Below the pieces are notes generated by a model. It had not been told where the DNA came from and made no database searches. It saw only the letters and a list, made by a program, of their open reading frames with translations. DNA of 64,000 nucleotides, from the NCBI GenBank assembly GCA_000002435.2, contig CM018791.1. One strand, 5' to 3'. This DNA is from Giardia intestinalis. Taxonomy: Eukaryota. The translations under genes were made by a program, and so were the position numbers. Shown here piece by piece: positions 1-64,000 of this stretch (positions are counted from its first letter, which is position 1; each line of letters begins with the position of its first letter).

Positions 1-2406
1 CGAATCTCCTGTGGGGCTTAATACATGCGCTGATGGAGCTCGTGGCAAAGGTGCCACGACCTCTGGTATCCCATTCATATGCGTTTCGCTTGACGATTGG
101 TAAGTACGTGCTTGGAGTTGGGGGTGCTCAAAATTGGCATGAGGATCACTCGCACTGCTATGATCGCTTAATTTGCTTTGAGAGCTGGAGCTAAGGACTC
201 CGGGTAAGAGCTTATTTTCTGCGCGCTTCATCAGGTCGTAAAGCCTTTCTATGTGATGCATAACGTCTCCCTCAAGATTTCCATCTGTAAGATGGTTTGG
301 TACAGTCTCCACGTCATATGAACTAGTAACACTATCTGCATCAGATGTGATTGTTTCGGACTGTATAAAAATGCGCTTCGCCAGTTTTACCAAGGATTTC
401 ATCTTTAGTTCTACTGTAATAAGGTATGCCTCCATATTGGTTAGCGTCTTTTCATAGAACGCTTGCTTGTATCTATCAAGGGCTATGAAGTCTTCAAGAA
501 CAGAATGAGCTGGTTGGTTGGCAAGAGTTATAACGGATGAGACGGCTTCTTTTATGATTGTTTTCTCTGGCATTTTGGTTCCCTCAGAGTCCAGTTCTGG
601 AGCTTCACTGATCGTAGTAATTGCCCTAGGAGGTTTCTTTACGTGTTGCATCCTTTCCTTCAGGTGTTCTATCTTCGACTTCAGCGCAGAAGCGGACACA
701 GAAGTGTGCTCTCTGGTAAGGGAATCGGTGAACGACCCTGAATCCATATTATCAATTGCCTGATTGATAACATTCTCTGTTGCTACAGGGTCGTAGTTAA
801 TTCCCGACAACACGCTGATAGATAATCTGCGCTCTTTGGGCTTAGAAGTGGGTTGATATGACCTTGCCCGTCCGTCAAAAAGCCCAGGAGACATGGTCTT
901 TCTGAGGGATTCAGCCAGGCGAAAAGATTGAGGGTCTCCCAGTACAGAATTAGCAAGAAGGTCTGTAGCTGGCGATCCATGAACAAATGACTTTGCCAAG
1001 CGATCTGTTTCATACTTTTCAAGAATGGAACGCAAATCCACGACTTCCTGCTGTAAAATACCAATATCTGACTCATCGGCTTGTCTTGACTGTGTAGTAG
1101 TATAATTGGGCTCTTCTGAACATGACTTTTTTCTTCTCATTTGGGTAGTAAACGCATCTGGATCTTTTTGGCGTGAAAACCGCAGAGGAGAGTCCTGAGT
1201 CCTTTGCAAAGTCTTTCCTTTGGCAGCACGTTCCCGAACGCTGTCGAGAAACTCTATTATTGAGTTGGACTCAACAGACTTAAGGTCATCTGGAGGAACG
1301 CGTGCGGTAGAATTAGGTCGAGATCCCGGAATAGAGATGTCAGAAATACTGTCATCCATATCACTTAATTGATAATTGTTCCTTTGAGGACAATTAAAAT
1401 CATCAACGTAGTAATCAGCTAAGTTATCCAAAAGACTTGAATTCTTTACCTCAACCGGATTATCAATTGATTTGGAAAGATTAGCCTTCAAGCACCGTAT
1501 CTCTGCTTCGCGAAGGCGAACTGCAGACATATCTAATTCATAGTCACCCAGCTCAGGGGATATGACAAGGAGCCCTTCACGCATCTGGGCAATCCGTGTT
1601 TCAAGGGCGCAGATCTTGTTGCTTTGCCTTAGGATGCAGTGTTTGAGTTCAGTAACAGTAGTATCTAATGGCAAGGCATCTGAGTTAGTTGGGGTAGTTG
1701 ATGAGATATCAGGACGCTGCAACTTGAGCCAATCGGCTGTGGCTTTAAGAGAAGCGTTTTCAGCTTGAAGACGTACAAGTACTGCGGCTTGATTGACAAA
1801 TTTGCTCAAGATTTCAACCAGTTCGTCATCCTTTTGTCTCTTGCTATACTTTAAACGCAGTGCATTTGTGATAACACGGATTGTTTCGGAGTATTCACCG
1901 GCACTAGCGGATAGTAACGACTTTTCTATCTCTGCTATGGTGAAGCGGTTGGTCGATAGTAAGGCTAGAGCACACTTCGAATAGTTTCTCTGAACGGCGT
2001 AATCCAAAGCAGTAAGCCCATCCACATCAGCCAAGGACGCATCAATATGCTTTGTGAGCACCCGTACTGAAGCCAGTGCACCATGCTTTGCTGCGACAAT
2101 CAGAGCGTTGGAGCCGTGTGGTAGCTTGTGTTCGGCTTCAAAACACACCAAGGCTTCGCACACCAAGGCGCTGTTAGCGGCTGCAGCTAATGATAAGGCT
2201 GAGTATCCTTCTGGAGAAAGGTGTCCGGATTCAATGCTTGCCAGGAGCTTAACACAGTCCAAATTTCCAGATCGAACTGCTACCATTAAGCCCGTCTCTC
2301 CGTTGTCCGTGACCGTCCCAGAATGCGTATCAATAAGTTCTCTGACTTTCTGGACATCCCCCTTGCTTATTGCAGTGAACCAAGTGTCTGAGCCGTCACT
2401 GGACAT
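1..2406 (-). CDS. Ankyrin-repeat plus coiled-coil protein (21.1-like), 5' portion. The gene starts at 2406 and its 3' end lies beyond the window start.
   Basis: ATG at 2406 on the minus strand. I read the frame by eye for 802 codons down to position 1 and met no stop. The track omits it because no stop lies inside the window. The N-terminus MSSDGSDTWFTAISKGDVQKV..GETGLMVAVRSGNLDCVKLLAS gives ankyrin repeats, followed by a heptad-rich coiled coil (LKATADWLKLQ..ETRIAQMREGL). The 97-aa track ORF at 783..1076 is in a different frame. Confidence 0.7.
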   Translation of the reverse strand, partial: MSSDGSDTWFTAISKGDVQKVRELIDTHSGTVTDNGETGLMVAVRSGNLDCVKLLASIESGHLSPEGYSALSLAAAANSALVCEALVCFEAEHKLPHGSNALIVAAKHGALASVRVLTKHIDASLADVDGLTALDYAVQRNYSKCALALLSTNRFTIAEIEKSLLSASAGEYSETIRVITNALRLKYSKRQKDDELVEILSKFVNQAAVLVRLQAENASLKATADWLKLQRPDISSTTPTNSDALPLDTTVTELKHCILRQSNKICALETRIAQMREGLLVISPELGDYELDMSAVRLREAEIRCLKANLSKSIDNPVEVKNSSLLDNLADYYVDDFNCPQRNNYQLSDMDDSISDISIPGSRPNSTARVPPDDLKSVESNSIIEFLDSVRERAAKGKTLQRTQDSPLRFSRQKDPDAFTTQMRRKKSCSEEPNYTTTQSRQADESDIGILQQEVVDLRSILEKYETDRLAKSFVHGSPATDLLANSVLGDPQSFRLAESLRKTMSPGLFDGRARSYQPTSKPKERRLSISVLSGINYDPVATENVINQAIDNMDSGSFTDSLTREHTSVSASALKSKIEHLKERMQHVKKPPRAITTISEAPELDSEGTKMPEKTIIKEAVSSVITLANQPAHSVLEDFIALDRYKQAFYEKTLTNMEAYLITVELKMKSLVKLAKRIFIQSETITSDADSVTSSYDVETVPNHLTDGNLEGDVMHHIERLYDLMKRAENKLLPGVLSSSSQSKLSDHSSASDPHANFEHPQLQARTYQSSSETHMNGIPEVVAPLPRAPSAHVLSPTGDS

Positions 2407-2553
2407 ACTCTTTTTTGTTACACCCTTATCTGTACAAAGGACTCTAAAATTGAGAGAGGAAGACACCAATTCATAAGGTAGAAGTGAGCATAAAGAAATC
2501 GGTTCAGAATCAGTATCCCCAAATGCGCGCAATTGTGCCTCTTTTAACTTTAA

Positions 2554-5500
2554 ATGGACGACCTGGAAACTTGGTTTGGGGCTGCACGGTCAGGTGACGT
2601 TTCCTTACTAGCTTCATATGCTCTCGCATATGCTAGAACAACCTCTGCTCTTGGGAGGACTGCCCTTATGCTTGCTGCAGAGAATAACCATGCAGACGCC
2701 TGTACCATTCTAATGGACCTGGAAGGCGGAACTCTGGATAACGATGGGCATAGTGCCCTCTTCTATGCAGCACAGGCTGGAGCACACAAGGCCTGCTCCG
2801 TCCTTTTGCAAAATGACCAAGAACGTGGTGCAGAATCTCCCTTCTCTTTTTATACTGCGGCTCTGGCCTCTCGTTCACAAGAGATACTTGTAGACCTTCT
2901 AAATACTTTCCCACTAGACCAGGGCCCCGGTAATATTGCAGTTTTATCCGTTGCAGCTAGTAATGGCTCTATTGAACTCGTTAGGTTGCTGCTGGATTCA
3001 GGCCATGTGAAATTTCGAGAAATATGTCAGGCACTCTGTTACGTGAAGGAGCCTACCGATGCCGTTGCAGCCCTTCTTCGAGAGCACCTCCGAGCTTTCC
3101 ATGATATCGTCAATAGTTCACATCCCAAAGAGGATTACTTTACTGAGTTCTTTACCGAGTTGCAGGAAGAAGTTTATGCAGTAACAAAGCTGTTGATAAA
3201 TGCAGGACTTATAAAGTTATCGACGCAGGACCGTTTTGCTGCGACAGACTCATCTGCATGCTCTCTGGGAGTTTCTCATGGGGCCATAAAAAAGGCCCAG
3301 CCGCCGCTGATCTCTCAATTATCATATCTCGGTGTTGTTAAGGATGCAATAGCTAATGCAGAAGCCAAGTATGCTGCTCTCAAGAGCGCCATGGATCAGG
3401 CAATGCACGATGCTCCAGAGTATCAAGGTCAATATGAGGCTTTTATGGTTGATTTGTGGCGCTTGGTGCATCTGCAGGATAACCATTTGACAAACATTCA
3501 AGCGAATACGTCCCATGTATGCGAGGTGTGCGGAATATATGATGCAGAGTTTCATAAGCTTCGCTGTGAAAACTTGCAATTGCTCCATGAGATTGTTAAG
3601 CTGAAGAAAGAGATTTACAAGAAGGATAAACAGATACTCGACTTGACTACAGAGAGGGAGAACGCTAAGAGCTCTGTAGACAGCGAACTAGACGCAATTG
3701 TCACTAGAGTCTTTAGCGATATTGCTGACTTTAGGGATAAGTTAGCCTATCTCAAGGCAGTAAGTTTAGCAAAGGACGAGATCATTGAAGAGATGCGGGT
3801 GGAGCTTGATAAAGTCAAGATAGGGACGTTATTGTACCCCAAGCCAATCACCAGCATTGAGCAGGAGAGAGAGGACATCTGCTTGGGTCTTTCTCCGACC
3901 ATACAGAACAAGGCAGTGCTGAGCCCGCAGCAGGGACCAGGCCAGCATTCTATTATGAGGGCTCCCCTAATATCACGGGTCGTAGAAACAGATGAAGCAT
4001 CTACCTCTACGCAGGCTGCACTAGAGCTGAAGATTCAGGAGCAGGATGCTACCATAAGCAACTTGAATGCAGAGCTGAATACCATACTTGAGGCGTTCAA
4101 TGCTGCCAAGCACCTGTCCACAGACAAGCTGAAGAAAGTCACTGCTAACGTCGATTTACTCATCGGCGAAATCAATCGGATTGCAAAGCTCTTTGATATC
4201 AAAAGTCCTGACGGTTCTGTGAACACTCTTCCCAGCGCAATTGTTAGTCATGTGGTTAGCCTACAATCTCAATTAAGCAAGGAAAAAGATGATAACAAGC
4301 GCTGCAGGGAGCTTTTGAAGCAGCAAGACAATGATATCCAGTATTTGATGAGTAAGATCACTTCCAGTGGCCGGAAAGATGCTGACTTATCATCAATTAT
4401 TGCAAAGTATGAATTGCTGGCAGAAAAAATTGAGACAACTAATCAGCTCGTTGAGTCTCTTTCTCGTGAGGGCTCTCCTGTAATATGCAGGGCCACGAGT
4501 CCTCTCCGAATAAGCCGCTCTCTTACTCCTGCTGTCTACTCTGCCACGATGTCTCCAGGAACAACGGGGGCAGAAAACTTATGCTCGTCTCCTAGCGGCA
4601 ATCAAACCATTCACGCCGAGGCCGAGATCGAGAAGCTCAGAGAGACAATTTCGGAACTAACGCAACTCTTAGTCAACAAGGACGAGAAGATCAAAAGCCT
4701 GTTAGAGTCGATATCACTTCTTCAAGCAGAGCTTATTACAGACGACTTTAGTAAGGATCGGCCCGGTATTGCACATCCCTCTGGGGCGGTTGCAAATCTC
4801 ACACGGTCTCGGTTAGAAGCAGCAACATCCTCAACGGCAGAATATCAATCTGTAATACGTACCTTGACAGAAGACCGTGATAACCTTCGTGAGCAACTTC
4901 ACCTCACCGTGGCCGAAAACAAGGAGCTCCAGATGATGAACTTCTCCTTGCAGAACTCCCTCAGCCGAACGAAATCTATTCTAGAAAAGAGCAGTGTTCT
5001 GGTGGAGAGCCTAGCAGGTAGCAACTCTCCGAGGAAGGAGCCTCGTGCTCAGAGGAGCCCCCTTCACGAGGCCACCATGCACAACGACATTGAGAGGGTG
5101 AAGGAGCTAATTGCACATGCAGGAGAAGTGGATGAACGAGGAAATACATCACTGATGGCTGCATCCAGGCTGGGGTATTTCGAAATAGCGTCGGTCTTAG
5201 TATCCCATGAGTCTAGGTATAGAAACCAGTTTGGAGACACCGCGCTGATGTTTGCCGCCGTCTCAGGCCACTGCTCTATCGTGGAGCTATTGGTGCCGTA
5301 CGAAGCAACAATCCAAAACGAATCGGGACTCACAGCACTGATGCTTGCAGCAGAGGCCGGACATATAGGCTGCGTGCAGCTGCTCATTGGGTTTGAAGTG
5401 AGATTGGTGAACAAGCAGTACGAGACTGCACTTGTGCTAGCAGCTGCAAATGATCGCCCAGAGTGCGTACGTGTTCTAGCTGAGTATGAATCTGGGCACA

Positions 5501-5682
5501 GATGCATTTCTGTAGATGAGAAGGATGGCACTGGAGAAACCGCACTGATGCGTGCTTGCAAAGCTGGTGCCAAAGAGTGTGTAGAAATTCTCATAGGATG
5601 GGAGCACGACATTCCAGATAAAGCCGGGAATATGCCTGTTCACTATGCCTCAGATCCTTGCATTCTTTCCTATTTTGACTAG
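2554..5682 (+). CDS. Ankyrin - coiled-coil - ankyrin protein (21.1-like), 1042 aa
   Basis: ATG start at 2554. The N-terminus has the WF-AA-G motif (MDDLETWFGAARSGD) followed by ankyrin repeats (GRTALMLAAENNH..). A long central coiled coil follows (LKKEIYKKDKQILDL..., EIEKLRETISELTQLL). The C-terminus carries an ankyrin array (GNTSLMAASRLGY, GDTALMFAAVSGH, GLTALMLAAEAGH, GETALMRACKAGA). Stop is TAG at 5680-5682. Confidence 0.85.
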   Translation: MDDLETWFGAARSGDVSLLASYALAYARTTSALGRTALMLAAENNHADACTILMDLEGGTLDNDGHSALFYAAQAGAHKACSVLLQNDQERGAESPFSFYTAALASRSQEILVDLLNTFPLDQGPGNIAVLSVAASNGSIELVRLLLDSGHVKFREICQALCYVKEPTDAVAALLREHLRAFHDIVNSSHPKEDYFTEFFTELQEEVYAVTKLLINAGLIKLSTQDRFAATDSSACSLGVSHGAIKKAQPPLISQLSYLGVVKDAIANAEAKYAALKSAMDQAMHDAPEYQGQYEAFMVDLWRLVHLQDNHLTNIQANTSHVCEVCGIYDAEFHKLRCENLQLLHEIVKLKKEIYKKDKQILDLTTERENAKSSVDSELDAIVTRVFSDIADFRDKLAYLKAVSLAKDEIIEEMRVELDKVKIGTLLYPKPITSIEQEREDICLGLSPTIQNKAVLSPQQGPGQHSIMRAPLISRVVETDEASTSTQAALELKIQEQDATISNLNAELNTILEAFNAAKHLSTDKLKKVTANVDLLIGEINRIAKLFDIKSPDGSVNTLPSAIVSHVVSLQSQLSKEKDDNKRCRELLKQQDNDIQYLMSKITSSGRKDADLSSIIAKYELLAEKIETTNQLVESLSREGSPVICRATSPLRISRSLTPAVYSATMSPGTTGAENLCSSPSGNQTIHAEAEIEKLRETISELTQLLVNKDEKIKSLLESISLLQAELITDDFSKDRPGIAHPSGAVANLTRSRLEAATSSTAEYQSVIRTLTEDRDNLREQLHLTVAENKELQMMNFSLQNSLSRTKSILEKSSVLVESLAGSNSPRKEPRAQRSPLHEATMHNDIERVKELIAHAGEVDERGNTSLMAASRLGYFEIASVLVSHESRYRNQFGDTALMFAAVSGHCSIVELLVPYEATIQNESGLTALMLAAEAGHIGCVQLLIGFEVRLVNKQYETALVLAAANDRPECVRVLAEYESGHRCISVDEKDGTGETALMRACKAGAKECVEILIGWEHDIPDKAGNMPVHYASDPCILSYFD

Positions 5683-5693
5683 TAACAGATGGA

Positions 5694-8600
5694 TCAGTGT
5701 AAATTGTTTCCGTCCTGGTCATTTGTATCCAGGATACCAGGGCAATCCTTAGCAGTGGCATCTGCTTGATCTTCAGTCAGCCGTGCGTAGATAAGAGGAA
5801 GACAGCGGCGCCTGATTGCATAAAGATGTTCTTCTGGTAAATCTTCATGCTCTAGCTCATTCTCACATAACGAGATAACGTCGTCTCCATTCACCTTTCG
5901 CATATAGACCTCCGAAAGCAACTGCGCAACACAATCGGATTGGCCAGCAAGGGCTGCAAACATCAGAGAGCTGGTTCCATCCAGCATGGCCATCTGTTGC
6001 TCATACGGCCGGAGATGCAAGAGGCAATCTACGTGCCCATCCTTAGCCGCTAGCATCAAGGCAGTGCAACCCTTTCTGGTCCGAATGCAGGACTCATGGG
6101 GAGCCAAGATCTCCACGATCTCTACATATCCATATGTAGCGGCATACATGAGTGCAGTGTACCCTTGGTAGGCCTTGAAGACCTGATCCAAGTGTTGGAC
6201 AACCCTTGATCTATCGTTTGCAAGAACTGCACTAATAAGTTCTGTTCTGGCAGAGGTAGAGATAGCGCGCTTTGGTATCTGCAGTGCTATGTTATTATCG
6301 ACAATGTACTCTACAAGGAGATCATAAATAGCAGATCTCTCGTAAACAGCAGCAAGTGATAGTGCCGTTTCACCGAGGTGAGTTTTAAGTGGAAGCTCGG
6401 CTAGAAGTTCGCGAACAAGGACCATATTGTTATCTATGACAGCATACATCAGGGCGCTGTATCCATTGCAGTCCTGCAAATAGAGCTCTTCAGCAATAAG
6501 GGTGCTGATTTGCTGAGCATTTGAGATTCGCCCCAGGCACATTAGAGCACTCACACCTCGATGATCGCAAAGTCTTGCTTCTTGCTCTACTAACAACGCT
6601 ATACAGTCTTCTTTGGCATAAGCAGACGCAAGCATAAGGGCTGTTCGGCCAGCAGTCGTTTTCATTTTGGTCTCAAAGGGCAGCAAAAGCTTAACAACCT
6701 CTGAGTGGCCACCGATAGCGGCGAGCATAAGGGCTGTATAACCCTCCTTGGTTTGGGCCCCTGCTTCCGGGAGGAGCAATCTGGCGCTTTCTAATAAACC
6801 CATATGAGCAGCTTGCATAAGTGCAGTTTCAGAGCCTGGAACATACACTCCTATTTCTGATAAAAGCAACTTAGTACAATCTAGATGATTCAGCCGTACA
6901 GACAGTTGAAGAGCAGTACAGATGACGTCCTTTCCTAATGCTGTTTTGCTGAGAGAGTATCCGTACCCCATGAACCCTAAGTTTGTCACGACATCGTCAA
7001 TTCTATTGGAGAGGACAGCTGCTAAAAGCGGTGTCCTACCACTTATCACTGGACTTCGCTGGGTAAGGGGAATGGAGATACAGTTCTCTGACATATAATT
7101 GGCAAGAGCTGCAACGCAGTTTGCATGACCTAATGAAACAGCCAGATCAATCACAGACTCATTCTTTCTTACAGAAATGCTAGCCTCATATGGAGCAAGA
7201 ATGGTAACTACTTCTGGAAGATCTAGTTCCACGGCAAGACCCAGAGCTGTCATGTACTGATTGTTCCGTAGAGACGCCTCTCGAGGAGCAAGAATATGAA
7301 TGCATCTGCTATAGCCAGATCTAACGGCAAGCATTAGTGCAGTTTCGCCGTTAGTATTCTGTAGCTTCTCTTCCTTATCTAGAAGGATTGTCATTACATC
7401 CAGTGAACATACCTCTGTGGCATACATGAGGGCCGTGCGTCCCAATCCATCTTGCATGCCTGCTTCTATAGGAGCTAGTAGCTTAACAATATCCGTAGCA
7501 CTTAGACTGGCGGCAATCATAGTCACTGTCTGCCCGTTATCATTGTGAAGTCCGGCTGACGCTATTATCATGTCGGTAGTAAATATTTCCTGACAGTGTT
7601 CCACTCCATATTTCAATAACACGTGGATAAGAGGAGAATTGCCACCTATTCCTGGAAAAAGTAGCTCTGAAGAAAGAGCATGGACACAGCCTGAGTGTCT
7701 ATTTGCAACTGCATGCAGAAAAGCTGTTCTCCCCATAGTATCCTGCATTCCATCTTCGTATGTGGCTAACAAAGAAACCAACTGCACATGCCCACACTGG
7801 CTTGCATGCATCAAGGCAGACATTCCTGCCTGATCGGTCAAGCGTGCCTCGTAAGGTAAAAGCTCCTTTGCAGCATCCAAAGAATTATGTCGTGCAGCCA
7901 TCATCAAAGCTGTAAAGCCATTACGCGTGTGCATCCTCATCTCCCTCATAATGAGCATCCGAATAGCAGCATGATTGTTAGAAACAGCTGCGTACATCAG
8001 AGCGGTACTACCATCTGTTGCCCGACAGCAGATATCGTGCTCATGAAGCTTGTTCGGCTGCTCAGCTAAAAGGCAAATTCGCATGAGCTCTGTTGCCTTC
8101 GATAGAAACGATTCGTACTTCCAAAGAATTTCGACTGCTCGCATGCTTTGCGCTTGCATGCCAAGCAACAACGCTGTTTCACCAACCGGAGTACTCATCC
8201 CTGCTTCCGGAAGCAAAAACTGGACGTATTGGGCAGAGTTCTTCTGTGCAGCCAACATCAGTGCGGTCCTTCCACAAGGAAGAACAGCATACAAGTCCTC
8301 TTCTGTTATTTCTGTATGTTCGCTTGCAGCTGTACCTATATTTCCCTCTACTAATAGCATAGTTTTTGTTTTCTGGTCCACATATTTGGGGCTGCCTGAT
8401 AGGCTCACAGCGCGTGGATAGCATTTGTGGTGCTTAAGGAGGTAGTCTGTCAACATCTGCCACGGCATTGTGTTGTGGAGAAGCAAGCAACTCCAGGCGA
8501 CGTCTAAAGCCATTAGAGTATTGTCAGACTTGAGAAGTAACTCATACGGAAGCAGTAGCTCAATAGCAGGTAGATCGTTGCAGCGAATAGCGATGCATAG

Positions 8601-9899
8601 AGCAGTGTTGCCGGAGGCGTCTAAGCTCCCTGCGCAATGTTGTGCAAGTTCGGAAAGAAGCTCTATTTTACCACTCTTGAGCGCGTAAATTAGGGGCGAG
8701 TCACCATTGGGGTGGTTTATGTAAAACTCAAGTGCTGCAAGAAGCTGGACGCAAGGCAAACTATCAACCTCTATCGCATACAGAAGGGCACTGAATCCTT
8801 CGCTATCGACCTTTTTTGCGTGCATAAGAAGGTTCTGTGCAGAAACGTGGTCTCCTTTGCTAACAGCAGCCATAAGTGGGGTCTGGCACTGGTCAGTGTG
8901 TGTCGATAGAACAACGCTGCACTCTTGGAGTGTAGACGTAGCTCGCCGAAAGCTGCTTGCGAGAATAGATTCTTTAGCAGGGGAATAGGGCCCGCAGTGG
9001 TTAACAGTACCCTCCTCATACAGTGCAATCAAGTCTTGTGGAGGATAGATGTCATAATACTCACCGTCGTCAATGCGCTTAAGAGCGTTCACCACATTCT
9101 CGTCAGATAAAAGTTGCTCGGCAGTAGGACGCGCCTTAGGATCTGGTTGCAAAAGCAAACGGACAAACTTGCGCAACGGAGTTGTGTAGCCAAGAAAGTC
9201 GACCACCGGGCCCTCCAACAGATCACGCCGGCTGAAGCGTGGGTGTTTGAGGGTGCATATCGCCCAAATTGTACAGCCAAGGGACCAGATATCCGATATT
9301 GTGGTTACAGCCCCTAGTGCTTGTATCTCTGGGGCCATATAGCTCGTTGTCCCGGATCGCTTTGCTGCAGCAGGTGGATTGCCGGCCTGCAAGGCCATAG
9401 ATAGGCCAAAGTCACAAAGCCGTATTAACCCTCTAGTATCGATGAGGAGATTCTCCGGCTTGATATCTCTGTGCACAATCCCTAAATAGCCCTTTTGACA
9501 CCAGGAGTGTAAATACTGCAAGGCCTTAAGTACCTGGGCAACTATTTCCCAGACAGCACTTTCCGGGAGCTTAGAGCGTGCGGAGCGTATGCGCTGAATG
9601 AGTTGCTGCACCGACCCGCCAGAGCAGTACTCCATCTCGATATGGTATATCGACCCATTATCATGGGTCCTGACAGCATAATAGTTGACTATATATGGCG
9701 AAGACAGACGCATAACTATATTGAACTCGTTACGTGCGGACTTAATGGCCTTTGCGTCGTCATCCTGCGAAGCGGATGCCTCCTTAACAACTACAAGCAC
9801 TCTGTCCTGTGCACGTCGTACTAAAAACAGCGATGCGAAACCCCCCTCAGCAAGCTTCTTGCAGTCGGTGTATAGTGAAGAGACATTTTTCGCCAACAT
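5694..9899 (-). CDS. NEK-family Ser/Thr protein kinase with a C-terminal ankyrin-repeat array of about 1100 aa, 1401 aa
   Basis: ATG at 9899. The N-terminal kinase domain has a degenerate Gly loop (AEGGFAS) but keeps the VVVKE lysine, HRDIKPENLL, DFGLS and SYMAPE motifs. These are fused to dozens of ankyrin repeats with the recurring G-TALM-AA motif. Stop is TGA at 5694-5696. Kinase plus ankyrin is the architecture typical of the expanded diplomonad NEK family (established knowledge). Confidence 0.85.
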   Translation of the reverse strand: MLAKNVSSLYTDCKKLAEGGFASLFLVRRAQDRVLVVVKEASASQDDDAKAIKSARNEFNIVMRLSSPYIVNYYAVRTHDNGSIYHIEMEYCSGGSVQQLIQRIRSARSKLPESAVWEIVAQVLKALQYLHSWCQKGYLGIVHRDIKPENLLIDTRGLIRLCDFGLSMALQAGNPPAAAKRSGTTSYMAPEIQALGAVTTISDIWSLGCTIWAICTLKHPRFSRRDLLEGPVVDFLGYTTPLRKFVRLLLQPDPKARPTAEQLLSDENVVNALKRIDDGEYYDIYPPQDLIALYEEGTVNHCGPYSPAKESILASSFRRATSTLQECSVVLSTHTDQCQTPLMAAVSKGDHVSAQNLLMHAKKVDSEGFSALLYAIEVDSLPCVQLLAALEFYINHPNGDSPLIYALKSGKIELLSELAQHCAGSLDASGNTALCIAIRCNDLPAIELLLPYELLLKSDNTLMALDVAWSCLLLHNTMPWQMLTDYLLKHHKCYPRAVSLSGSPKYVDQKTKTMLLVEGNIGTAASEHTEITEEDLYAVLPCGRTALMLAAQKNSAQYVQFLLPEAGMSTPVGETALLLGMQAQSMRAVEILWKYESFLSKATELMRICLLAEQPNKLHEHDICCRATDGSTALMYAAVSNNHAAIRMLIMREMRMHTRNGFTALMMAARHNSLDAAKELLPYEARLTDQAGMSALMHASQCGHVQLVSLLATYEDGMQDTMGRTAFLHAVANRHSGCVHALSSELLFPGIGGNSPLIHVLLKYGVEHCQEIFTTDMIIASAGLHNDNGQTVTMIAASLSATDIVKLLAPIEAGMQDGLGRTALMYATEVCSLDVMTILLDKEEKLQNTNGETALMLAVRSGYSRCIHILAPREASLRNNQYMTALGLAVELDLPEVVTILAPYEASISVRKNESVIDLAVSLGHANCVAALANYMSENCISIPLTQRSPVISGRTPLLAAVLSNRIDDVVTNLGFMGYGYSLSKTALGKDVICTALQLSVRLNHLDCTKLLLSEIGVYVPGSETALMQAAHMGLLESARLLLPEAGAQTKEGYTALMLAAIGGHSEVVKLLLPFETKMKTTAGRTALMLASAYAKEDCIALLVEQEARLCDHRGVSALMCLGRISNAQQISTLIAEELYLQDCNGYSALMYAVIDNNMVLVRELLAELPLKTHLGETALSLAAVYERSAIYDLLVEYIVDNNIALQIPKRAISTSARTELISAVLANDRSRVVQHLDQVFKAYQGYTALMYAATYGYVEIVEILAPHESCIRTRKGCTALMLAAKDGHVDCLLHLRPYEQQMAMLDGTSSLMFAALAGQSDCVAQLLSEVYMRKVNGDDVISLCENELEHEDLPEEHLYAIRRRCLPLIYARLTEDQADATAKDCPGILDTNDQDGNNLH

Positions 9900-10034
9900 G
9901 TGTGTTTCCTACCCGCAGAAACTAAGTGTCGACACCTACGAGGTGATTAGTAGCAATCTAGAGGGCACAGCGCTTGACCTAAAGACCAATATGGCTTTGT
10001 GCCAGTAATTTTATTGACCGCTCTTGATTGGCGG

Positions 10035-13000
10035 ATGGCCGAGAACTGGTTTGATGCCGCCCGTCAAGGACAGTTCAACCGTCTCTGTTCGCTATCTGCG
10101 TCCTGTATTAAGTCCAGAGACTCTAGCGGAAACACCGCGCTGATGCTTGTGGTACAGAGCGGACACACTGAGTGTCTCAAGCTTCTCGAGGAAGAGGCCA
10201 CAATGACAAACAATTCTGGGCTTACAGCGCTTGCCATTGCCATAATGTGTGGAAACAATACGGCGTGTGCCTTCTTGGCGCCGATGGAGGCACACATAGT
10301 TTTGCCGTCAAAGCTCTCCATGCTGATGCTGGCAGCAAAGTTGGGAAACTGCGATGCGGTGAATTGTGTGGTCCCCTATGCACAAGAGGAGACTAGTACT
10401 TGCTCTGAGACAGCATTGGGCCTTGCCGTTCAAGGAAACCATCTTGAGTGTGTCCGAACCCTTTTGAACAGGATGCCGTACACTGTCTCAGACATATATA
10501 CTGTGCTAAGCACCTCTAATACTGATATTAAGGTCTTACTGCTGGAGCGATGTGACTCGTTGCTGGAGTATGACATGAGTGCCTCAAGGAAGTCTATTGA
10601 GCATGTGCCCTTCCTCCGTGAGCAATACGATCAGCGAATAGCATTCCTTAAGGATATTATCTACTGTCTGAAAATGCGTTCACAAGAGCAGAGCAACCCT
10701 TATAACACAGCAACAGATTGCATTGACATGTCTCAACTACATGAACTTAATAGACACATAAAGGATTGTCACGCGTATATTCAAACTCTTAAGTGTGACT
10801 TTTCTAAATTACAACAGGATAAGAAATCTATGCAGGATGGCTATGAAGAAAAGCTTCAACGTATGCAAAAGATATACGCCAGTTCAATTGGTTCACTGCA
10901 AGCGAAGCTTCATACTAAGGATCTCAGTAGCTTTCATACTAGCGATTCCACCAGAGAGTGCAGCAAAGTCAATACTGTGTCCCACGAATCTGTGACACAG
11001 ACATCTCAGTCTTTCCTGGTGGAAGGAACTACTCAAACAGAGAGTCACTCATGTAGAGAAATTGCCATCGGTGATGTGCATGGTCCTGTAGGGGCAGTCT
11101 CTTGGGGAGGAGGGCCTGCATTTTTGGCAGAGGCTGCGCCTTTTCATTCACAATTTATGGATGCGTGTATCCAGACTAGTCCACTAGAACGTTCATTGAG
11201 TAGCGATGTTCCTCGTTCTGACCTATCTGAAGCTGATCACGTTTCTCCTGACGCCTCATTAGCCCAAGATGATAGTAGCCTTCAACAGCAACTGCTTGAA
11301 AAGACGGCAGAAGTGCAAGCCCTCTCAAATGAGCTCGCTATTATGCAGAGCACAATTGAGCACATATTTGTCACCCAGTCGCGCGAATTGTCCGCAAAGG
11401 ATCTTGAACTGGAGCAGGAGATAGAAATATTTACCGAGCGCATTTCGACGCTCAGTGAGGACAATCTTAGGTTGGAAAAGCAAAATAGAACCCTTCAGGA
11501 AGAAAACACCTTACTCTCTGAGAGAATCAAGAAAGTGGAGAACACAAACGAGGATTCTAGCGCTATCCCTGCAGATTCTGTTACTCGTTTGCCATCACCT
11601 TCTGTTAATGACGACCTTGGTATTGCTTTTCCGCACAGAGACGAAGCAGGAATACAAACAGATCCTTCTTACTGTCTTGTATCTGTTAAGATAGGAGACG
11701 ACAGAGCAATAACAGAGCCTTTGCTCCCTCTGCAACAAGCCTGGCTGGTAATCCCTGGTCAAAGAAAAAGCCCAGCCGACTCCCTAACTCCACTTCCTGT
11801 TCTAGATGTTACGCATCGCTCCTGCCAATCTTGTATGGACACCAATGAGGCCTGCTGCCAGGCGGTTGTAATAGATAACACCACGGTGGCTTTGCGTCAA
11901 GAGATTGAGCTTGCATGCCAGCAAGTTGAGGAGTTTACCGATAGAAGAGCTTCCAGGACATCAATGTTTGTAGAGTCAGCAGAGAAGATGCTGAGCACAG
12001 AAGACCCCGGAGAGGTCATTACTTGCAATCAGTCTGATGACAGCGCGCTCGTGTATAGGATAGAAAAGCTTGAACAAGCGCTGAGAGACAAAGACGCTGA
12101 ACTCTCACTTGCCAACGATAAAATTGCACGATTAGAAACCATTGAGACAAAGTGTACTACTCACTCACACTCTAAAAAAGATGAGGCTGCCTTAGTTCTA
12201 CCATCTAGTCAAGCACGGAGCGATACAGAGTGCGCGCAGCTTCTTTCAGCTGTATGTGTTCCCTCACCACAAGCCAATCTCCTATCGATTTCTCCCTCAT
12301 CTATTGAAGAAGAAAATCGAGAGCTGCGGAATCAGGTTGAGTCACTGCGCAGACGAATGATTCAACTCACACATTCGTCACGCAAGTCCATAGCACCCAT
12401 CATAATGGCGTCAAACACACTTACATCGGCATCTTCTAAGCTGTGTCAACTTGCACAAAGGTTGAAGGAGCTTCTAGATAACCCCCACAACACGGCACCC
12501 AAAGTTGATGACAAGACACTTAGCTTTATCGAAGAACTTACTACCGAAATTTTGGAGTATTCTACGTCTATACAGTCTGCTCTGCAAGACAGTGCCGCAG
12601 CTGGACCTATGCAAACACCTTCAGTACATCAGGATCTTCTTCTGAGCGACGCTGTAACTCTATCTCAAGACAGTACCAATACAGATTTAATGGAGGCTGC
12701 CATACTAGACAATGTAGACGTGGCCTCACTTTTCCTGAACCAAGTGGGCAGAAGAAACGTGGACGGTGAAACGGCACTCATGATTGCGGCGAAGCACAAC
12801 AGCCTTGAAGTGGCTAAGCTTCTTGCACAGCACGAGGCAAACTGTGTTCGAAAAGACGGCATGACAGCCTTAGCCATTGCACTGTACAACAAGAACCTGG
12901 ATATGGCTATGCTACTAAGTGATTATGAAGGTCCAAGTAACAACCTAACGAGTGACTCTCCAGGCAGCACTGCGAGACCCATCGATGCACTGATTCTTGC

Positions 13001-13574
13001 AGCTAGACACAATGATGTCATCTCAACGTGGACCCTACTTAAGACTCACGCCCGTTACCAGGATGATCAGGGAAGGACTGCTCTTATGCATGCAGCCGAA
13101 CATGGGTTTGACATTATTGTGCACCTGCTGGCCGGGTCTGAGGCAGGGATGCAAGATGTTGATGGATACACAGGGCTTATGATTGCAGCAAATTTGGGGT
13201 ACACCCTAGTCGTAACCGAACTCCGTAACTGTGAGGCAGGAATGCAATGTGCACGTGGATATACAGCACTGATGTATGCTGCAGCTGCAGGACATAAGGC
13301 TGCAGTGGCTGCCCTAGCGCCTTTTGAGGCTGGTATTCAAACAAGTGTATCGAAAAGAAATACCACCACCAGCCCCACTACGGGCTACTCTGCAGATGAG
13401 ATAAGTGATACTACTGGAATAACCGCGCTTATGTTGGCCGTGGAGGCAGGGTCAGTTGATTGTGTGAATGTACTCTGGCCGCTCGAACACCATATCACTG
13501 ACGCCCAGGGGATGGCAGCCATTCACTATGCTTGCTCTGAACCTATGAGGAACTTGCTTCGCAGCTACCAATGA
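10035..13574 (+). CDS. Ankyrin - coiled-coil - ankyrin protein (21.1-like), about 1179 aa
   Basis: The track ORF begins at GTG 9999. The first ATG is at 10035 and gives MAENWFDAARQGQF, the family-typical N-terminus. N-terminal ankyrins (GNTALMLVVQSGH, GLTALAIAIMCGN) are followed by a long coiled-coil middle (EQEIEIFTERISTLSEDNLRLEKQNRTLQEEN). The C-terminal ankyrin array includes GETALMIAAKHN, GRTALMHAAEHG, GYTALMYAAAAGH and GITALMLAVEAGS. Confidence 0.82.
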   Translation: MAENWFDAARQGQFNRLCSLSASCIKSRDSSGNTALMLVVQSGHTECLKLLEEEATMTNNSGLTALAIAIMCGNNTACAFLAPMEAHIVLPSKLSMLMLAAKLGNCDAVNCVVPYAQEETSTCSETALGLAVQGNHLECVRTLLNRMPYTVSDIYTVLSTSNTDIKVLLLERCDSLLEYDMSASRKSIEHVPFLREQYDQRIAFLKDIIYCLKMRSQEQSNPYNTATDCIDMSQLHELNRHIKDCHAYIQTLKCDFSKLQQDKKSMQDGYEEKLQRMQKIYASSIGSLQAKLHTKDLSSFHTSDSTRECSKVNTVSHESVTQTSQSFLVEGTTQTESHSCREIAIGDVHGPVGAVSWGGGPAFLAEAAPFHSQFMDACIQTSPLERSLSSDVPRSDLSEADHVSPDASLAQDDSSLQQQLLEKTAEVQALSNELAIMQSTIEHIFVTQSRELSAKDLELEQEIEIFTERISTLSEDNLRLEKQNRTLQEENTLLSERIKKVENTNEDSSAIPADSVTRLPSPSVNDDLGIAFPHRDEAGIQTDPSYCLVSVKIGDDRAITEPLLPLQQAWLVIPGQRKSPADSLTPLPVLDVTHRSCQSCMDTNEACCQAVVIDNTTVALRQEIELACQQVEEFTDRRASRTSMFVESAEKMLSTEDPGEVITCNQSDDSALVYRIEKLEQALRDKDAELSLANDKIARLETIETKCTTHSHSKKDEAALVLPSSQARSDTECAQLLSAVCVPSPQANLLSISPSSIEEENRELRNQVESLRRRMIQLTHSSRKSIAPIIMASNTLTSASSKLCQLAQRLKELLDNPHNTAPKVDDKTLSFIEELTTEILEYSTSIQSALQDSAAAGPMQTPSVHQDLLLSDAVTLSQDSTNTDLMEAAILDNVDVASLFLNQVGRRNVDGETALMIAAKHNSLEVAKLLAQHEANCVRKDGMTALAIALYNKNLDMAMLLSDYEGPSNNLTSDSPGSTARPIDALILAARHNDVISTWTLLKTHARYQDDQGRTALMHAAEHGFDIIVHLLAGSEAGMQDVDGYTGLMIAANLGYTLVVTELRNCEAGMQCARGYTALMYAAAAGHKAAVAALAPFEAGIQTSVSKRNTTTSPTTGYSADEISDTTGITALMLAVEAGSVDCVNVLWPLEHHITDAQGMAAIHYACSEPMRNLLRSYQ

Positions 13575-13754
13575 CCTCTTACATAGATATGAATTAATAC
13601 AGATCATTGTACTAGCAATCTGTCTATAGAGCAGTGCAGGGGACTCTGCCAGAACTATTATATACACTAGTAAATCAAGGTGTACCATAGTCGAAGGGTG
13701 CCATAGCTCTGTCAGTTTAACAACAAAATTCTTGGGCGAAGATTTACTCTGAAT

Positions 13755-16700
13755 ATGGGGGATTCTTGTGCGTTTTCCTGGTTCCAGGCTGCGGCAACAG
13801 GAAATCTGGAAGTGATCCAGGCGCTGAAGGAGCAGTGCTCTGGTCTCCGCAATGAGGATGGCGAGACAGCACTCATGCTTGCTGTGCGCAATAACGCAAT
13901 GAATGTCGTGGAAGTTCTTTTGAACAGCGAAGCTAAGCTCACCAACGAGGATGGGTATACCGCCCTACTCATCGCAGCAGAGGAAAACAATTCGTTTGCA
14001 TGTTCTATCCTTCTAGCAGCGGAAAGGGACATATGTCTCAATGATAACTCAGATGCGCTAATTTTAGCCACCGAGGCAGGAGCTATGGATGCTATCTGCA
14101 TTTTGGCGCCTGGATGGCCTGTGCGGAGAACAACTGAAGGCATTGCTGCTATCGATATAGCATCCAACGAATCCAATCTCAAGGCGGTCAACCTGCTGCT
14201 ACAGGGGCAAGACCTCACTTGCGAAGACGTAGAAAGGGCTATGCTGCATGCAAATGAGGATGATGATAACTACGACAGTATCTGTTCCGCATTGCAAGGA
14301 TACTTAGTGTCCCTCGGCGCCCGGTCTTCTACCCCGGGTCGTGACGTTCCACTAGAGCTGTCAGACTATGATGCTGTGCCCGATGCTATTCAGTATTGTC
14401 CATCACTGCCGCAGGATAGCCTTCCCCTCGCCTACTCTGCTCTTGACAATACAGATGTGGCTATGACGAAGATATCCTTGGAGGAGAGTGATGATATTTC
14501 CAAGGCGATATTAATGCCGGGCGCTGTTACACCGATTAGCCAGCAACTTAATGCAGATCTGCAGGAAGTAACCCCAACAGAGCAGAGATGTAAGCCTATT
14601 ATCGACGAACTTGAAGGAGAAGCGTCGTCTGATGAAATACAGCCAGATCCCACGGAGTTTTATGAAGAAAAACGTCTGTCAGAAGGCCTGGCTTCATCCA
14701 CAGTTTTTCAGTTAACCAACATGATCCAGGAGCATAATCCAATGAGTGAGCTTGTTAAAATTATAGATTGTAAGGATGCAGAAATTCAGGAGCTTAGATT
14801 GCTGATTGATACACTACAAAATAGAAAACCTATCTCAGATGACGCTCGATTCTATTCTACAGGTCAGTCTGCATCTCAGGAAGCCCCTAATTTCCCAGAA
14901 GAGCCCCCTATAGTTATCTCAGCTACTACCAGCATAGCCCTTAGCACCATAGATACACTGCGATCGCGCATTGCTGAATTAGAAGGCAAATTGGCAGAGC
15001 ACCCGCCTACTCATGAGCTTGTCGATACAGAGACACAGTATTCTGTCAACACAATTGTATTTAGTGCTACGGCGGATCAAGCCGATAAGTGCTTAGGCTG
15101 CAATGTAGAAACGACTACACCAAAGGAAATAGAGCAGATACTCCTTGAAAACTCTCATCTATCTGCCAAACTACAACAGGCAGAAAACGAGGTTATGGCG
15201 TTGGGTAGATGCCTCACTGATGCCATTGCTGCAAGCGATAACGTCGAAGCCAATTTGATCCTTCAGGACTTTGCACACCGAGAACGGATACTTATTGACT
15301 CATATGTGTCTCGGATTGAAAACCTGCAAACCAGTATGGACATGTTCATAGGTATACAGAAGAGGAAGGCGAAAGAGTCGGAGGCGTACTTCCATGCGCA
15401 GTTAGAGGAGATAACAGAACAGAACACGCTAGCTAATAAGGCAATACGGAATCTAACCTTACAGATAGAAACATCTAACTCGGAGTTGCAGGAGCTGAGA
15501 GGGACTATTGCATACTTAAACGAGGAAAATGCGTCTTTGAGCGATGCGCTTAAACTGGCAAAAGCCGTACAAGAACAAGTTTCCAATGAGATTGCTGGCT
15601 CTGCCATTAATATCACAACAACGTCTGTTACAGTCCAGACTGAACCCACTTGTGACTCTGTGCCTGGTCCTGACCTCAGCCCTGACAATGTCACAACTAT
15701 GCATGATTTGCCCAAATGCACTACTCAGAAAGAGCTTGATGAAGCTATGCTTAACGCTATCTTGAATCAAGCTCTTTGTACTACAGATTATTCGGGTCTC
15801 TTGTCAGATACCGTGCTGTTTGCTATTGCCCCTGATTTGGAAATCACAGTGAGCAACGTTTTTCAAGCAGTCACCTGGTTTTATAATGAGTCTGAGCAGA
15901 AGGAGCGGCGTCTTTCAGAAGCGGAAGAAAAACTCGAAGTGATGGCTAATCTTTGCGAAAACCTCTCTGCAGAGTTGAAAGAGAAGTATAGCCTGATACT
16001 AGATATTTCACCGGATGGCACCGGTGAGTACACAATATCCTGTGCAGAGCCTCTTGGCAATCCAAGGGGGCACCAGGGCGAGATATCTGATCATCCAGAT
16101 AGCCTTGTTTTGCAGCCCATCATCCCAATAGAGCAATCAAATTCTTCAGATGTATCTCTGAAACCCCTGCAGTCGCATAGTGATGTACATAGTTTACTAC
16201 AGGTTGAAGACCTGGAGCTCCCTAGTCTACCTAAAGCTGGGAGTCCATCTAAGAGCATTGAGATATCCTTCGACAAAGATCTATCGGCATCACCTCCAGT
16301 TCATCTGCAAGTTCCTCTCATCTCTATAAACAAACCGGAGAAAAAGACAACCTCTAAGCCAAAGCCAGTTAACAATATTCCCATGTTAGTGGAAGACGAA
16401 ACATCTTCTCTTATGCTTCCATCGATCCACGCTGGCGAGTTTCGAGCAACGAAGCTAAAGCAAATTGGGAACGATATTTCCCCAACGACCACGCATGCTG
16501 ACCGCACCGACATGCAGCGAGCTCATGATTTGCAAGAAAGAGCGTTGCAGCTCTCTCACGACGCAGTTAGCCCATACCTGACTCATAAAGAAGAGCCTGC
16601 TCCTATCCTAGAGCAAAACAGCAACCAGGGAGATGATACCCCACTGATAGCCGCTGTCCTAAAGGGTCAGAATTCTGAAATACGAAGATACTTACAATAT

Positions 16701-17582
16701 GCAGGAAGGTTCAACGGAGATGGTGTGACAGCTCTGATGATAGCAGCCATGCGTAACAATCTTGAGGCCGCTCAGCTACTTGTGGAGTACGAGAAGGGAC
16801 TAACAACTGCCGACGGTTCGACTGCCCTGTGCCTGGCTTTGCTCAAAGGAAACATGCCAGTTGCAAAGTTCCTCACTCCATATGAAGGTTTGGACTTTTC
16901 ACATGTCTCTTCAAAGGGTCGTCGTTTCACAGAGTTAATGCAGGCAGCGGATGAAGATAATATAGTGGCTGTTTGGTGCCTTATCCCTCACCAAGGTGGC
17001 CTTAGGGACGAAGAGGGCTTCACTGCTCTCATGTACGCCGTACAGGCAGGCCACTATGAAGTGGCACGTATTCTTTATGAGCTCGAGGGACGTGTGCGAA
17101 ACGTCAATGGGGAAACGGCTCTGATGCTTGCAGCTGCCTCTGGGTTTACCCGCATTGCTAACATGCTAGTGATAAAGGAGGCAGGAGAACGAGATAATCA
17201 AGGAAGAACAGCCTTGATGCGTGCGGCGATTTATAATCATTGTGATGTGATTCGATTATTGCTGCAAAAAGAAGGCGGTATCCAAGATAGCCGGGGCGAA
17301 ACAGCCCTAATGTTTGCTGCAAAGGCTAATAACCCCGAAGCAGTACGGCTCCTTTTAGATAAGGAAGGCGGAAAGAGAATGCTTGTGAAACAGCCTGGCC
17401 GCAATGGAACACAATTGCGAGGGCCAGGATATACGGCGTTAATACAAGCCGTCAGAAAGAACAGTATTGCATGCATTCCTCTACTCTTGAGTAGAGAGGC
17501 CGGCTTCAAAGACGCAGAGGGACGGGCACCAATTCTTTTTGCAAAGACAAAGGAGACAAGAGACTTGCTTCTCAGGGAATAG
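13755..17582 (+). CDS. Ankyrin - coiled-coil - ankyrin protein (21.1-like), 1275 aa
   Basis: ATG at 13755. The N-terminus is MGDSCAFSWFQAAATGN followed by ankyrins (GETALMLAVRNN, GYTALLIAAEEN). A central coiled coil includes IENLQTSMDMF..LQIETSNSELQELRGTIAYLNEEN. The C-terminal ankyrins include GVTALMIAAMRNN, GFTALMYAVQAGH, GETALMLAAASGF, GRTALMRAAIYNH and GETALMFAAKAN. Stop is TAG at 17580-17582. Confidence 0.85.
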   Translation: MGDSCAFSWFQAAATGNLEVIQALKEQCSGLRNEDGETALMLAVRNNAMNVVEVLLNSEAKLTNEDGYTALLIAAEENNSFACSILLAAERDICLNDNSDALILATEAGAMDAICILAPGWPVRRTTEGIAAIDIASNESNLKAVNLLLQGQDLTCEDVERAMLHANEDDDNYDSICSALQGYLVSLGARSSTPGRDVPLELSDYDAVPDAIQYCPSLPQDSLPLAYSALDNTDVAMTKISLEESDDISKAILMPGAVTPISQQLNADLQEVTPTEQRCKPIIDELEGEASSDEIQPDPTEFYEEKRLSEGLASSTVFQLTNMIQEHNPMSELVKIIDCKDAEIQELRLLIDTLQNRKPISDDARFYSTGQSASQEAPNFPEEPPIVISATTSIALSTIDTLRSRIAELEGKLAEHPPTHELVDTETQYSVNTIVFSATADQADKCLGCNVETTTPKEIEQILLENSHLSAKLQQAENEVMALGRCLTDAIAASDNVEANLILQDFAHRERILIDSYVSRIENLQTSMDMFIGIQKRKAKESEAYFHAQLEEITEQNTLANKAIRNLTLQIETSNSELQELRGTIAYLNEENASLSDALKLAKAVQEQVSNEIAGSAINITTTSVTVQTEPTCDSVPGPDLSPDNVTTMHDLPKCTTQKELDEAMLNAILNQALCTTDYSGLLSDTVLFAIAPDLEITVSNVFQAVTWFYNESEQKERRLSEAEEKLEVMANLCENLSAELKEKYSLILDISPDGTGEYTISCAEPLGNPRGHQGEISDHPDSLVLQPIIPIEQSNSSDVSLKPLQSHSDVHSLLQVEDLELPSLPKAGSPSKSIEISFDKDLSASPPVHLQVPLISINKPEKKTTSKPKPVNNIPMLVEDETSSLMLPSIHAGEFRATKLKQIGNDISPTTTHADRTDMQRAHDLQERALQLSHDAVSPYLTHKEEPAPILEQNSNQGDDTPLIAAVLKGQNSEIRRYLQYAGRFNGDGVTALMIAAMRNNLEAAQLLVEYEKGLTTADGSTALCLALLKGNMPVAKFLTPYEGLDFSHVSSKGRRFTELMQAADEDNIVAVWCLIPHQGGLRDEEGFTALMYAVQAGHYEVARILYELEGRVRNVNGETALMLAAASGFTRIANMLVIKEAGERDNQGRTALMRAAIYNHCDVIRLLLQKEGGIQDSRGETALMFAAKANNPEAVRLLLDKEGGKRMLVKQPGRNGTQLRGPGYTALIQAVRKNSIACIPLLLSREAGFKDAEGRAPILFAKTKETRDLLLRE

Positions 17583-17735
17583 GTGAGGCACTTACCATCA
17601 AGTCCCTAGCCCGTAGCAGTCTTCACAAACAAATCACTAATACACTGTAAGAATTAGGCATACATTTACTAGAAACTATGGGCGTTATTCTGCTTGGGAG
17701 GAAGGAAGGCATACAGATGCTACCTGTGGAATCAA

Positions 17736-20700
17736 TTATACGTGACACTTCAGTATCGAGCGAATTATCTTTACCAGGTTTCCAGTTGCTTGGCTATCAG
17801 ATTCAGTTACTGTAAGCATAATGTGTTCAAGCTTGTTACTCATGTCAACATACCCAACATTAGGGCGAGACACAACGTCCCCACTATATGCTTTATCAAT
17901 GATTAATTGGTACTCCGGTTGAAGTAACACAAGAAGGATGTATTCAATACGCTCTATGCACTGAAGACAATTATTTTCATCCAGGGTGTCATTACTACTA
18001 AAGCTCGTAAGCGCAAACAAAATGCCATCGAAAAGAGGAATTACAGAGCTACCAATGTCACGAGTAACTGTTAGAAGCTGGGAAGTGACAGCGCCTCCCA
18101 CACCCACAGTTGCTCCGGTAACGCCAGAAAGAGAGTAAATTATATACTCAAGCAAGCAACTGACGGCAGAAGAGATAGGAGGGATGAAGGCCGCGGTAGG
18201 TAAAGGATAGTAGGATATCCCCTGCTGCATTGAGGATTGAATTGGGGGAACGGTCTGGCCGAGTATGTCCGAAGTCACGCAAAGAAAATTGCAAAGGCTC
18301 CTCACAATTTCGTTACTGTGGACACCATCAGCGAAGACAATGGCTAAGCACTTGTCCACCTCTCCTAACACCAGAGTCAGTATGAGTGGCAATGGGCTTT
18401 CTCTGCAAAACTTTATTCCAGGTTGGACTGAGGCCTTCAGAGACATTAGTATGTGAATATTGGAAATGATATTGGGGACAATAGCCGTGTAGAAGTGAGA
18501 GGGGACAAGGCTCTTGGTGTTTTTCTGGGTGAGACCGCTTTTCTGATGTCTATCAGGAGTAACAGACACAATAGTGGCAAGCATCGACAAAAACGCATAG
18601 CCCACGGAATGGATACGAAACAGAAAGCTGGACATAAGGGCATTGTATTGGCTGGTTGTGATAATCTCGCCAACGGCGCTCTTGCCAGCGGCCAGTTCAT
18701 AGATCTCCTCGAGTGAATTTGTACCATCTACAAAGAAACTACGAAATGTCTGATCGATTGAATCTGTCCCATCAGCCATTCTCTCTCTTAAAGTATTGAA
18801 GGAAAGAAGCTTAAGCAGCTCATTCCAACCAGATCCTTCCTCAACTAGACGGCCCACATAGGACTCAATAAGCAATTGGTCTCTACACCAATTCGCAAGC
18901 CTGGCAACCAGAAGTAATAGCCCGCGAACAAACAGAGTGCCGGCTGGGGTGATGTTGTAAGGCAAGATACCTGCAGCCATTCCTGTTGATATGTGATCGG
19001 GCGCATTCGTCTGCTGGAAAGCTCCAGCAAGTTCTGGCACATCTGCTAGTGATCCTAGTTTATCCACTGTTGCTGTTCCCAGTGGAGCCACTGCCAATGC
19101 TTTGAAGTGAGACTTAGCGGTATCAATCCTGCGGCTCATGGCCACAGATTGCGTTACGAGCGATGTAGTTTTGAGAGGCGCAACTAAACTAAACAGCGTT
19201 CGCCCAATTCCTAATACTGTTTCAAACAGGTCTGTCATTGTCCCCTGATTAACAAGTCTGTGCAAGAATTCGGTGAACAGAGTAGATACCTCTTCTGTGA
19301 CAGACGAAAATGCAAGCAAAATGTCAATCAGCTCAATGGTGCTTTGAATCATTGTAAGCGCAGCATGCCCTGTATATTCTTTGATCTCTGGGCTTAGGAC
19401 TTTGCTGCTGCATGTTCCAACGGTAGACATTGCAATTCTGAAGGCGTCTGAAAAGTAGGACTGAACATTCAACTCTGAAGACAGCTTTTCAAGAAAACTG
19501 ATCATGAAGGCTCCACGCTCTGATGCAACGTTTGCAATGTGACAAATGGTTTGCATTACACTTGCCGTCGCACTGAAAGCATGCTGCAATGAACACTCGT
19601 TATGATCGGGGACGATGTTGGCCAGAACACGGACCGAAAGCTTTAGCCAATTGAAGCAGGATGCACTCAAGAAAAATATATCGCCGGAATCAGCGCTGCA
19701 TATCTGCTGCTTGATAAGAACAGCTGCTTGCTGGATTGCAAATAGCATCTCGTCGAGAATTTCCGGGACTATATTTGTGAGGATACGATCTTTAACGTAG
19801 ACATAGCAATTCAAGGGCACGATAGACGAGACTAGATATGTGTTCATGAGAGCAGACAAGGGAATGACTTTACCACAGTTGGAGAGGAGGCCTGCTCGAA
19901 TGGAGTCACAGATAGTCCTGTAGGCTCCTGACTGAAGATTGTTAAGAGCACGGAGAAAGGCAGTGAATCCTTCCATTAAACAGGCGTTGTTGTTGATGAG
20001 AACTGAGTCACGCATTACCTTTTCCCTTTGATCCTGAGTAAGTGGCGATAAAATAAGCTGAGTCCGAAGCTTTGTTTGACTTACGAGTGGAGCGTATCGC
20101 AGCCCTTGGCCTGTCAAATTGGAAACCGCTGGTAAAATGGCGTGTTGAGACACGTCAGAAAGCTCTGGCTTAGGCGTGTCGGAGAGTATTTGCATACACT
20201 CGATGATGATTTCGTAGAGATTAAGATAGTCTGTGCCTGTGTTTGCTGAGAAGGCTTCAGCAGCTGCCATTGTAATTACTTGAATTGCGTCGTGTGAGAA
20301 CGAATCGAATTTGGCAGGAGTCCTTGGTGGGCGCATTTTCTCCCTATCTGCTGGAGGAAGCGTTTCAAGAAGTCTATCTAGGCTATCCTCATTACATTGT
20401 GGATAACAGAGGGTGCCAATTACAAGCCCAAAAAGGCCACTGATAAGTTCAGAAACCGTTATGTCACGTACAAGATTGCTAGAGTTAAAGATAATATGAA
20501 GGTATATCGTCATCAATCGCAGGCATGAAGCAGTGGCAAACAGCACAGCAGTAGTTTTGTTCATAAGCTGCAAGTCTGTCTCGTCTCTCACAGGGTCCCC
20601 CATAGCCCCGTTATTCAAAGCCGCGTCTTGAAGCCGTCGTGCTCGCCTTGCGATCAAGCCTGTCTTTATGAACAGATCAGTGAAGAATTCGCCTCCGAGA

Positions 20701-23700
20701 TCAGTAAGGACGTGCATTGCATCTTGTGACTGTGGTGCTTGGGGCCCTACAAAGGTGTATTCCAGAAATTGTGAGAGAAGATTGTAACCATGCTCAGCAA
20801 CCCCTGGGTAAAGCCAAAGGCTATCATCATTGCGCTTCAGGAGGGTTTGAAGGGCATGATATAAAGATGTTGTGCGGTCCAATCTGAGCATGCTTCGGTG
20901 CTCTACGACGCGACGGGACTCCTCACCCAGAAAGAACAGCTTAAGAAGCCGGGGCGATGGCGTCCAAAGAATCCTGCTTGAAAGCAAGCTAGTTTCCGAT
21001 GGTAGCTCGCATGACACAGCCACCAGGAGAGCCTCAGCACAAGTTGGGCTGTGTAGGAAGCTATGTCGAGCACGAATAAGCATCTCCCTAAATGAGCATG
21101 ACCCTTCTATTTCACGCGCAAGTGCATCCGAGCCCATAGACTTGCGCAGCTCCAAGAGAAGCACTTTCGCTGCGTTGTGGAGGCTGCTCGTACAGAAGTG
21201 GTCCAGAAGACAGAAAAGCAGTAGAATGAATGATGATGTCCCCATTCTAACTGAGACTTGCTCTCTGTAGACAGTGACTCGGTTAGCCGTAGCATACTTT
21301 CCAGTGGTATCCTGAGCAGCGTAACGACCTGGTAGATCCCCGTCATATGGACATGTGGCTCGAGAGTTTATCAAAAGGTTTATCGCGTTGGTGACGTTAG
21401 GAATAAGGAACGTCGGATGCCTTGCTAAAACAAGAAGTCGTGCAATGAAGAGAAGGCTGCTGATCACAGACTGCTCTGATGACTCTGGGGGTGTCTGAAT
21501 AAGGGGCTGAGTATTCACCAGAGTATAGATGTGCTGTGAATGCAGCGCAGCAATCGCAGAGTTGGAGACAAACATTGCTGTGGTAGAGAGAAATTCGTGA
21601 TCGGAGAGGAGAATATCCATCATTGATTCAGCGAGAATTGAAAAGTGATCAAGAATGAGAACTTCTGAAATCCCTATGAGAAGATCCTCGTCGGTAGATG
21701 TCAAGGATGAACGCAGACAGATATTAAAGAGCTTAAGGATGCTATCAAAGAGGTGCAGGAGACTACTATGCTTGTTCAGGGTGCGAAGTACCGCAAGAAG
21801 ATTGGTAGACTCGTTATAATTCCGATCGCTCGAGGATAAGTCGCTTAGAACTATCAGTGATATCTCCCTGGCGACTGTGCAAACAGAACGATGCATGTAC
21901 TCAACTCGGACCTTTGCATGGATGCACAGGGACGACGACAAGTATGACTGAAGAAGATCAATCAGTGCAGATTTCCCCCCGATAAAAGATGAATATATGA
22001 TAGAAGTTATCATGTCTTCCAGCGCATGCAGTGGGGTCGCCAACTCCACACTACTAAAACCACCTGCTTCATAGAGGGGTCCTGTTTGGAACGTTATTTC
22101 TGTTAAAGAACTACATATGGTAGCTATGTCTGGTGTGAGGGGGGTGCTAGCCAAGCCTCTAAGAAATATAATAGACTCCGTGGAGTTGGCGCTGGCCAGA
22201 AGAGAGAGTGCCGCCTCCAAGAGTCGTAAATATCGCAGGTTTGTTTGAGCTTCCAAAATGTTATTGTATTTGGGATGTCTGGTAGCAGGGTCGATCGTTA
22301 TGGTGAGAGTCACGGCCAAGCGCAAAAGGACGGAGAAAGCAATCTGAGATACAATCTCTGGATTTATGTCGTAAAGAGCCAGGGTTCGAACGGATTGTTC
22401 CAAGATAAGAAGATCGAAATCGGAGGTGCTCGTCAATGGTGTAAGGTTCGTAGTCAGAGTCTTGAGAAGCTGGTTTCTCGTTGTCTTTAATGTTTGAGGA
22501 ACATAGTCAGACTCGTTCTCAAAAGAGATGACGTCCCTTGCAGTCAGAATTGCAGTAACATCATCAGGTCTTACAAGACCTGGAGCCGATCCTCCTCGGC
22601 CCTCGTAGTTCACGTGCACGCCAGACACGCTGATATGCTGGATCCCAAAAGCAGTCTCCCTAACCATTTCTACTGGCGCATGTTTAGCATTAGACCTCGG
22701 AGCAGGTGAGAATTCATCTTTTATAAACAGGTCTGCACCACCGATTGTGATGATAAGCTTATTGATAAGGTAAATGCTGAATGGTGCAGCGTAAGAGGTC
22801 ACAGCATTGTATATCTTACTATTTAATTTGGTAGACACCATGCTAATATCAAATCCGCCGTACCCTACAGTTTCCTGGCCATATGCGCCAATGTGAGCAG
22901 CCTTCTGCGAGTTAACAAGATCAGCCAATGGTTTGGTGAGGGTTGTGTCTGCTGTATTTCTTAACAGCGTCTTCATGCAATTAACTCCGTAAGCAGGACA
23001 GTGAGCAAGACCCTGGGTAATAGAGATAGCCCCTAGGATTTGGCCAGGAGTGTCCAGCTCTGAAAAAATCCATCCCAGTATAAGGGAGACGATATTATCG
23101 CTATTGAGACCTCGAAATGCGTGATCTCCGCCAACGGCAAGCATGCATCCGACGCAGGCCATAAGTCGAGAGCAATACATGTGCATGTTTGGGAGCTCAA
23201 CAGCTCCAAGTGTCATCCCCAAATGCCCAGCACTGTGAGCGCCTCCCCCAAGCATTGGCTCTAGGCTTCCTGCAGCAGTGGCAAAGTTGTGCCTATCGTA
23301 GCGACTTATTCCAACGTTAGCGATACTTTTCCGTTGACCGTGGGAGCTCTGAAGTGCATCAATCTCAGACCGCTCGTAATCCAGGCACTTATCCATCAAA
23401 AAGCCTACAAGTTCATAGTACGTCCGTGCCTCCTCGAATCTGCACTGCTTAACGATAGGATCCATCCAGCTGAATGTTGTTCCGAAAAGAGCCCCCAGCG
23501 TGTTATACAAAGATGGCAAAATCGCCAGAAAATCGTCATGAACAAGTGTGCACAAACCGTCGGTAACCTTGCCTAGGCTCACAGTTATAGGTGGAACAAA
23601 GCGGAGAGTTCGATCTGTCTCTAGATAAAGAGAAACACCGGCCATTGCCAGACGCAGGACCACATCTGTGAATTCCGTCAAGGAGATCTGATCCAGTAGG

Positions 23701-25028
23701 TAATCCCTATATTCCGCTTCGTTGGAGGCATTTATGCCGGTCATTGGGTTGTTATTACCAGGGTCATCCATATGTTTCACGTGGTAACAGATCCTCGCAA
23801 AGTTAATAAATACCCCAAAAGATGGCGCTGGAAACTCTGCAATGTGAAGAATAGGCTTTACGGATGTATAGTCCAACAGGGAGCTTATAACGTTGTCATC
23901 CATCAAATGGCGGGAGAGGTACGTTCTAACGAGGCTCAGCTTTTCCTCAAATTCAATTACTGAAGGGTATTCTTTAGCGCCCGGCTGACGATGAACGGGC
24001 TGGGCAATACTGGTGGCCACGCGGCCAAAGGCAGTCTGCTTCTCCTGTTCTGCAAAGAGCTGGTTTCTGCTCAAAGACCCTAACTTCATAGTCTCTTTCC
24101 GTGCACGTAGCGCAGGATCAAGTTCTTGCTGGCACAGTTCGGTAAATGTAAGTTGAACTATCTCTGCAAGACTCTCCTGCGAATATGACGGCTTGAACGT
24201 AGAGAACACACAATACAGCCAGAAGAATGCAGTACGTGCAGCGCTGCTCGTGGCGGCAGTGGACATAATGGGAATCAGGTCACAAGCATAGAGGTTCCGA
24301 GCACTCTGTACAGCTTGGTCAGGCCCGGGTAGCTCAGCACAGTTAACGTAGGCCGAGACATACGTCACAGAAAGGATATGCGTAGCCATCGTAACGTTGC
24401 TCATCACTCTCTGAAGGACTACCGGAAGTGCATAGAAGCATTTGTGTAGCTGCTCTAGGACGGCCTCACTAGTCTGAGCAAGACGGCAGCACATTGCCAC
24501 GAATTGCGCAGACGGTCTTTTGGCCGTGGACAAGCAATACAGAACGATTGATGCGTGCCTCAGATCTTCGGCTACTAGCTGGGCAGTCAGAAGTTGTACT
24601 GGGGAAGGTTGGGCAAGGACAGCTGGTGTAAGGACTGTACCCTGTCCCGTTACTAGACTGGTAACAGAATCGACTAGCCGAGTGGGAAGGTTGCTTTGCC
24701 AGATCTCTGTCAAACAGGTAGCTAAGTGGGTGTTGGAAGGAGATCCTTGAAGAGCATGGCAGAGAGATATAAGGGCTCTATATGCATGGGCACGTAGTGA
24801 GAATTTTGCTGCTACAGAAATGGCTTCGTCTGAAAGGCCGGCCTCTCTCCCCTGTTCCTTTACTTCGTCAGATATTTGTGGAGAAAGGCCGAGATCGATG
24901 TGTCCCAGAAGCGTCTGCGGCAACCTCTGCAGTGAGGGTACGTGGGCCTCGATGTCCTCTGGGTCCAGCTCTCTAATACTCTTGAATAGTGCACAGCATT
25001 CTGAGTAATACACTAGATCTCCGTCCAT
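17736..25028 (-). CDS. Large hypothetical protein, 2430 aa, predominantly alpha-helical and leucine-rich. No catalytic motif was recognised.
   Basis: Uninterrupted 7.3-kb ORF with ATG at 25028 and TAA at 17736-17738. The composition looks like HEAT/ARM solenoid sequence. There is no Walker A, kinase, WD or ankyrin signature. Assigning a function needs a profile search. Confidence 0.7.
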   Translation of the reverse strand: MDGDLVYYSECCALFKSIRELDPEDIEAHVPSLQRLPQTLLGHIDLGLSPQISDEVKEQGREAGLSDEAISVAAKFSLRAHAYRALISLCHALQGSPSNTHLATCLTEIWQSNLPTRLVDSVTSLVTGQGTVLTPAVLAQPSPVQLLTAQLVAEDLRHASIVLYCLSTAKRPSAQFVAMCCRLAQTSEAVLEQLHKCFYALPVVLQRVMSNVTMATHILSVTYVSAYVNCAELPGPDQAVQSARNLYACDLIPIMSTAATSSAARTAFFWLYCVFSTFKPSYSQESLAEIVQLTFTELCQQELDPALRARKETMKLGSLSRNQLFAEQEKQTAFGRVATSIAQPVHRQPGAKEYPSVIEFEEKLSLVRTYLSRHLMDDNVISSLLDYTSVKPILHIAEFPAPSFGVFINFARICYHVKHMDDPGNNNPMTGINASNEAEYRDYLLDQISLTEFTDVVLRLAMAGVSLYLETDRTLRFVPPITVSLGKVTDGLCTLVHDDFLAILPSLYNTLGALFGTTFSWMDPIVKQCRFEEARTYYELVGFLMDKCLDYERSEIDALQSSHGQRKSIANVGISRYDRHNFATAAGSLEPMLGGGAHSAGHLGMTLGAVELPNMHMYCSRLMACVGCMLAVGGDHAFRGLNSDNIVSLILGWIFSELDTPGQILGAISITQGLAHCPAYGVNCMKTLLRNTADTTLTKPLADLVNSQKAAHIGAYGQETVGYGGFDISMVSTKLNSKIYNAVTSYAAPFSIYLINKLIITIGGADLFIKDEFSPAPRSNAKHAPVEMVRETAFGIQHISVSGVHVNYEGRGGSAPGLVRPDDVTAILTARDVISFENESDYVPQTLKTTRNQLLKTLTTNLTPLTSTSDFDLLILEQSVRTLALYDINPEIVSQIAFSVLLRLAVTLTITIDPATRHPKYNNILEAQTNLRYLRLLEAALSLLASANSTESIIFLRGLASTPLTPDIATICSSLTEITFQTGPLYEAGGFSSVELATPLHALEDMITSIIYSSFIGGKSALIDLLQSYLSSSLCIHAKVRVEYMHRSVCTVAREISLIVLSDLSSSDRNYNESTNLLAVLRTLNKHSSLLHLFDSILKLFNICLRSSLTSTDEDLLIGISEVLILDHFSILAESMMDILLSDHEFLSTTAMFVSNSAIAALHSQHIYTLVNTQPLIQTPPESSEQSVISSLLFIARLLVLARHPTFLIPNVTNAINLLINSRATCPYDGDLPGRYAAQDTTGKYATANRVTVYREQVSVRMGTSSFILLLFCLLDHFCTSSLHNAAKVLLLELRKSMGSDALAREIEGSCSFREMLIRARHSFLHSPTCAEALLVAVSCELPSETSLLSSRILWTPSPRLLKLFFLGEESRRVVEHRSMLRLDRTTSLYHALQTLLKRNDDSLWLYPGVAEHGYNLLSQFLEYTFVGPQAPQSQDAMHVLTDLGGEFFTDLFIKTGLIARRARRLQDAALNNGAMGDPVRDETDLQLMNKTTAVLFATASCLRLMTIYLHIIFNSSNLVRDITVSELISGLFGLVIGTLCYPQCNEDSLDRLLETLPPADREKMRPPRTPAKFDSFSHDAIQVITMAAAEAFSANTGTDYLNLYEIIIECMQILSDTPKPELSDVSQHAILPAVSNLTGQGLRYAPLVSQTKLRTQLILSPLTQDQREKVMRDSVLINNNACLMEGFTAFLRALNNLQSGAYRTICDSIRAGLLSNCGKVIPLSALMNTYLVSSIVPLNCYVYVKDRILTNIVPEILDEMLFAIQQAAVLIKQQICSADSGDIFFLSASCFNWLKLSVRVLANIVPDHNECSLQHAFSATASVMQTICHIANVASERGAFMISFLEKLSSELNVQSYFSDAFRIAMSTVGTCSSKVLSPEIKEYTGHAALTMIQSTIELIDILLAFSSVTEEVSTLFTEFLHRLVNQGTMTDLFETVLGIGRTLFSLVAPLKTTSLVTQSVAMSRRIDTAKSHFKALAVAPLGTATVDKLGSLADVPELAGAFQQTNAPDHISTGMAAGILPYNITPAGTLFVRGLLLLVARLANWCRDQLLIESYVGRLVEEGSGWNELLKLLSFNTLRERMADGTDSIDQTFRSFFVDGTNSLEEIYELAAGKSAVGEIITTSQYNALMSSFLFRIHSVGYAFLSMLATIVSVTPDRHQKSGLTQKNTKSLVPSHFYTAIVPNIISNIHILMSLKASVQPGIKFCRESPLPLILTLVLGEVDKCLAIVFADGVHSNEIVRSLCNFLCVTSDILGQTVPPIQSSMQQGISYYPLPTAAFIPPISSAVSCLLEYIIYSLSGVTGATVGVGGAVTSQLLTVTRDIGSSVIPLFDGILFALTSFSSNDTLDENNCLQCIERIEYILLVLLQPEYQLIIDKAYSGDVVSRPNVGYVDMSNKLEHIMLTVTESDSQATGNLVKIIRSILKCHV

Positions 25029-25096
25029 TTCTACTCAGCGCAATCGGGGGAGAGACGGAAGAGGCCTAAGGTCTCGAATTTTTAATTTACACCAAA

Positions 25097-25798
25097 TTAC
25101 TGAACCAGGTCCGTTGTCTTGATGGTGATGATATCTGGATAGCTCCTGATCAAGTCCTCGATCCCTTCCTGAGAAATGCGCGCAGCAGGCGGCTGACCAC
25201 TCTGTTGTGGTGGCTCCGGAGGCATGCTGAGACGTTGCTGGCGTCTTATCTGCTGCTCCATGGTAAGAGGCTTCAAGGCCGGTGGGAAGATAAGCGCCGC
25301 AATTGGGCGGTAAATGCGACTAAGAAGAACCTGCACCACGGTCGTTGAGACGTTTCCGGGCTTGTAGGATGCCCCACTGAAAATATTGAGAGCCCTGGCA
25401 ACGATAGAATCGGGTATGTTGACACGGCAAAGAATGCTGTTTTCTCTGAAGATGCTGAAGAAAAGTCGCACTGCAAAGCTGGGGATAAATGCGAGCCATT
25501 TTGCATGAGAGGGCTGCTCTACGGGTTTGAGTAGAAGATCAAAGAGCTCATTTTCCTGGGCTATATAGTAGGTGTTCAGGACTCTATGACGGTACGTGCC
25601 TCGCTCCTCCTTGTTCATATCCTTCTTTATCTGCTCAAGTTTCTCCTGGTGAGCGGATACTTCCGTTTTATGTGTATGCCGTGTATAGGCCATGGCCAAC
25701 TCTATAACAAAGACAAGCGGGCCGATGAACATGATGTTTTGCTTATGCTCCTTTGTCTGCATAGACCACCAAGCCTGTATGGAACCCACGATCCCCAT
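25097..25798 (-). CDS. Small membrane protein, 233 aa from the first ATG. Possibly Get1/WRB-like (CHD5 family, tail-anchored protein insertion receptor), at low confidence.
   Basis: The track ORF starts at TTG 25867 and the first ATG is at 25798 (MGIVGSIQAWW). The predicted order is a TM segment (IMFIGPLVFVIELAMAY), a charged coiled coil (HQEKLEQIKKDMNKEERGTYRHRVL), then a second TM segment (HAKWLAFIPSFAVRLFFSIF). That second segment resembles the WRB TM2 region (KIKWVISVAFYVLQAAL). A third hydrophobic segment follows, then a Pro/Gln-rich tail. Confidence 0.5.
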   Translation of the reverse strand: MGIVGSIQAWWSMQTKEHKQNIMFIGPLVFVIELAMAYTRHTHKTEVSAHQEKLEQIKKDMNKEERGTYRHRVLNTYYIAQENELFDLLLKPVEQPSHAKWLAFIPSFAVRLFFSIFRENSILCRVNIPDSIVARALNIFSGASYKPGNVSTTVVQVLLSRIYRPIAALIFPPALKPLTMEQQIRRQQRLSMPPEPPQQSGQPPAARISQEGIEDLIRSYPDIITIKTTDLVQ

Positions 25799-25845
25799 TT
25801 TAAAAATCGTTTTTAGGCCAGAGCTAAGACCTAAAGACTGGGTGT
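25799..25845. promoter_or_regulatory. 47-bp divergent intergenic spacer with an AT-rich element (ttttaaaaatcgttttta), a presumed bidirectional core promoter
   Basis: It lies between ATG 25798 (minus) and ATG 25846 (plus). An AT-rich tract directly abuts both start codons. Very short AT-rich initiator regions upstream of ATG are known for diplomonad genes (established knowledge). The sequence is not matched to a specific motif. Confidence 0.4.
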
Positions 25846-28800
25846 ATGGCGTCTCTTCTTGTTCCAAAAGCTTTCTCTCACCTTACCAAGGGGCAAGATG
25901 GAACGTCCACTTTCAAAAGGGTTTCTTCTCCCATCAGATCAAAGTCAATCTCATCATACCTAGCCGCTAATACACGTTATTTAAAAGTCGCGCCAGCCTC
26001 TCTTCCCAAGAAGCTGGATCTTGATAGCTTTATTAACCAGGAAAAGGTTCGCACTAGTAATGTGCGAGATCTGGAGACCATGGCCGAGCTGATGAACCTG
26101 GCCCCGAGTGCAACGGTGGATCCAAAGGAGGTGAGAGCAAACTTCGTTTTAGAACAGATACTGGAGCAAAACCTGGAGGTATGTTCTGGGAAGGGATATA
26201 TGAAGCCCGGAATTACCGAGCATGCTGATCAGTGGCACGAAGTAGACATTGTTGGAGTTTCCAACGATGCGTTTCGCGTTCTGTTTCCACAGCTCGAGAT
26301 GTTTCGGCAGGCAAAAATACATAATATTATTATTGAGGGTCTTCAAGTGAAGCAAACCCCCTTGACTCTGGACACAGATATGGAAGGCACAGTGGAAAGT
26401 TCAGGGATTTCATTAGATTGTCTCACAGGAGATGACTTGATGGAGCTTTTTAAGCTATCCTTTCGGTCAGAAGACAAAACTTTCTTCAGGTCTCCTACTG
26501 GGGTTTACCATATTCGTAACGACAAAGCCGTATCAGCGTTTTTGGAATCTAGAAAACGAGACCGTGAAGCCGTGCTGGCTGCTTCTAGAACTGCAGTGGA
26601 ATCCCAACACTTCCCAGAGCACACGTATCCAAGTACCCTGGACCTATCGGGCACCGATGAGACAATGGACATGCAGTTAAAAGATTTGGAGGTAACTGCC
26701 ACAAGAGCTACTGGCGTTAATCCAGAAGATACCTCCGATCTATCAGTCTTTACCATCACGTCTAACCCTAGAGATGAACTACAGCGTTCTAAGCCACATG
26801 AGTTTCAGTTCCGGCAATTCCTTAAGGAAGACACACCTTTAATATCTCTTCCCACGGGAGAGCCTCACAGTTACAAGAGCAATCTCAGGGGTTATTTGGA
26901 AGCCTCAGAAACGGAAATATCATCTTCCCAACTGCAAAACAGACAGTATGGAGCTACCAAAGGATACCACGCATCTGTCCTTCTATCATCCACAGCAAAT
27001 CAGACTAATATCACAAGTGCACTTGTGCCTGCAACTAGTGATCGCAAAAAAGATCAGATACCAGCTGATGACTCAAGCAGACTTGTCAGCGAAAGCTTCG
27101 ACATCCTAAGCACCCTCGATATCCTAGAAAGACGAGACAAGGAGGCCGTGGCAATAGCATCCCCACCAAAGTTGGCCCACACAGAATGTGCACCAATAAT
27201 AAACACAACAAACAGCGCATACGCATACGCACACGCACACGCACACGAGTCATCAGAAAAGGTAGCCTTTCAGTATATCGACCGCAACAATCAAGTGATT
27301 GTGCGCGACATCAACGAGCAATTCCTTCAGAAGTTCTCCAGGATACACATCTATCAACGGATGAAGGAGAGCTTTGAGGCGGCGCTTAAAAGGCTAAACC
27401 AGCTTGTCGAAGAAAAGAGCACTGCTAATAGACCGTACTTGGACTTTCTTTCCACTGCATACATTGGGCACACTCTCTTCTATAATCTCAAAACGCGCTT
27501 GAGTGAAGACTACTGCATCGATTGCGTAGCTGAGATCGAGGAGCGTCGACTGCGTGTGAAAAATCGCGAACGAGACTATAATTTATTCATATCCACACTC
27601 CAGGCCATTAAAGACAAATCAGAGCAGCTTCAAGATATACGTAGCAAGTCTGTTTGCGGATTCACAACAGTGGTCACGGCCCCTCCTCTCCCCATCCTGC
27701 CGTCCATTTACAAGGAAGACCAAAAAGAGGACAAATCCGTTGCTAAAAGAGCCACTTTCTGTGCTGCATCTGCGCTGGAGGATGAGGCATCGGAAGAGTA
27801 CGTATTAACTTTAATGCAGCTTCGCCAAAGGCGGGAACGCGTATATGATCATTTTGAGAACATGATAGCGGGGCACAAGCAGGTGCGTTCTGCCGCAGTC
27901 GAGCTATGCTTGAGTGCCATTAATACTAGTCGTGTCAAGCTAGAAAGTCTTGTTAATCCTGCGCTTAAGCGTACAGCTCAGTTTGATGGCTTTGATGCTC
28001 TCGATAACCTGTACAAAAGCTACATCGATCATGCGCTGAGGACCGATTTTGCCACTGAAATTATTGAGCAAGCAGATAGAGACCCAAGCCACGAACTGTA
28101 CTGGTGTGCACGGCAACTCCTCCGACTCAAGCATTCCAGCTACAAGAACTATCAGAAGTACAAGTATCCTAGCTTCTGTCCTCATCGCCGGGAAGCCTTT
28201 GAAAATGCTCGTACGGCCTTGATGGAGAACAAGATATTTTGGGGGGCATCTGAGTACAAGCGTGTGTTCAGTGATCTCATGTCCACGGTGCAGGAGCATC
28301 TGCAATACCTTATACTCACCCCAGAGCTGCTTACACATCTTCAGGACACATTCATCCCGAAAATAAGTGATTATCTCTTTGCGAATATGGTTTTCCAGAC
28401 AGACATAGACAAGGACACTAAAGCTCTTCTCTCTAGACCAAGTACTGGAAGGGTCAATCTGCAGAATGCACTACAGACGCTCCCCGGCGGGGCCAGCCCC
28501 GATAAAATTTCCTATGCATCAGAAAGCTCTGTGCGAGCAGATAACGGCCATCAGAAAAGACCAAGAGAGGACCCCGAGGACCGTGATGTTAACGTCCAGG
28601 CCACCAATCAAACACTAAATCCTGTTCTCAAAAGACCAGTCAATCAAGAACTAACAAGTGGGGCAGACCTACCGATTCTCAACGCTGCCTACAAACCCAA
28701 GAATGCCTACGAATGGATTCAGCGTAGATACTGGCAGATTCAAAGCAACCGTGAGCAAGATATCTTCCGACGCAAAGAAGAACTGGCACGCCGAGACGCT

Positions 28801-31800
28801 GAAGAGGCTGCTAAGACCGCGTCCGCCCTGATGACCAAAGACTTCAGCTATAAGCCTGGAGGGCGCACGCAAGCTGAGGAAATATACGAGAAGATCTTCA
28901 AGTTTCCTGCTCCAGGCGAGACGAACTTCATGGAGAAACTCAGCGTTTATCTGGCTAACTGTTTTATCTTGCTTTATGAAGTCCTCTTTCCATTTATTCA
29001 AGAGTCCCTCATGCTAAACTTTTCGGACCTTGCCTTTGAGCAGATGACCAGGAAGGTGAAAGCATACTGCAACTTAACGGGGATTTCACGGGACTCTCTC
29101 GCTGCAGATATTGCGTTTGAATTTCAGTGCCAAGCTCTTGAAGAAAATAGGCTCCTACTTCGTAAGGTACAGAAGAAATTTGAGATTCTTCTCTTTAAAC
29201 TACTATACACCTACGTAATGGAGGACATTTACCCCCAATGGTCCGTCTTTATCCTCCTCCTCTTTCATGGAGCTGACCGGGACATGCGCTACATTGCTCA
29301 ATCCAAGGCCCTAACCTCGTTTAGCCACGTTCTAAATACTTCGCGGTTTAATGACGAGTACATGGGCATTCTTAAAAAGGCGCACGATCTGAACATCACA
29401 ATGGGGTACGCAAAGCTTTACACTGACGTTGAGAAGCTTGACAGCCTATCTATGAGCTCTCTTGGCGGATTTGTGGCTCCTAACTGTACAGCTGACTTCA
29501 CGCAGAACTCCCCACTGGCCATTCAATTGAATAGAACACTTGCAGACGCAATGATGAAAAATATCAGTCTTATCAGTGATATAAATAGAACCAATGGCAA
29601 AGCACCTCAAGCAATGGTACTTGACGCACGTGGAGCTAACGCTCACTCTACTATCTGTTCAACACATCCCACGGCAGTTGTGCAAGATGTTCCTGAAACA
29701 ACCACAGGTGATGCTTACCTCTTCACGTCTGCAGATGTCCTCACCATTTCTGTCCAGCGAATCCAGAACATCACAGAGATGCATGACTTTATCTACTCTC
29801 AACCTACTCAGTGGTACTTCTCTGAGAGAATTATAACAGACATTAGGTACCTAAACAAAGAAGAGGAAGTTCAGTTCTCGTTGGCTGAGTCACGGATGAA
29901 GGAAATTATCTCTTTATTTGCCAATACCGAATGCGTACTCTCTGCCGTTAGAAATCAACGCGGGCTTTTGACTAATCTACTCTTCACGCCGTCTCCAAAT
30001 GATATTTTCTCCAGTTTACCTATGTTTGTCTACGACCTTGTGGATTTTTATTCCTCGTGTCCAGTTTTTGCTGACAACCTATTTCCAGAACCAGGATCAT
30101 CAAGCAAGGATCCTGCCACACGCCCCTTTGGTGCCAAGTACAATATACCTACTACAACCGATAATATGAACAACTTTACGTTTGAGGCTATTGCCCGGTT
30201 GGGAAACGACGAGCCCCTCCAAAGGGTTATCCACGAAGTCATCACTACAGACAATAGTCTACCTATACGGAGCGGATCTGATCTCATGGTGACCCTAGGC
30301 AACAACTCATCGTTGCTTGCCGGTATCAGTCGTCGGTCCATGAAGAAGACAAACGCTAAGAAGGACATATTACGGCGTACGTTGCTTAGGAGCACAAGCC
30401 ATCAGGTTTCCTCACGAGCTGCCGTTCGCGCTAGCGGAAGAAGCATCAACTTTGGTTACTCGTCGCAGGAAAGTCCGGGAGAATCTCGACGGCGTGCACG
30501 TAGCAAGCTCACACAGTACAGAACTCGCAATGCCAGCCCACCCACTGTGCCCATTCGCACGTCCCAAGTCGTTCCAGAAGGAGACGTCCCCTTTATGGAC
30601 ATGACGGGGAAATCAGACCTTACTACCGTCGCCAACATCTCTTTTAATATCAAAACTAGAAATACTACATATTCACAGCAGGTCGCATCGTTCTTTGACA
30701 CCCATGGTCGGATTGGAACCTACATGGAGGCAAGAAAGTGTAACCGCTTGCACTATGAGCCACCAACCATCCTCTATAGACTAGCAAATCTCACCAAGCA
30801 TGCAGCACTCAATCTCAAAAACTACTTAGATATGGTTCTTGCTTTCTTGATGCGATATGCTAAAGAGAGTCTCAAATTTGCAGAGCGGCTGTTGAACGCG
30901 CAAGAACTGGTTCCCAGCTTCATAATTGAAAGAAATTGGCAGGTGCAGAGCTTACTGAACAAAACGCAAACTCGCATAAAGGAGTACTATAAAGCAGCGC
31001 GCATGTCGCTCCATGCAACATTCAAAGACAGGCACTGTGAGGAAAAGACGAAGGCCTCTGGGAAGGAGGCTTTACAAGAGCAAAGGCTATTATCAGAGCA
31101 TGCCCACGACCACGGAGCGCCTTCGCTTCCCCCAAGAAGGCCCTCATGTGGTGACAGTACGACTGAGCCAAACAGTATATTCGGTGACACCTTTATAGAC
31201 AGAGAGCTTCCGTTCGTTTATGAAGCTGAGCTTCTGTCCCAGTTCTTGCGGTCTGATGTCCTTCTAACAGCATTCACGGCTGATTATGTCACTGGCTCAG
31301 CTCCTCCAGAAATTCTTTTGTCCCAGATAATGTCACTAACAAATAAGTCGAGCTACGTTTCCAGAGCACTTCTAGCTGCATATCATTTATACGATGGCTT
31401 CTGGTGCTTAACCGTTATGCCCACAGAGTGCTTTTTCGGAACGCTCAAACTAGACCTTAAGCAAGTACTTGTTCGGCTACGGCATATTTACGAGAACATT
31501 TTCTTGTTAGCAGCGTCGCGTATCGATGATTATATATACTTAGCCTCACGGGTTGCCCAGACATGTGTACAGGCAATGCAGCTCTCCTTTGGCTCCGCCA
31601 AGTTTTCTACTCTGGAGGAGATAGGGATGTCCTTTAGCCTCTTTAGGACATTCATGCACAACATTCCTGTCTGGGGTGAATACCTCAGTACCATGCAAGG
31701 TGTGGAGAATCATCTCTCAGAGGTCGCGTACGGAACGAAAATAAGCTCAGTCTATGCAAATTTGCTTCGATATCGCATCCAGGTGTCTAGGATGCTCTTT

Positions 31801-34800
31801 GCCAATCAAGGATTACTCCCCAAGATAGGCAGCTCTCTGCACACTGTGCATCACATAGCCAGAGGTGTAATTAGTCAGATTGAGAGCTGGGTCTATTCTG
31901 CCTCTGAATCCATTTTCCCACGAATCGTTGAGATGCTCTCACTCACGGCACACGACAAATTAAACTGCAACAGAAACGTCTCTGACTTCAGGCGACGCTT
32001 CGCCAATAGCATATGCAGGAATCTATCGCTGCCCTTTGGGATAGATTCTACACAAGCGTGCACCGGGGCATCGTTTCAACAGCTTCTTTACGCTAGCATA
32101 TGGGCACAATCTGGGCTCCCCTTCCTTTCAAAGAAGAGTATTCAGGACTCTCGCCTCATTTTGCAGCAGAACAAAATCGATTACCGTACCACTAGCTCCT
32201 TTCAGTTTTTCGAGAGACCTCAGACAATCCACCCTATTCATATTTCAACCGTGTTTCTTGAGATGGAGGACTTAATTAAGCGCTTGATCGAGCTGCTACA
32301 GATAACCAACAAATCAAATTGTGAAATCTTGGGCTTCTACAACTCCCCAGACTATAAAGATCTAAGCCCGGCAGAGCTATTTACATGGCTAGAAAAGAAC
32401 GGTGAATTTGCACGTGTTGACAAGATAGACTATGTGCTCTTTGGAGATAGCAACGACATGACGAAGATAGGGATAAAGGTTGAGTCCGACACGAGTGAGG
32501 AGAAGCTCGCTGAGATAAGAAAGGCGAAGCTAGCATATTACTCCAGGTTGCTGACGCGAGGAGAGCCTCTTCCTATCAAACCAGAGAACATAAAGCTCAT
32601 AATAAGCGAATCCCCATACTTGCCCGATGTAACCATCGAGACTAGATTGCGATCACTGTTGCCCCTGGTATCTCTCACTTGCAAGCTGATTCTCTTAAGT
32701 GACGACCTAAGCACTCAGATTGAAGATTGGTTCTCTCAATCTATCAATGCAATCTCCATCCAGGACATCAAGATTGCTATAATTCACGCTATAGATGTCG
32801 CTCTTTCGTTTCTTGCGTCTGTCGGCGACGAAATTGCTATATCCTCCATTGCCCGTATGATCTTTGAAACGTTAAGCAAATACCGGCAACAATTCATCGT
32901 CCTTTTCATCATAAAGGCTGCTCTGGATAATACGCAAGTAGGCTTTGGATATGATGTAACTGCGTACGACACGTTCCAGCCGTACAATAAGGGTGACATT
33001 TCCTTCGACGAATACCTGGGTATAGATAGTAGAGAGCCTCTAACCATATCTCTATACGTTAAAGACCTGCTCTCTAAGGCCCAGTATCAATTAACAGATG
33101 ATGTCATAGCAAGAAAAGCTGTGGACACCTTCATTGAGTATGCCAACAAGCTGCATTTTGCGATGAACACATACTGCATTAAAACCCGAATTGATAAACT
33201 AATTCAGCTTCAGCATCATGAGATTGCATTAAGTGTTTTGAGTACGCACGAGTCCATTCTCTTGGATTCCTTTTTATTACCTGTCTTTTGTGATTCCAGA
33301 AGTGACTTTTCTCTTCTTGCAGAGCCGGACTTTTTGTCCACCGAATTTTCTAAAACACCGGACGCCAGCTCATGCCTTCTTCCTCCCATGCGTCCAGTTG
33401 TGCATATAAGCAAGGTTAACGGTCGTTCTGGCATAGGAAAATTCATTACCACGGTTAACTGTGCTGGGTACTATAGCTATAAGTCAATTGTAGCTAAGTC
33501 TCTCATGCACGATTTACATTTACCCCCTCTGCGGATCCTGAAGATGACTCCTGCTATCCGCTCGCTGCGGAAACTGCGGTATCTCATGGTGGGTGGATCT
33601 GAGCGTATGCTTATGCAGTCGATGCACCATTATCAGGCGGATCTTCTCACATCCTTCACTTCCTACCACACTGACAGCCTGTTTGATCTAGAGTGGCTCA
33701 GCTCCTCGTCAATCATTTCCTATTATAACACAACCACGGGAACACTCTTTAGCAAGCCTATTTCTTGTTACAATGTATGTAAGCCTGAAATAGATGAATA
33801 TCTGGCTGATCTCGCCCGCGGGCCAATTGCTGCATGTCTTCACAATGCCTTAGAGCAGAAGAGTGACACGGCAGCACAGATAGAGTGGGCATCTGTTGTC
33901 GAAGCCCTGGGATTTGCACTAGCAGACTTGAGATCCATGGACAGTAGCTCTAGGGTGGAACACGTTCTTCAAAACAGACTCGAGGCGTTCTGGAATAATC
34001 TTGCAGATGTCGTGAGCTGCTCAAGCTTTTACAGGGACGCATATGAGCATAGTTCTGCGGCAAGATATGTCTTTCAAGTGTCTACTCCGGATACCTTTGA
34101 CGATCTATACACAACTGACAATACCATTTGCTTACACTCCCGTAACCTCAGGGATCTTCTTCGCATACGTAAGTTGCACCAGGGTGCTAAGCTTCGGCCC
34201 AAACAACTCGCTGTCCCCAATGCTGGTAATCTTTCGCCTTTCATCTCTGGATATATATTTCCATACAGTAACCCATTTATCACGCGACTCAAACACTTTC
34301 AATTCACCGTTATGCGTGGGCTTTATGAACAGCAGCTCTGGATGGAGCCAGCTGTGTCACATCTCTATAATATCAACGTTATAGTACAGCTTATCCTGCT
34401 CCAGTCGTGTGCGTTTCGAGAGCTATCTGCTCTCAATTTGTGTCTTAGCATTAATCACTCTGCCTCAGCATCCTTTGAATCAGAATCTTCGCTAGCTATT
34501 AGGATTGCTCCAGAAGGCTTGAAAAAGAGCGCGTGTAACATATTCTGTTATAAGCCGTTCATAGAGTTCCCTTCCCCTCCAGAGACCTTTGGTCAAGTAG
34601 TGAGTGACCTAATCATGGCCTTGAAATATGCATCTGTGTCCCGATTTAATGCTAACTTGAGCTTTAACCAGTTAGCTCTTCGGAAAACGTCGCGCCAGGG
34701 CCTGTGGACTCTATGCTCAGACATCTTCAACACGCAGACAGCCGCTATCAAAACAAATGCTCACGTTTGTAGCAGCCAACTTCTGAATCCTCTTCGCACG

Positions 34801-37800
34801 CACTTATCTGGGTATAGACTCTTGTTCTCCGCAATAGTAGAGGCTACCTTATACGAGTCCTACTACTCTCCAGTTTGCCGTCCTAAGCTTGCTCTCAAGG
34901 TCCCCGAATTAACCTCCAAGCATCAGGATCCTCTTCCCTTCATACTAATCCCTCTGCCGCAACGCATCATTGATGCCATATCGACGGTACTCGCATGCTG
35001 TGGATATACAGGATACGAATTTGTTGCGTTTAAGCTTCTGTATCCAACTGGAGTGTATGTTTACTATATCGACGGCATCCTGCAGCGTTCTCGATATGCT
35101 CAACGCTGGACCAAAACATACTCCATCCCGCAGAGCTCCAGTGACCAACTGTTATTCACAAAAGACACTGTTTCTTACTCTCTCCTAATAGATCCTGTGC
35201 AGCGCGTTCTTACTGAGCGAGAAGCGCTGGAATACATCCCGTTAGCCACACCGTTGTGCTTCCAATACTTACACCTTTTGTTCACTACTACAACAATTGC
35301 ATTCATCAACCATTGCCTATCCTTATCATTCGGTCTTTACACAACACAGTTTGCTAACCTCCTACAAACAGAGCTGCTGTGCTCAGCTCCAGACAGCCCC
35401 TACCGTAACGAACTTTCGTACTTTGTGCGAGGACTACCTCTCCGAATCACGATTCATGCCATCAGAAAGCTAATGCTCAATATTCAAGAGGGCGCCATCT
35501 ACCAACACAAGGATAGTCTCGAGACACTTGACAATCTGGGCAATCTTGTGGGCTCTCTTCGCCAACTTGTCATCGATCATAGAAAGTATAAGGTTCTTAC
35601 CTTTGATAAGAGCTACACGGACCTCATACTGGAACGTGCTATGCATCGTCTTTCACGGTTACACGACTTGCGGGCCGAACCCCTTACTATCTATACCGGT
35701 GATCCCCTTAAACTTGGTGAGCTGTATGCCGCTAGGACCTCTGATTCGTCATACCATCCAGCAATGCACTCCGCGGATGTAGACTCTCTTTGCGCGCTTT
35801 CCTCTAGTGACGAGGACGACGACGCACTAGACCCAGGGGTGGATGCTGAAGAGGCACTTACCAACTTGCGAAACAAGCTCGATCACCGGCTTGAGCATAC
35901 TGCACATTCGCAGATGCGTTATAACGCTGATCTTTGTAGGGCTGACCGACAATTGAGTGGAAGCGTCGATCAGACATGTGCCACGTCAACGAGTCCTGGG
36001 GCCGGTGATACGGTTTCCAGAGCAATGACAGTGGATAGGTTTTTGACCATTGGACAAATAACAAGCCTATTCGGCTTTTCAAATAGCATGCTGGAGGCGT
36101 CCATTCTGTTACCCTGCTTCAGTGACGCGCGCTCGCAGCATATCTTGGATGTTCTTGATGAGATGGACACTTTACTTTCGACAGTGCGTGGCTGCGTGAA
36201 CAGGAACCCAGACACTGGTGACATCAGCATTGAACAGACTATCTCCGTCTGCCCCGATTTTATGAATACATATTCTTCCCTAATCACATGTCCGACTAAA
36301 GAGATTGAAAAGTATGAGGATTCTCTTGGACAGCACCTTAGGACAATCAGTGCTCAATCTTCTCCTAAGGTTGATCAGTCAATGTATACGTTTTGTCAAT
36401 CAGAAATAGAGGCCATATCATCTTTTCACAACGAGGTCTATTCAGAAGGGGGATTGATAGGGCGGCTTGGGTCTGCCCCGCTTGAAGTTGATGCTCCGTA
36501 CTTTGCACCGTCATTTAGAGGCCTGACTTCCTTTGTCAAGGCAACGGAGTTGTTACTACTAGAGCACTTTGCCATTCTGGTAACTCCCACAACAACGGGC
36601 TACTCTGACCCAAGGGTACTTAACTTCCTCAACGTAAAACTGCCACTACATATGGCATACAGCGTCATCTTTGTATCTGTAGCGTCGAGATTCTTCTCTG
36701 CTTCGGAGGTTTTAAAGCTCCTTGCTACACCAGTGCTCGTCGTCATCCGTGATCTAACTTCAGAACCTGTCAAGAACAACTTACCAGCCTCCCTGCAGGA
36801 GCTGGCATCTCTTTTTGCTACTATTTCAACAGTTAAAGCTCCAGGCCGGCTAATTATCTGGGATCCGTCACTCATTGCGGCGGCTTCTGAGCCCGTCGTC
36901 TATGAGCTGTCTCCTGTGCTTCGCAGTGCTCTTGGAGCAGCTCAAATTCCCATATCTTCCCACTACATAGTGATGGCTTCTGACTTGTTTGAATGGTGTA
37001 TGCCACCACCTATTGTCTCTCTCCCGCAACCTATTGTGTGTCTTGCGAAGCTACTTTCTGGCTATATTTCAATGCCTAAAGTTTCACTAGACACGATAGG
37101 GTCCTTTATATCCCGCATCTCCTCTTGTACGTCTGGCGCAGACACTGAGCCGCGAGCTAGCTATCGCATGGCGGTCGGCCTTCTCTCGCTGCAGTGTCAT
37201 ACTAATCATAGACTAATGACCCTCTTGGAAGCGATATCATCTGTAATAGGAAAGTCCGAGCTGGGTCTGGGCTTTACTGGCAAGAATGCTCTAGAAGCCT
37301 TAAGAACCTTTCTGGGCATCGAGTTTTGGGGCACAAAGGTGCTGTTGGCAGTTGCTCCGAGGCTGCCTGCGTTCGTTTATCTTCTATCTCCAAATCCCTG
37401 TAGCAATGCAGTTCACAAATTGGCCAGTATATCCATTATTGGACCGGTCATTGACAATACAAGCACTCGAGACCTAGAACTTACTGGCCCGCACATTAAT
37501 TGCAGTGCCCCCATACTACTAGAAGTATTAACTTCAGTTTGTCTACCCTGCATCCATTGCCCGCGCTGGGTGGAGATGTTCTATGAACAGTTTTATGCAA
37601 CAGATTGTCGTGGCCTCGTACCCCTGAATACTAAAGGTTGGGGGATTCTCGCCTCCCTAGCTTACAGTATTCTAAACAGAGTGGACAACCTTATACACGG
37701 CCTATACTTGGGAATTACAGACTTCAAGCTAGACTTTAGTAGTACCTCATGTCTGTCTATCATTGAGAAGGTTTCTGCCCAGCCCGTTCTTACACACGGC

Positions 37801-40800
37801 TTCGATCTGATGACAGACACATACACCACCGAACTGCTTATTCTATCATTGGTGCGTATATTGACGGACTTCCAGCTCTCCAGCAACACCCTTTCCTTAA
37901 AAGCGCTTCTCAATAAGTCTGGGACTGGGCATGGTACTGCTTTGAACACTAAAGAAGAAATTTTCAAAATCTACAATGGATTAGATACCGTTTCAATCAT
38001 CAGTGCAATCCACGTGATACGAAACCTTAGCGAGCTGCATACTTTGTACAGCGGGGAGGTTATTCTGGACTCTCACTGCATCTACATATTAGTGATTCCC
38101 GAGCAGCACATCCCAGTCACCTCAGATCGCTACTATCACATCATGCGCATATTATCAGCCAAAAGAGAGAGCACCACCAAGCTGATTGTCCTTACAAACT
38201 GTCGCTCTATCTATGGTCGCTATGTAGAGCTGGGAATCACCACTGAGAGCCCGCTTGCTCAGGAGTTGGATGGGCCTTGTCTTCATGGCATGCTGAGCCA
38301 TGCGCATCTGCTCTACGAGTTTGCGAGCAACTTATCCTATAGCAATATAGTAGAGAGCTACAATGCTTCAACGGGCGCCTTTGCGGAGCTGGAGGCAGCA
38401 AACGTGTCTGCAACTATGTTCGAAGAGACACTCTCCAATTTCGTCTTCACTCTTGAGCAGCGTATCTTTGTGGTTAACTTGGCCGAGTGCCTCAAGATAT
38501 TGTTTGTTCCCATCCTATACATCCCCCTTGAAGCTTACAAACTAACCCCCACTCTGTCAACTCAAACTCTGTCTGGAATTTTGACGATCTACCTTTACTT
38601 GTTACAGCTCTACTCCGTGCTCACTGCAAGGCCAAAGCTAGGAGCACTACGAGCGTGCATCTACCCTCACTACAGCTTTGAGTGCAACATGGACTTTTTA
38701 ATGATCATTACATTGATAACAGATAGGTTTTCTACAGCTCTTGCGTACATAATCGCTATTCTCTTCTCTTTTGCCACCACAGCTGTCAAGCTCTTCTTGC
38801 TATGTTCTACTGATCATGTCTTCAACCGCGAGTTACTCCTGTCTAAATTAAACAATGACCCGGCAACTGCTCTAGCAAAGCATCACAGTAAGTGCCTTTG
38901 CGACATGATACAACTGGTTCTCCTTGAGAAGAAGGGCAAAACCCAATATGAATGTGCAATGAACAAAATTTCGTCTGAGTTCAATCAACCACTATTTGAA
39001 TGTACTCAGATACTAAATCATTATTTCAAAGGCATCATTGATTTGCTGAATTTGCCAGGAGATTCGCACGTATATCGAACGCCATATCTTTATCTACTTC
39101 CGCAGTTTCCAGACTTGTCCGCATCCATAGAGGCCACATGCAGTTCTTATGAATCCATTCTTGCTGTCCGCACAATTGTAGGCTCGTACAAGCACTCCAA
39201 GCCTGAAGCCCTCGATCCTCTGCGCCACGTTACGTTTGAATTAACTCCGCTACCTTATCCTAGTGACTTCTTGGCAGATATCACGGATGCCCAGGTTCCC
39301 ACGGGAGACCATGAGGCAGACTTGCTGGTTTATCGGGCTGTTATCTATCAGCACAAGGGCATCAGCAGAGAGGACTACAAAGGGTTTTCCCTTGCTTACT
39401 GCTTGGCTGCGTCCGCTTACTTCTGCAGGCCTTTTTGTCTCGCAGCTAGTCTCTTCGGAGTTCAGAACACGGTTGTGCTAAAGTATGCATACCCTCTCAT
39501 CAAGCAAGACTGCTCCACCATGGTTCACACTGAGTACGTGTCGCCGTCTTCGGTGACATCTAGTTCTTCTTTAGATATTCTCTCACTGCGTTCGTACTAT
39601 CGTGTTACTAAGTTATATTTGCGTGACGAGTCAGATATCCGCGTGTTTCTCTCTCGCCACCACACCTGGTTTTGTTTAACAGAGGACTCTAGTGAGAGGC
39701 TTGCTATAGCCTTTGTGCGAACGATTATCATTATAGAAGTGGAGTGTCCAGAAGTCCTAGCATCGGGCTTTCTGTCCTCTTTTGCATATCATCAACTAAT
39801 ACAAATGCCAGATTCACTTGGTCATGTAATGACATACAAAATGGTCAATGTTTGTCCCATAATTAACATTTGCTTGGCCATAGGGCAAACGAAAACTAAT
39901 GTTAACGCCTTGAACTTGCTTAGCCATTTGTATTGTCCGCATGCCATAGCAGATTGTTATTCTAGTCCCGAAGGGGATACCGGTACTGCAGCGCTTTTCA
40001 CCCCCACACAGCAAGTTCTGCTCTATGTCCTTCAAACAGAAATAGGGGCCTTGCTTGACCCTGCAGCCGTTGTGCATCTGTGTAAGCGCCTCGCATGTTT
40101 ATCAATACCCTACACTTCTCTCTTGCCTATCCTTTGGGCATTCTCCCAACTGTACTCTCTATATTTATATTCAAATGTATTAACTAGTCAGGGCACTCGC
40201 TCAATCAACTCGCCAGAGACTTCCACAAGGACCACAGAAGCAGTTGACAGCCTACTTGACTTCGTCTACTTTCAGCAATTTGGGCTTCAGATTGCATCCA
40301 GCAGCAACTGGTCGAATCCTCAGCAGTTAATAGAAACCATGGTGACCAACTTGATACCAGCTCTTTCCTCTATCTCAGTTGAGTCCTCATCTATTCTTGC
40401 GAGCTCATTGAGTAGTGAGCCTAGCATTTGTCCGGTTTTTTCTAAAAACTATCTATTACAAATTCTTTCTATTCATATCAATGCAGTCCATATGCGAAAT
40501 CTTTTTAATAGGATTATGTTCCATTATGCTGGAACTGTGGATAGACGCGACAAGGTATTGATGCGAATGCGACAGGCAACATCTTCAAGTTCAAACGATA
40601 ACCTACTTGCACCTTCTACCCGCAATAATTTACTGCCATCCTTTAGCTTGGATTCTATAGATACTTCTTTTAGAAGTCCATTGATCATCTTGGACAAGCT
40701 TTTGAAGGATGCCTTTCACAGACGCCTTCCATCCACGAAGCTAGAAAAACTATTCACCTTGCCGTATGTGAGCGGCATTCGGACGCCTATTTCCGTTGTC

Positions 40801-43800
40801 ATTTCATCGTACTTATCTTACGACGAATTTGTCTTCACCGTTTCACGCCTAACCTGCTCCGAAGTCAAGGTCCCAATGAGCTCAAAGCGGACGTCCATCA
40901 GCTCAGTGGTTGTTGACCTAGGAGGAATCTGTGGTGCCTATCCTTCTGCAGATATAGGTGCAAACCAGACCCTTGGCCAGCTTTCATCTAGAGAAAGAAT
41001 ACTGATGGGTATCCGGGCTGCCGTTGGAAGCATCCTCCGTCTATCTCCTTCTATCTACATGCCTACAAATGCGCGGAAGGACCGGACAGACACGTATCTT
41101 CTTCGAGCGTCTGTCTCATATTATGACGAGCAAAGAGAGAGTTGTATGGCTACAGCACCAGATAATATAAAGAAAGACGCTGGTAGGTATTTGTTTGGCA
41201 CATCTGCCGCTGCCGATGAGTACTCTGCCTCCATGTTTGAACTCTCGATCCCGTTTCCCGTGGGCAGGTTCATAAGCATACCATCCCCGTCCTCCACTAT
41301 ATGCTCGAACATCCATGATGTTCAGGCATCTCTATACACCTTTGCCACATATGCCGGGTTTCAACCGGCGATGCTGCCCGAGTACAACAGGGTAATAATT
41401 ATCGCTCCAATATCTCTACTTCTGGGAACCAGTACACTGGACGTGCTATCGTCTCTTGGTGAGATGTCGTCCTCAGAGAGTCTTTGGCAGCCATCGGAGC
41501 TGTCAGATGTTCTATCTGATTTTACAACCAATACCTCTGTCTCAATGCCAACACTGCCCCTCCTTAATAGTATTATTGCCACTAGACTGAGTATTTTCAT
41601 CTTTGATGATCTCAACATTATGGACTCTAAAGCGGTCCTCAGCCCTGAGCTCCAGCGTCTACGCGCACTTGCCACTATACTCAATCTGCAGGACTATTCA
41701 CACATATTGCCCACAAATCTTCAAGTGTTTACGGAGGCCTTTAACTTAGATTACTTCTATACTGAGGAAACATTTGGAGAGGAGCTCAATGACACTGACT
41801 CTAATGAAGCAGCATCGCCTGTGCTCGGTAATGATATCCACTTGCTGACTACTCCCTCAAAGGAGAAACCGGTGAGTTTTCTTCCCGGCGATCTGTTAAC
41901 GTTTACTGAGATAGCCACGAATAGCACAAATCCTTACATTATAACAATGAGGCTCCGGTGCTCCTATCTTCTTAAATACATGTGGAGGCTCTTCAGTTCA
42001 GAATACACTCTTCCCCAGAATATACTGTTGGCTGTGTTTGGCTCAGCTGGCAACGGGTATGCACTTTCTAACAAATCCATTCCATCCACCGCGATAACGG
42101 TTAAGTCTCAGTTGGAGAGCGTGCAGAAGTCACGCGTGCTATTGTCAGGCAATTCTACTCGGCTGCAATCCGGACTAAGTAACTTTAGTTCTGCCAGGGA
42201 TTTGTCAAACGAAGATTTTGGGTCAGCACAGCTTGATACCGAACTTCGGCAGCTCTCGAAGCGAACATTACTATATTGCAACCTAATATATAGAATCCTT
42301 GCGACTGGGGCCATAAAAGAGAACCCTGTCGTAACCTCTAAGCAGACTACTTTGCTCTCTGACAAATTTATCCGTGGAGCAAAGGAACCTGTACCACTAG
42401 CCACAGATCCTGACTCTGCTCAGGAGTCCTCATATCATCACTCAGAGTCGCAGTTCGACTCTCCTCGACACTTATCACTCGAGAAAGGTTTGGACTCAGA
42501 TACCACCAGTGATTCCGCCACTTCCACACTCATTAAAGTTATCCTCGAACTGTTGCCGCAAGCGACTGCTGAGTTCTCAGTTCTGAAGCACTATGTGTCG
42601 ATAGAACTAATGACTTCACTCGCTAATGCACTCAGCAATAGCATAGTGCTATACTATTCCAAGGAGCATCTGTCCATTCAAGATAGTGCTGTTACATTGG
42701 CCAATTTGCAGCACCACATCGGCACTCTCCAAAGTGCTGCAGCTTCCCATGCCAAGTGCGTAGAGGAGGTTGATAGCCTTATCCAGACACAAGAGGAATC
42801 TATTTCGACCTTACTAAAGCAAGAGGTGGAATATCAAACAACGGTGAATATGCTACTCTCAGAAAAGGAAGCTCTCGGTTTGACCCTTGACACCCAATTA
42901 GAGGATCTGTTCTTAAAGGTGGAACCTTGTCGCATAAAGATAGAAGAGGCCATCAGCTTTCTCTATCGCCTATTCCATGTCTCATTGGAAGCATCGCCTG
43001 ACCTCCTGCTCTCTGACATCTCCGTGGAGCTTTTAGTATCCTTGTTTGGCGTATCAAGAACCTTCCTCCAGGCATCAACACTGTCCATAGATACTGCGCT
43101 ATCTATTAAGTTAACAGAACTCGATATTAGCCACATTCTTAATACGCCTCTATCGCCTGCTGCACTGACCCTTCTAGAAGAAGAGCCGTCTCCCAAGTCT
43201 GCTCTGAGCGATTGTCTGTGCCGCCTTGGAAGTGCTATTGTTGAATACAAAGCTTTGCTAATGCCACATACGATGCTGACAAACAATTCTGCCTATGCTA
43301 ACTATCATAAGCTTGCCATTTTGCTTGCTCTAAAACGGGTGGATGAGGAGCTAGTAAAAGCTCAGCTACAAATAGCAGGGGTCAATTTGGAGAACTATCG
43401 AAAGGAGCGAGCCAATTTAGAAACCCAGAAGAAGCTACTTCTAGAGACAGATGACATCCGTGTGCCCCAAGAAGATATCCTTGCACTTATTTCCAGGCGT
43501 ACCGACGATGAGCTGCACTGCCGACGAATGCTACATTTGGCTGCTTTGTACGGAAGTCTGATCTCTGCATGCACGCTCTTTGGCTTCCATCACCTTGGTC
43601 TGTTCACTGCTATGTTGGATGCATCCTTTGGCAAGACCAAAGATGCACAGCTCTGTGTAGGCTGTCAGCTCGTTGATCATGGAGCTGCGTGTCATGCATG
43701 TCACAACTGTCGCTGCTTTTGTCGCTGTACACGCACCTATCAGCCCACTGGTGCATATGTAACAAACGCAGCGCAGACCCTTCCACTTCTCTGCACAGAC

Positions 43801-46767
43801 ATCACTAAAAAGGAGCACTTGTTAAATGTCGTAACTAAGGTCTTCGGAGAGGTGTGCCTCACTAAGTCATCGCTCCAGTATCGCCTTACCTTAGGTCACA
43901 CTGCTCTCTTGGAATACATAAGCTGCGTTGTCCTCTGTCAGCTTCCTTCGCGGGCCCCAATATACGTTTCTGGAAATATTCTGCATAGTGCAATTGCAGA
44001 GGCCGTCTCTGGCTCACCCGGATATACAGTAATATCCATGAAAAATGAGAACAAGCTGGTGGATGACACAGAAGAATTTTATACATCGTTTGTCAATACA
44101 TTGCAGGAAACTCTATCCGCTCATACTCACAGTGTGATCTTCTTGAAGGTGGAGACAATCAATTGGAAAGCTCTGGATTTGCTAGGTGCTTTAACATATG
44201 ATTTGAAATTGGTAGCAGGATATGGCAATATAGCCAATACTGTCGATCATAACTTCAACAAGTACAGGTTTGCTTCTCCTCTCTCTAGCTACCACTTCTT
44301 TGTAACATGGGGCCCTGAGGTCACAGAAGTGTTTAGGAGCGTCTCTACGCGGTTGAGCCTCCCTAACTTATTTCTCTTCTCACAGGCATCTTTTGCCGGA
44401 GGCAATTTACAGAGCCTGAGTACGTGCATTCTAGACTCAAAGACAGCTACGCGAACTCACTCGCTTGCTAGCTCTATGGCTGTGCACCGAGAGAATTTAT
44501 CAGCTATCATAGTTTCGTTTCTCTCCCAGTCTTACTTCACTGACCTGGTTGCGTTGAGGCTGGAACAAGAGAGCTTAATAAAGCAATCTAAGCTGGGAAT
44601 GAAGCAATTTACAACTATGCATCTCGCTTCCGATGAGAACACCGTGCTAACTATGCTCCCAACTATACATCAGCAGATCACTACACAGACGCAGTACATA
44701 CTGTCCATAAACTCTATTGAAAAGAAGCTGCTCGCACTCATAAAGCAACGAGATGCGTGGACACGTGGCTCTGACTCGATTGTTTCTACAGCTACCCAGA
44801 CATTACTTGCATTTTCAAACTACTTGGCAAGATTGAGTGTTCGGTATCCGGCCCTGAGCGCATTCTGGACAACGCTTAGCCCAGAGAATCTTCAGAAGAT
44901 CATTGACTCAATGGATGGTGTCATGAGAGATACAGTGTTTGCTGGATCGTTCTATAGGTTCATACTGTATGCATTATTGCCTCTCCTTGCTCGAGCACTG
45001 CCAGTTCAACAATACTATATTACTGTTCTTGCACTGATAGTAATAGGAGAGCTATCAGCGCGTACTGCCATCCCCTCTACTATTACTACTTGGGAAGCAA
45101 TTTTCAAAGCAACTGAATCGGAATTAGACGAGCTTGTGACAAAGGAGCTTAATGCATTGCTGCCTCAGGCCAAAACACATGCCCTGCACTCTAACATAAT
45201 TACCTGCCTCAGTATCCTCGCAGAAGAAAACACTGTGTCTACACGGTTAATAGATAACATTTCCTCACTCACCTCTACTATTCGCCCACAGTGCAGTCCA
45301 TCACAATCTGATTATGATTTTCTCAATTCAGAGCAACCTCATTTTATCAAGGGCGGGAATCCTATCTTGTTTTTTACAGAAGACCCCATAGTTACTTGTA
45401 ACGCGCTGGCAGGAAAGCTACTACAGGCCAGACGACCTATCACCATTACGGCGGCGTCATCTATAGCTACACAATCTAGGATGAAGCTAAACGATCTGTC
45501 GTGGATCCATACTCTAGCAGCTCTTGAGGAGCCATTCTATAGCGATGAGTTTCCGCGAGCAACAATGTTTAAGACCAGCCATGACGCTTCCCAAGCATCT
45601 TCACTATCTGCAGTGACCATTGTCATCTGCCAATCAATTGAGTTGGTGGAAGTAGTGTTGCGCTCAGCTCGAGGAATACCTGGTAGACTTGTCATTGTCT
45701 TGTGGACAGGCTATATGGACACAAGTCCATTGAAAGAGTCTATGGCACTTATAAAGTTGTTGGCGGCGTATCCGACTGTGGCATGTGTGCATAGCCGCGG
45801 TCATCTAAGCAGCTCTGCTAAGAGTATGACGTATAGGCCTCCCCTGGCATCTCTTACACGATCTCATCTCTATGGACAGCAATCTTTGCAGCAGATGTAC
45901 AAGCATCCTCCTACGGCATGGCTTAACCTGGCCTTGGATATTATCTTCCCTGCACTGAGCCCGGAGCTTACTTTGCCAATGACCCCTTACGTATACTTGC
46001 GGCTAGAGCGGCTGTCTCTACTCAGCAGCGTCGTCACCGAGGAGTATTGTCCACCAAACACTATTATTGAGAGTATGTTGTTTCTAGGAAATGGAGTAGC
46101 AAGCAAGTTTTCACCAGCCACCATAATTCAGTACAGACAGGTAGATCTGACGACATTGCTGGACGGATCCCTCTTTCAGAAGCTTATCGCCTATATTCTT
46201 CGACCTCTCTGTCTTACGGATAGTGCACAGCGCATCATAACCCTGTACCTGTTCTGTCTTTGGCTCTTCATTAAGCATCTCAAAAAGGATGATCCGGAGA
46301 CTCTAGCAGCAAAGGTGGCCTCATTTTCTCTCGGCGAGGTATGTGATACGCACCTGAATGGCGTGATGTGGCCTAAGGATCAATTTCTGGCTATCATTCA
46401 ATCTTTTGGTGTTATTCTAACATCAAAACCAGTTGAGTGGACCAAACACAATGACTCACTGGTGTGGCATCATGCGAATACCATTTCTGGCCATGCACCG
46501 CTTATGGGTCGCTCTAGAGAGCTTCCTAAGCCAAGCTTTTGGTACCCCACAACACCAGTATCCACCCCTGCTTACCCAATAACCTACAAGGTCGCAGCTT
46601 CCCCTGGCGGTGGGTTCCACTGCTATGCTGTACCTTTTTCCAGACCTCTTCAGACCAATACGCCACCCGAGGACCCTGAAGCCACAGGGGATCGCACAAG
46701 CGAAACGCACCATGATTTACTTCTGCAACCTGCTCCGACCGGGGCCATATCCTTGCTCAGAAGCTAA
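25846..46767 (+). CDS. Giant hypothetical protein, 6973 aa, a single 20.9-kb exon
   Basis: ATG at 25846 and TAA at 46765-46767, with one uninterrupted frame. Every antisense or alternate-frame ORF inside it is 132 aa or shorter. No P-loop is present, so dynein heavy chain and midasin are excluded. It carries a Cys/His cluster at 43654..43728 and an in-frame hexanucleotide microsatellite at 27217..27246. Confidence 0.8.
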   Translation: MASLLVPKAFSHLTKGQDGTSTFKRVSSPIRSKSISSYLAANTRYLKVAPASLPKKLDLDSFINQEKVRTSNVRDLETMAELMNLAPSATVDPKEVRANFVLEQILEQNLEVCSGKGYMKPGITEHADQWHEVDIVGVSNDAFRVLFPQLEMFRQAKIHNIIIEGLQVKQTPLTLDTDMEGTVESSGISLDCLTGDDLMELFKLSFRSEDKTFFRSPTGVYHIRNDKAVSAFLESRKRDREAVLAASRTAVESQHFPEHTYPSTLDLSGTDETMDMQLKDLEVTATRATGVNPEDTSDLSVFTITSNPRDELQRSKPHEFQFRQFLKEDTPLISLPTGEPHSYKSNLRGYLEASETEISSSQLQNRQYGATKGYHASVLLSSTANQTNITSALVPATSDRKKDQIPADDSSRLVSESFDILSTLDILERRDKEAVAIASPPKLAHTECAPIINTTNSAYAYAHAHAHESSEKVAFQYIDRNNQVIVRDINEQFLQKFSRIHIYQRMKESFEAALKRLNQLVEEKSTANRPYLDFLSTAYIGHTLFYNLKTRLSEDYCIDCVAEIEERRLRVKNRERDYNLFISTLQAIKDKSEQLQDIRSKSVCGFTTVVTAPPLPILPSIYKEDQKEDKSVAKRATFCAASALEDEASEEYVLTLMQLRQRRERVYDHFENMIAGHKQVRSAAVELCLSAINTSRVKLESLVNPALKRTAQFDGFDALDNLYKSYIDHALRTDFATEIIEQADRDPSHELYWCARQLLRLKHSSYKNYQKYKYPSFCPHRREAFENARTALMENKIFWGASEYKRVFSDLMSTVQEHLQYLILTPELLTHLQDTFIPKISDYLFANMVFQTDIDKDTKALLSRPSTGRVNLQNALQTLPGGASPDKISYASESSVRADNGHQKRPREDPEDRDVNVQATNQTLNPVLKRPVNQELTSGADLPILNAAYKPKNAYEWIQRRYWQIQSNREQDIFRRKEELARRDAEEAAKTASALMTKDFSYKPGGRTQAEEIYEKIFKFPAPGETNFMEKLSVYLANCFILLYEVLFPFIQESLMLNFSDLAFEQMTRKVKAYCNLTGISRDSLAADIAFEFQCQALEENRLLLRKVQKKFEILLFKLLYTYVMEDIYPQWSVFILLLFHGADRDMRYIAQSKALTSFSHVLNTSRFNDEYMGILKKAHDLNITMGYAKLYTDVEKLDSLSMSSLGGFVAPNCTADFTQNSPLAIQLNRTLADAMMKNISLISDINRTNGKAPQAMVLDARGANAHSTICSTHPTAVVQDVPETTTGDAYLFTSADVLTISVQRIQNITEMHDFIYSQPTQWYFSERIITDIRYLNKEEEVQFSLAESRMKEIISLFANTECVLSAVRNQRGLLTNLLFTPSPNDIFSSLPMFVYDLVDFYSSCPVFADNLFPEPGSSSKDPATRPFGAKYNIPTTTDNMNNFTFEAIARLGNDEPLQRVIHEVITTDNSLPIRSGSDLMVTLGNNSSLLAGISRRSMKKTNAKKDILRRTLLRSTSHQVSSRAAVRASGRSINFGYSSQESPGESRRRARSKLTQYRTRNASPPTVPIRTSQVVPEGDVPFMDMTGKSDLTTVANISFNIKTRNTTYSQQVASFFDTHGRIGTYMEARKCNRLHYEPPTILYRLANLTKHAALNLKNYLDMVLAFLMRYAKESLKFAERLLNAQELVPSFIIERNWQVQSLLNKTQTRIKEYYKAARMSLHATFKDRHCEEKTKASGKEALQEQRLLSEHAHDHGAPSLPPRRPSCGDSTTEPNSIFGDTFIDRELPFVYEAELLSQFLRSDVLLTAFTADYVTGSAPPEILLSQIMSLTNKSSYVSRALLAAYHLYDGFWCLTVMPTECFFGTLKLDLKQVLVRLRHIYENIFLLAASRIDDYIYLASRVAQTCVQAMQLSFGSAKFSTLEEIGMSFSLFRTFMHNIPVWGEYLSTMQGVENHLSEVAYGTKISSVYANLLRYRIQVSRMLFANQGLLPKIGSSLHTVHHIARGVISQIESWVYSASESIFPRIVEMLSLTAHDKLNCNRNVSDFRRRFANSICRNLSLPFGIDSTQACTGASFQQLLYASIWAQSGLPFLSKKSIQDSRLILQQNKIDYRTTSSFQFFERPQTIHPIHISTVFLEMEDLIKRLIELLQITNKSNCEILGFYNSPDYKDLSPAELFTWLEKNGEFARVDKIDYVLFGDSNDMTKIGIKVESDTSEEKLAEIRKAKLAYYSRLLTRGEPLPIKPENIKLIISESPYLPDVTIETRLRSLLPLVSLTCKLILLSDDLSTQIEDWFSQSINAISIQDIKIAIIHAIDVALSFLASVGDEIAISSIARMIFETLSKYRQQFIVLFIIKAALDNTQVGFGYDVTAYDTFQPYNKGDISFDEYLGIDSREPLTISLYVKDLLSKAQYQLTDDVIARKAVDTFIEYANKLHFAMNTYCIKTRIDKLIQLQHHEIALSVLSTHESILLDSFLLPVFCDSRSDFSLLAEPDFLSTEFSKTPDASSCLLPPMRPVVHISKVNGRSGIGKFITTVNCAGYYSYKSIVAKSLMHDLHLPPLRILKMTPAIRSLRKLRYLMVGGSERMLMQSMHHYQADLLTSFTSYHTDSLFDLEWLSSSSIISYYNTTTGTLFSKPISCYNVCKPEIDEYLADLARGPIAACLHNALEQKSDTAAQIEWASVVEALGFALADLRSMDSSSRVEHVLQNRLEAFWNNLADVVSCSSFYRDAYEHSSAARYVFQVSTPDTFDDLYTTDNTICLHSRNLRDLLRIRKLHQGAKLRPKQLAVPNAGNLSPFISGYIFPYSNPFITRLKHFQFTVMRGLYEQQLWMEPAVSHLYNINVIVQLILLQSCAFRELSALNLCLSINHSASASFESESSLAIRIAPEGLKKSACNIFCYKPFIEFPSPPETFGQVVSDLIMALKYASVSRFNANLSFNQLALRKTSRQGLWTLCSDIFNTQTAAIKTNAHVCSSQLLNPLRTHLSGYRLLFSAIVEATLYESYYSPVCRPKLALKVPELTSKHQDPLPFILIPLPQRIIDAISTVLACCGYTGYEFVAFKLLYPTGVYVYYIDGILQRSRYAQRWTKTYSIPQSSSDQLLFTKDTVSYSLLIDPVQRVLTEREALEYIPLATPLCFQYLHLLFTTTTIAFINHCLSLSFGLYTTQFANLLQTELLCSAPDSPYRNELSYFVRGLPLRITIHAIRKLMLNIQEGAIYQHKDSLETLDNLGNLVGSLRQLVIDHRKYKVLTFDKSYTDLILERAMHRLSRLHDLRAEPLTIYTGDPLKLGELYAARTSDSSYHPAMHSADVDSLCALSSSDEDDDALDPGVDAEEALTNLRNKLDHRLEHTAHSQMRYNADLCRADRQLSGSVDQTCATSTSPGAGDTVSRAMTVDRFLTIGQITSLFGFSNSMLEASILLPCFSDARSQHILDVLDEMDTLLSTVRGCVNRNPDTGDISIEQTISVCPDFMNTYSSLITCPTKEIEKYEDSLGQHLRTISAQSSPKVDQSMYTFCQSEIEAISSFHNEVYSEGGLIGRLGSAPLEVDAPYFAPSFRGLTSFVKATELLLLEHFAILVTPTTTGYSDPRVLNFLNVKLPLHMAYSVIFVSVASRFFSASEVLKLLATPVLVVIRDLTSEPVKNNLPASLQELASLFATISTVKAPGRLIIWDPSLIAAASEPVVYELSPVLRSALGAAQIPISSHYIVMASDLFEWCMPPPIVSLPQPIVCLAKLLSGYISMPKVSLDTIGSFISRISSCTSGADTEPRASYRMAVGLLSLQCHTNHRLMTLLEAISSVIGKSELGLGFTGKNALEALRTFLGIEFWGTKVLLAVAPRLPAFVYLLSPNPCSNAVHKLASISIIGPVIDNTSTRDLELTGPHINCSAPILLEVLTSVCLPCIHCPRWVEMFYEQFYATDCRGLVPLNTKGWGILASLAYSILNRVDNLIHGLYLGITDFKLDFSSTSCLSIIEKVSAQPVLTHGFDLMTDTYTTELLILSLVRILTDFQLSSNTLSLKALLNKSGTGHGTALNTKEEIFKIYNGLDTVSIISAIHVIRNLSELHTLYSGEVILDSHCIYILVIPEQHIPVTSDRYYHIMRILSAKRESTTKLIVLTNCRSIYGRYVELGITTESPLAQELDGPCLHGMLSHAHLLYEFASNLSYSNIVESYNASTGAFAELEAANVSATMFEETLSNFVFTLEQRIFVVNLAECLKILFVPILYIPLEAYKLTPTLSTQTLSGILTIYLYLLQLYSVLTARPKLGALRACIYPHYSFECNMDFLMIITLITDRFSTALAYIIAILFSFATTAVKLFLLCSTDHVFNRELLLSKLNNDPATALAKHHSKCLCDMIQLVLLEKKGKTQYECAMNKISSEFNQPLFECTQILNHYFKGIIDLLNLPGDSHVYRTPYLYLLPQFPDLSASIEATCSSYESILAVRTIVGSYKHSKPEALDPLRHVTFELTPLPYPSDFLADITDAQVPTGDHEADLLVYRAVIYQHKGISREDYKGFSLAYCLAASAYFCRPFCLAASLFGVQNTVVLKYAYPLIKQDCSTMVHTEYVSPSSVTSSSSLDILSLRSYYRVTKLYLRDESDIRVFLSRHHTWFCLTEDSSERLAIAFVRTIIIIEVECPEVLASGFLSSFAYHQLIQMPDSLGHVMTYKMVNVCPIINICLAIGQTKTNVNALNLLSHLYCPHAIADCYSSPEGDTGTAALFTPTQQVLLYVLQTEIGALLDPAAVVHLCKRLACLSIPYTSLLPILWAFSQLYSLYLYSNVLTSQGTRSINSPETSTRTTEAVDSLLDFVYFQQFGLQIASSSNWSNPQQLIETMVTNLIPALSSISVESSSILASSLSSEPSICPVFSKNYLLQILSIHINAVHMRNLFNRIMFHYAGTVDRRDKVLMRMRQATSSSSNDNLLAPSTRNNLLPSFSLDSIDTSFRSPLIILDKLLKDAFHRRLPSTKLEKLFTLPYVSGIRTPISVVISSYLSYDEFVFTVSRLTCSEVKVPMSSKRTSISSVVVDLGGICGAYPSADIGANQTLGQLSSRERILMGIRAAVGSILRLSPSIYMPTNARKDRTDTYLLRASVSYYDEQRESCMATAPDNIKKDAGRYLFGTSAAADEYSASMFELSIPFPVGRFISIPSPSSTICSNIHDVQASLYTFATYAGFQPAMLPEYNRVIIIAPISLLLGTSTLDVLSSLGEMSSSESLWQPSELSDVLSDFTTNTSVSMPTLPLLNSIIATRLSIFIFDDLNIMDSKAVLSPELQRLRALATILNLQDYSHILPTNLQVFTEAFNLDYFYTEETFGEELNDTDSNEAASPVLGNDIHLLTTPSKEKPVSFLPGDLLTFTEIATNSTNPYIITMRLRCSYLLKYMWRLFSSEYTLPQNILLAVFGSAGNGYALSNKSIPSTAITVKSQLESVQKSRVLLSGNSTRLQSGLSNFSSARDLSNEDFGSAQLDTELRQLSKRTLLYCNLIYRILATGAIKENPVVTSKQTTLLSDKFIRGAKEPVPLATDPDSAQESSYHHSESQFDSPRHLSLEKGLDSDTTSDSATSTLIKVILELLPQATAEFSVLKHYVSIELMTSLANALSNSIVLYYSKEHLSIQDSAVTLANLQHHIGTLQSAAASHAKCVEEVDSLIQTQEESISTLLKQEVEYQTTVNMLLSEKEALGLTLDTQLEDLFLKVEPCRIKIEEAISFLYRLFHVSLEASPDLLLSDISVELLVSLFGVSRTFLQASTLSIDTALSIKLTELDISHILNTPLSPAALTLLEEEPSPKSALSDCLCRLGSAIVEYKALLMPHTMLTNNSAYANYHKLAILLALKRVDEELVKAQLQIAGVNLENYRKERANLETQKKLLLETDDIRVPQEDILALISRRTDDELHCRRMLHLAALYGSLISACTLFGFHHLGLFTAMLDASFGKTKDAQLCVGCQLVDHGAACHACHNCRCFCRCTRTYQPTGAYVTNAAQTLPLLCTDITKKEHLLNVVTKVFGEVCLTKSSLQYRLTLGHTALLEYISCVVLCQLPSRAPIYVSGNILHSAIAEAVSGSPGYTVISMKNENKLVDDTEEFYTSFVNTLQETLSAHTHSVIFLKVETINWKALDLLGALTYDLKLVAGYGNIANTVDHNFNKYRFASPLSSYHFFVTWGPEVTEVFRSVSTRLSLPNLFLFSQASFAGGNLQSLSTCILDSKTATRTHSLASSMAVHRENLSAIIVSFLSQSYFTDLVALRLEQESLIKQSKLGMKQFTTMHLASDENTVLTMLPTIHQQITTQTQYILSINSIEKKLLALIKQRDAWTRGSDSIVSTATQTLLAFSNYLARLSVRYPALSAFWTTLSPENLQKIIDSMDGVMRDTVFAGSFYRFILYALLPLLARALPVQQYYITVLALIVIGELSARTAIPSTITTWEAIFKATESELDELVTKELNALLPQAKTHALHSNIITCLSILAEENTVSTRLIDNISSLTSTIRPQCSPSQSDYDFLNSEQPHFIKGGNPILFFTEDPIVTCNALAGKLLQARRPITITAASSIATQSRMKLNDLSWIHTLAALEEPFYSDEFPRATMFKTSHDASQASSLSAVTIVICQSIELVEVVLRSARGIPGRLVIVLWTGYMDTSPLKESMALIKLLAAYPTVACVHSRGHLSSSAKSMTYRPPLASLTRSHLYGQQSLQQMYKHPPTAWLNLALDIIFPALSPELTLPMTPYVYLRLERLSLLSSVVTEEYCPPNTIIESMLFLGNGVASKFSPATIIQYRQVDLTTLLDGSLFQKLIAYILRPLCLTDSAQRIITLYLFCLWLFIKHLKKDDPETLAAKVASFSLGEVCDTHLNGVMWPKDQFLAIIQSFGVILTSKPVEWTKHNDSLVWHHANTISGHAPLMGRSRELPKPSFWYPTTPVSTPAYPITYKVAASPGGGFHCYAVPFSRPLQTNTPPEDPEATGDRTSETHHDLLLQPAPTGAISLLRS
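27217..27246 (+). repeat. Imperfect hexanucleotide microsatellite (gcatac)2(gcacac)3 inside the giant CDS
   Basis: Direct reading gives gcatacgcatacgcacacgcacacgcacac. It is in frame and encodes AYAYAHAHAH. Confidence 0.9.
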
Positions 46768-48015
46768 GTCATTAAGGGACCTATCGCTTTGAGTGTCCTC
46801 CCGTTGAATCTTAAGAATGTTTTCAAGATTTGGATCACTGTGGGAGTCCTCAATAGCCTCGGCCACATCTGCGTTTGTATCTTCAACCTTCGCCCCAGAG
46901 TCGCTTTTCTTTATGAGCCTTCCGTCTTCTTCTAATTCAAAGTTGAGAGCTTCGGCATATTTTCGCTGCTCGTCAAAATTCCACTTGTATCCGTTGACCT
47001 GGATGTCGCGCTCGCATAGTAGGAAGTATGTCGCAGTCATCTGGTTGTGTCTATTGTTATTCAAAGATCGTATGATTTTTGTCGCGCTCCAATCGGAAAT
47101 CTTTGTGACCATTGTGTAAATAATTCTAAAGTCTACCACTTTGCTCATCTTCAGCTCAGGGTTGGGCTCCTCAGGTCCTGTGTAACACTGGATATACCAC
47201 GGGTGCTTTGTGATCTCATCAAGCGTGATCCTCTTATCTGGATCTACGACCAAGATCTTCGAAATGAGGTCCGCGGCCTCTGGAGACACGTGATCAGGGA
47301 TATGAAAGACCCCGGAGATGATCTTTTTGTAGAGAGTCTCTGTGTTGTCGTGGTCGAAGGGAAGGTGCCCACAAATCATGGCAAATAGAATGATGCCAAT
47401 GGCCCAGACGTCGATACTCGGGCCGTGATATTTCTTTCCACTCAACATCTCTGGGGACGCGTAAGATGGAGAGCCACAAGCTGTTTTGAATTTCGCTTCG
47501 TCAGACATAAGGATGTTGGACAGACCGAAGTCGATCAGCTTGATGTTGTATGAAGAATCAAGGAGCACGTTTTCTAGTTTCATGTCCCTGTGGCACACCT
47601 TCCTAGAGTGGCAATAGGAAAGTGCAGAAACAATCTGATGGAAGTACTTGCAAGCCTCTTCCTCGGAGAGCTTTTGCTTTTGGACCACATAATTAAAGAG
47701 CTCTCCGTTGTCAACATATTCTGTCACCAGATAGATGTGACGAGGGGTATCGATGACTTCTAAAAGACGAACAATGTTCGAGTGATCTAGGAGCTTAAGG
47801 ACTTGGATCTCTCTCACAATGCGTTTGAAGTCATCTTCGCACTGAATTCGGCTTTTATCTAGCACTTTCAAAGCGACCCGTTCACCTGTAATTAGGTGTG
47901 TGGCGAGCCTTACGTCTCCAAAGGTTCCTACCCCGAGACTCTTTCCAGTGATGTAGTTAGACACGCGCTTCACGCGGACACGTACAGTAGAGGAGCCGGT
48001 CGTTGTTGATGACAT
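46717..48015 (-). CDS. CAMK-group Ser/Thr protein kinase, AMPK/SNF1-related, 432 aa
   Basis: ATG at 48015. Motifs GVGTFGDVRLA, VALKVLDK, HRDMKLENVLLD, DFGLSN and GSPSYASPE. The segment KYHGPSIDVWAIGIILFAMICGHLPFD..LYKKIISGVFHIP closely parallels the AMPK alpha / SNF1 catalytic domain. A C-terminal regulatory tail follows. Stop is TAA at 46717-46719. Confidence 0.9.
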   Translation of the reverse strand: MSSTTTGSSTVRVRVKRVSNYITGKSLGVGTFGDVRLATHLITGERVALKVLDKSRIQCEDDFKRIVREIQVLKLLDHSNIVRLLEVIDTPRHIYLVTEYVDNGELFNYVVQKQKLSEEEACKYFHQIVSALSYCHSRKVCHRDMKLENVLLDSSYNIKLIDFGLSNILMSDEAKFKTACGSPSYASPEMLSGKKYHGPSIDVWAIGIILFAMICGHLPFDHDNTETLYKKIISGVFHIPDHVSPEAADLISKILVVDPDKRITLDEITKHPWYIQCYTGPEEPNPELKMSKVVDFRIIYTMVTKISDWSATKIIRSLNNNRHNQMTATYFLLCERDIQVNGYKWNFDEQRKYAEALNFELEEDGRLIKKSDSGAKVEDTNADVAEAIEDSHSDPNLENILKIQREDTQSDRSLNDLASEQGYGPGRSRLQK

Positions 48016-48390
48016 ACGGACAAGCCAATTCTATCGATTTTTCTACCTTATTTTTTGTTTTGTAGTGCAGCTTTTAATGGTGGATATTTTTTTGAAACCT
48101 GCCACCACTATCTTGCTCAAGGACGACAGCGCCTCCATAAGCAGGACTCGGACCTGAATACCCTCTACTTAAGACTCGGCATATACTTTGTTTCTCTCTT
48201 TACCTTGTTCCCAAGAGGTCCAGTTCCTATGCGAGCTATGAGGCATCTAGAACGTGACCTTCTTCTTAGCAACTTACAGGTTATACCAATATATTGTTAC
48301 TGCAATTCCAAATTTTACAGATTTGAACATTCACCCCATTCGGCAAGCAAACAACACTCACAAACAAGGTTTTACTTCTTACTCAGCTGA

Positions 48391-49617
48391 CTACATCCTA
48401 TAGAAGCTTTCAGCAAAGATGCGTTGGAGGTCGGAACGCGACGTCGGAACAGGAGTTATTGAGAGAGTGGCCTTGGCTCCGTAGTATGCAAGAGTAGCGT
48501 CTGTGAGAGTGTCAACGTCTTCGAGATTAAAGCCTTCATCTGTTAACGTCCCCGAAAAGCCGACCTTGTTGTGGAAGGCACGCATGCGCCTGAAGGCCTG
48601 CTCTGCTTCGTCGGGTGTTCCTTTGAGGTTCCCCAGGATCGGCCTAAAGAGGTCGTTCAGGTAGCCACAGACCTTCGGCCAGATGTGCTTGAGGACCGCC
48701 GGCTGGAGGAGTGCCAGACCTCGACCGTGTGCAAGCCTTGGCCTGTACGCAGACAGGGTGTGCTCCATAAGGTGCGTCAGGTGGCAGCCGCTTTCGTCTA
48801 TGGCCATACCAGCAATTGCAGCAGCATAGCTGAGCCAATAGCGGGCGCGAAGATTGTCTGGTTCTGCTAACGCTATAGGTAAGTAGCGAACGATAAGGTA
48901 AACGGCTTCTCGTGTCAAAGTGCATACATAGGGGGTCATTATCGTGGTTGTGGATGCCTCCATCACGTGGTTGAGGGCGTCAATCGTTGTGAAGCGCACC
49001 ATGTCAGGGCTAAGACTAAAGAGGCCATTAATATCGTCTATTGAGTAATCGGGATAGAGGAACTCAAAGCCGATCCCTGACTTGATCGGATAAAGCTCTC
49101 CCGTGAGGATGGACGCCACGGAGTAACGGTCACACTCCGTCCCAGTTCCGTGAGTTAGGTTGACCAGAACAAGCTTGGAGCGGCACTTAGGCTCGAACTC
49201 ACCCTTATAAAGCTCTCGAGCTTTGTTATTAGAGTACTCAAGAAGAATAGACACCGCCTTCGCAGAATCGCATGGGGATCCGCCCCCAATTCCGCACACA
49301 AGAAAGCCCGGGCCATACTTCGCTCGAAAGAGGTCTACAGCCTCGTCAATTTGCTCCACGGTTGGGTTGGTGCTGATACCGTTGTAGTGCAGGTACTCTA
49401 TCCCACGCTCAGCAAGAGCTTTAGTGATAGTGTCCCAAAGGCCACACTTCTGGTACGCTGTCGGAGAGCTAACAAAGCCAACACAGGACGGTTTCAGGTC
49501 ATCAAGGATTTCTCCAAACTTGACAATGGCCCCAAATCCAAAGAACAGGCCGCGGTTGGTGCCATGGGCTATGCGCACGACTCTTGTGATGTCGGATGAC
49601 TCATAATAGTCGGTCAT
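48391..49617 (-). CDS. Iron-containing (group III) alcohol dehydrogenase, 408 aa
   Basis: ATG at 49617. The hallmark GGGSPCDSAKAV (GGGSxxD) NAD(P)-binding motif is present. Metal-ligand positions are conserved (D in TIDALNH, H in NHVMEA, H in CHLTHLMEH). The ~400-aa length fits the family. It is bacterial-type Fe-ADH. Confidence 0.92.
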   Translation of the reverse strand: MTDYYESSDITRVVRIAHGTNRGLFFGFGAIVKFGEILDDLKPSCVGFVSSPTAYQKCGLWDTITKALAERGIEYLHYNGISTNPTVEQIDEAVDLFRAKYGPGFLVCGIGGGSPCDSAKAVSILLEYSNNKARELYKGEFEPKCRSKLVLVNLTHGTGTECDRYSVASILTGELYPIKSGIGFEFLYPDYSIDDINGLFSLSPDMVRFTTIDALNHVMEASTTTIMTPYVCTLTREAVYLIVRYLPIALAEPDNLRARYWLSYAAAIAGMAIDESGCHLTHLMEHTLSAYRPRLAHGRGLALLQPAVLKHIWPKVCGYLNDLFRPILGNLKGTPDEAEQAFRRMRAFHNKVGFSGTLTDEGFNLEDVDTLTDATLAYYGAKATLSITPVPTSRSDLQRIFAESFYRM

Positions 49618-49630
49618 GGTTATATTTCTA

Positions 49631-49659
49631 TAATTTCAAATAAGTTTAATTTCAAATAA
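49631..49659. repeat. 13-bp direct repeat taatttcaaataa x2, separated by 3 bp, in the AT-rich 93-bp spacer
   Basis: Copies at 49631-49643 and 49647-49659. They lie between the Fe-ADH start (49617) and the stop of the 1920-aa coiled-coil gene (49711). Confidence 0.85.
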
Positions 49660-49710
49660 ATTTACGCAAAATTAAATATTTAATATGAATGTCCTAAAGT
49701 TACATAATGC

Positions 49711-52700
49711 CTATTCACACAATTCTGTCGGTTTTTCCGAAAGGCCAGTGCTTCCGTAATTATTCCTAAGAGTCTCCATGAGCGTGTTCCGTGTTTCTAT
49801 CGCATTTGTTATTTCTAAAATTACTTTGTCCAACTTACTGGTCAATATGTCAGTGTCCGTTACGTTAGCGGAGATCATGAAGTCTTCTTTGGCGGGGCCG
49901 CTTAGCGAACACCCGCCCGCTTCGGAAAGCTCAAACATAGCTCTCTTTGCTGCCATATCTAAGTCTGGAAGCACAGGGATATTTGCTTGCTTTTGAGAGG
50001 CTCCATGTTGTGCCTTTACTGCAGCTAGTTCTTTCTTCAGTCGATCGATCTCACCAGTAGTTTCTCGCTTCATTAGTGTGTGTTCGGCCCGTAGCATTGC
50101 AAGCTCCGAAAGTAGGTTCTGTGCCTCTTCGTTCATCCCCTTTATCGTACGCTCAAGGGTGTTTTGGACACGGATCAGTTCCGTCTTTAAACGCTCGTTC
50201 TCTAGTTTGTCTCCTTTACCTGCAGACACAGCTGCTCGTCGTAGTCTTTCGTTTTCTGCACGTAGCTGAGAAATGACACTGCTCTGATCTAGAATTCGCC
50301 TATCAGAAAGCTTGTTTTTCTCCTGCGCACTCTTGAGCTGCAACTTAAGAGTCACCACACTGGCATCGTCTGTGCCTCCAGACATTTTCCGTAGAGCTTC
50401 TAGCTTATCATCTTTTTCGCTCAGCTGCCTCAGCAAATCTTGCCGCTCATTGTTCAATCTGATGTTGAGATCTGCCAGCGTCTTATTCTCATTCTCCATA
50501 GCGGCAATGATAGCGGTTGTTTCAGCCAACTGTGCAGCAGTAGCTTCTGCAACAATTGTACTTGATGATGATCGAGCTTCCGTCACTTCGGCCAACATTT
50601 TCTCCAGCTCTGCTTCAAACTCCTTCTTCTGCTCTTCAAGTGCTTTGGATAACTGTCGGACTTGCCGCTGCAGAGCTTCTATTTCCTGCTCATATTGTTC
50701 TCTTACTCGATCAATGTCTCGCTCGTACATCAGTGACGAAGTTGCCAGTATGCTTCTGCTCATGGAAGCAGACTCTTCCTTTCTTAATTCTTGAATCGTG
50801 TCTTGAGCAACAGAAAGCTCAGCTTCAGCATTTGCAAGCTTGGACAACAAAGCATCATAGTCCTTGCATTTATCGCAGATAGTTTCTTGTGGTCTAGCGG
50901 TAATCGGGAGAGCAGAGGTTGCTGCATGCGTTTCTAACATGTTTGCTCTTTCTTCTCTTAGCCTTGCTACGAGATTTCGAAGTTTGCTGATCTCCTGCTC
51001 GTGTGCTTCCTCGGTTTCGAGCAGTTCCGCTTGCAATCCTTGTATTTTAGACTTCAGACGCCGAACCTCAGCTTCATGTTCTTGTGACGCCAATTCTATG
51101 TCTGCTTTTGCTATGGAAATCTCTTTCCTGAGCTTGTGCACCTCTACTTCTGCTTCGCTAGCGAGGCTTGCTGAGGTAGCATGTTCATCGGTCCCAGGGA
51201 GGACGTCTTGGGACGTTGGGCCCGTACACCTTTCAATTACCTCTGAAACAGTTGAGGATCTAAGAGGAGAAGTGGAGCGATGAATGTTCTCCGTACTGTG
51301 AGGAGATAGCGAGCTACTCGTGAGTGTTGACGTTTGAAGACCCATCTCAATAGCCAGTTTAGATTCCCTTAGATTGCTGAGCGATGGATCTGGTTTTTGC
51401 TGCAATTTCGAGCCTTTCAGCGGCAATGTGCCGGAATTCTCTACGGAGAAGATCGCTGTATCTTCGCCAGCGTCAAGCTCGTTAGCATCCAGGAAGCTTG
51501 ACTGTTCACGACGTAGATCTGCTATAATAGAATCAAATGCTGTCTGAAGAGTTCTCTTTTCACGCAGCAACCCGTCTACGGTGATTTTTTCACGGCTGAA
51601 TATTCGTGCTACTTGAGATTGCAAGTCGATAATGTTATGCGTAATCGAGTCCATACTTTCTGTCTTTTCACGAATCATTTTTTCTACTGATGCCTTTAAG
51701 ACATAATATGTGTCGCGTGCCTTTCTGATACTGGGCTGGTCGTCATCGTGTATGCAGGTGTCCTGGTATAGACCACTTGATGGGACCCGATGAGACATTT
51801 CAAGAGCGGCAATTGTTTCTTGCATACACCGTATTTCGTCGTCCTTGGTCATTAGTTCTCCCTTCATAGCTTCTATCAATGCGTCACGTTCTTTGACAAC
51901 AGTGGTAGATATCTGCTGAATTTCCTCTCCGTGACGACTTATGCATTCAGTTAGGCTTTCTATGGTCTCTGTTTTTGTAATAATGGTATCAGACTGCTCT
52001 TTTAGTCGTTGCCGCAAGGTAAGAACCTCTTCGTTAAGCGAGTCTATCAATTTTTCTTGACTAGCCTGCGTCTTCATCAGCTCTTTGGTTATGCACTCCA
52101 TATTGTTGTAGTTATCACTGAGAACAGACTTTTCTTCCTCCAAGCGGATAACAGTGGCTTGAAGGAATGAAAGATCGGCGGTCTGGTCTGGCCTCATGGC
52201 GACCTGTAAACGAAGCTTGGCTGATTCAGAGGTGGTGTTAGGTGTAGTGCCAGACTTGTCTGTGTTAGTTACACTAACGGGAGAAGAGAGTGGCTGCTCA
52301 AGCTGCTGAGATAGCTTTCTGATCTGCTTTTCTTTTGCAAGAGCGTAGCGCGTTATGTTCCGCTTTAAGAGCTTGATGTCCTGAAAGGCCTTGTTAAGCT
52401 CAGGATTGTCTACCACCGCATCGCCACCTTCTTCCAAGGAGTGTGGTCTATCGATGGATTGTTCTGGCGAGCAAAGTGTGGCCTCTCTTCTCAGCGTCTG
52501 CGTAGTAGAGGCCGCTGTGCTATACTCTTGACTTTGATATTGGTCGTCTTCACAAAGTGTGCTGCCACAAATAGTGATCATACCAAGAAGCTCTTCTTCA
52601 ATAACCGTCAGATCAGAATATATATTGACTAGCTCGTAGTCATCACTATCACTGAGCTCCACATCCTCATATAAAACCCTGCTAGAGCCAGATTGTTCCA

Positions 52701-55473
52701 CCTTCACTACTCTTCTTGGGGCATCTACATACGGCTTACTATCAGGATCAGGAGCTGGAAATACGGGCAAGGGTAAGTCATCTTCTTCTAAGTGGGACGC
52801 TGTCCCATCATCGACACTCATAGAATACTGCCTACTCTCATCTACAGAGGCGTCGTCTGCATGGCTCTTGTGAAGGCTCCGTTGCAAGTGTGTACGCATA
52901 CTGGATGTGGAAGGAGACAACACTTGTCGCGGTGGTAGCCCAGTGCCAGCAGGAGAAGCGATGACCCCGCTTGTGATGGTAGCGCCATTAGCCTGTACCA
53001 GGGAGTTGATCTCTGCCTTTAGTAGATCAATCTCTTTGAGAAGCACGCTGTTATCCTTAGCTTGCTGCGCCATCTTACGAGTATTATTAGATACTGTCTT
53101 TTCATGCTGCTCTATCAGACGACTATAATTTGTAGACAAAATTTCCATCTGCTCCTTCAGAGACTTATATTTCTCCCATAGAGTAGTAAGCTCTTTATCT
53201 TTGGCTAGAATTGTAAGTTGTGCAATGTTAACATGTTCTTCTGTAATTACCAACTTATCCTTGAGCTTTTGTATCTCGAAGTCTTTGGCATCTTTAGCAT
53301 CAAGGAATTTGCGGGCTTTAGTGACAGCATCTCCTTCCCCGGGGTCTGAAGTCGAGAGCTCTGCGTCTGAGTGATCAACACTTGCCACAGAGCCCCGGCG
53401 ACTGGACGCTCTAGACTTTATGGTGCGGCTCTTCTTCAGGATCATTTGGCCACACATTCCTCGCTTTGAAAGTTTTTGAGAGCTCGTCACTTGTTCAGAT
53501 AACGCGTCTCCAGTCTCCAAAAGTTCTCCTCGAAGCTTAGTGATCTCACTTATAAGAGACTCTATATGAATCTTATGTGCGTTAATGCTATTTTCAGCCG
53601 AATCAAGTTGCAAGGCGAGGCCTGCTACGACTGCTGCAGTGGCGGGATCAAGAGATGCATAATCTTGTTGTGCAGGAGCCTTGATATTTCTTGCCCCTGC
53701 AAGTTCAAGGGTTAACCTAGCGATGATTTCTATCAATCTATCCCTACTCTCTTCCTGCAAGTTTCCAGTATCTGAAGTTGGTGCGAGTGCTGTTGATGTA
53801 CAAGAGGCGGTCTCAGCTGTGTAGAGGTCTGCCGGCTGTTCCGAACGATTAAATTGATGGTCACATATCATGGAATTTGAGGCACCCTTAACGGTTAGGA
53901 TCTCCTGGAGCTGCTTTTCTAATGCGGCAATACGCTTCCTACTAGTTTCATCTTCGGAGTCTCTAATACGTTCTGTTACCACTAAATCATTCGACGATTG
54001 CTCGAGTTTCTGTGTGAGGACAGCAATTTCTGATAAACGACTGGCAAGTTCATTTCGTGCTTGTTCTAAAAGTTCCTTCGTGGTATTCGCTTCTACCTCA
54101 ACGGCTTTCTTTTCACGTTGTAGGGCATGTACCTCTGCAGCTGAGCATTTGAGCTGTTCCTCCAATATAGTAAGGACCTGCTTGTGATTGGCTGCTTCAT
54201 TCTTAAATTCTATTGCCTTCTCACTCAGCTGAGACTCTGTTGCATGTAGCTTTGCCTCCAAAGAGGTGTTCTTGAGTGTAGCAGTCTGAAGCTCTTGCTG
54301 AGTATGAAGAACCTCCAAGCTAAGAGCGTCTAAACGAGCTCTATCTTCTGCAATTGTTTTGAATGCCCCCTTGAGGCGCTCTTCATATGTGCTCGTATTT
54401 GATTCTAAAAGCCGCTCCAGCTCCACCACCCGCATAGTGAGAGCATCTATATCCTTCTCCTTTGCATGATATTTAGTCATAAGGAGCTCGTATTCATTTT
54501 GCAGAGGTAGCTGGCTTTCAATCTCTGCCTTTAGGCGCTCAATTTCCCCGTCTTGCTGGGCTAGCAGAAGCTGGACGTTACTTTTCGCATTGATGATTTT
54601 GGTTTGCAGTCCGTCCACGTCAGCTAGTAGAGCTTCGTTTTGTTGTCTCAGACCGTCCCGTTCTTCTGTCAAACGAGCCACATCAGCAGAGCAGGTACAG
54701 ATTTTATCTTCCAAGCGAGCCATGTTCTCCTTGTACTCCTGCGCAATGGCCTCTATGTGCGCATCTTGCAGACGTGTTTGCTCCACATTGGCCGCATATA
54801 GCTTTTGAAGACCTTCCAGCTGTGTCCTCAGATCACTGACTTCTTTGCTTGACCCATCTGAGGCAGTCTGAGTAGCTACTAGGGCTTCCTTGAGTCGGCC
54901 CAGCTGAGACTGTAACTCAGTAATTTCACTGTTCTTTTCTACCATCTCCTGTGCCAAAGACTTTGCTGAGCTCTTGAATGTTCTATTTTCGGCTAAGGTT
55001 GCCTCTAACAAAACAACAAGATCTTGGAGCTCACCGCACTCTCTGTTAATGTTCCGCTCCATCCAAGACTCTGAAAGAAGACGTAACATGCTGTCGATTG
55101 CCTTGGACTCTTTCTTACCATACCCATCTGCGCTGCAAACCGTTTCGACAGTCCTGCTAATCTTTTTCAGCCGCTGTATGGTCGATTTAGATTTCTTAAG
55201 ATAGTTAATGAGCTGCTCATTCATAAGCATCAGCTCCAAGTATGCTTTCTCCAATCGTCTGAACTTTATTTCAGGAGCTTCTGTACTCCGCAGAATATCG
55301 GTCGCGTCAGTCATATTGAACTCCTCTGGAATTTCTCCTCCGTCCTCTTGGTGAAGTACAGCAGGGGACTCTTTGAGCGAAAATTCTGTGTGTGAATACA
55401 AGCTGTCTCGTTGCTGCACCCCACTTATAGTTGCGCCATTAGCTGTAACTTGCTCTTGAGTGGATATGCTCAT
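49711..55473 (-). CDS. Very long coiled-coil protein, about 1920 aa from ATG 55473 (the track ORF of 2006 aa starts at GTG 55731)
   Basis: Nearly continuous heptad-repeat sequence rich in E, K, L and Q (LEEQLKCSAAEVHALQREKKAVEVEANTTKELLEQARNELASRL...). The GTG-initiated N-terminal extension at 55474..55731 is a low-complexity read-through into the neighbouring GC-rich island. ATG 55473 (MSISTQEQV) leaves a 108-bp divergent spacer. Stop is at 49711-49713. Confidence 0.78.
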   Translation of the reverse strand: MSISTQEQVTANGATISGVQQRDSLYSHTEFSLKESPAVLHQEDGGEIPEEFNMTDATDILRSTEAPEIKFRRLEKAYLELMLMNEQLINYLKKSKSTIQRLKKISRTVETVCSADGYGKKESKAIDSMLRLLSESWMERNINRECGELQDLVVLLEATLAENRTFKSSAKSLAQEMVEKNSEITELQSQLGRLKEALVATQTASDGSSKEVSDLRTQLEGLQKLYAANVEQTRLQDAHIEAIAQEYKENMARLEDKICTCSADVARLTEERDGLRQQNEALLADVDGLQTKIINAKSNVQLLLAQQDGEIERLKAEIESQLPLQNEYELLMTKYHAKEKDIDALTMRVVELERLLESNTSTYEERLKGAFKTIAEDRARLDALSLEVLHTQQELQTATLKNTSLEAKLHATESQLSEKAIEFKNEAANHKQVLTILEEQLKCSAAEVHALQREKKAVEVEANTTKELLEQARNELASRLSEIAVLTQKLEQSSNDLVVTERIRDSEDETSRKRIAALEKQLQEILTVKGASNSMICDHQFNRSEQPADLYTAETASCTSTALAPTSDTGNLQEESRDRLIEIIARLTLELAGARNIKAPAQQDYASLDPATAAVVAGLALQLDSAENSINAHKIHIESLISEITKLRGELLETGDALSEQVTSSQKLSKRGMCGQMILKKSRTIKSRASSRRGSVASVDHSDAELSTSDPGEGDAVTKARKFLDAKDAKDFEIQKLKDKLVITEEHVNIAQLTILAKDKELTTLWEKYKSLKEQMEILSTNYSRLIEQHEKTVSNNTRKMAQQAKDNSVLLKEIDLLKAEINSLVQANGATITSGVIASPAGTGLPPRQVLSPSTSSMRTHLQRSLHKSHADDASVDESRQYSMSVDDGTASHLEEDDLPLPVFPAPDPDSKPYVDAPRRVVKVEQSGSSRVLYEDVELSDSDDYELVNIYSDLTVIEEELLGMITICGSTLCEDDQYQSQEYSTAASTTQTLRREATLCSPEQSIDRPHSLEEGGDAVVDNPELNKAFQDIKLLKRNITRYALAKEKQIRKLSQQLEQPLSSPVSVTNTDKSGTTPNTTSESAKLRLQVAMRPDQTADLSFLQATVIRLEEEKSVLSDNYNNMECITKELMKTQASQEKLIDSLNEEVLTLRQRLKEQSDTIITKTETIESLTECISRHGEEIQQISTTVVKERDALIEAMKGELMTKDDEIRCMQETIAALEMSHRVPSSGLYQDTCIHDDDQPSIRKARDTYYVLKASVEKMIREKTESMDSITHNIIDLQSQVARIFSREKITVDGLLREKRTLQTAFDSIIADLRREQSSFLDANELDAGEDTAIFSVENSGTLPLKGSKLQQKPDPSLSNLRESKLAIEMGLQTSTLTSSSLSPHSTENIHRSTSPLRSSTVSEVIERCTGPTSQDVLPGTDEHATSASLASEAEVEVHKLRKEISIAKADIELASQEHEAEVRRLKSKIQGLQAELLETEEAHEQEISKLRNLVARLREERANMLETHAATSALPITARPQETICDKCKDYDALLSKLANAEAELSVAQDTIQELRKEESASMSRSILATSSLMYERDIDRVREQYEQEIEALQRQVRQLSKALEEQKKEFEAELEKMLAEVTEARSSSSTIVAEATAAQLAETTAIIAAMENENKTLADLNIRLNNERQDLLRQLSEKDDKLEALRKMSGGTDDASVVTLKLQLKSAQEKNKLSDRRILDQSSVISQLRAENERLRRAAVSAGKGDKLENERLKTELIRVQNTLERTIKGMNEEAQNLLSELAMLRAEHTLMKRETTGEIDRLKKELAAVKAQHGASQKQANIPVLPDLDMAAKRAMFELSEAGGCSLSGPAKEDFMISANVTDTDILTSKLDKVILEITNAIETRNTLMETLRNNYGSTGLSEKPTELCE

Positions 55474-55581
55474 TGAAGCAGATTTTGTATTTTTGAGACG
55501 GTTCACCGGCTGCCAGCCCAGTAAATATTTGGTGCAGGCAGCAGCCGGCCGTTTACTGACCTCGGCCCTACGGGTGGACAG

Positions 55582-56736
55582 GTGCGGCATCGCTCGCTGC
55601 CACAGGGCCGGCAGGAGCGGCCTCTCCGCGGGCCGTCCGATCGATCGCCCGGGCGTCCAAAAACGGAATTCGTGGGCGGCGGTGGCAGTCGCGCGTCCAG
55701 CCCCCTGCACTTCGCCCTCAGGGAACTCCACGAGCGACTGGATAGCGTGCCTAATGAAAGCGTCGCAGGTGTAGTCTACTCCCTCAAGGGATATCCGAGC
55801 CTTGCCCTGAAGGAGATCCTCCTCGACGGCTTAGATAAGAACAGTGCAGATGCCATCAGACTAGAGCTGACCGCCCTTCTCGACCTCTCCCATCCGGGGG
55901 TCCTCAGGCACCACCAAGTAGTCGAGGACGAAGGTCTCATCTATGTCGTCATAGACCGGCACGACAAGACCCTCGAGCGCCTCCTCACCGAGCACAAACG
56001 AAGGAAGACTCTCATCCCTATCGCTGTGATCCTCTCCGTCCTGAGGCAGGTCGCTGCCGCCCTCGCCTATCTCTACGGCCTCAGTGGGATAGGTACTAGG
56101 GGGCTCGTCCACCGCGACCTCAGGCCTGCCAGCATCCTCGTCAGCGCAGACGGAGAGCGCTTCATCATCGCCGACTTCGGCCTCTGCAAGGACGCCCTGT
56201 GGAGTGGGAGCACTCTCATGGGAATAATGGCATACATGGCCCCCGAGGCGCTCCTTCACAACGAGGCCAGCCCCGCCTCCGACGTGTGGAGCCTCGGGGT
56301 CATCCTCTACGAGCTTACTACTCTAAGGAAACCGGACTTCCTAGAAGGTAAAGTCCCAGCAGAGGTCTTCGTCGATGGGTGGAGGCCGGACCTGAGCGAT
56401 GTCACTGATGGCTTCATGCAGAATGTTCTGGAGAGGATATTCGTGCTGGAGCCAGAGAGGAGGCCGACGGCCAGGGAGCTGCACGAGACGCTCGCTACAT
56501 TCGACATCCCAGTTAGTGAGCTGGGGGGTCAGTGCGTGATGCTGAGGTACAAGTGCGGCGCCTTGGAGACTACTCTGAACAGTGCTAACGCCAGGATTAC
56601 ACTTCTGGAGGAGGATGCCAAGACCAAGCTGGACAGGATTACTACTCTTGAGGCGGCCCTCGACGCCAGGTCTGCTGAGACTGCCTCTCTTAAGGGCACT
56701 CTCGAGGATCAGGGTAAAGGGCATCTGGCCACGTGA
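55582..56736 (+). CDS. NEK-like protein kinase domain plus a short coiled coil in a GC-rich ORF. It has no ATG before the catalytic core and is possibly a pseudogene.
   Basis: The ORF opens after TAA at 55522 and the track starts it at GTG 55582. The first in-frame ATG is at residue ~213, inside the activation segment (LMGIMAYMAPE). It encodes a beta3 LALKEI, then HRDLRPASILV, DFGLC and APE, followed by a C-terminal coiled coil. GC3 is far higher than in the neighbouring genes. TGA at 56737-56739 is followed in the same frame by ankyrin-like sequence. Confidence 0.45.
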   Translation: MRHRSLPQGRQERPLRGPSDRSPGRPKTEFVGGGGSRASSPLHFALRELHERLDSVPNESVAGVVYSLKGYPSLALKEILLDGLDKNSADAIRLELTALLDLSHPGVLRHHQVVEDEGLIYVVIDRHDKTLERLLTEHKRRKTLIPIAVILSVLRQVAAALAYLYGLSGIGTRGLVHRDLRPASILVSADGERFIIADFGLCKDALWSGSTLMGIMAYMAPEALLHNEASPASDVWSLGVILYELTTLRKPDFLEGKVPAEVFVDGWRPDLSDVTDGFMQNVLERIFVLEPERRPTARELHETLATFDIPVSELGGQCVMLRYKCGALETTLNSANARITLLEEDAKTKLDRITTLEAALDARSAETASLKGTLEDQGKGHLAT

Positions 56737-56739
56737 AGG

Positions 56740-57170
56740 CTAGAGGCCAAGGTCATGCAGCTTAGTGACAGGATGGAGCGGCCGACCCCTGCAGTCTTCC
56801 TCAGGCTGATGCGCGCTGCACACAAACAACACAGAGACCGTCCGGACACTACTTGAAGAGGGATTGGCATCAGCAAACGTGACGAGTAGGGGGTGACGGC
56901 CTCATGCACGCGCCCACGGGAACCGCCCCAGGGTGGCCCGGATCCCCGCCCCGCAGAGCACGAGAGAGGGCGCCGACGGCCGCAGGGCCCTGCTGCTCGC
57001 TGCGCAGGCGGGGAACAAGGACGTTGCGGAGCTCCTCGCGGAGGGGCGACCCCAGCCGGTGAGCCAGAGGCCGACAGCTGCCGCCGCGACAGGTGGGAGC
57101 TTTGTTGAAAAGGGTTGCGGAGACCCGCGCCCACCAGGACGGCATACCATGACGCGAGTCCGTGGGTAAG
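56740..57170 (+). pseudogene. Ankyrin-repeat remnants downstream of the kinase ORF. Putative decayed 3' part of a NEK-ankyrin gene.
   Basis: After the TGA, the same frame continues as ..PAVFLRLMRAAHKQH.. until another stop. A second + frame (56933..57169) encodes GRRALLLAAQAGNKDVAELLAEG, a good ankyrin-repeat match. The fragments are split across frames by stops and shifts, and all six frames are open here because GC is about 65-70%. Confidence 0.3.
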
Positions 57171-57398
57171 CTAGGCCCTGGACGCGCACACCCGGCTGAG
57201 CACACGCCACACGGAGCGACCGAGGAGTGCAAGAGATCCCCGGTATGCAAGCGGAGAGAAGTCCCTTATGGCAATCAGCGACCAGCCCTCGCCTTCGGAC
57301 GGCCAGGACTGAGTGAGACGCCCGCTGGCTGGGCTGGGCATGGCCGGCGAGTGGAGTGAATCATAGAGAGAGCAAATTAGCCGAACCTATTCCATACT

Positions 57399-59804
57399 TT
57401 ACTCTTGGGATGCATAGAACGCCTCCCGTTCTGTAGATTCTTCAATGAGCTGCTTGATATTCTGCATATCTATCTGGAGATCCTCTAAAGAATGCGTGTC
57501 TATCCTTGGCTGAGTCGAGTCTGATAGCTCAGAATCGTCACAGAGAGAGTCGAACCTCTCATGAAATCCTGTTTGAGTGGTTTGTACTTCATGTAATGTG
57601 GCTTTTTGATGATGCGGTGGAAAGTTCCGTTGAACAGGGCTTTGTACCAAAGTTTCATCGTTAGCCTTCACAGATTGTTTAGTAAATGTAGTTGATGCGG
57701 TCTTCAATTGCTTAGGCTTTGCTTCATTAAGGGGATTTTTTGGGAGTTCAACAGAATAATTGGATAGACTAGATAGTGCCTCATAGGTGTATGTTTGATG
57801 AGGTTGCGCCTCAACCAAATCAGCAGGTTTTTTGGTCTCTTCCAACTCTAGCTTTAAAAGGGTGAGCTCCATCGTGGAATCCTCAAGCTCTGCGGACTTC
57901 AGTTTGAGTTGCTCAGTAAGCTCCTTGATTCGTTGCTCGGCTGCAACTGTCTCTGTTATTCGCTGCTTAAGGGCGTTGTTAGTTTGGTTAAGAGCGATCT
58001 CCAGCTCGGTGATTAGAGCATGATCCTCAGTTCGCTGGTCCTTATTAATATCAGATGCGAGCAAAATAGTTTGAACAGCTTCAGAATAGGAAAGTGGCTG
58101 GGCGTCGATCTCTCTATCTATGAGAGGAACGCCGCCGATTAATGGAGCAGTAGAAAGTGTTGATAACCCGATGGATTCCACCAAGGGGATGACTCGGCTA
58201 CTAGTTTCCGAAATTGCGCACTCGCCTATGGCTGCCAATTCTGCAGCGGCGTTCTCAGCGACAGCTGAGGCCAAGGACTTCCCTTGAAGAGTTGACAGAA
58301 GGTCTATAACGGTTTTATACTCTTGTCGCAACTCATTGTATTCGAACTGTAGTTGGTTCAGACGAAGACCTAATTGCTGATTCTCTTCTTTTAATTCATC
58401 AGCTCTCAACTCCATCTCGTGCTCCTTTATCATCTCTGCCGACCGCTCTCTGTCTCTGCTTTCAACATACTCTTGCTCTAATTTAAGCCGTGTGTTCCGT
58501 TCATTGTCTGCTTCCTCCCTTGCTGACTCTAGTGAATCGTGCGTTTCACAAAGCAAACGTTGTAGCTCCTCTAATCTGAACTGTCGCTCTTCGGTTAACT
58601 CTCGCAATTGAACAAGCTCTGTATAAATTTGATTTTTTTCGTAGTCAGATTGCTGAATCATGATCAGCGCTTGACTCTGAACCTGCTCCAGCTCAAGTTT
58701 GAGCTGAGCAATCTCGTGCTCAAAATTAAGCCTCAGAGCTTGTAGCGCACTCCCATCTGTCTGTCGCAAGGATTCCTGAAGCTGCGAGATCACCATGTCG
58801 TCTGTGGTCAGGTCGTATTCAATGTTCGGATTGTTATGCACGGTGGATACTACTCGCGTGGCAAGACTGGAAGAAGCTGGGGTCTCCAAGGCCCCAGTCC
58901 GCTTTGACTCCTCCAAATCAAACGTTACACGAGCAGATCCTAATGGCTTCTTAGGAGGGGGCTTTAGGACAAATTGTGCAGATGAGTCCTTATTGTCAAA
59001 AGCAGAAAGATGCAATGTTTCTTGTAACACGGTAAGGGCTTCTGTCTGCACTTCCTTTGGAACTAGGCTACAAGGCTTTACTGCGACTAATTCGTCCCTC
59101 AGTTTTCTCAATTCCCTGTGGTGTACAGCTTCTTGCTCCTGTAACTGCGACTGTAAGGAGGATATCTCTTCACGATATGTATCTGCCACTAGCTGAATTT
59201 CCCTCTCCTTGCTTCTTTCCAAACTTTGGATCTCCTTCGTAAGAACATTGACCTGAGTCTGTAGCGCTGACCGCTCTTCGTCCCGCTGAGCAACCAGAGC
59301 ATTTAGGCGCTGATTCTCAGCGTAATACTGTTGCAATAAATGCTGTAGCTCCACAGTTGGCATCATGCCCTGGCTCAGCTGCTGCCGATATACAGCGTTT
59401 TGGCCTAAGATGGTATCCAGAGCCATCAGCATATCTTCCCCTGTTAGCTGAGAGGCTGGGTTCATACTCCGCGTCACGTTAGCGAGAATCAGCAAGATCT
59501 TCTGGAAACTTTCCCCAGAGGGGTCCTGGGCATCTGCACCAATTTGTGCATAATTCCAAGACTGCTCTTGTGCGCTCTGGGTTTTCATAGAATAAGGAGC
59601 ATCTCGATAGTCTGTGGCATATAACAAGTCCGGAGGAACATTTCCCTCTATCAATCCTATTGAACTTATATCCGCCATCTCTGACGGAAATGGGGCTGGC
59701 TCTGCAGCAAGCCCAGGCACCGGGATGTGTAGAGGCGTTGCGTCCATGGAGGAGCGGTAGTCTGTGCTTGGCTGCATCCAGACACCAACAAGAATTTTAC
59801 TCAT
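57399..59804 (-). CDS. Coiled-coil protein, 801 aa
   Basis: ATG at 59804. The first ~150 aa are non-helical. Long heptad-repeat regions follow (LQQYYAENQRLNALVAQRDEERSALQTQVNVLTKEIQSLERSKEREIQL.., LELEQVQSQALIMIQQSDYEKNQIYTELVQLRELTEERQFRLEELQRLL). Confidence 0.8.
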   Translation of the reverse strand: MSKILVGVWMQPSTDYRSSMDATPLHIPVPGLAAEPAPFPSEMADISSIGLIEGNVPPDLLYATDYRDAPYSMKTQSAQEQSWNYAQIGADAQDPSGESFQKILLILANVTRSMNPASQLTGEDMLMALDTILGQNAVYRQQLSQGMMPTVELQHLLQQYYAENQRLNALVAQRDEERSALQTQVNVLTKEIQSLERSKEREIQLVADTYREEISSLQSQLQEQEAVHHRELRKLRDELVAVKPCSLVPKEVQTEALTVLQETLHLSAFDNKDSSAQFVLKPPPKKPLGSARVTFDLEESKRTGALETPASSSLATRVVSTVHNNPNIEYDLTTDDMVISQLQESLRQTDGSALQALRLNFEHEIAQLKLELEQVQSQALIMIQQSDYEKNQIYTELVQLRELTEERQFRLEELQRLLCETHDSLESAREEADNERNTRLKLEQEYVESRDRERSAEMIKEHEMELRADELKEENQQLGLRLNQLQFEYNELRQEYKTVIDLLSTLQGKSLASAVAENAAAELAAIGECAISETSSRVIPLVESIGLSTLSTAPLIGGVPLIDREIDAQPLSYSEAVQTILLASDINKDQRTEDHALITELEIALNQTNNALKQRITETVAAEQRIKELTEQLKLKSAELEDSTMELTLLKLELEETKKPADLVEAQPHQTYTYEALSSLSNYSVELPKNPLNEAKPKQLKTASTTFTKQSVKANDETLVQSPVQRNFPPHHQKATLHEVQTTQTGFHERFDSLCDDSELSDSTQPRIDTHSLEDLQIDMQNIKQLIEESTEREAFYASQE

Positions 59805-59815
59805 AGATGGTTAGC

Positions 59816-59841
59816 ATTCCTCTCAGCAATTCCTCTCAGCA
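59816..59841. repeat. Perfect 13-bp tandem duplication (attcctctcagca x2) in the 46-bp spacer upstream of the 801-aa coiled-coil gene
   Basis: Direct reading gives attcctctcagca at 59816-59828 and again at 59829-59841. It sits 12 bp upstream of ATG 59804 on the minus strand. Confidence 0.9.
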
Positions 59842-59850
59842 ACGCAAAGA

Positions 59851-61446
59851 CTACAGGGACATGCTCCTACTCTCAAGGAGCCCTGGGATAAGCACCTCTT
59901 CAGCAGGCCTGCCATCATCCGGTGTGCGATAGAAGGGAGCGAGCTCGTCCTGGTTCAACCTATCTGCAGCTGTGTTAACCGTTGCATGAACAATTCTGTG
60001 TGATTGGTTGTGGCTGTATCGCTCGTCTGCAGGATTCAGCCAGGTGTGATCTCCAGAATGATGGAATATGTCATGGAGAAGAGTCCCGGGTCTATTACAT
60101 GACCAAAAACGCATATCCTTATCGTCCCCGATGGTTGCTAGTACATGTCCGTTGGGATGATATGCTAAGTCTAAGATCTGCTGCGTGTCCTTTGTGCTTC
60201 TGTGCGCTCTAGTAATCGTTTCGAGTGGGCGCAAGTGTATAGGATCGCTGGAATGCTCTGACGTACTTATCCCTAGTACGCTTTCCAGTGTTACTTCATC
60301 CAGAGAGGAGACAGGGTAGGTGCCGGAAATGTTGACTTCATGGGCCACAGCCAGGTCAAAGAAGGACACGTTCCCCCCGCTGTCACCCACGGCAAAAGTG
60401 CTGGGCAAAACAGGATTCCACTTCATGCACGTAGGGTCATTATTTAAGGAAACCATGTAAATGGGTTCGGAGGGGTTGCGTATGTCATAGATACGTACTC
60501 GCTTATCGCATGATCCAACAACGTAAATGCTGCCTGAGCTGTGCCAATTCAAAAAGGAGATCTTATTTTCACGTGGGACCTTTGCAGAAAGGATATGCGC
60601 ATGGCTACCCACAGGGTCTTTCTTGCTCTTCGTGTTTATTCGCAGATCCCAGATTGAAATTCCGCCTGTGTACTCTCCTATTAGCAGCAGGGGAGAGAAC
60701 GGGTGGCAGGCAAGGGAAGTCAAGCTACTGTCAAATCCAGTTATAGTGATCAAAGTCTTGAAACACGTATCAACCGAGTTACTGAGGTGCGACACGATTG
60801 CTGTCTTATCACAACATGTGACAAAGTGAGACCCATCACCTGCAACAGCCATATCTGTGATACAGCCCTTATGGACCTGCTTTCCATAGCACTCCTTACT
60901 CGGTAACCGATTGAGAAAATTATCTAGATATACGACATATCCGTTGCCTGACGAAGTGAGGATATCGTTTTCCCCCGTGGGGAGGACGCGGAGCCTAGTT
61001 ATGAACGCCGATGAGCCGCTTTCCTTTCCGACCTTGTGAATAGTCTCCATGTAAAAGTAGGAAAAGTCGTACGTGTTATGGTACACGATGTCCCCACGCT
61101 CTATCCCCGCGAGAATAAAGCGCCCGTCGCTATTGAACTCACAACAGCGCATCTGGACATAGTCCTTTTTTGACTCCGAAACCTCGACCTTCTTGTGCTG
61201 GATGTACTTATCTAGTACGGGATCTAATGGTACATACATCCGGGAGTAGCAATTGAGAGGAAGTGGGACATCTGTCAAGCGAGGAAAATGAGACTGATTC
61301 ATGAGGTCTGCTAAGTAGAGCATATGGTTGTTAGCATAATCAATTGTCTTGTTGGCTTTGGCCTTCGAGATAGAGGTCCCATTCTTCTGCTGAACAACAG
61401 GGCCTGAATCGCGGCCATGGTGACCATGGTTGTGGCTATGATGCAT
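59851..61446 (-). CDS. WD40-repeat protein, WDR33/Pfs2-like (candidate mRNA 3'-end processing factor), 531 aa
   Basis: ATG at 61446 with a His-rich N-terminus (MHHSHNHGHHG). Multiple WD repeats are present (GGISIWDLR, RVRIYDIRN, GNVSFFDLA). The final blade LAYHPNGHVLATIGDDKDMRFWSCNRPG closely matches the WDR33/Pfs2 signature [28 protein letters not shown]. Confidence 0.8.
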   Translation of the reverse strand: MHHSHNHGHHGRDSGPVVQQKNGTSISKAKANKTIDYANNHMLYLADLMNQSHFPRLTDVPLPLNCYSRMYVPLDPVLDKYIQHKKVEVSESKKDYVQMRCCEFNSDGRFILAGIERGDIVYHNTYDFSYFYMETIHKVGKESGSSAFITRLRVLPTGENDILTSSGNGYVVYLDNFLNRLPSKECYGKQVHKGCITDMAVAGDGSHFVTCCDKTAIVSHLSNSVDTCFKTLITITGFDSSLTSLACHPFSPLLLIGEYTGGISIWDLRINTKSKKDPVGSHAHILSAKVPRENKISFLNWHSSGSIYVVGSCDKRVRIYDIRNPSEPIYMVSLNNDPTCMKWNPVLPSTFAVGDSGGNVSFFDLAVAHEVNISGTYPVSSLDEVTLESVLGISTSEHSSDPIHLRPLETITRAHRSTKDTQQILDLAYHPNGHVLATIGDDKDMRFWSCNRPGTLLHDIFHHSGDHTWLNPADERYSHNQSHRIVHATVNTAADRLNQDELAPFYRTPDDGRPAEEVLIPGLLESRSMSL

Positions 61447-61603
61447 CTGACTAAGCGTATGTAAGAAGCCCGCAGTTCACTGACTCTTCCCGAGAAACGC
61501 AGCTGCTGTGACTGAGGTCAAGAGGCTGGTGCACCGACTTGTTTGAATTGGGTTAATGGACAGAATAAATGAAAAGACAGCAAACAAAGTGGAGAAAGTA
61601 TAG

Positions 61604-62251
61604 ATGTGGCTTTTCGTGTCCCTTCTTGTGGCTGCTGCGTCATCATGCTTCAATAACCCTAAGCTTATTCTGAAGGAGAAGGTGCTGTGTGTTTCTTATG
61701 AGGCTCCAGCCAAGAAGCAATGTTCCCTCCAGGCCAGAGAGATGTACAAGGCAAAGCTTGAGTTTGAGGCTAAGGATGGGCAACAGGTGGTCTACCATAA
61801 TCACAACGCCGTTTACGGAGCCATAGACGCTTGTTTTGTCAACACGGACCACCACTTTACCTTTGCAAAGGGACAAGTTCAGTTTACCATGGGAAATGAA
61901 ACAGTAGCGGTAACAAATATAGAGGCTAATGAGCTCATCTATGTTTCCTTGGCACCTGGGTCTGGCCCTGCTCCCTCAAAGGGGGAGACTGTGATGGCTC
62001 ATTACACTGGGATGTATCTCAACGGAACAGTCTTTGACACATCGCGCAAGAGATCCTTCCCATTCATGTTCCACTTAGGCCAGAATGAAGTCATCTCTGG
62101 CTGGGATCTCACTTTTGCGTCTATGCAAGCCAAGGAAAAAGGCATTATCGTTGTTCCTTATCAATATGGCTACGGAGAGCAGGGAATTCCCCCTACGATT
62201 CCCCCCAGATCTACCCTTGTTTTCGAAGTAGAACTAGTTCAGATAAATTAA
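61604..62251 (+). CDS. FKBP-type peptidyl-prolyl cis-trans isomerase with an N-terminal signal peptide, 215 aa
   Basis: ATG at 61604. The hydrophobic leader is MWLFVSLLVAAASSCF. A ~100-aa N-terminal extension is followed by a canonical FKBP domain (GETVMAHYTGMYLNGTVFDTSRKRSFPFMFHLGQNEVISGWDLTFASMQAKEKGIIVVPYQYGYGEQGIPPTIPPRSTLVFEVELVQIN). Confidence 0.9.
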   Translation: MWLFVSLLVAAASSCFNNPKLILKEKVLCVSYEAPAKKQCSLQAREMYKAKLEFEAKDGQQVVYHNHNAVYGAIDACFVNTDHHFTFAKGQVQFTMGNETVAVTNIEANELIYVSLAPGSGPAPSKGETVMAHYTGMYLNGTVFDTSRKRSFPFMFHLGQNEVISGWDLTFASMQAKEKGIIVVPYQYGYGEQGIPPTIPPRSTLVFEVELVQIN

Positions 62252-62290
62252 TCCAGCAGATATTGCATCCTTTGATACTGGGGTGTGGAT

Positions 62291-64000
62291 TTACTCTAAG
62301 ACACTTAAGAAAGTAAACAGCTCATTCTCAATACCTGGCACAATGCCTCTACTGCCCAGTGATGCAATTCTCTGCTCTTCGGCGCCGATCAGGGGACCAA
62401 ATATGGACTTAAGTAGTGGTGAACTGTTTGCTAAAACAATGCTAGATAGATCTACCTGAAGCTGACACGGAAGCAATTTGTCTGCTCGGGCCTTTGCTTG
62501 GGCTGTGAAGGCATCTGCAAGCCCCTGAAGCGCAGTCTTTCCAATAAACGCCATAAGCAAATAGGGCATTGCAGATGCAAATCTGGCAAGAGAGGAATTG
62601 AAGGTGGCTGCTATCCTTAGCGCCAGATTAGAAGGCAGAGGAGAAGCTGCAGCTGACGTTTGTACACTGGCCTGCCTAAATGCTTGAGTCACTTCTGGAA
62701 GAGAGAGAACATCCTTGATAATTGCTGTGCTTACGTGCTTGATCACAGATTGAAGTGATCTAGAAGAACAGCGGTAAAGGTCACGCAAAACAAAGAAGTA
62801 ATCATTAATAGTGATCGGGTCGAGCTGTTTCTTTAGCATGGAGCGCAAATTATTAGCGCTAGATGGGATGACCGTAGCAATCATAAAACAAATGGAAGAA
62901 ATGAGAGCATATCCATAGTTGTACTGATACTCTGTCACGTTTCTTGCAGCTGATGCTATGCCCTGAGACGCTATGGAGCTCTTTGCACGCTCAATACCTG
63001 CCAAGGATAGATCTACCTCACCCAGCTTTGCAACCATGTACTCCATTATTTTTGCTGTCAAACCAGAGAATATCCGGCGCAGGTCTGGTACAAGGACCTT
63101 GAAGTCTATGAGATTTGCGTACGAGACATATATGCTCTTAACGAAACTAAGTGTGGCCGCTACGATGTCAAAGATTGGCATGACAGTGTTGAGGAGGGTC
63201 ACCAGTTGGACCGGTGCATCCTTAGACTTCACGCGAATAAACGGCTCGAGTACGTCTTCTAACGATACACTGCTGGACAAGCTGTAGGACATATCTATGG
63301 ACAGTCTCTCCCGAGCTGTCTCTGCGTCTGCCTGGGCTGCTACCCCACCAGGACCTGTAGCAGAATTGGTATCCCCTCCAATCAGATCTGGAAAGACGGT
63401 AACAAGAAGCTTACCAAGGAGATCGTGAAAGGGAAGAAGCTGCTCGATGCATAAGAGAAGATTCAGATAGGGGAATGTCTGGAACTTAGCTAGCTTAACA
63501 CAGGGCGGCTTTACCGTACTTGACCGACTAGTGTTTGCACTTGACCGCTTATTAATCCGATGATCATGCCAGTACCCATCTGCAAAGGTAAATCCATTGT
63601 TGAGTTGGACTATTGTTTCTGTGGTTACCGGTAGAAACTGATAGAAGGTCAAGGATACATCGTCTATTTCTTTGGTTACTATAGAATATTCATAAGTCCT
63701 GTAGGCACACAAATCGCTTAGCTCAAAGTACTTAGCTGTTGCAGATAGGAGGCTGCTGATAAGACCTGTGATAGTCTTCCGAAAGTGGGTTGCCAATCCC
63801 AACCCTGTGAACAAGTCGGATGTGAGCAGATCATACGTTTGCTTGAGGATGTCATTGAGCGAGGAAAAGGATTGCTGGAGAACAGAGGGGGTGTAGGATG
63901 CAAGAAAGCTTTTGTAGCTACCTGTCAACTGAGCACAAATCTTGCCTATGGTGTCCTGCGCCCAGAGAAACACCTTGGAGTTTAAGCGGTGAACAATCTC
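62291..64000 (-). CDS. Hypothetical protein, 3' portion. The 5' end lies beyond the window end.
   Basis: The track start at 63973 is GTG. The frame stays open upstream through to position 64000, so the true start is outside the window. No recognisable domain. Stop is at 62291-62293. Confidence 0.6.
   Translation of the reverse strand, partial: EIVHRLNSKVFLWAQDTIGKICAQLTGSYKSFLASYTPSVLQQSFSSLNDILKQTYDLLTSDLFTGLGLATHFRKTITGLISSLLSATAKYFELSDLCAYRTYEYSIVTKEIDDVSLTFYQFLPVTTETIVQLNNGFTFADGYWHDHRINKRSSANTSRSSTVKPPCVKLAKFQTFPYLNLLLCIEQLLPFHDLLGKLLVTVFPDLIGGDTNSATGPGGVAAQADAETARERLSIDMSYSLSSSVSLEDVLEPFIRVKSKDAPVQLVTLLNTVMPIFDIVAATLSFVKSIYVSYANLIDFKVLVPDLRRIFSGLTAKIMEYMVAKLGEVDLSLAGIERAKSSIASQGIASAARNVTEYQYNYGYALISSICFMIATVIPSSANNLRSMLKKQLDPITINDYFFVLRDLYRCSSRSLQSVIKHVSTAIIKDVLSLPEVTQAFRQASVQTSAAASPLPSNLALRIAATFNSSLARFASAMPYLLMAFIGKTALQGLADAFTAQAKARADKLLPCQLQVDLSSIVLANSSPLLKSIFGPLIGAEEQRIASLGSRGIVPGIENELFTFLSVLE

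Follow-up and report, generated by a model that had tools for sequence, protein, structure and literature searches.

A reading frame of 6,973 codons in Giardia intestinalis, lying within the 64,000 nucleotides of contig CM018791.1 that were analyzed (the window), is one real, intact gene, and its product is probably (about 0.55) a Giardia-restricted, mainly α-helical giant that serves as a structural or organizing scaffold, carries a conserved eight-cysteine (Cys8) cluster and is not an enzyme. We infer the scaffolding, non-enzymatic role by default, because nucleotide-binding, catalytic and other motifs are lacking and the predicted content is helical. The gene is intron-less and expressed, and its 781-kDa, non-repetitive product is held along its whole length under strong purifying selection within the genus Giardia. 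The protein would have several domains, with variable linkers that tolerate indels between its conserved helical blocks, a Cys8 knuckle probably stabilized by zinc, and a C-terminal module in which a long helical hairpin is followed by two α/β-plus-helical units; it would presumably bind metal, reside in the cytosol and engage partners of some kind.

Nearly all non-repetitive eukaryotic proteins longer than ~5,000 residues fall into a handful of well-known families (such as dyneins, midasin, VPS13-type bridges and giant ligases). That 6,973 residues without a repeat or an assignable domain are nonetheless under purifying selection throughout implies that Giardia devotes considerable resources to a machine or scaffold invisible to annotation, and the protein ranks among the largest for which neither a fold nor a function can be assigned. 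We would only tentatively go further and propose that it is the first example of a new kind of non-repetitive megaprotein, with its own folds and domain order; it would have evolved in the Giardia lineage, would build or organize a Giardia-specific cellular structure, and would belong neither to the dyneins, as a diverged form, nor to any other known giant family. Genuine novelty would mean that a major human parasite possesses a structural system so far unrecognized, and would offer a parasite-specific target.

The frame runs from ATG to stop in a single exon encoding 6,973 aa, exactly where the initial annotation had drawn it (Table 1), and the ATG is preceded, at a distance of 18 nt, by a stop in the same frame. 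At the per-codon stop probability of 0.050 given by the base composition of the window, 6,973 codons would escape a stop with a probability of ~1e-156; together with the purifying selection seen among orthologues, this bears out the earlier judgment that the frame is certainly coding. Only three ORFs of at least 120 aa overlap it: a 132-aa minus-strand frame, a 256-aa TTG frame sharing 22 nt with the ATG end, and a convergent protein-kinase gene (46717..48015, minus strand) at the 3′ end, where assemblage B has an equivalent overlap of 48 nt. The product matches exactly XP_001706934.1 (UniProt A8BHW4) of G. intestinalis WB, already public as GL50803_30233 and annotated "hypothetical protein"; it is Leu/Ser-rich, with a mass of 780.7 kDa and a pI of 6.2.

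Table 1. Features of the giant gene, with coordinates in the window and the basis of each call.
Feature	Coordinates	Strand	Basis
GL50803_30233, complete single-exon CDS	25846..46767	+	ORF list, database match, collinear orthologues, dN/dS 0.08
Conserved N-terminal block, aa 95-170	26128..26355	+	~45% identity to G. muris, three-way alignment, invariant columns
Coding hexanucleotide microsatellite (CGCACA)5.3	27216..27247	+	TRF; translation and alignment
Best-conserved, nearly indel-free core, aa 1788-2500	31207..33345	+	Alignment, identity profile, AF2/DSSP
Three hydrophobic segments, aa 4206-4228, 4242-4260, 4296-4322	38461..38811	+	Kyte-Doolittle on three-way alignment
Conservation island, aa 4974-5085	40765..41100	+	Identity profile, invariant columns
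Predicted helical hairpin, aa 5611-5912	42676..43581	+	AF2/DSSP, low confidence; three-way alignment
Eight-cysteine cluster, aa 5937-5961	43654..43728	+	Motif scan in three orthologues, invariant columns
First predicted α/β block, aa 6038-6180	43957..44385	+	AF2/DSSP
Second predicted helical hairpin, aa 6230-6308 (coordinates span the hairpin), then helical bundle, aa 6313-6483	44533..44769	+	AF2/DSSP
Second predicted α/β block, aa 6514-6649	45385..45792	+	AF2/DSSP
51-nt overlap of the giant-gene 3′ end with the convergent protein-kinase gene	46717..46767	.	ORF coordinates, gene table

The idea that so long a frame is an artefact, whether several genes joined by mis-assembly or a pseudogene in decay, is effectively refuted. 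The full frame is present in 10 further independent assemblage A assemblies (11 sequences with the reference) and in at least 12 from assemblage B, internal stops are absent, and peptides were detected in a GlActin pull-down (three spectral counts in the PMC8552679 supplement, a weak detection in one dataset). The assemblage B orthologue (6,949 aa) is collinear from end to end at 75% identity, with no indel of more than 6 aa. Likewise, the frame is collinear in G. muris, where GMRT_10929 (TNJ30450.1; 6,207 aa) matches with an E-value of 3.7e-68 and ~31% identity along its length; it is 766 aa shorter, with deletions in variable linkers and the last ~77 aa lost. The overall dN/dS between assemblages A and B is 0.081; of the 14 500-codon bins, 13 allowed dS to be computed and give values of 0.04-0.16, with synonymous sites near saturation and the remaining bin too saturated to yield a value. 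Synteny and orthologue length had been proposed as checks, and gene order around GL50803_30233 is kept; the fusion of several genes by assembly, which had been raised as a way for the claim to fail, has left no sign. One NCBI record for assemblage B holds only a 4,476-aa fragment because that draft assembly is fragmented. The assemblage B (KWX13989.1, partial) and G. muris proteins are true orthologues whose collinearity extends from the very start almost to the C-terminus, sharing the conserved blocks, the Cys8 cluster and the hydrophobic cluster; they too are labelled only "hypothetical protein" and therefore add no functional information.

Searches for relatives beyond these orthologues were uniformly empty. 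Pfam returned no family at E≤1 for the halves of the protein or at E≤10 for ten 760-aa tiles, and no match for any of the three orthologues; NCBIfam gave none, and PDB sequences gave none at E≤10 with phmmer or with two- and three-sequence profiles. When aa 5600-6799 were searched exhaustively with HMMER against 1.84 billion representatives, the G. muris protein alone was recovered; a word-indexed search with aa 3001-6973 recovered the assemblage B orthologue only, and N-terminal profiles drew no match from two metagenome scans. There are no internal repeats by self-BLAST or by tile-versus-tile hhalign, which did no better than reversed controls. The strict Walker A motif (GxxxxGK[ST]) is absent, its loose matches falling only in low-complexity or helical contexts, and heptad-like sequence is limited to one short stretch. 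The initial annotation had described a protein with no recognizable domain, P-loop or long heptad-repeat segment, and on all three points it was right; nor did profile searches assign the known giant family that it had allowed for. Its further suggestion, a scaffold or cytoskeletal component, stands as a candidate role. The query profiles are very thin (Neff about 1.5-1.7), and remote homology could therefore be missed. Because the Giardia lineage is very divergent and some half of its genes carry the label hypothetical, undetected homology is less surprising here than elsewhere. At the sequence level the protein appears restricted to the genus Giardia, as judged from the exhaustive search with its C-terminal 1,200 aa, and relatives of its better-conserved N-terminal 3,000 aa could exist in other diplomonads.

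Conservation is distributed unevenly along the chain. The N-terminal block contains the motif ..CSGKGY.KPG....WHEV.I.GVS.DAF.VLFPQ.., and the core, 41% identical to G. muris within a longer conserved region (aa ~1790-3290), is predicted to be all-α, with helices of 30-46 residues (AF2/DSSP at pLDDT 38, the three-dimensional arrangement being unreliable). In the otherwise fast-evolving C-terminal half, the island at aa 4974-5085 carries ..SGIR.P....Y.EFVF..SRLT.SEVKVP.S.KR.., with 44% identity to G. muris over aa 5001-5100. The C-terminal hairpin with its helical tip is predicted at pLDDT 30-53 as a ~99-aa helix (aa 5611-5709), ~124 aa of short helices (aa 5710-5833) and a long helix of ~79 aa (aa 5834-5912); its tip and much of its arms are poorly conserved and indel-rich against G. 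muris, identity in the tip being 52% between assemblages A and B and ~20%, with many indels, to G. muris. Just beyond it lies the dense Cys/His cluster singled out by the initial annotation, CVGCQLVDHGAACHACHNCRCFCRC, whose pattern C-x2-C-x(5-8)-C-x2-C-x2-C-x-C-x-C-x-C keeps all eight cysteines in assemblage B and G. muris. No zinc-finger model matches it; it is a putative metal-binding knuckle, with zinc the probable metal. The best-conserved part of the C-terminal region follows (aa 6001-6300, 81-89% identity between A and B) and holds the first α/β block, with predicted strands YTVISM, SVIFLKV and HFFVTW; those of the second block are ITITAA, TIVICQ, RLVIVLW and ACVHS. These maps come from two AF2 models, of aa 1788-2500 and aa 5600-6799 (1,913 aa in total), both at pLDDT 33-38, and therefore determine no fold.

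The predicted C-terminal module nonetheless bears on ancestry. Were it descended from a dynein heavy chain but catalytically dead and diverged to an extreme, a rather improbable identity, the protein would present aa ~5610-5912 as the stalk hairpin and the α/β-plus-helical units with their intervening hairpin as AAA5, buttress and AAA6; upstream would lie AAA-like modules devoid of P-loops and a much lengthened helical tail, the whole forming a static microtubule- or cargo-bound strut instead of a motor. Over the last ~1,350 aa there is a predicted likeness to dynein from stalk to AAA6 (PDB 3VKH, 7MGM, 9DH8) in the order and size of elements, namely a long antiparallel hairpin with a small helical tip and two α/β-plus-helical modules with a second hairpin between them. 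For aa 5600-6799 the matching AF2/DSSP order is a ~100-aa helix, ~6 short helices, a ~80-aa helix, α/β, helical hairpin, helical bundle, α/β, and the ~1,060 aa after the first hairpin are roughly the size of dynein AAA5, AAA6 and C-terminus together. The dynein hypothesis had been set before Foldseek was run against 350,542 PDB chains; dynein motors of Dictyostelium, yeast and human came out at ranks 1-4, 7 and 9, aligned over 950-1,190 columns (384 for yeast 7MGM), and other very long AAA+ or solenoid proteins were absent from the list. The best of these matches has an E-value of 0.087, which is non-significant, for a C-terminal model of pLDDT 33. That ranking hints at a known ancestry. Weak and non-significant as it is, the modelled resemblance of the last 1,200-1,350 aa is the sole positive hint and leaves some room for a dynein origin. 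Every sequence criterion, in contrast, sustains the initial annotation's statement that this is not a dynein. The heavy-chain Pfam domains (DHC_N1/N2, AAA_6-9, MT stalk, Dynein_heavy/AAA_lid_11/Dynein_C), which retrieved fragments of real dyneins do carry, have no match at E≤10 in the tiles or in the orthologues, and the strict P-loop pattern is missing for AAA1-AAA4; a conserved "VTPxxSGY" at aa ~3579 lacks the lysine and drew no alignment from the AAA1 profile. A positive control validated the profile-comparison pipeline, in which the best hhalign probability among 105 C-termini of real dyneins was 1.4%, eight sub-profiles gave scattered matches (six no better than the reversed control), and the AAA1 and AAA3-4 profiles lent no support. 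Global collinearity with dynein has a z of about 0 by forced-global dynamic programming, which replaced hhalign -glob and free-end-gap semi-global alignments that proved trivial. Neither the exhaustive HMMER search (aa 5600-6799) nor the PDB profile searches contain a dynein match, and a 200-aa dynein bait search yielded short fragments only. Unlike dyneins, the Giardia protein has no P-loops, no sequence or profile similarity to the family and no conservation of the hairpin tip, bears a Cys8 cluster inserted after the hairpin, and places ~5,600 aa N-terminal to it, where dyneins have roughly 3,200. The idea had arisen from by-eye motif matches, among them "NPILFFTEDP..ITITAAS" with dynein "PLIFILSPGxDP..ISLGQGQ"; these were judged pattern-seeking and set aside, all sequence and profile tests being null. 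Giardia is reported to lack cytoplasmic DHC1, which Spironucleus has (Kollmar 2016, PMC5100056); a P-loop-less dynein relic would represent a striking motor-to-static conversion in an organism reported without cytoplasmic dynein-1.

Fast evolution in Giardia might also mask a highly diverged member of some other giant family, such as VPS13/BLTP, midasin/RNF213-type AAA+ proteins, HECT/UBR/RING ligases, PIKK-type HEAT kinases or BEACH proteins. In favor, these families account for most non-repetitive eukaryotic proteins above 4,000 aa, Giardia proteins are notoriously divergent, remote homology could escape the thin profiles, and the conserved Cys8 might be what is left of a zinc finger in a ligase-like module. 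We nevertheless consider such membership unlikely, as signature domains went undetected in all three orthologues (Pfam, NCBIfam), PDB profile searches were empty and none of the candidate families entered the Foldseek lists. The 1,913 modelled residues are predicted to be helical or α/β instead of the β-groove of VPS13/BLTP, and Chorein_N, VPS13 and ATG_C Pfam domains were not found. Without P-loops the protein is not midasin or RNF213, whose AAA, VWA and RING Pfam domains were not found either and which are absent from the Foldseek lists; midasin had already been dismissed in the initial annotation, and correctly so. HECT, UBR-box, RING, UBC and RCC1 domains of HUWE1/UBR4/HERC/BIRC6-type ligases were not found in Pfam or PDB searches, nor were HEAT, ARM, FAT or PI3_PI4_kinase Pfam domains or a repeat signal indicative of HEAT/ARM solenoids and PIKKs, a comparison whose power the thin profiles limit. 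Closer in general character are huntingtin, Tra1/TRRAP and Fry/Furry, likewise very large, mostly helical, Leu/Ser-rich and non-enzymatic over most of their length, with conserved blocks between flexible linkers. Scaffolds of that type measure 2,000-3,800 aa, occur eukaryote-wide and have detectable HEAT/ARM-type repeats, whereas the Giardia protein is about twice as long, is found in one genus and gives no such repeat signal. A different mechanism, itself compatible with an orphan scaffold, is suggested by the three hydrophobic segments of 19-27 aa clustered within 120 aa, which may be either transmembrane helices or buried core. Anchored at aa ~4206-4322 by three or four membrane-spanning helices, and with huge cytosolic arms on both sides, the protein would be an integral membrane giant acting as an organelle tether or channel-associated scaffold, which we regard as doubtful. 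Mean hydropathy is at least 1.5 in all three orthologues, though identity there is ~20-26%, and this conservation could point to a membrane protein instead of a soluble scaffold; the segments nevertheless hold charged residues and prolines (E, K, Q, P), the N-terminus is not signal peptide-like, no proteomic support from membrane fractions was found, and buried helices just as hydrophobic are common in large helical proteins.

The gene identifier was not found in the main text of the literature or in supplements of further Giardia omics papers, and matches to "30233" in PMC6312909 are digits within decimal numbers. A Chou-Fasman-type predictor calibrated on the AF2 DSSP assignments was dropped, as it identified just 6 of the 41 residues in strands. 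The coding microsatellite noticed at the outset is confirmed by TRF; it encodes AYAYAHAHAH (aa 457-468) within a poorly conserved linker (aa ~200-480) and varies by one unit among assemblage A isolates, giving proteins of 6971 or 6973 aa that differ at aa 458-459.

The giant gene is an ATG-initiated frame of 6,973 codons plus stop at 25846..46767 (+); 18 nt before the ATG the same frame carries a stop. Exact look-up identifies its product as GL50803_0030233 (GL50803_30233; XP_001706934.1; UniProt A8BHW4) of Giardia intestinalis WB, annotated as 'hypothetical protein' and public as such since the WB genome; it is a protein of 780.7 kDa (pI 6.2) rich in leucine (12.8%) and serine (10.4%). With one stop per ~20 codons expected from the base composition of the window, a run of 6,973 codons free of stops has a probability of ~1e-156, which bears out the initial annotation's claim that the frame is coding. 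Only three ORFs of at least 120 aa overlap it, namely the convergent kinase gene, a 132-aa ORF and a 256-aa TTG-initiated ORF. The last of these, a putative gene, sits in the 817-nt intergenic region upstream, and in the assemblage B contig region around the orthologue (L001 9268-9981) a 237-aa gene call occupies the matching place.

Full-length alignment of the giant protein with the assemblage B orthologue (P0001; 6,949 aa) shows 75% identity and indels of at most 6 residues, and the two genes share the same neighbourhood. The G. muris orthologue (GMRT_10929, P0122; 6,207 aa), recovered by exhaustive HMMER search at E 3.7e-68, is collinear at ~31% identity. Nei-Gojobori dN/dS between the WB and assemblage B coding sequences is 0.081 overall and 0.04-0.16 in 13 of 14 500-codon bins, those with computable dS, synonymous sites being near saturation in this comparison and too saturated for a value in the remaining bin. 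The frame is intact in 10 independent assemblage A isolate assemblies (11 sequences with the reference), and its length varies among them solely by one microsatellite unit. A GlActin pull-down yielded 3 spectral counts for the giant protein in one replicate (PMC8552679 supplement), which is weak protein-level evidence for the gene. Collinear orthologues, purifying dN/dS, intact isolate frames and spectral counts together exclude, for practical purposes, both a pseudogene and the assembly fusion that the initial annotation had entertained, and an artefact is of negligible probability. The coding microsatellite flagged earlier is indeed present as (CGCACA)5.3 at 27216-27247, encoding AYAYAHAHAH; it is polymorphic among natural isolates, the 6,973-aa and 6,971-aa forms in assemblage A differing by exactly one hexanucleotide unit (aa 458-459), and it is not present in the assemblage B or G. 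muris orthologue.

Searches against known families were uniformly negative. Pfam returned no family at E<=1 for the two halves of the protein, none at E<=10 for ten 760-aa tiles and none common to the three orthologues; NCBIfam gave no match, and whole-protein searches of PDB sequences (phmmer, and hmmsearch with two- and three-sequence profiles) gave nothing relevant at E<=10. The assemblage B orthologue was the sole match to aa 3001-6973 in a word-indexed search of 5.8 billion proteins, the G. muris protein the sole match to aa 5600-6799 in exhaustive HMMER over 1.84 billion representatives, and no relative emerged when metagenomes were scanned twice with N-terminal profiles, the query profiles being very thin (Neff about 1.5-1.7). 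These two orthologues, equally unannotated, are the only true relatives in searches that were exhaustive for aa 5600-6799. The giant protein has no Walker A motif and almost no classical coiled coil; with the Pfam searches, this upholds the reported lack of a recognisable domain, P-loop or long heptad-repeat segment. The repeated units that the initial annotation had proposed seeking did not emerge, self-BLAST finding none and all-against-all profile comparison of 500-aa tiles scoring the same as reversed controls. Nor did assignment to a known giant family: dynein, VPS13/BLTP, midasin/RNF213, giant ligases, PIKKs and HEAT/ARM solenoids each failed at least one tested defining feature. Consequently the protein is filed under none of them and, judged from its sequence with thin profiles and low-confidence structure models, is rated as one that would lie outside all known kinds and be categorically new. 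The reality of the gene and the present lack of an assignable known family are practically certain. Homology commonly goes undetected in Giardia because the lineage is so divergent, and membership of a different known giant family, altered past recognition, is decidedly unlikely in light of the failed membership tests.

Two observations raised a dynein lead: predicted elements over the final ~1,350 residues follow an order like that of dynein stalk, MTBD, AAA5, buttress and AAA6, and a few local patterns seemed familiar. The test set, 120 C-terminal sequences of cytoplasmic dyneins plus 120 AAA1 fragments, consisted of database entries with Pfam dynein domains; of the baits used for retrieval, the first was 100% identical to a database protein. 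Against 105 dynein C-termini, hhalign with the three-sequence profile peaked at a probability of 1.4%, where the match was generic coiled coil. Eight dynein sub-profiles gave scattered, non-collinear matches, six at or below the reversed control and two above it (AAA6S, 32.7 vs 15.1; CTD, 26.6 vs 23.0) but outside the C-terminal region; AAA1 and AAA3-4 profiles found nothing, and forced-global collinearity (z = 0.4 and -0.06) was indistinguishable from 58 reversed, circularly permuted, block-shuffled and other-segment controls. The same pipeline paired real fungal and metazoan dyneins at 100% probability and still recognised a thin synthetic family after randomisation of 70% of positions, losing it at 80% or more. 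Further, the hairpin tip ranks with the most weakly conserved parts of the protein and those richest in indels, which is not the pattern of a functional microtubule-binding domain. At the sequence level a dynein identity of the C-terminus finds no support, in line with the initial annotation's exclusion of a dynein, and a pseudo-dynein, for all its suggestive element order, is very doubtful.

In the three-way alignment, conserved blocks alternate with variable, deletion-tolerant segments, and conservation is higher in the N-terminal half (~3,000 aa), where blocks are 35-48% identical to G. muris. AF2 predicts almost purely helical secondary structure for aa 1788-2500, with helices of 30-46 residues (pLDDT 38, 3D unreliable), and for aa 5600-6799 (pLDDT 33) a ~99-residue helix, about six short helices and ~79 residues of long helix, this hairpin being followed by the Cys8 cluster in coil, an alpha/beta block, a helical hairpin, a helical bundle and a second alpha/beta block. 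The Cys/His cluster noticed initially is CVGCQLVDHGAACHACHNCRCFCRC (aa 5937-5961; nt 43654-43728). The favoured reading, with a probability of roughly 0.55, is a genuine constrained gene product of the genus Giardia only, non-repetitive, mainly helical, multi-domain and without enzymatic signatures, whose conserved helical blocks, connected by flexible linkers, would form a structural or organising scaffold; the conserved Cys8 knuckle would bind metal, probably zinc, and in the C-terminal module the hairpin would be combined with two alpha/beta-plus-helical units. Mid-protein, a stretch no more than 120 residues long (aa 4206-4322; window 38461-38811) holds three segments, each of 19-27 aa, whose hydrophobicity is shared by all three orthologues and which may be transmembrane helices or buried core; a membrane-anchored variant of the scaffold, compatible with the favoured reading, is unlikely. 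A repeat-free, fully constrained protein of ~7,000 residues without an assignable domain is unusual and merits experimental follow-up.

Features overlapping, near or within the giant gene (nt, window; aa, giant protein)
Feature	Position	Strand	Basis or remark
132-aa ORF	overlaps giant gene	minus	ORF list
256-aa TTG-initiated ORF	25097-25867	minus	overlaps giant gene's ATG by 22 nt
Convergent protein-kinase gene	46717..48015	minus	Pkinase + UBA-like match
2,006-aa coiled-coil-type ORF	within 49711-56736	minus	weak Filament/DUF7491 matches
384-aa GTG-initiated kinase-domain ORF	55582..56736	+	150-nt overlap with 2,006-aa ORF
Conserved blocks	aa ~95-170, 480-860, 945-1200, 1290-1480, 1585-1725, 6000-6330	+	three-way alignment
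Long conserved region, nearly without indels	aa 1790-3290	+	three-way alignment
Conserved island	aa 4974-5085	+	three-way alignment
Variable segment with microsatellite	aa ~200-480	+	three-way alignment
Variable segments	aa 860-945, 1200-1290, 1480-1585, 1725-1790, 3290-3400, 3700-4000, 5100-5600	+	three-way alignment

A conserved hydrophobic strand with a VTPxxSGY motif (V3579, T3580, P3581, G3585 and Y3586 invariant in three species) occupies aa 3575-3590 (window 36568-36615); on the surface it looks like a degenerate P-loop lacking the lysine, and the dynein AAA1 profile does not align there. Across window 26000-46000, coding-strand AT skew is +0.12 at the 5' end and declines to about -0.09 over the 3' half, with GC skew negative throughout; this matches a protein in which Lys/Glu are more frequent in the N-terminal half and Leu/Ser in the C-terminal half, which also evolves faster.

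Around the giant gene, in a pattern typical of Giardia, lie genes for ankyrin-repeat '21.1-type' proteins, an ankyrin-repeat kinase, an iron-containing alcohol dehydrogenase and a WD40 protein. At 2554-17582, four genes in a row encode three ankyrin-repeat proteins and a kinase that also carries ankyrin repeats (1,042-1,401 aa); this is the Giardia '21.1 protein'/NEK-like expansion. Immediately upstream, on the minus strand (17736-25028), lies a second sizeable orphan, a 2,430-aa ORF with no Pfam match whose length and position are kept in assemblage B (L001 1901-9193). The last 51 nt of the giant gene (46717-46767) overlap the 3' end of the convergent kinase gene, the equivalent overlap in assemblage B being 48 nt (L001 30803-30850). 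GC content rises to as much as 0.565 at 56-58 kb of the window.
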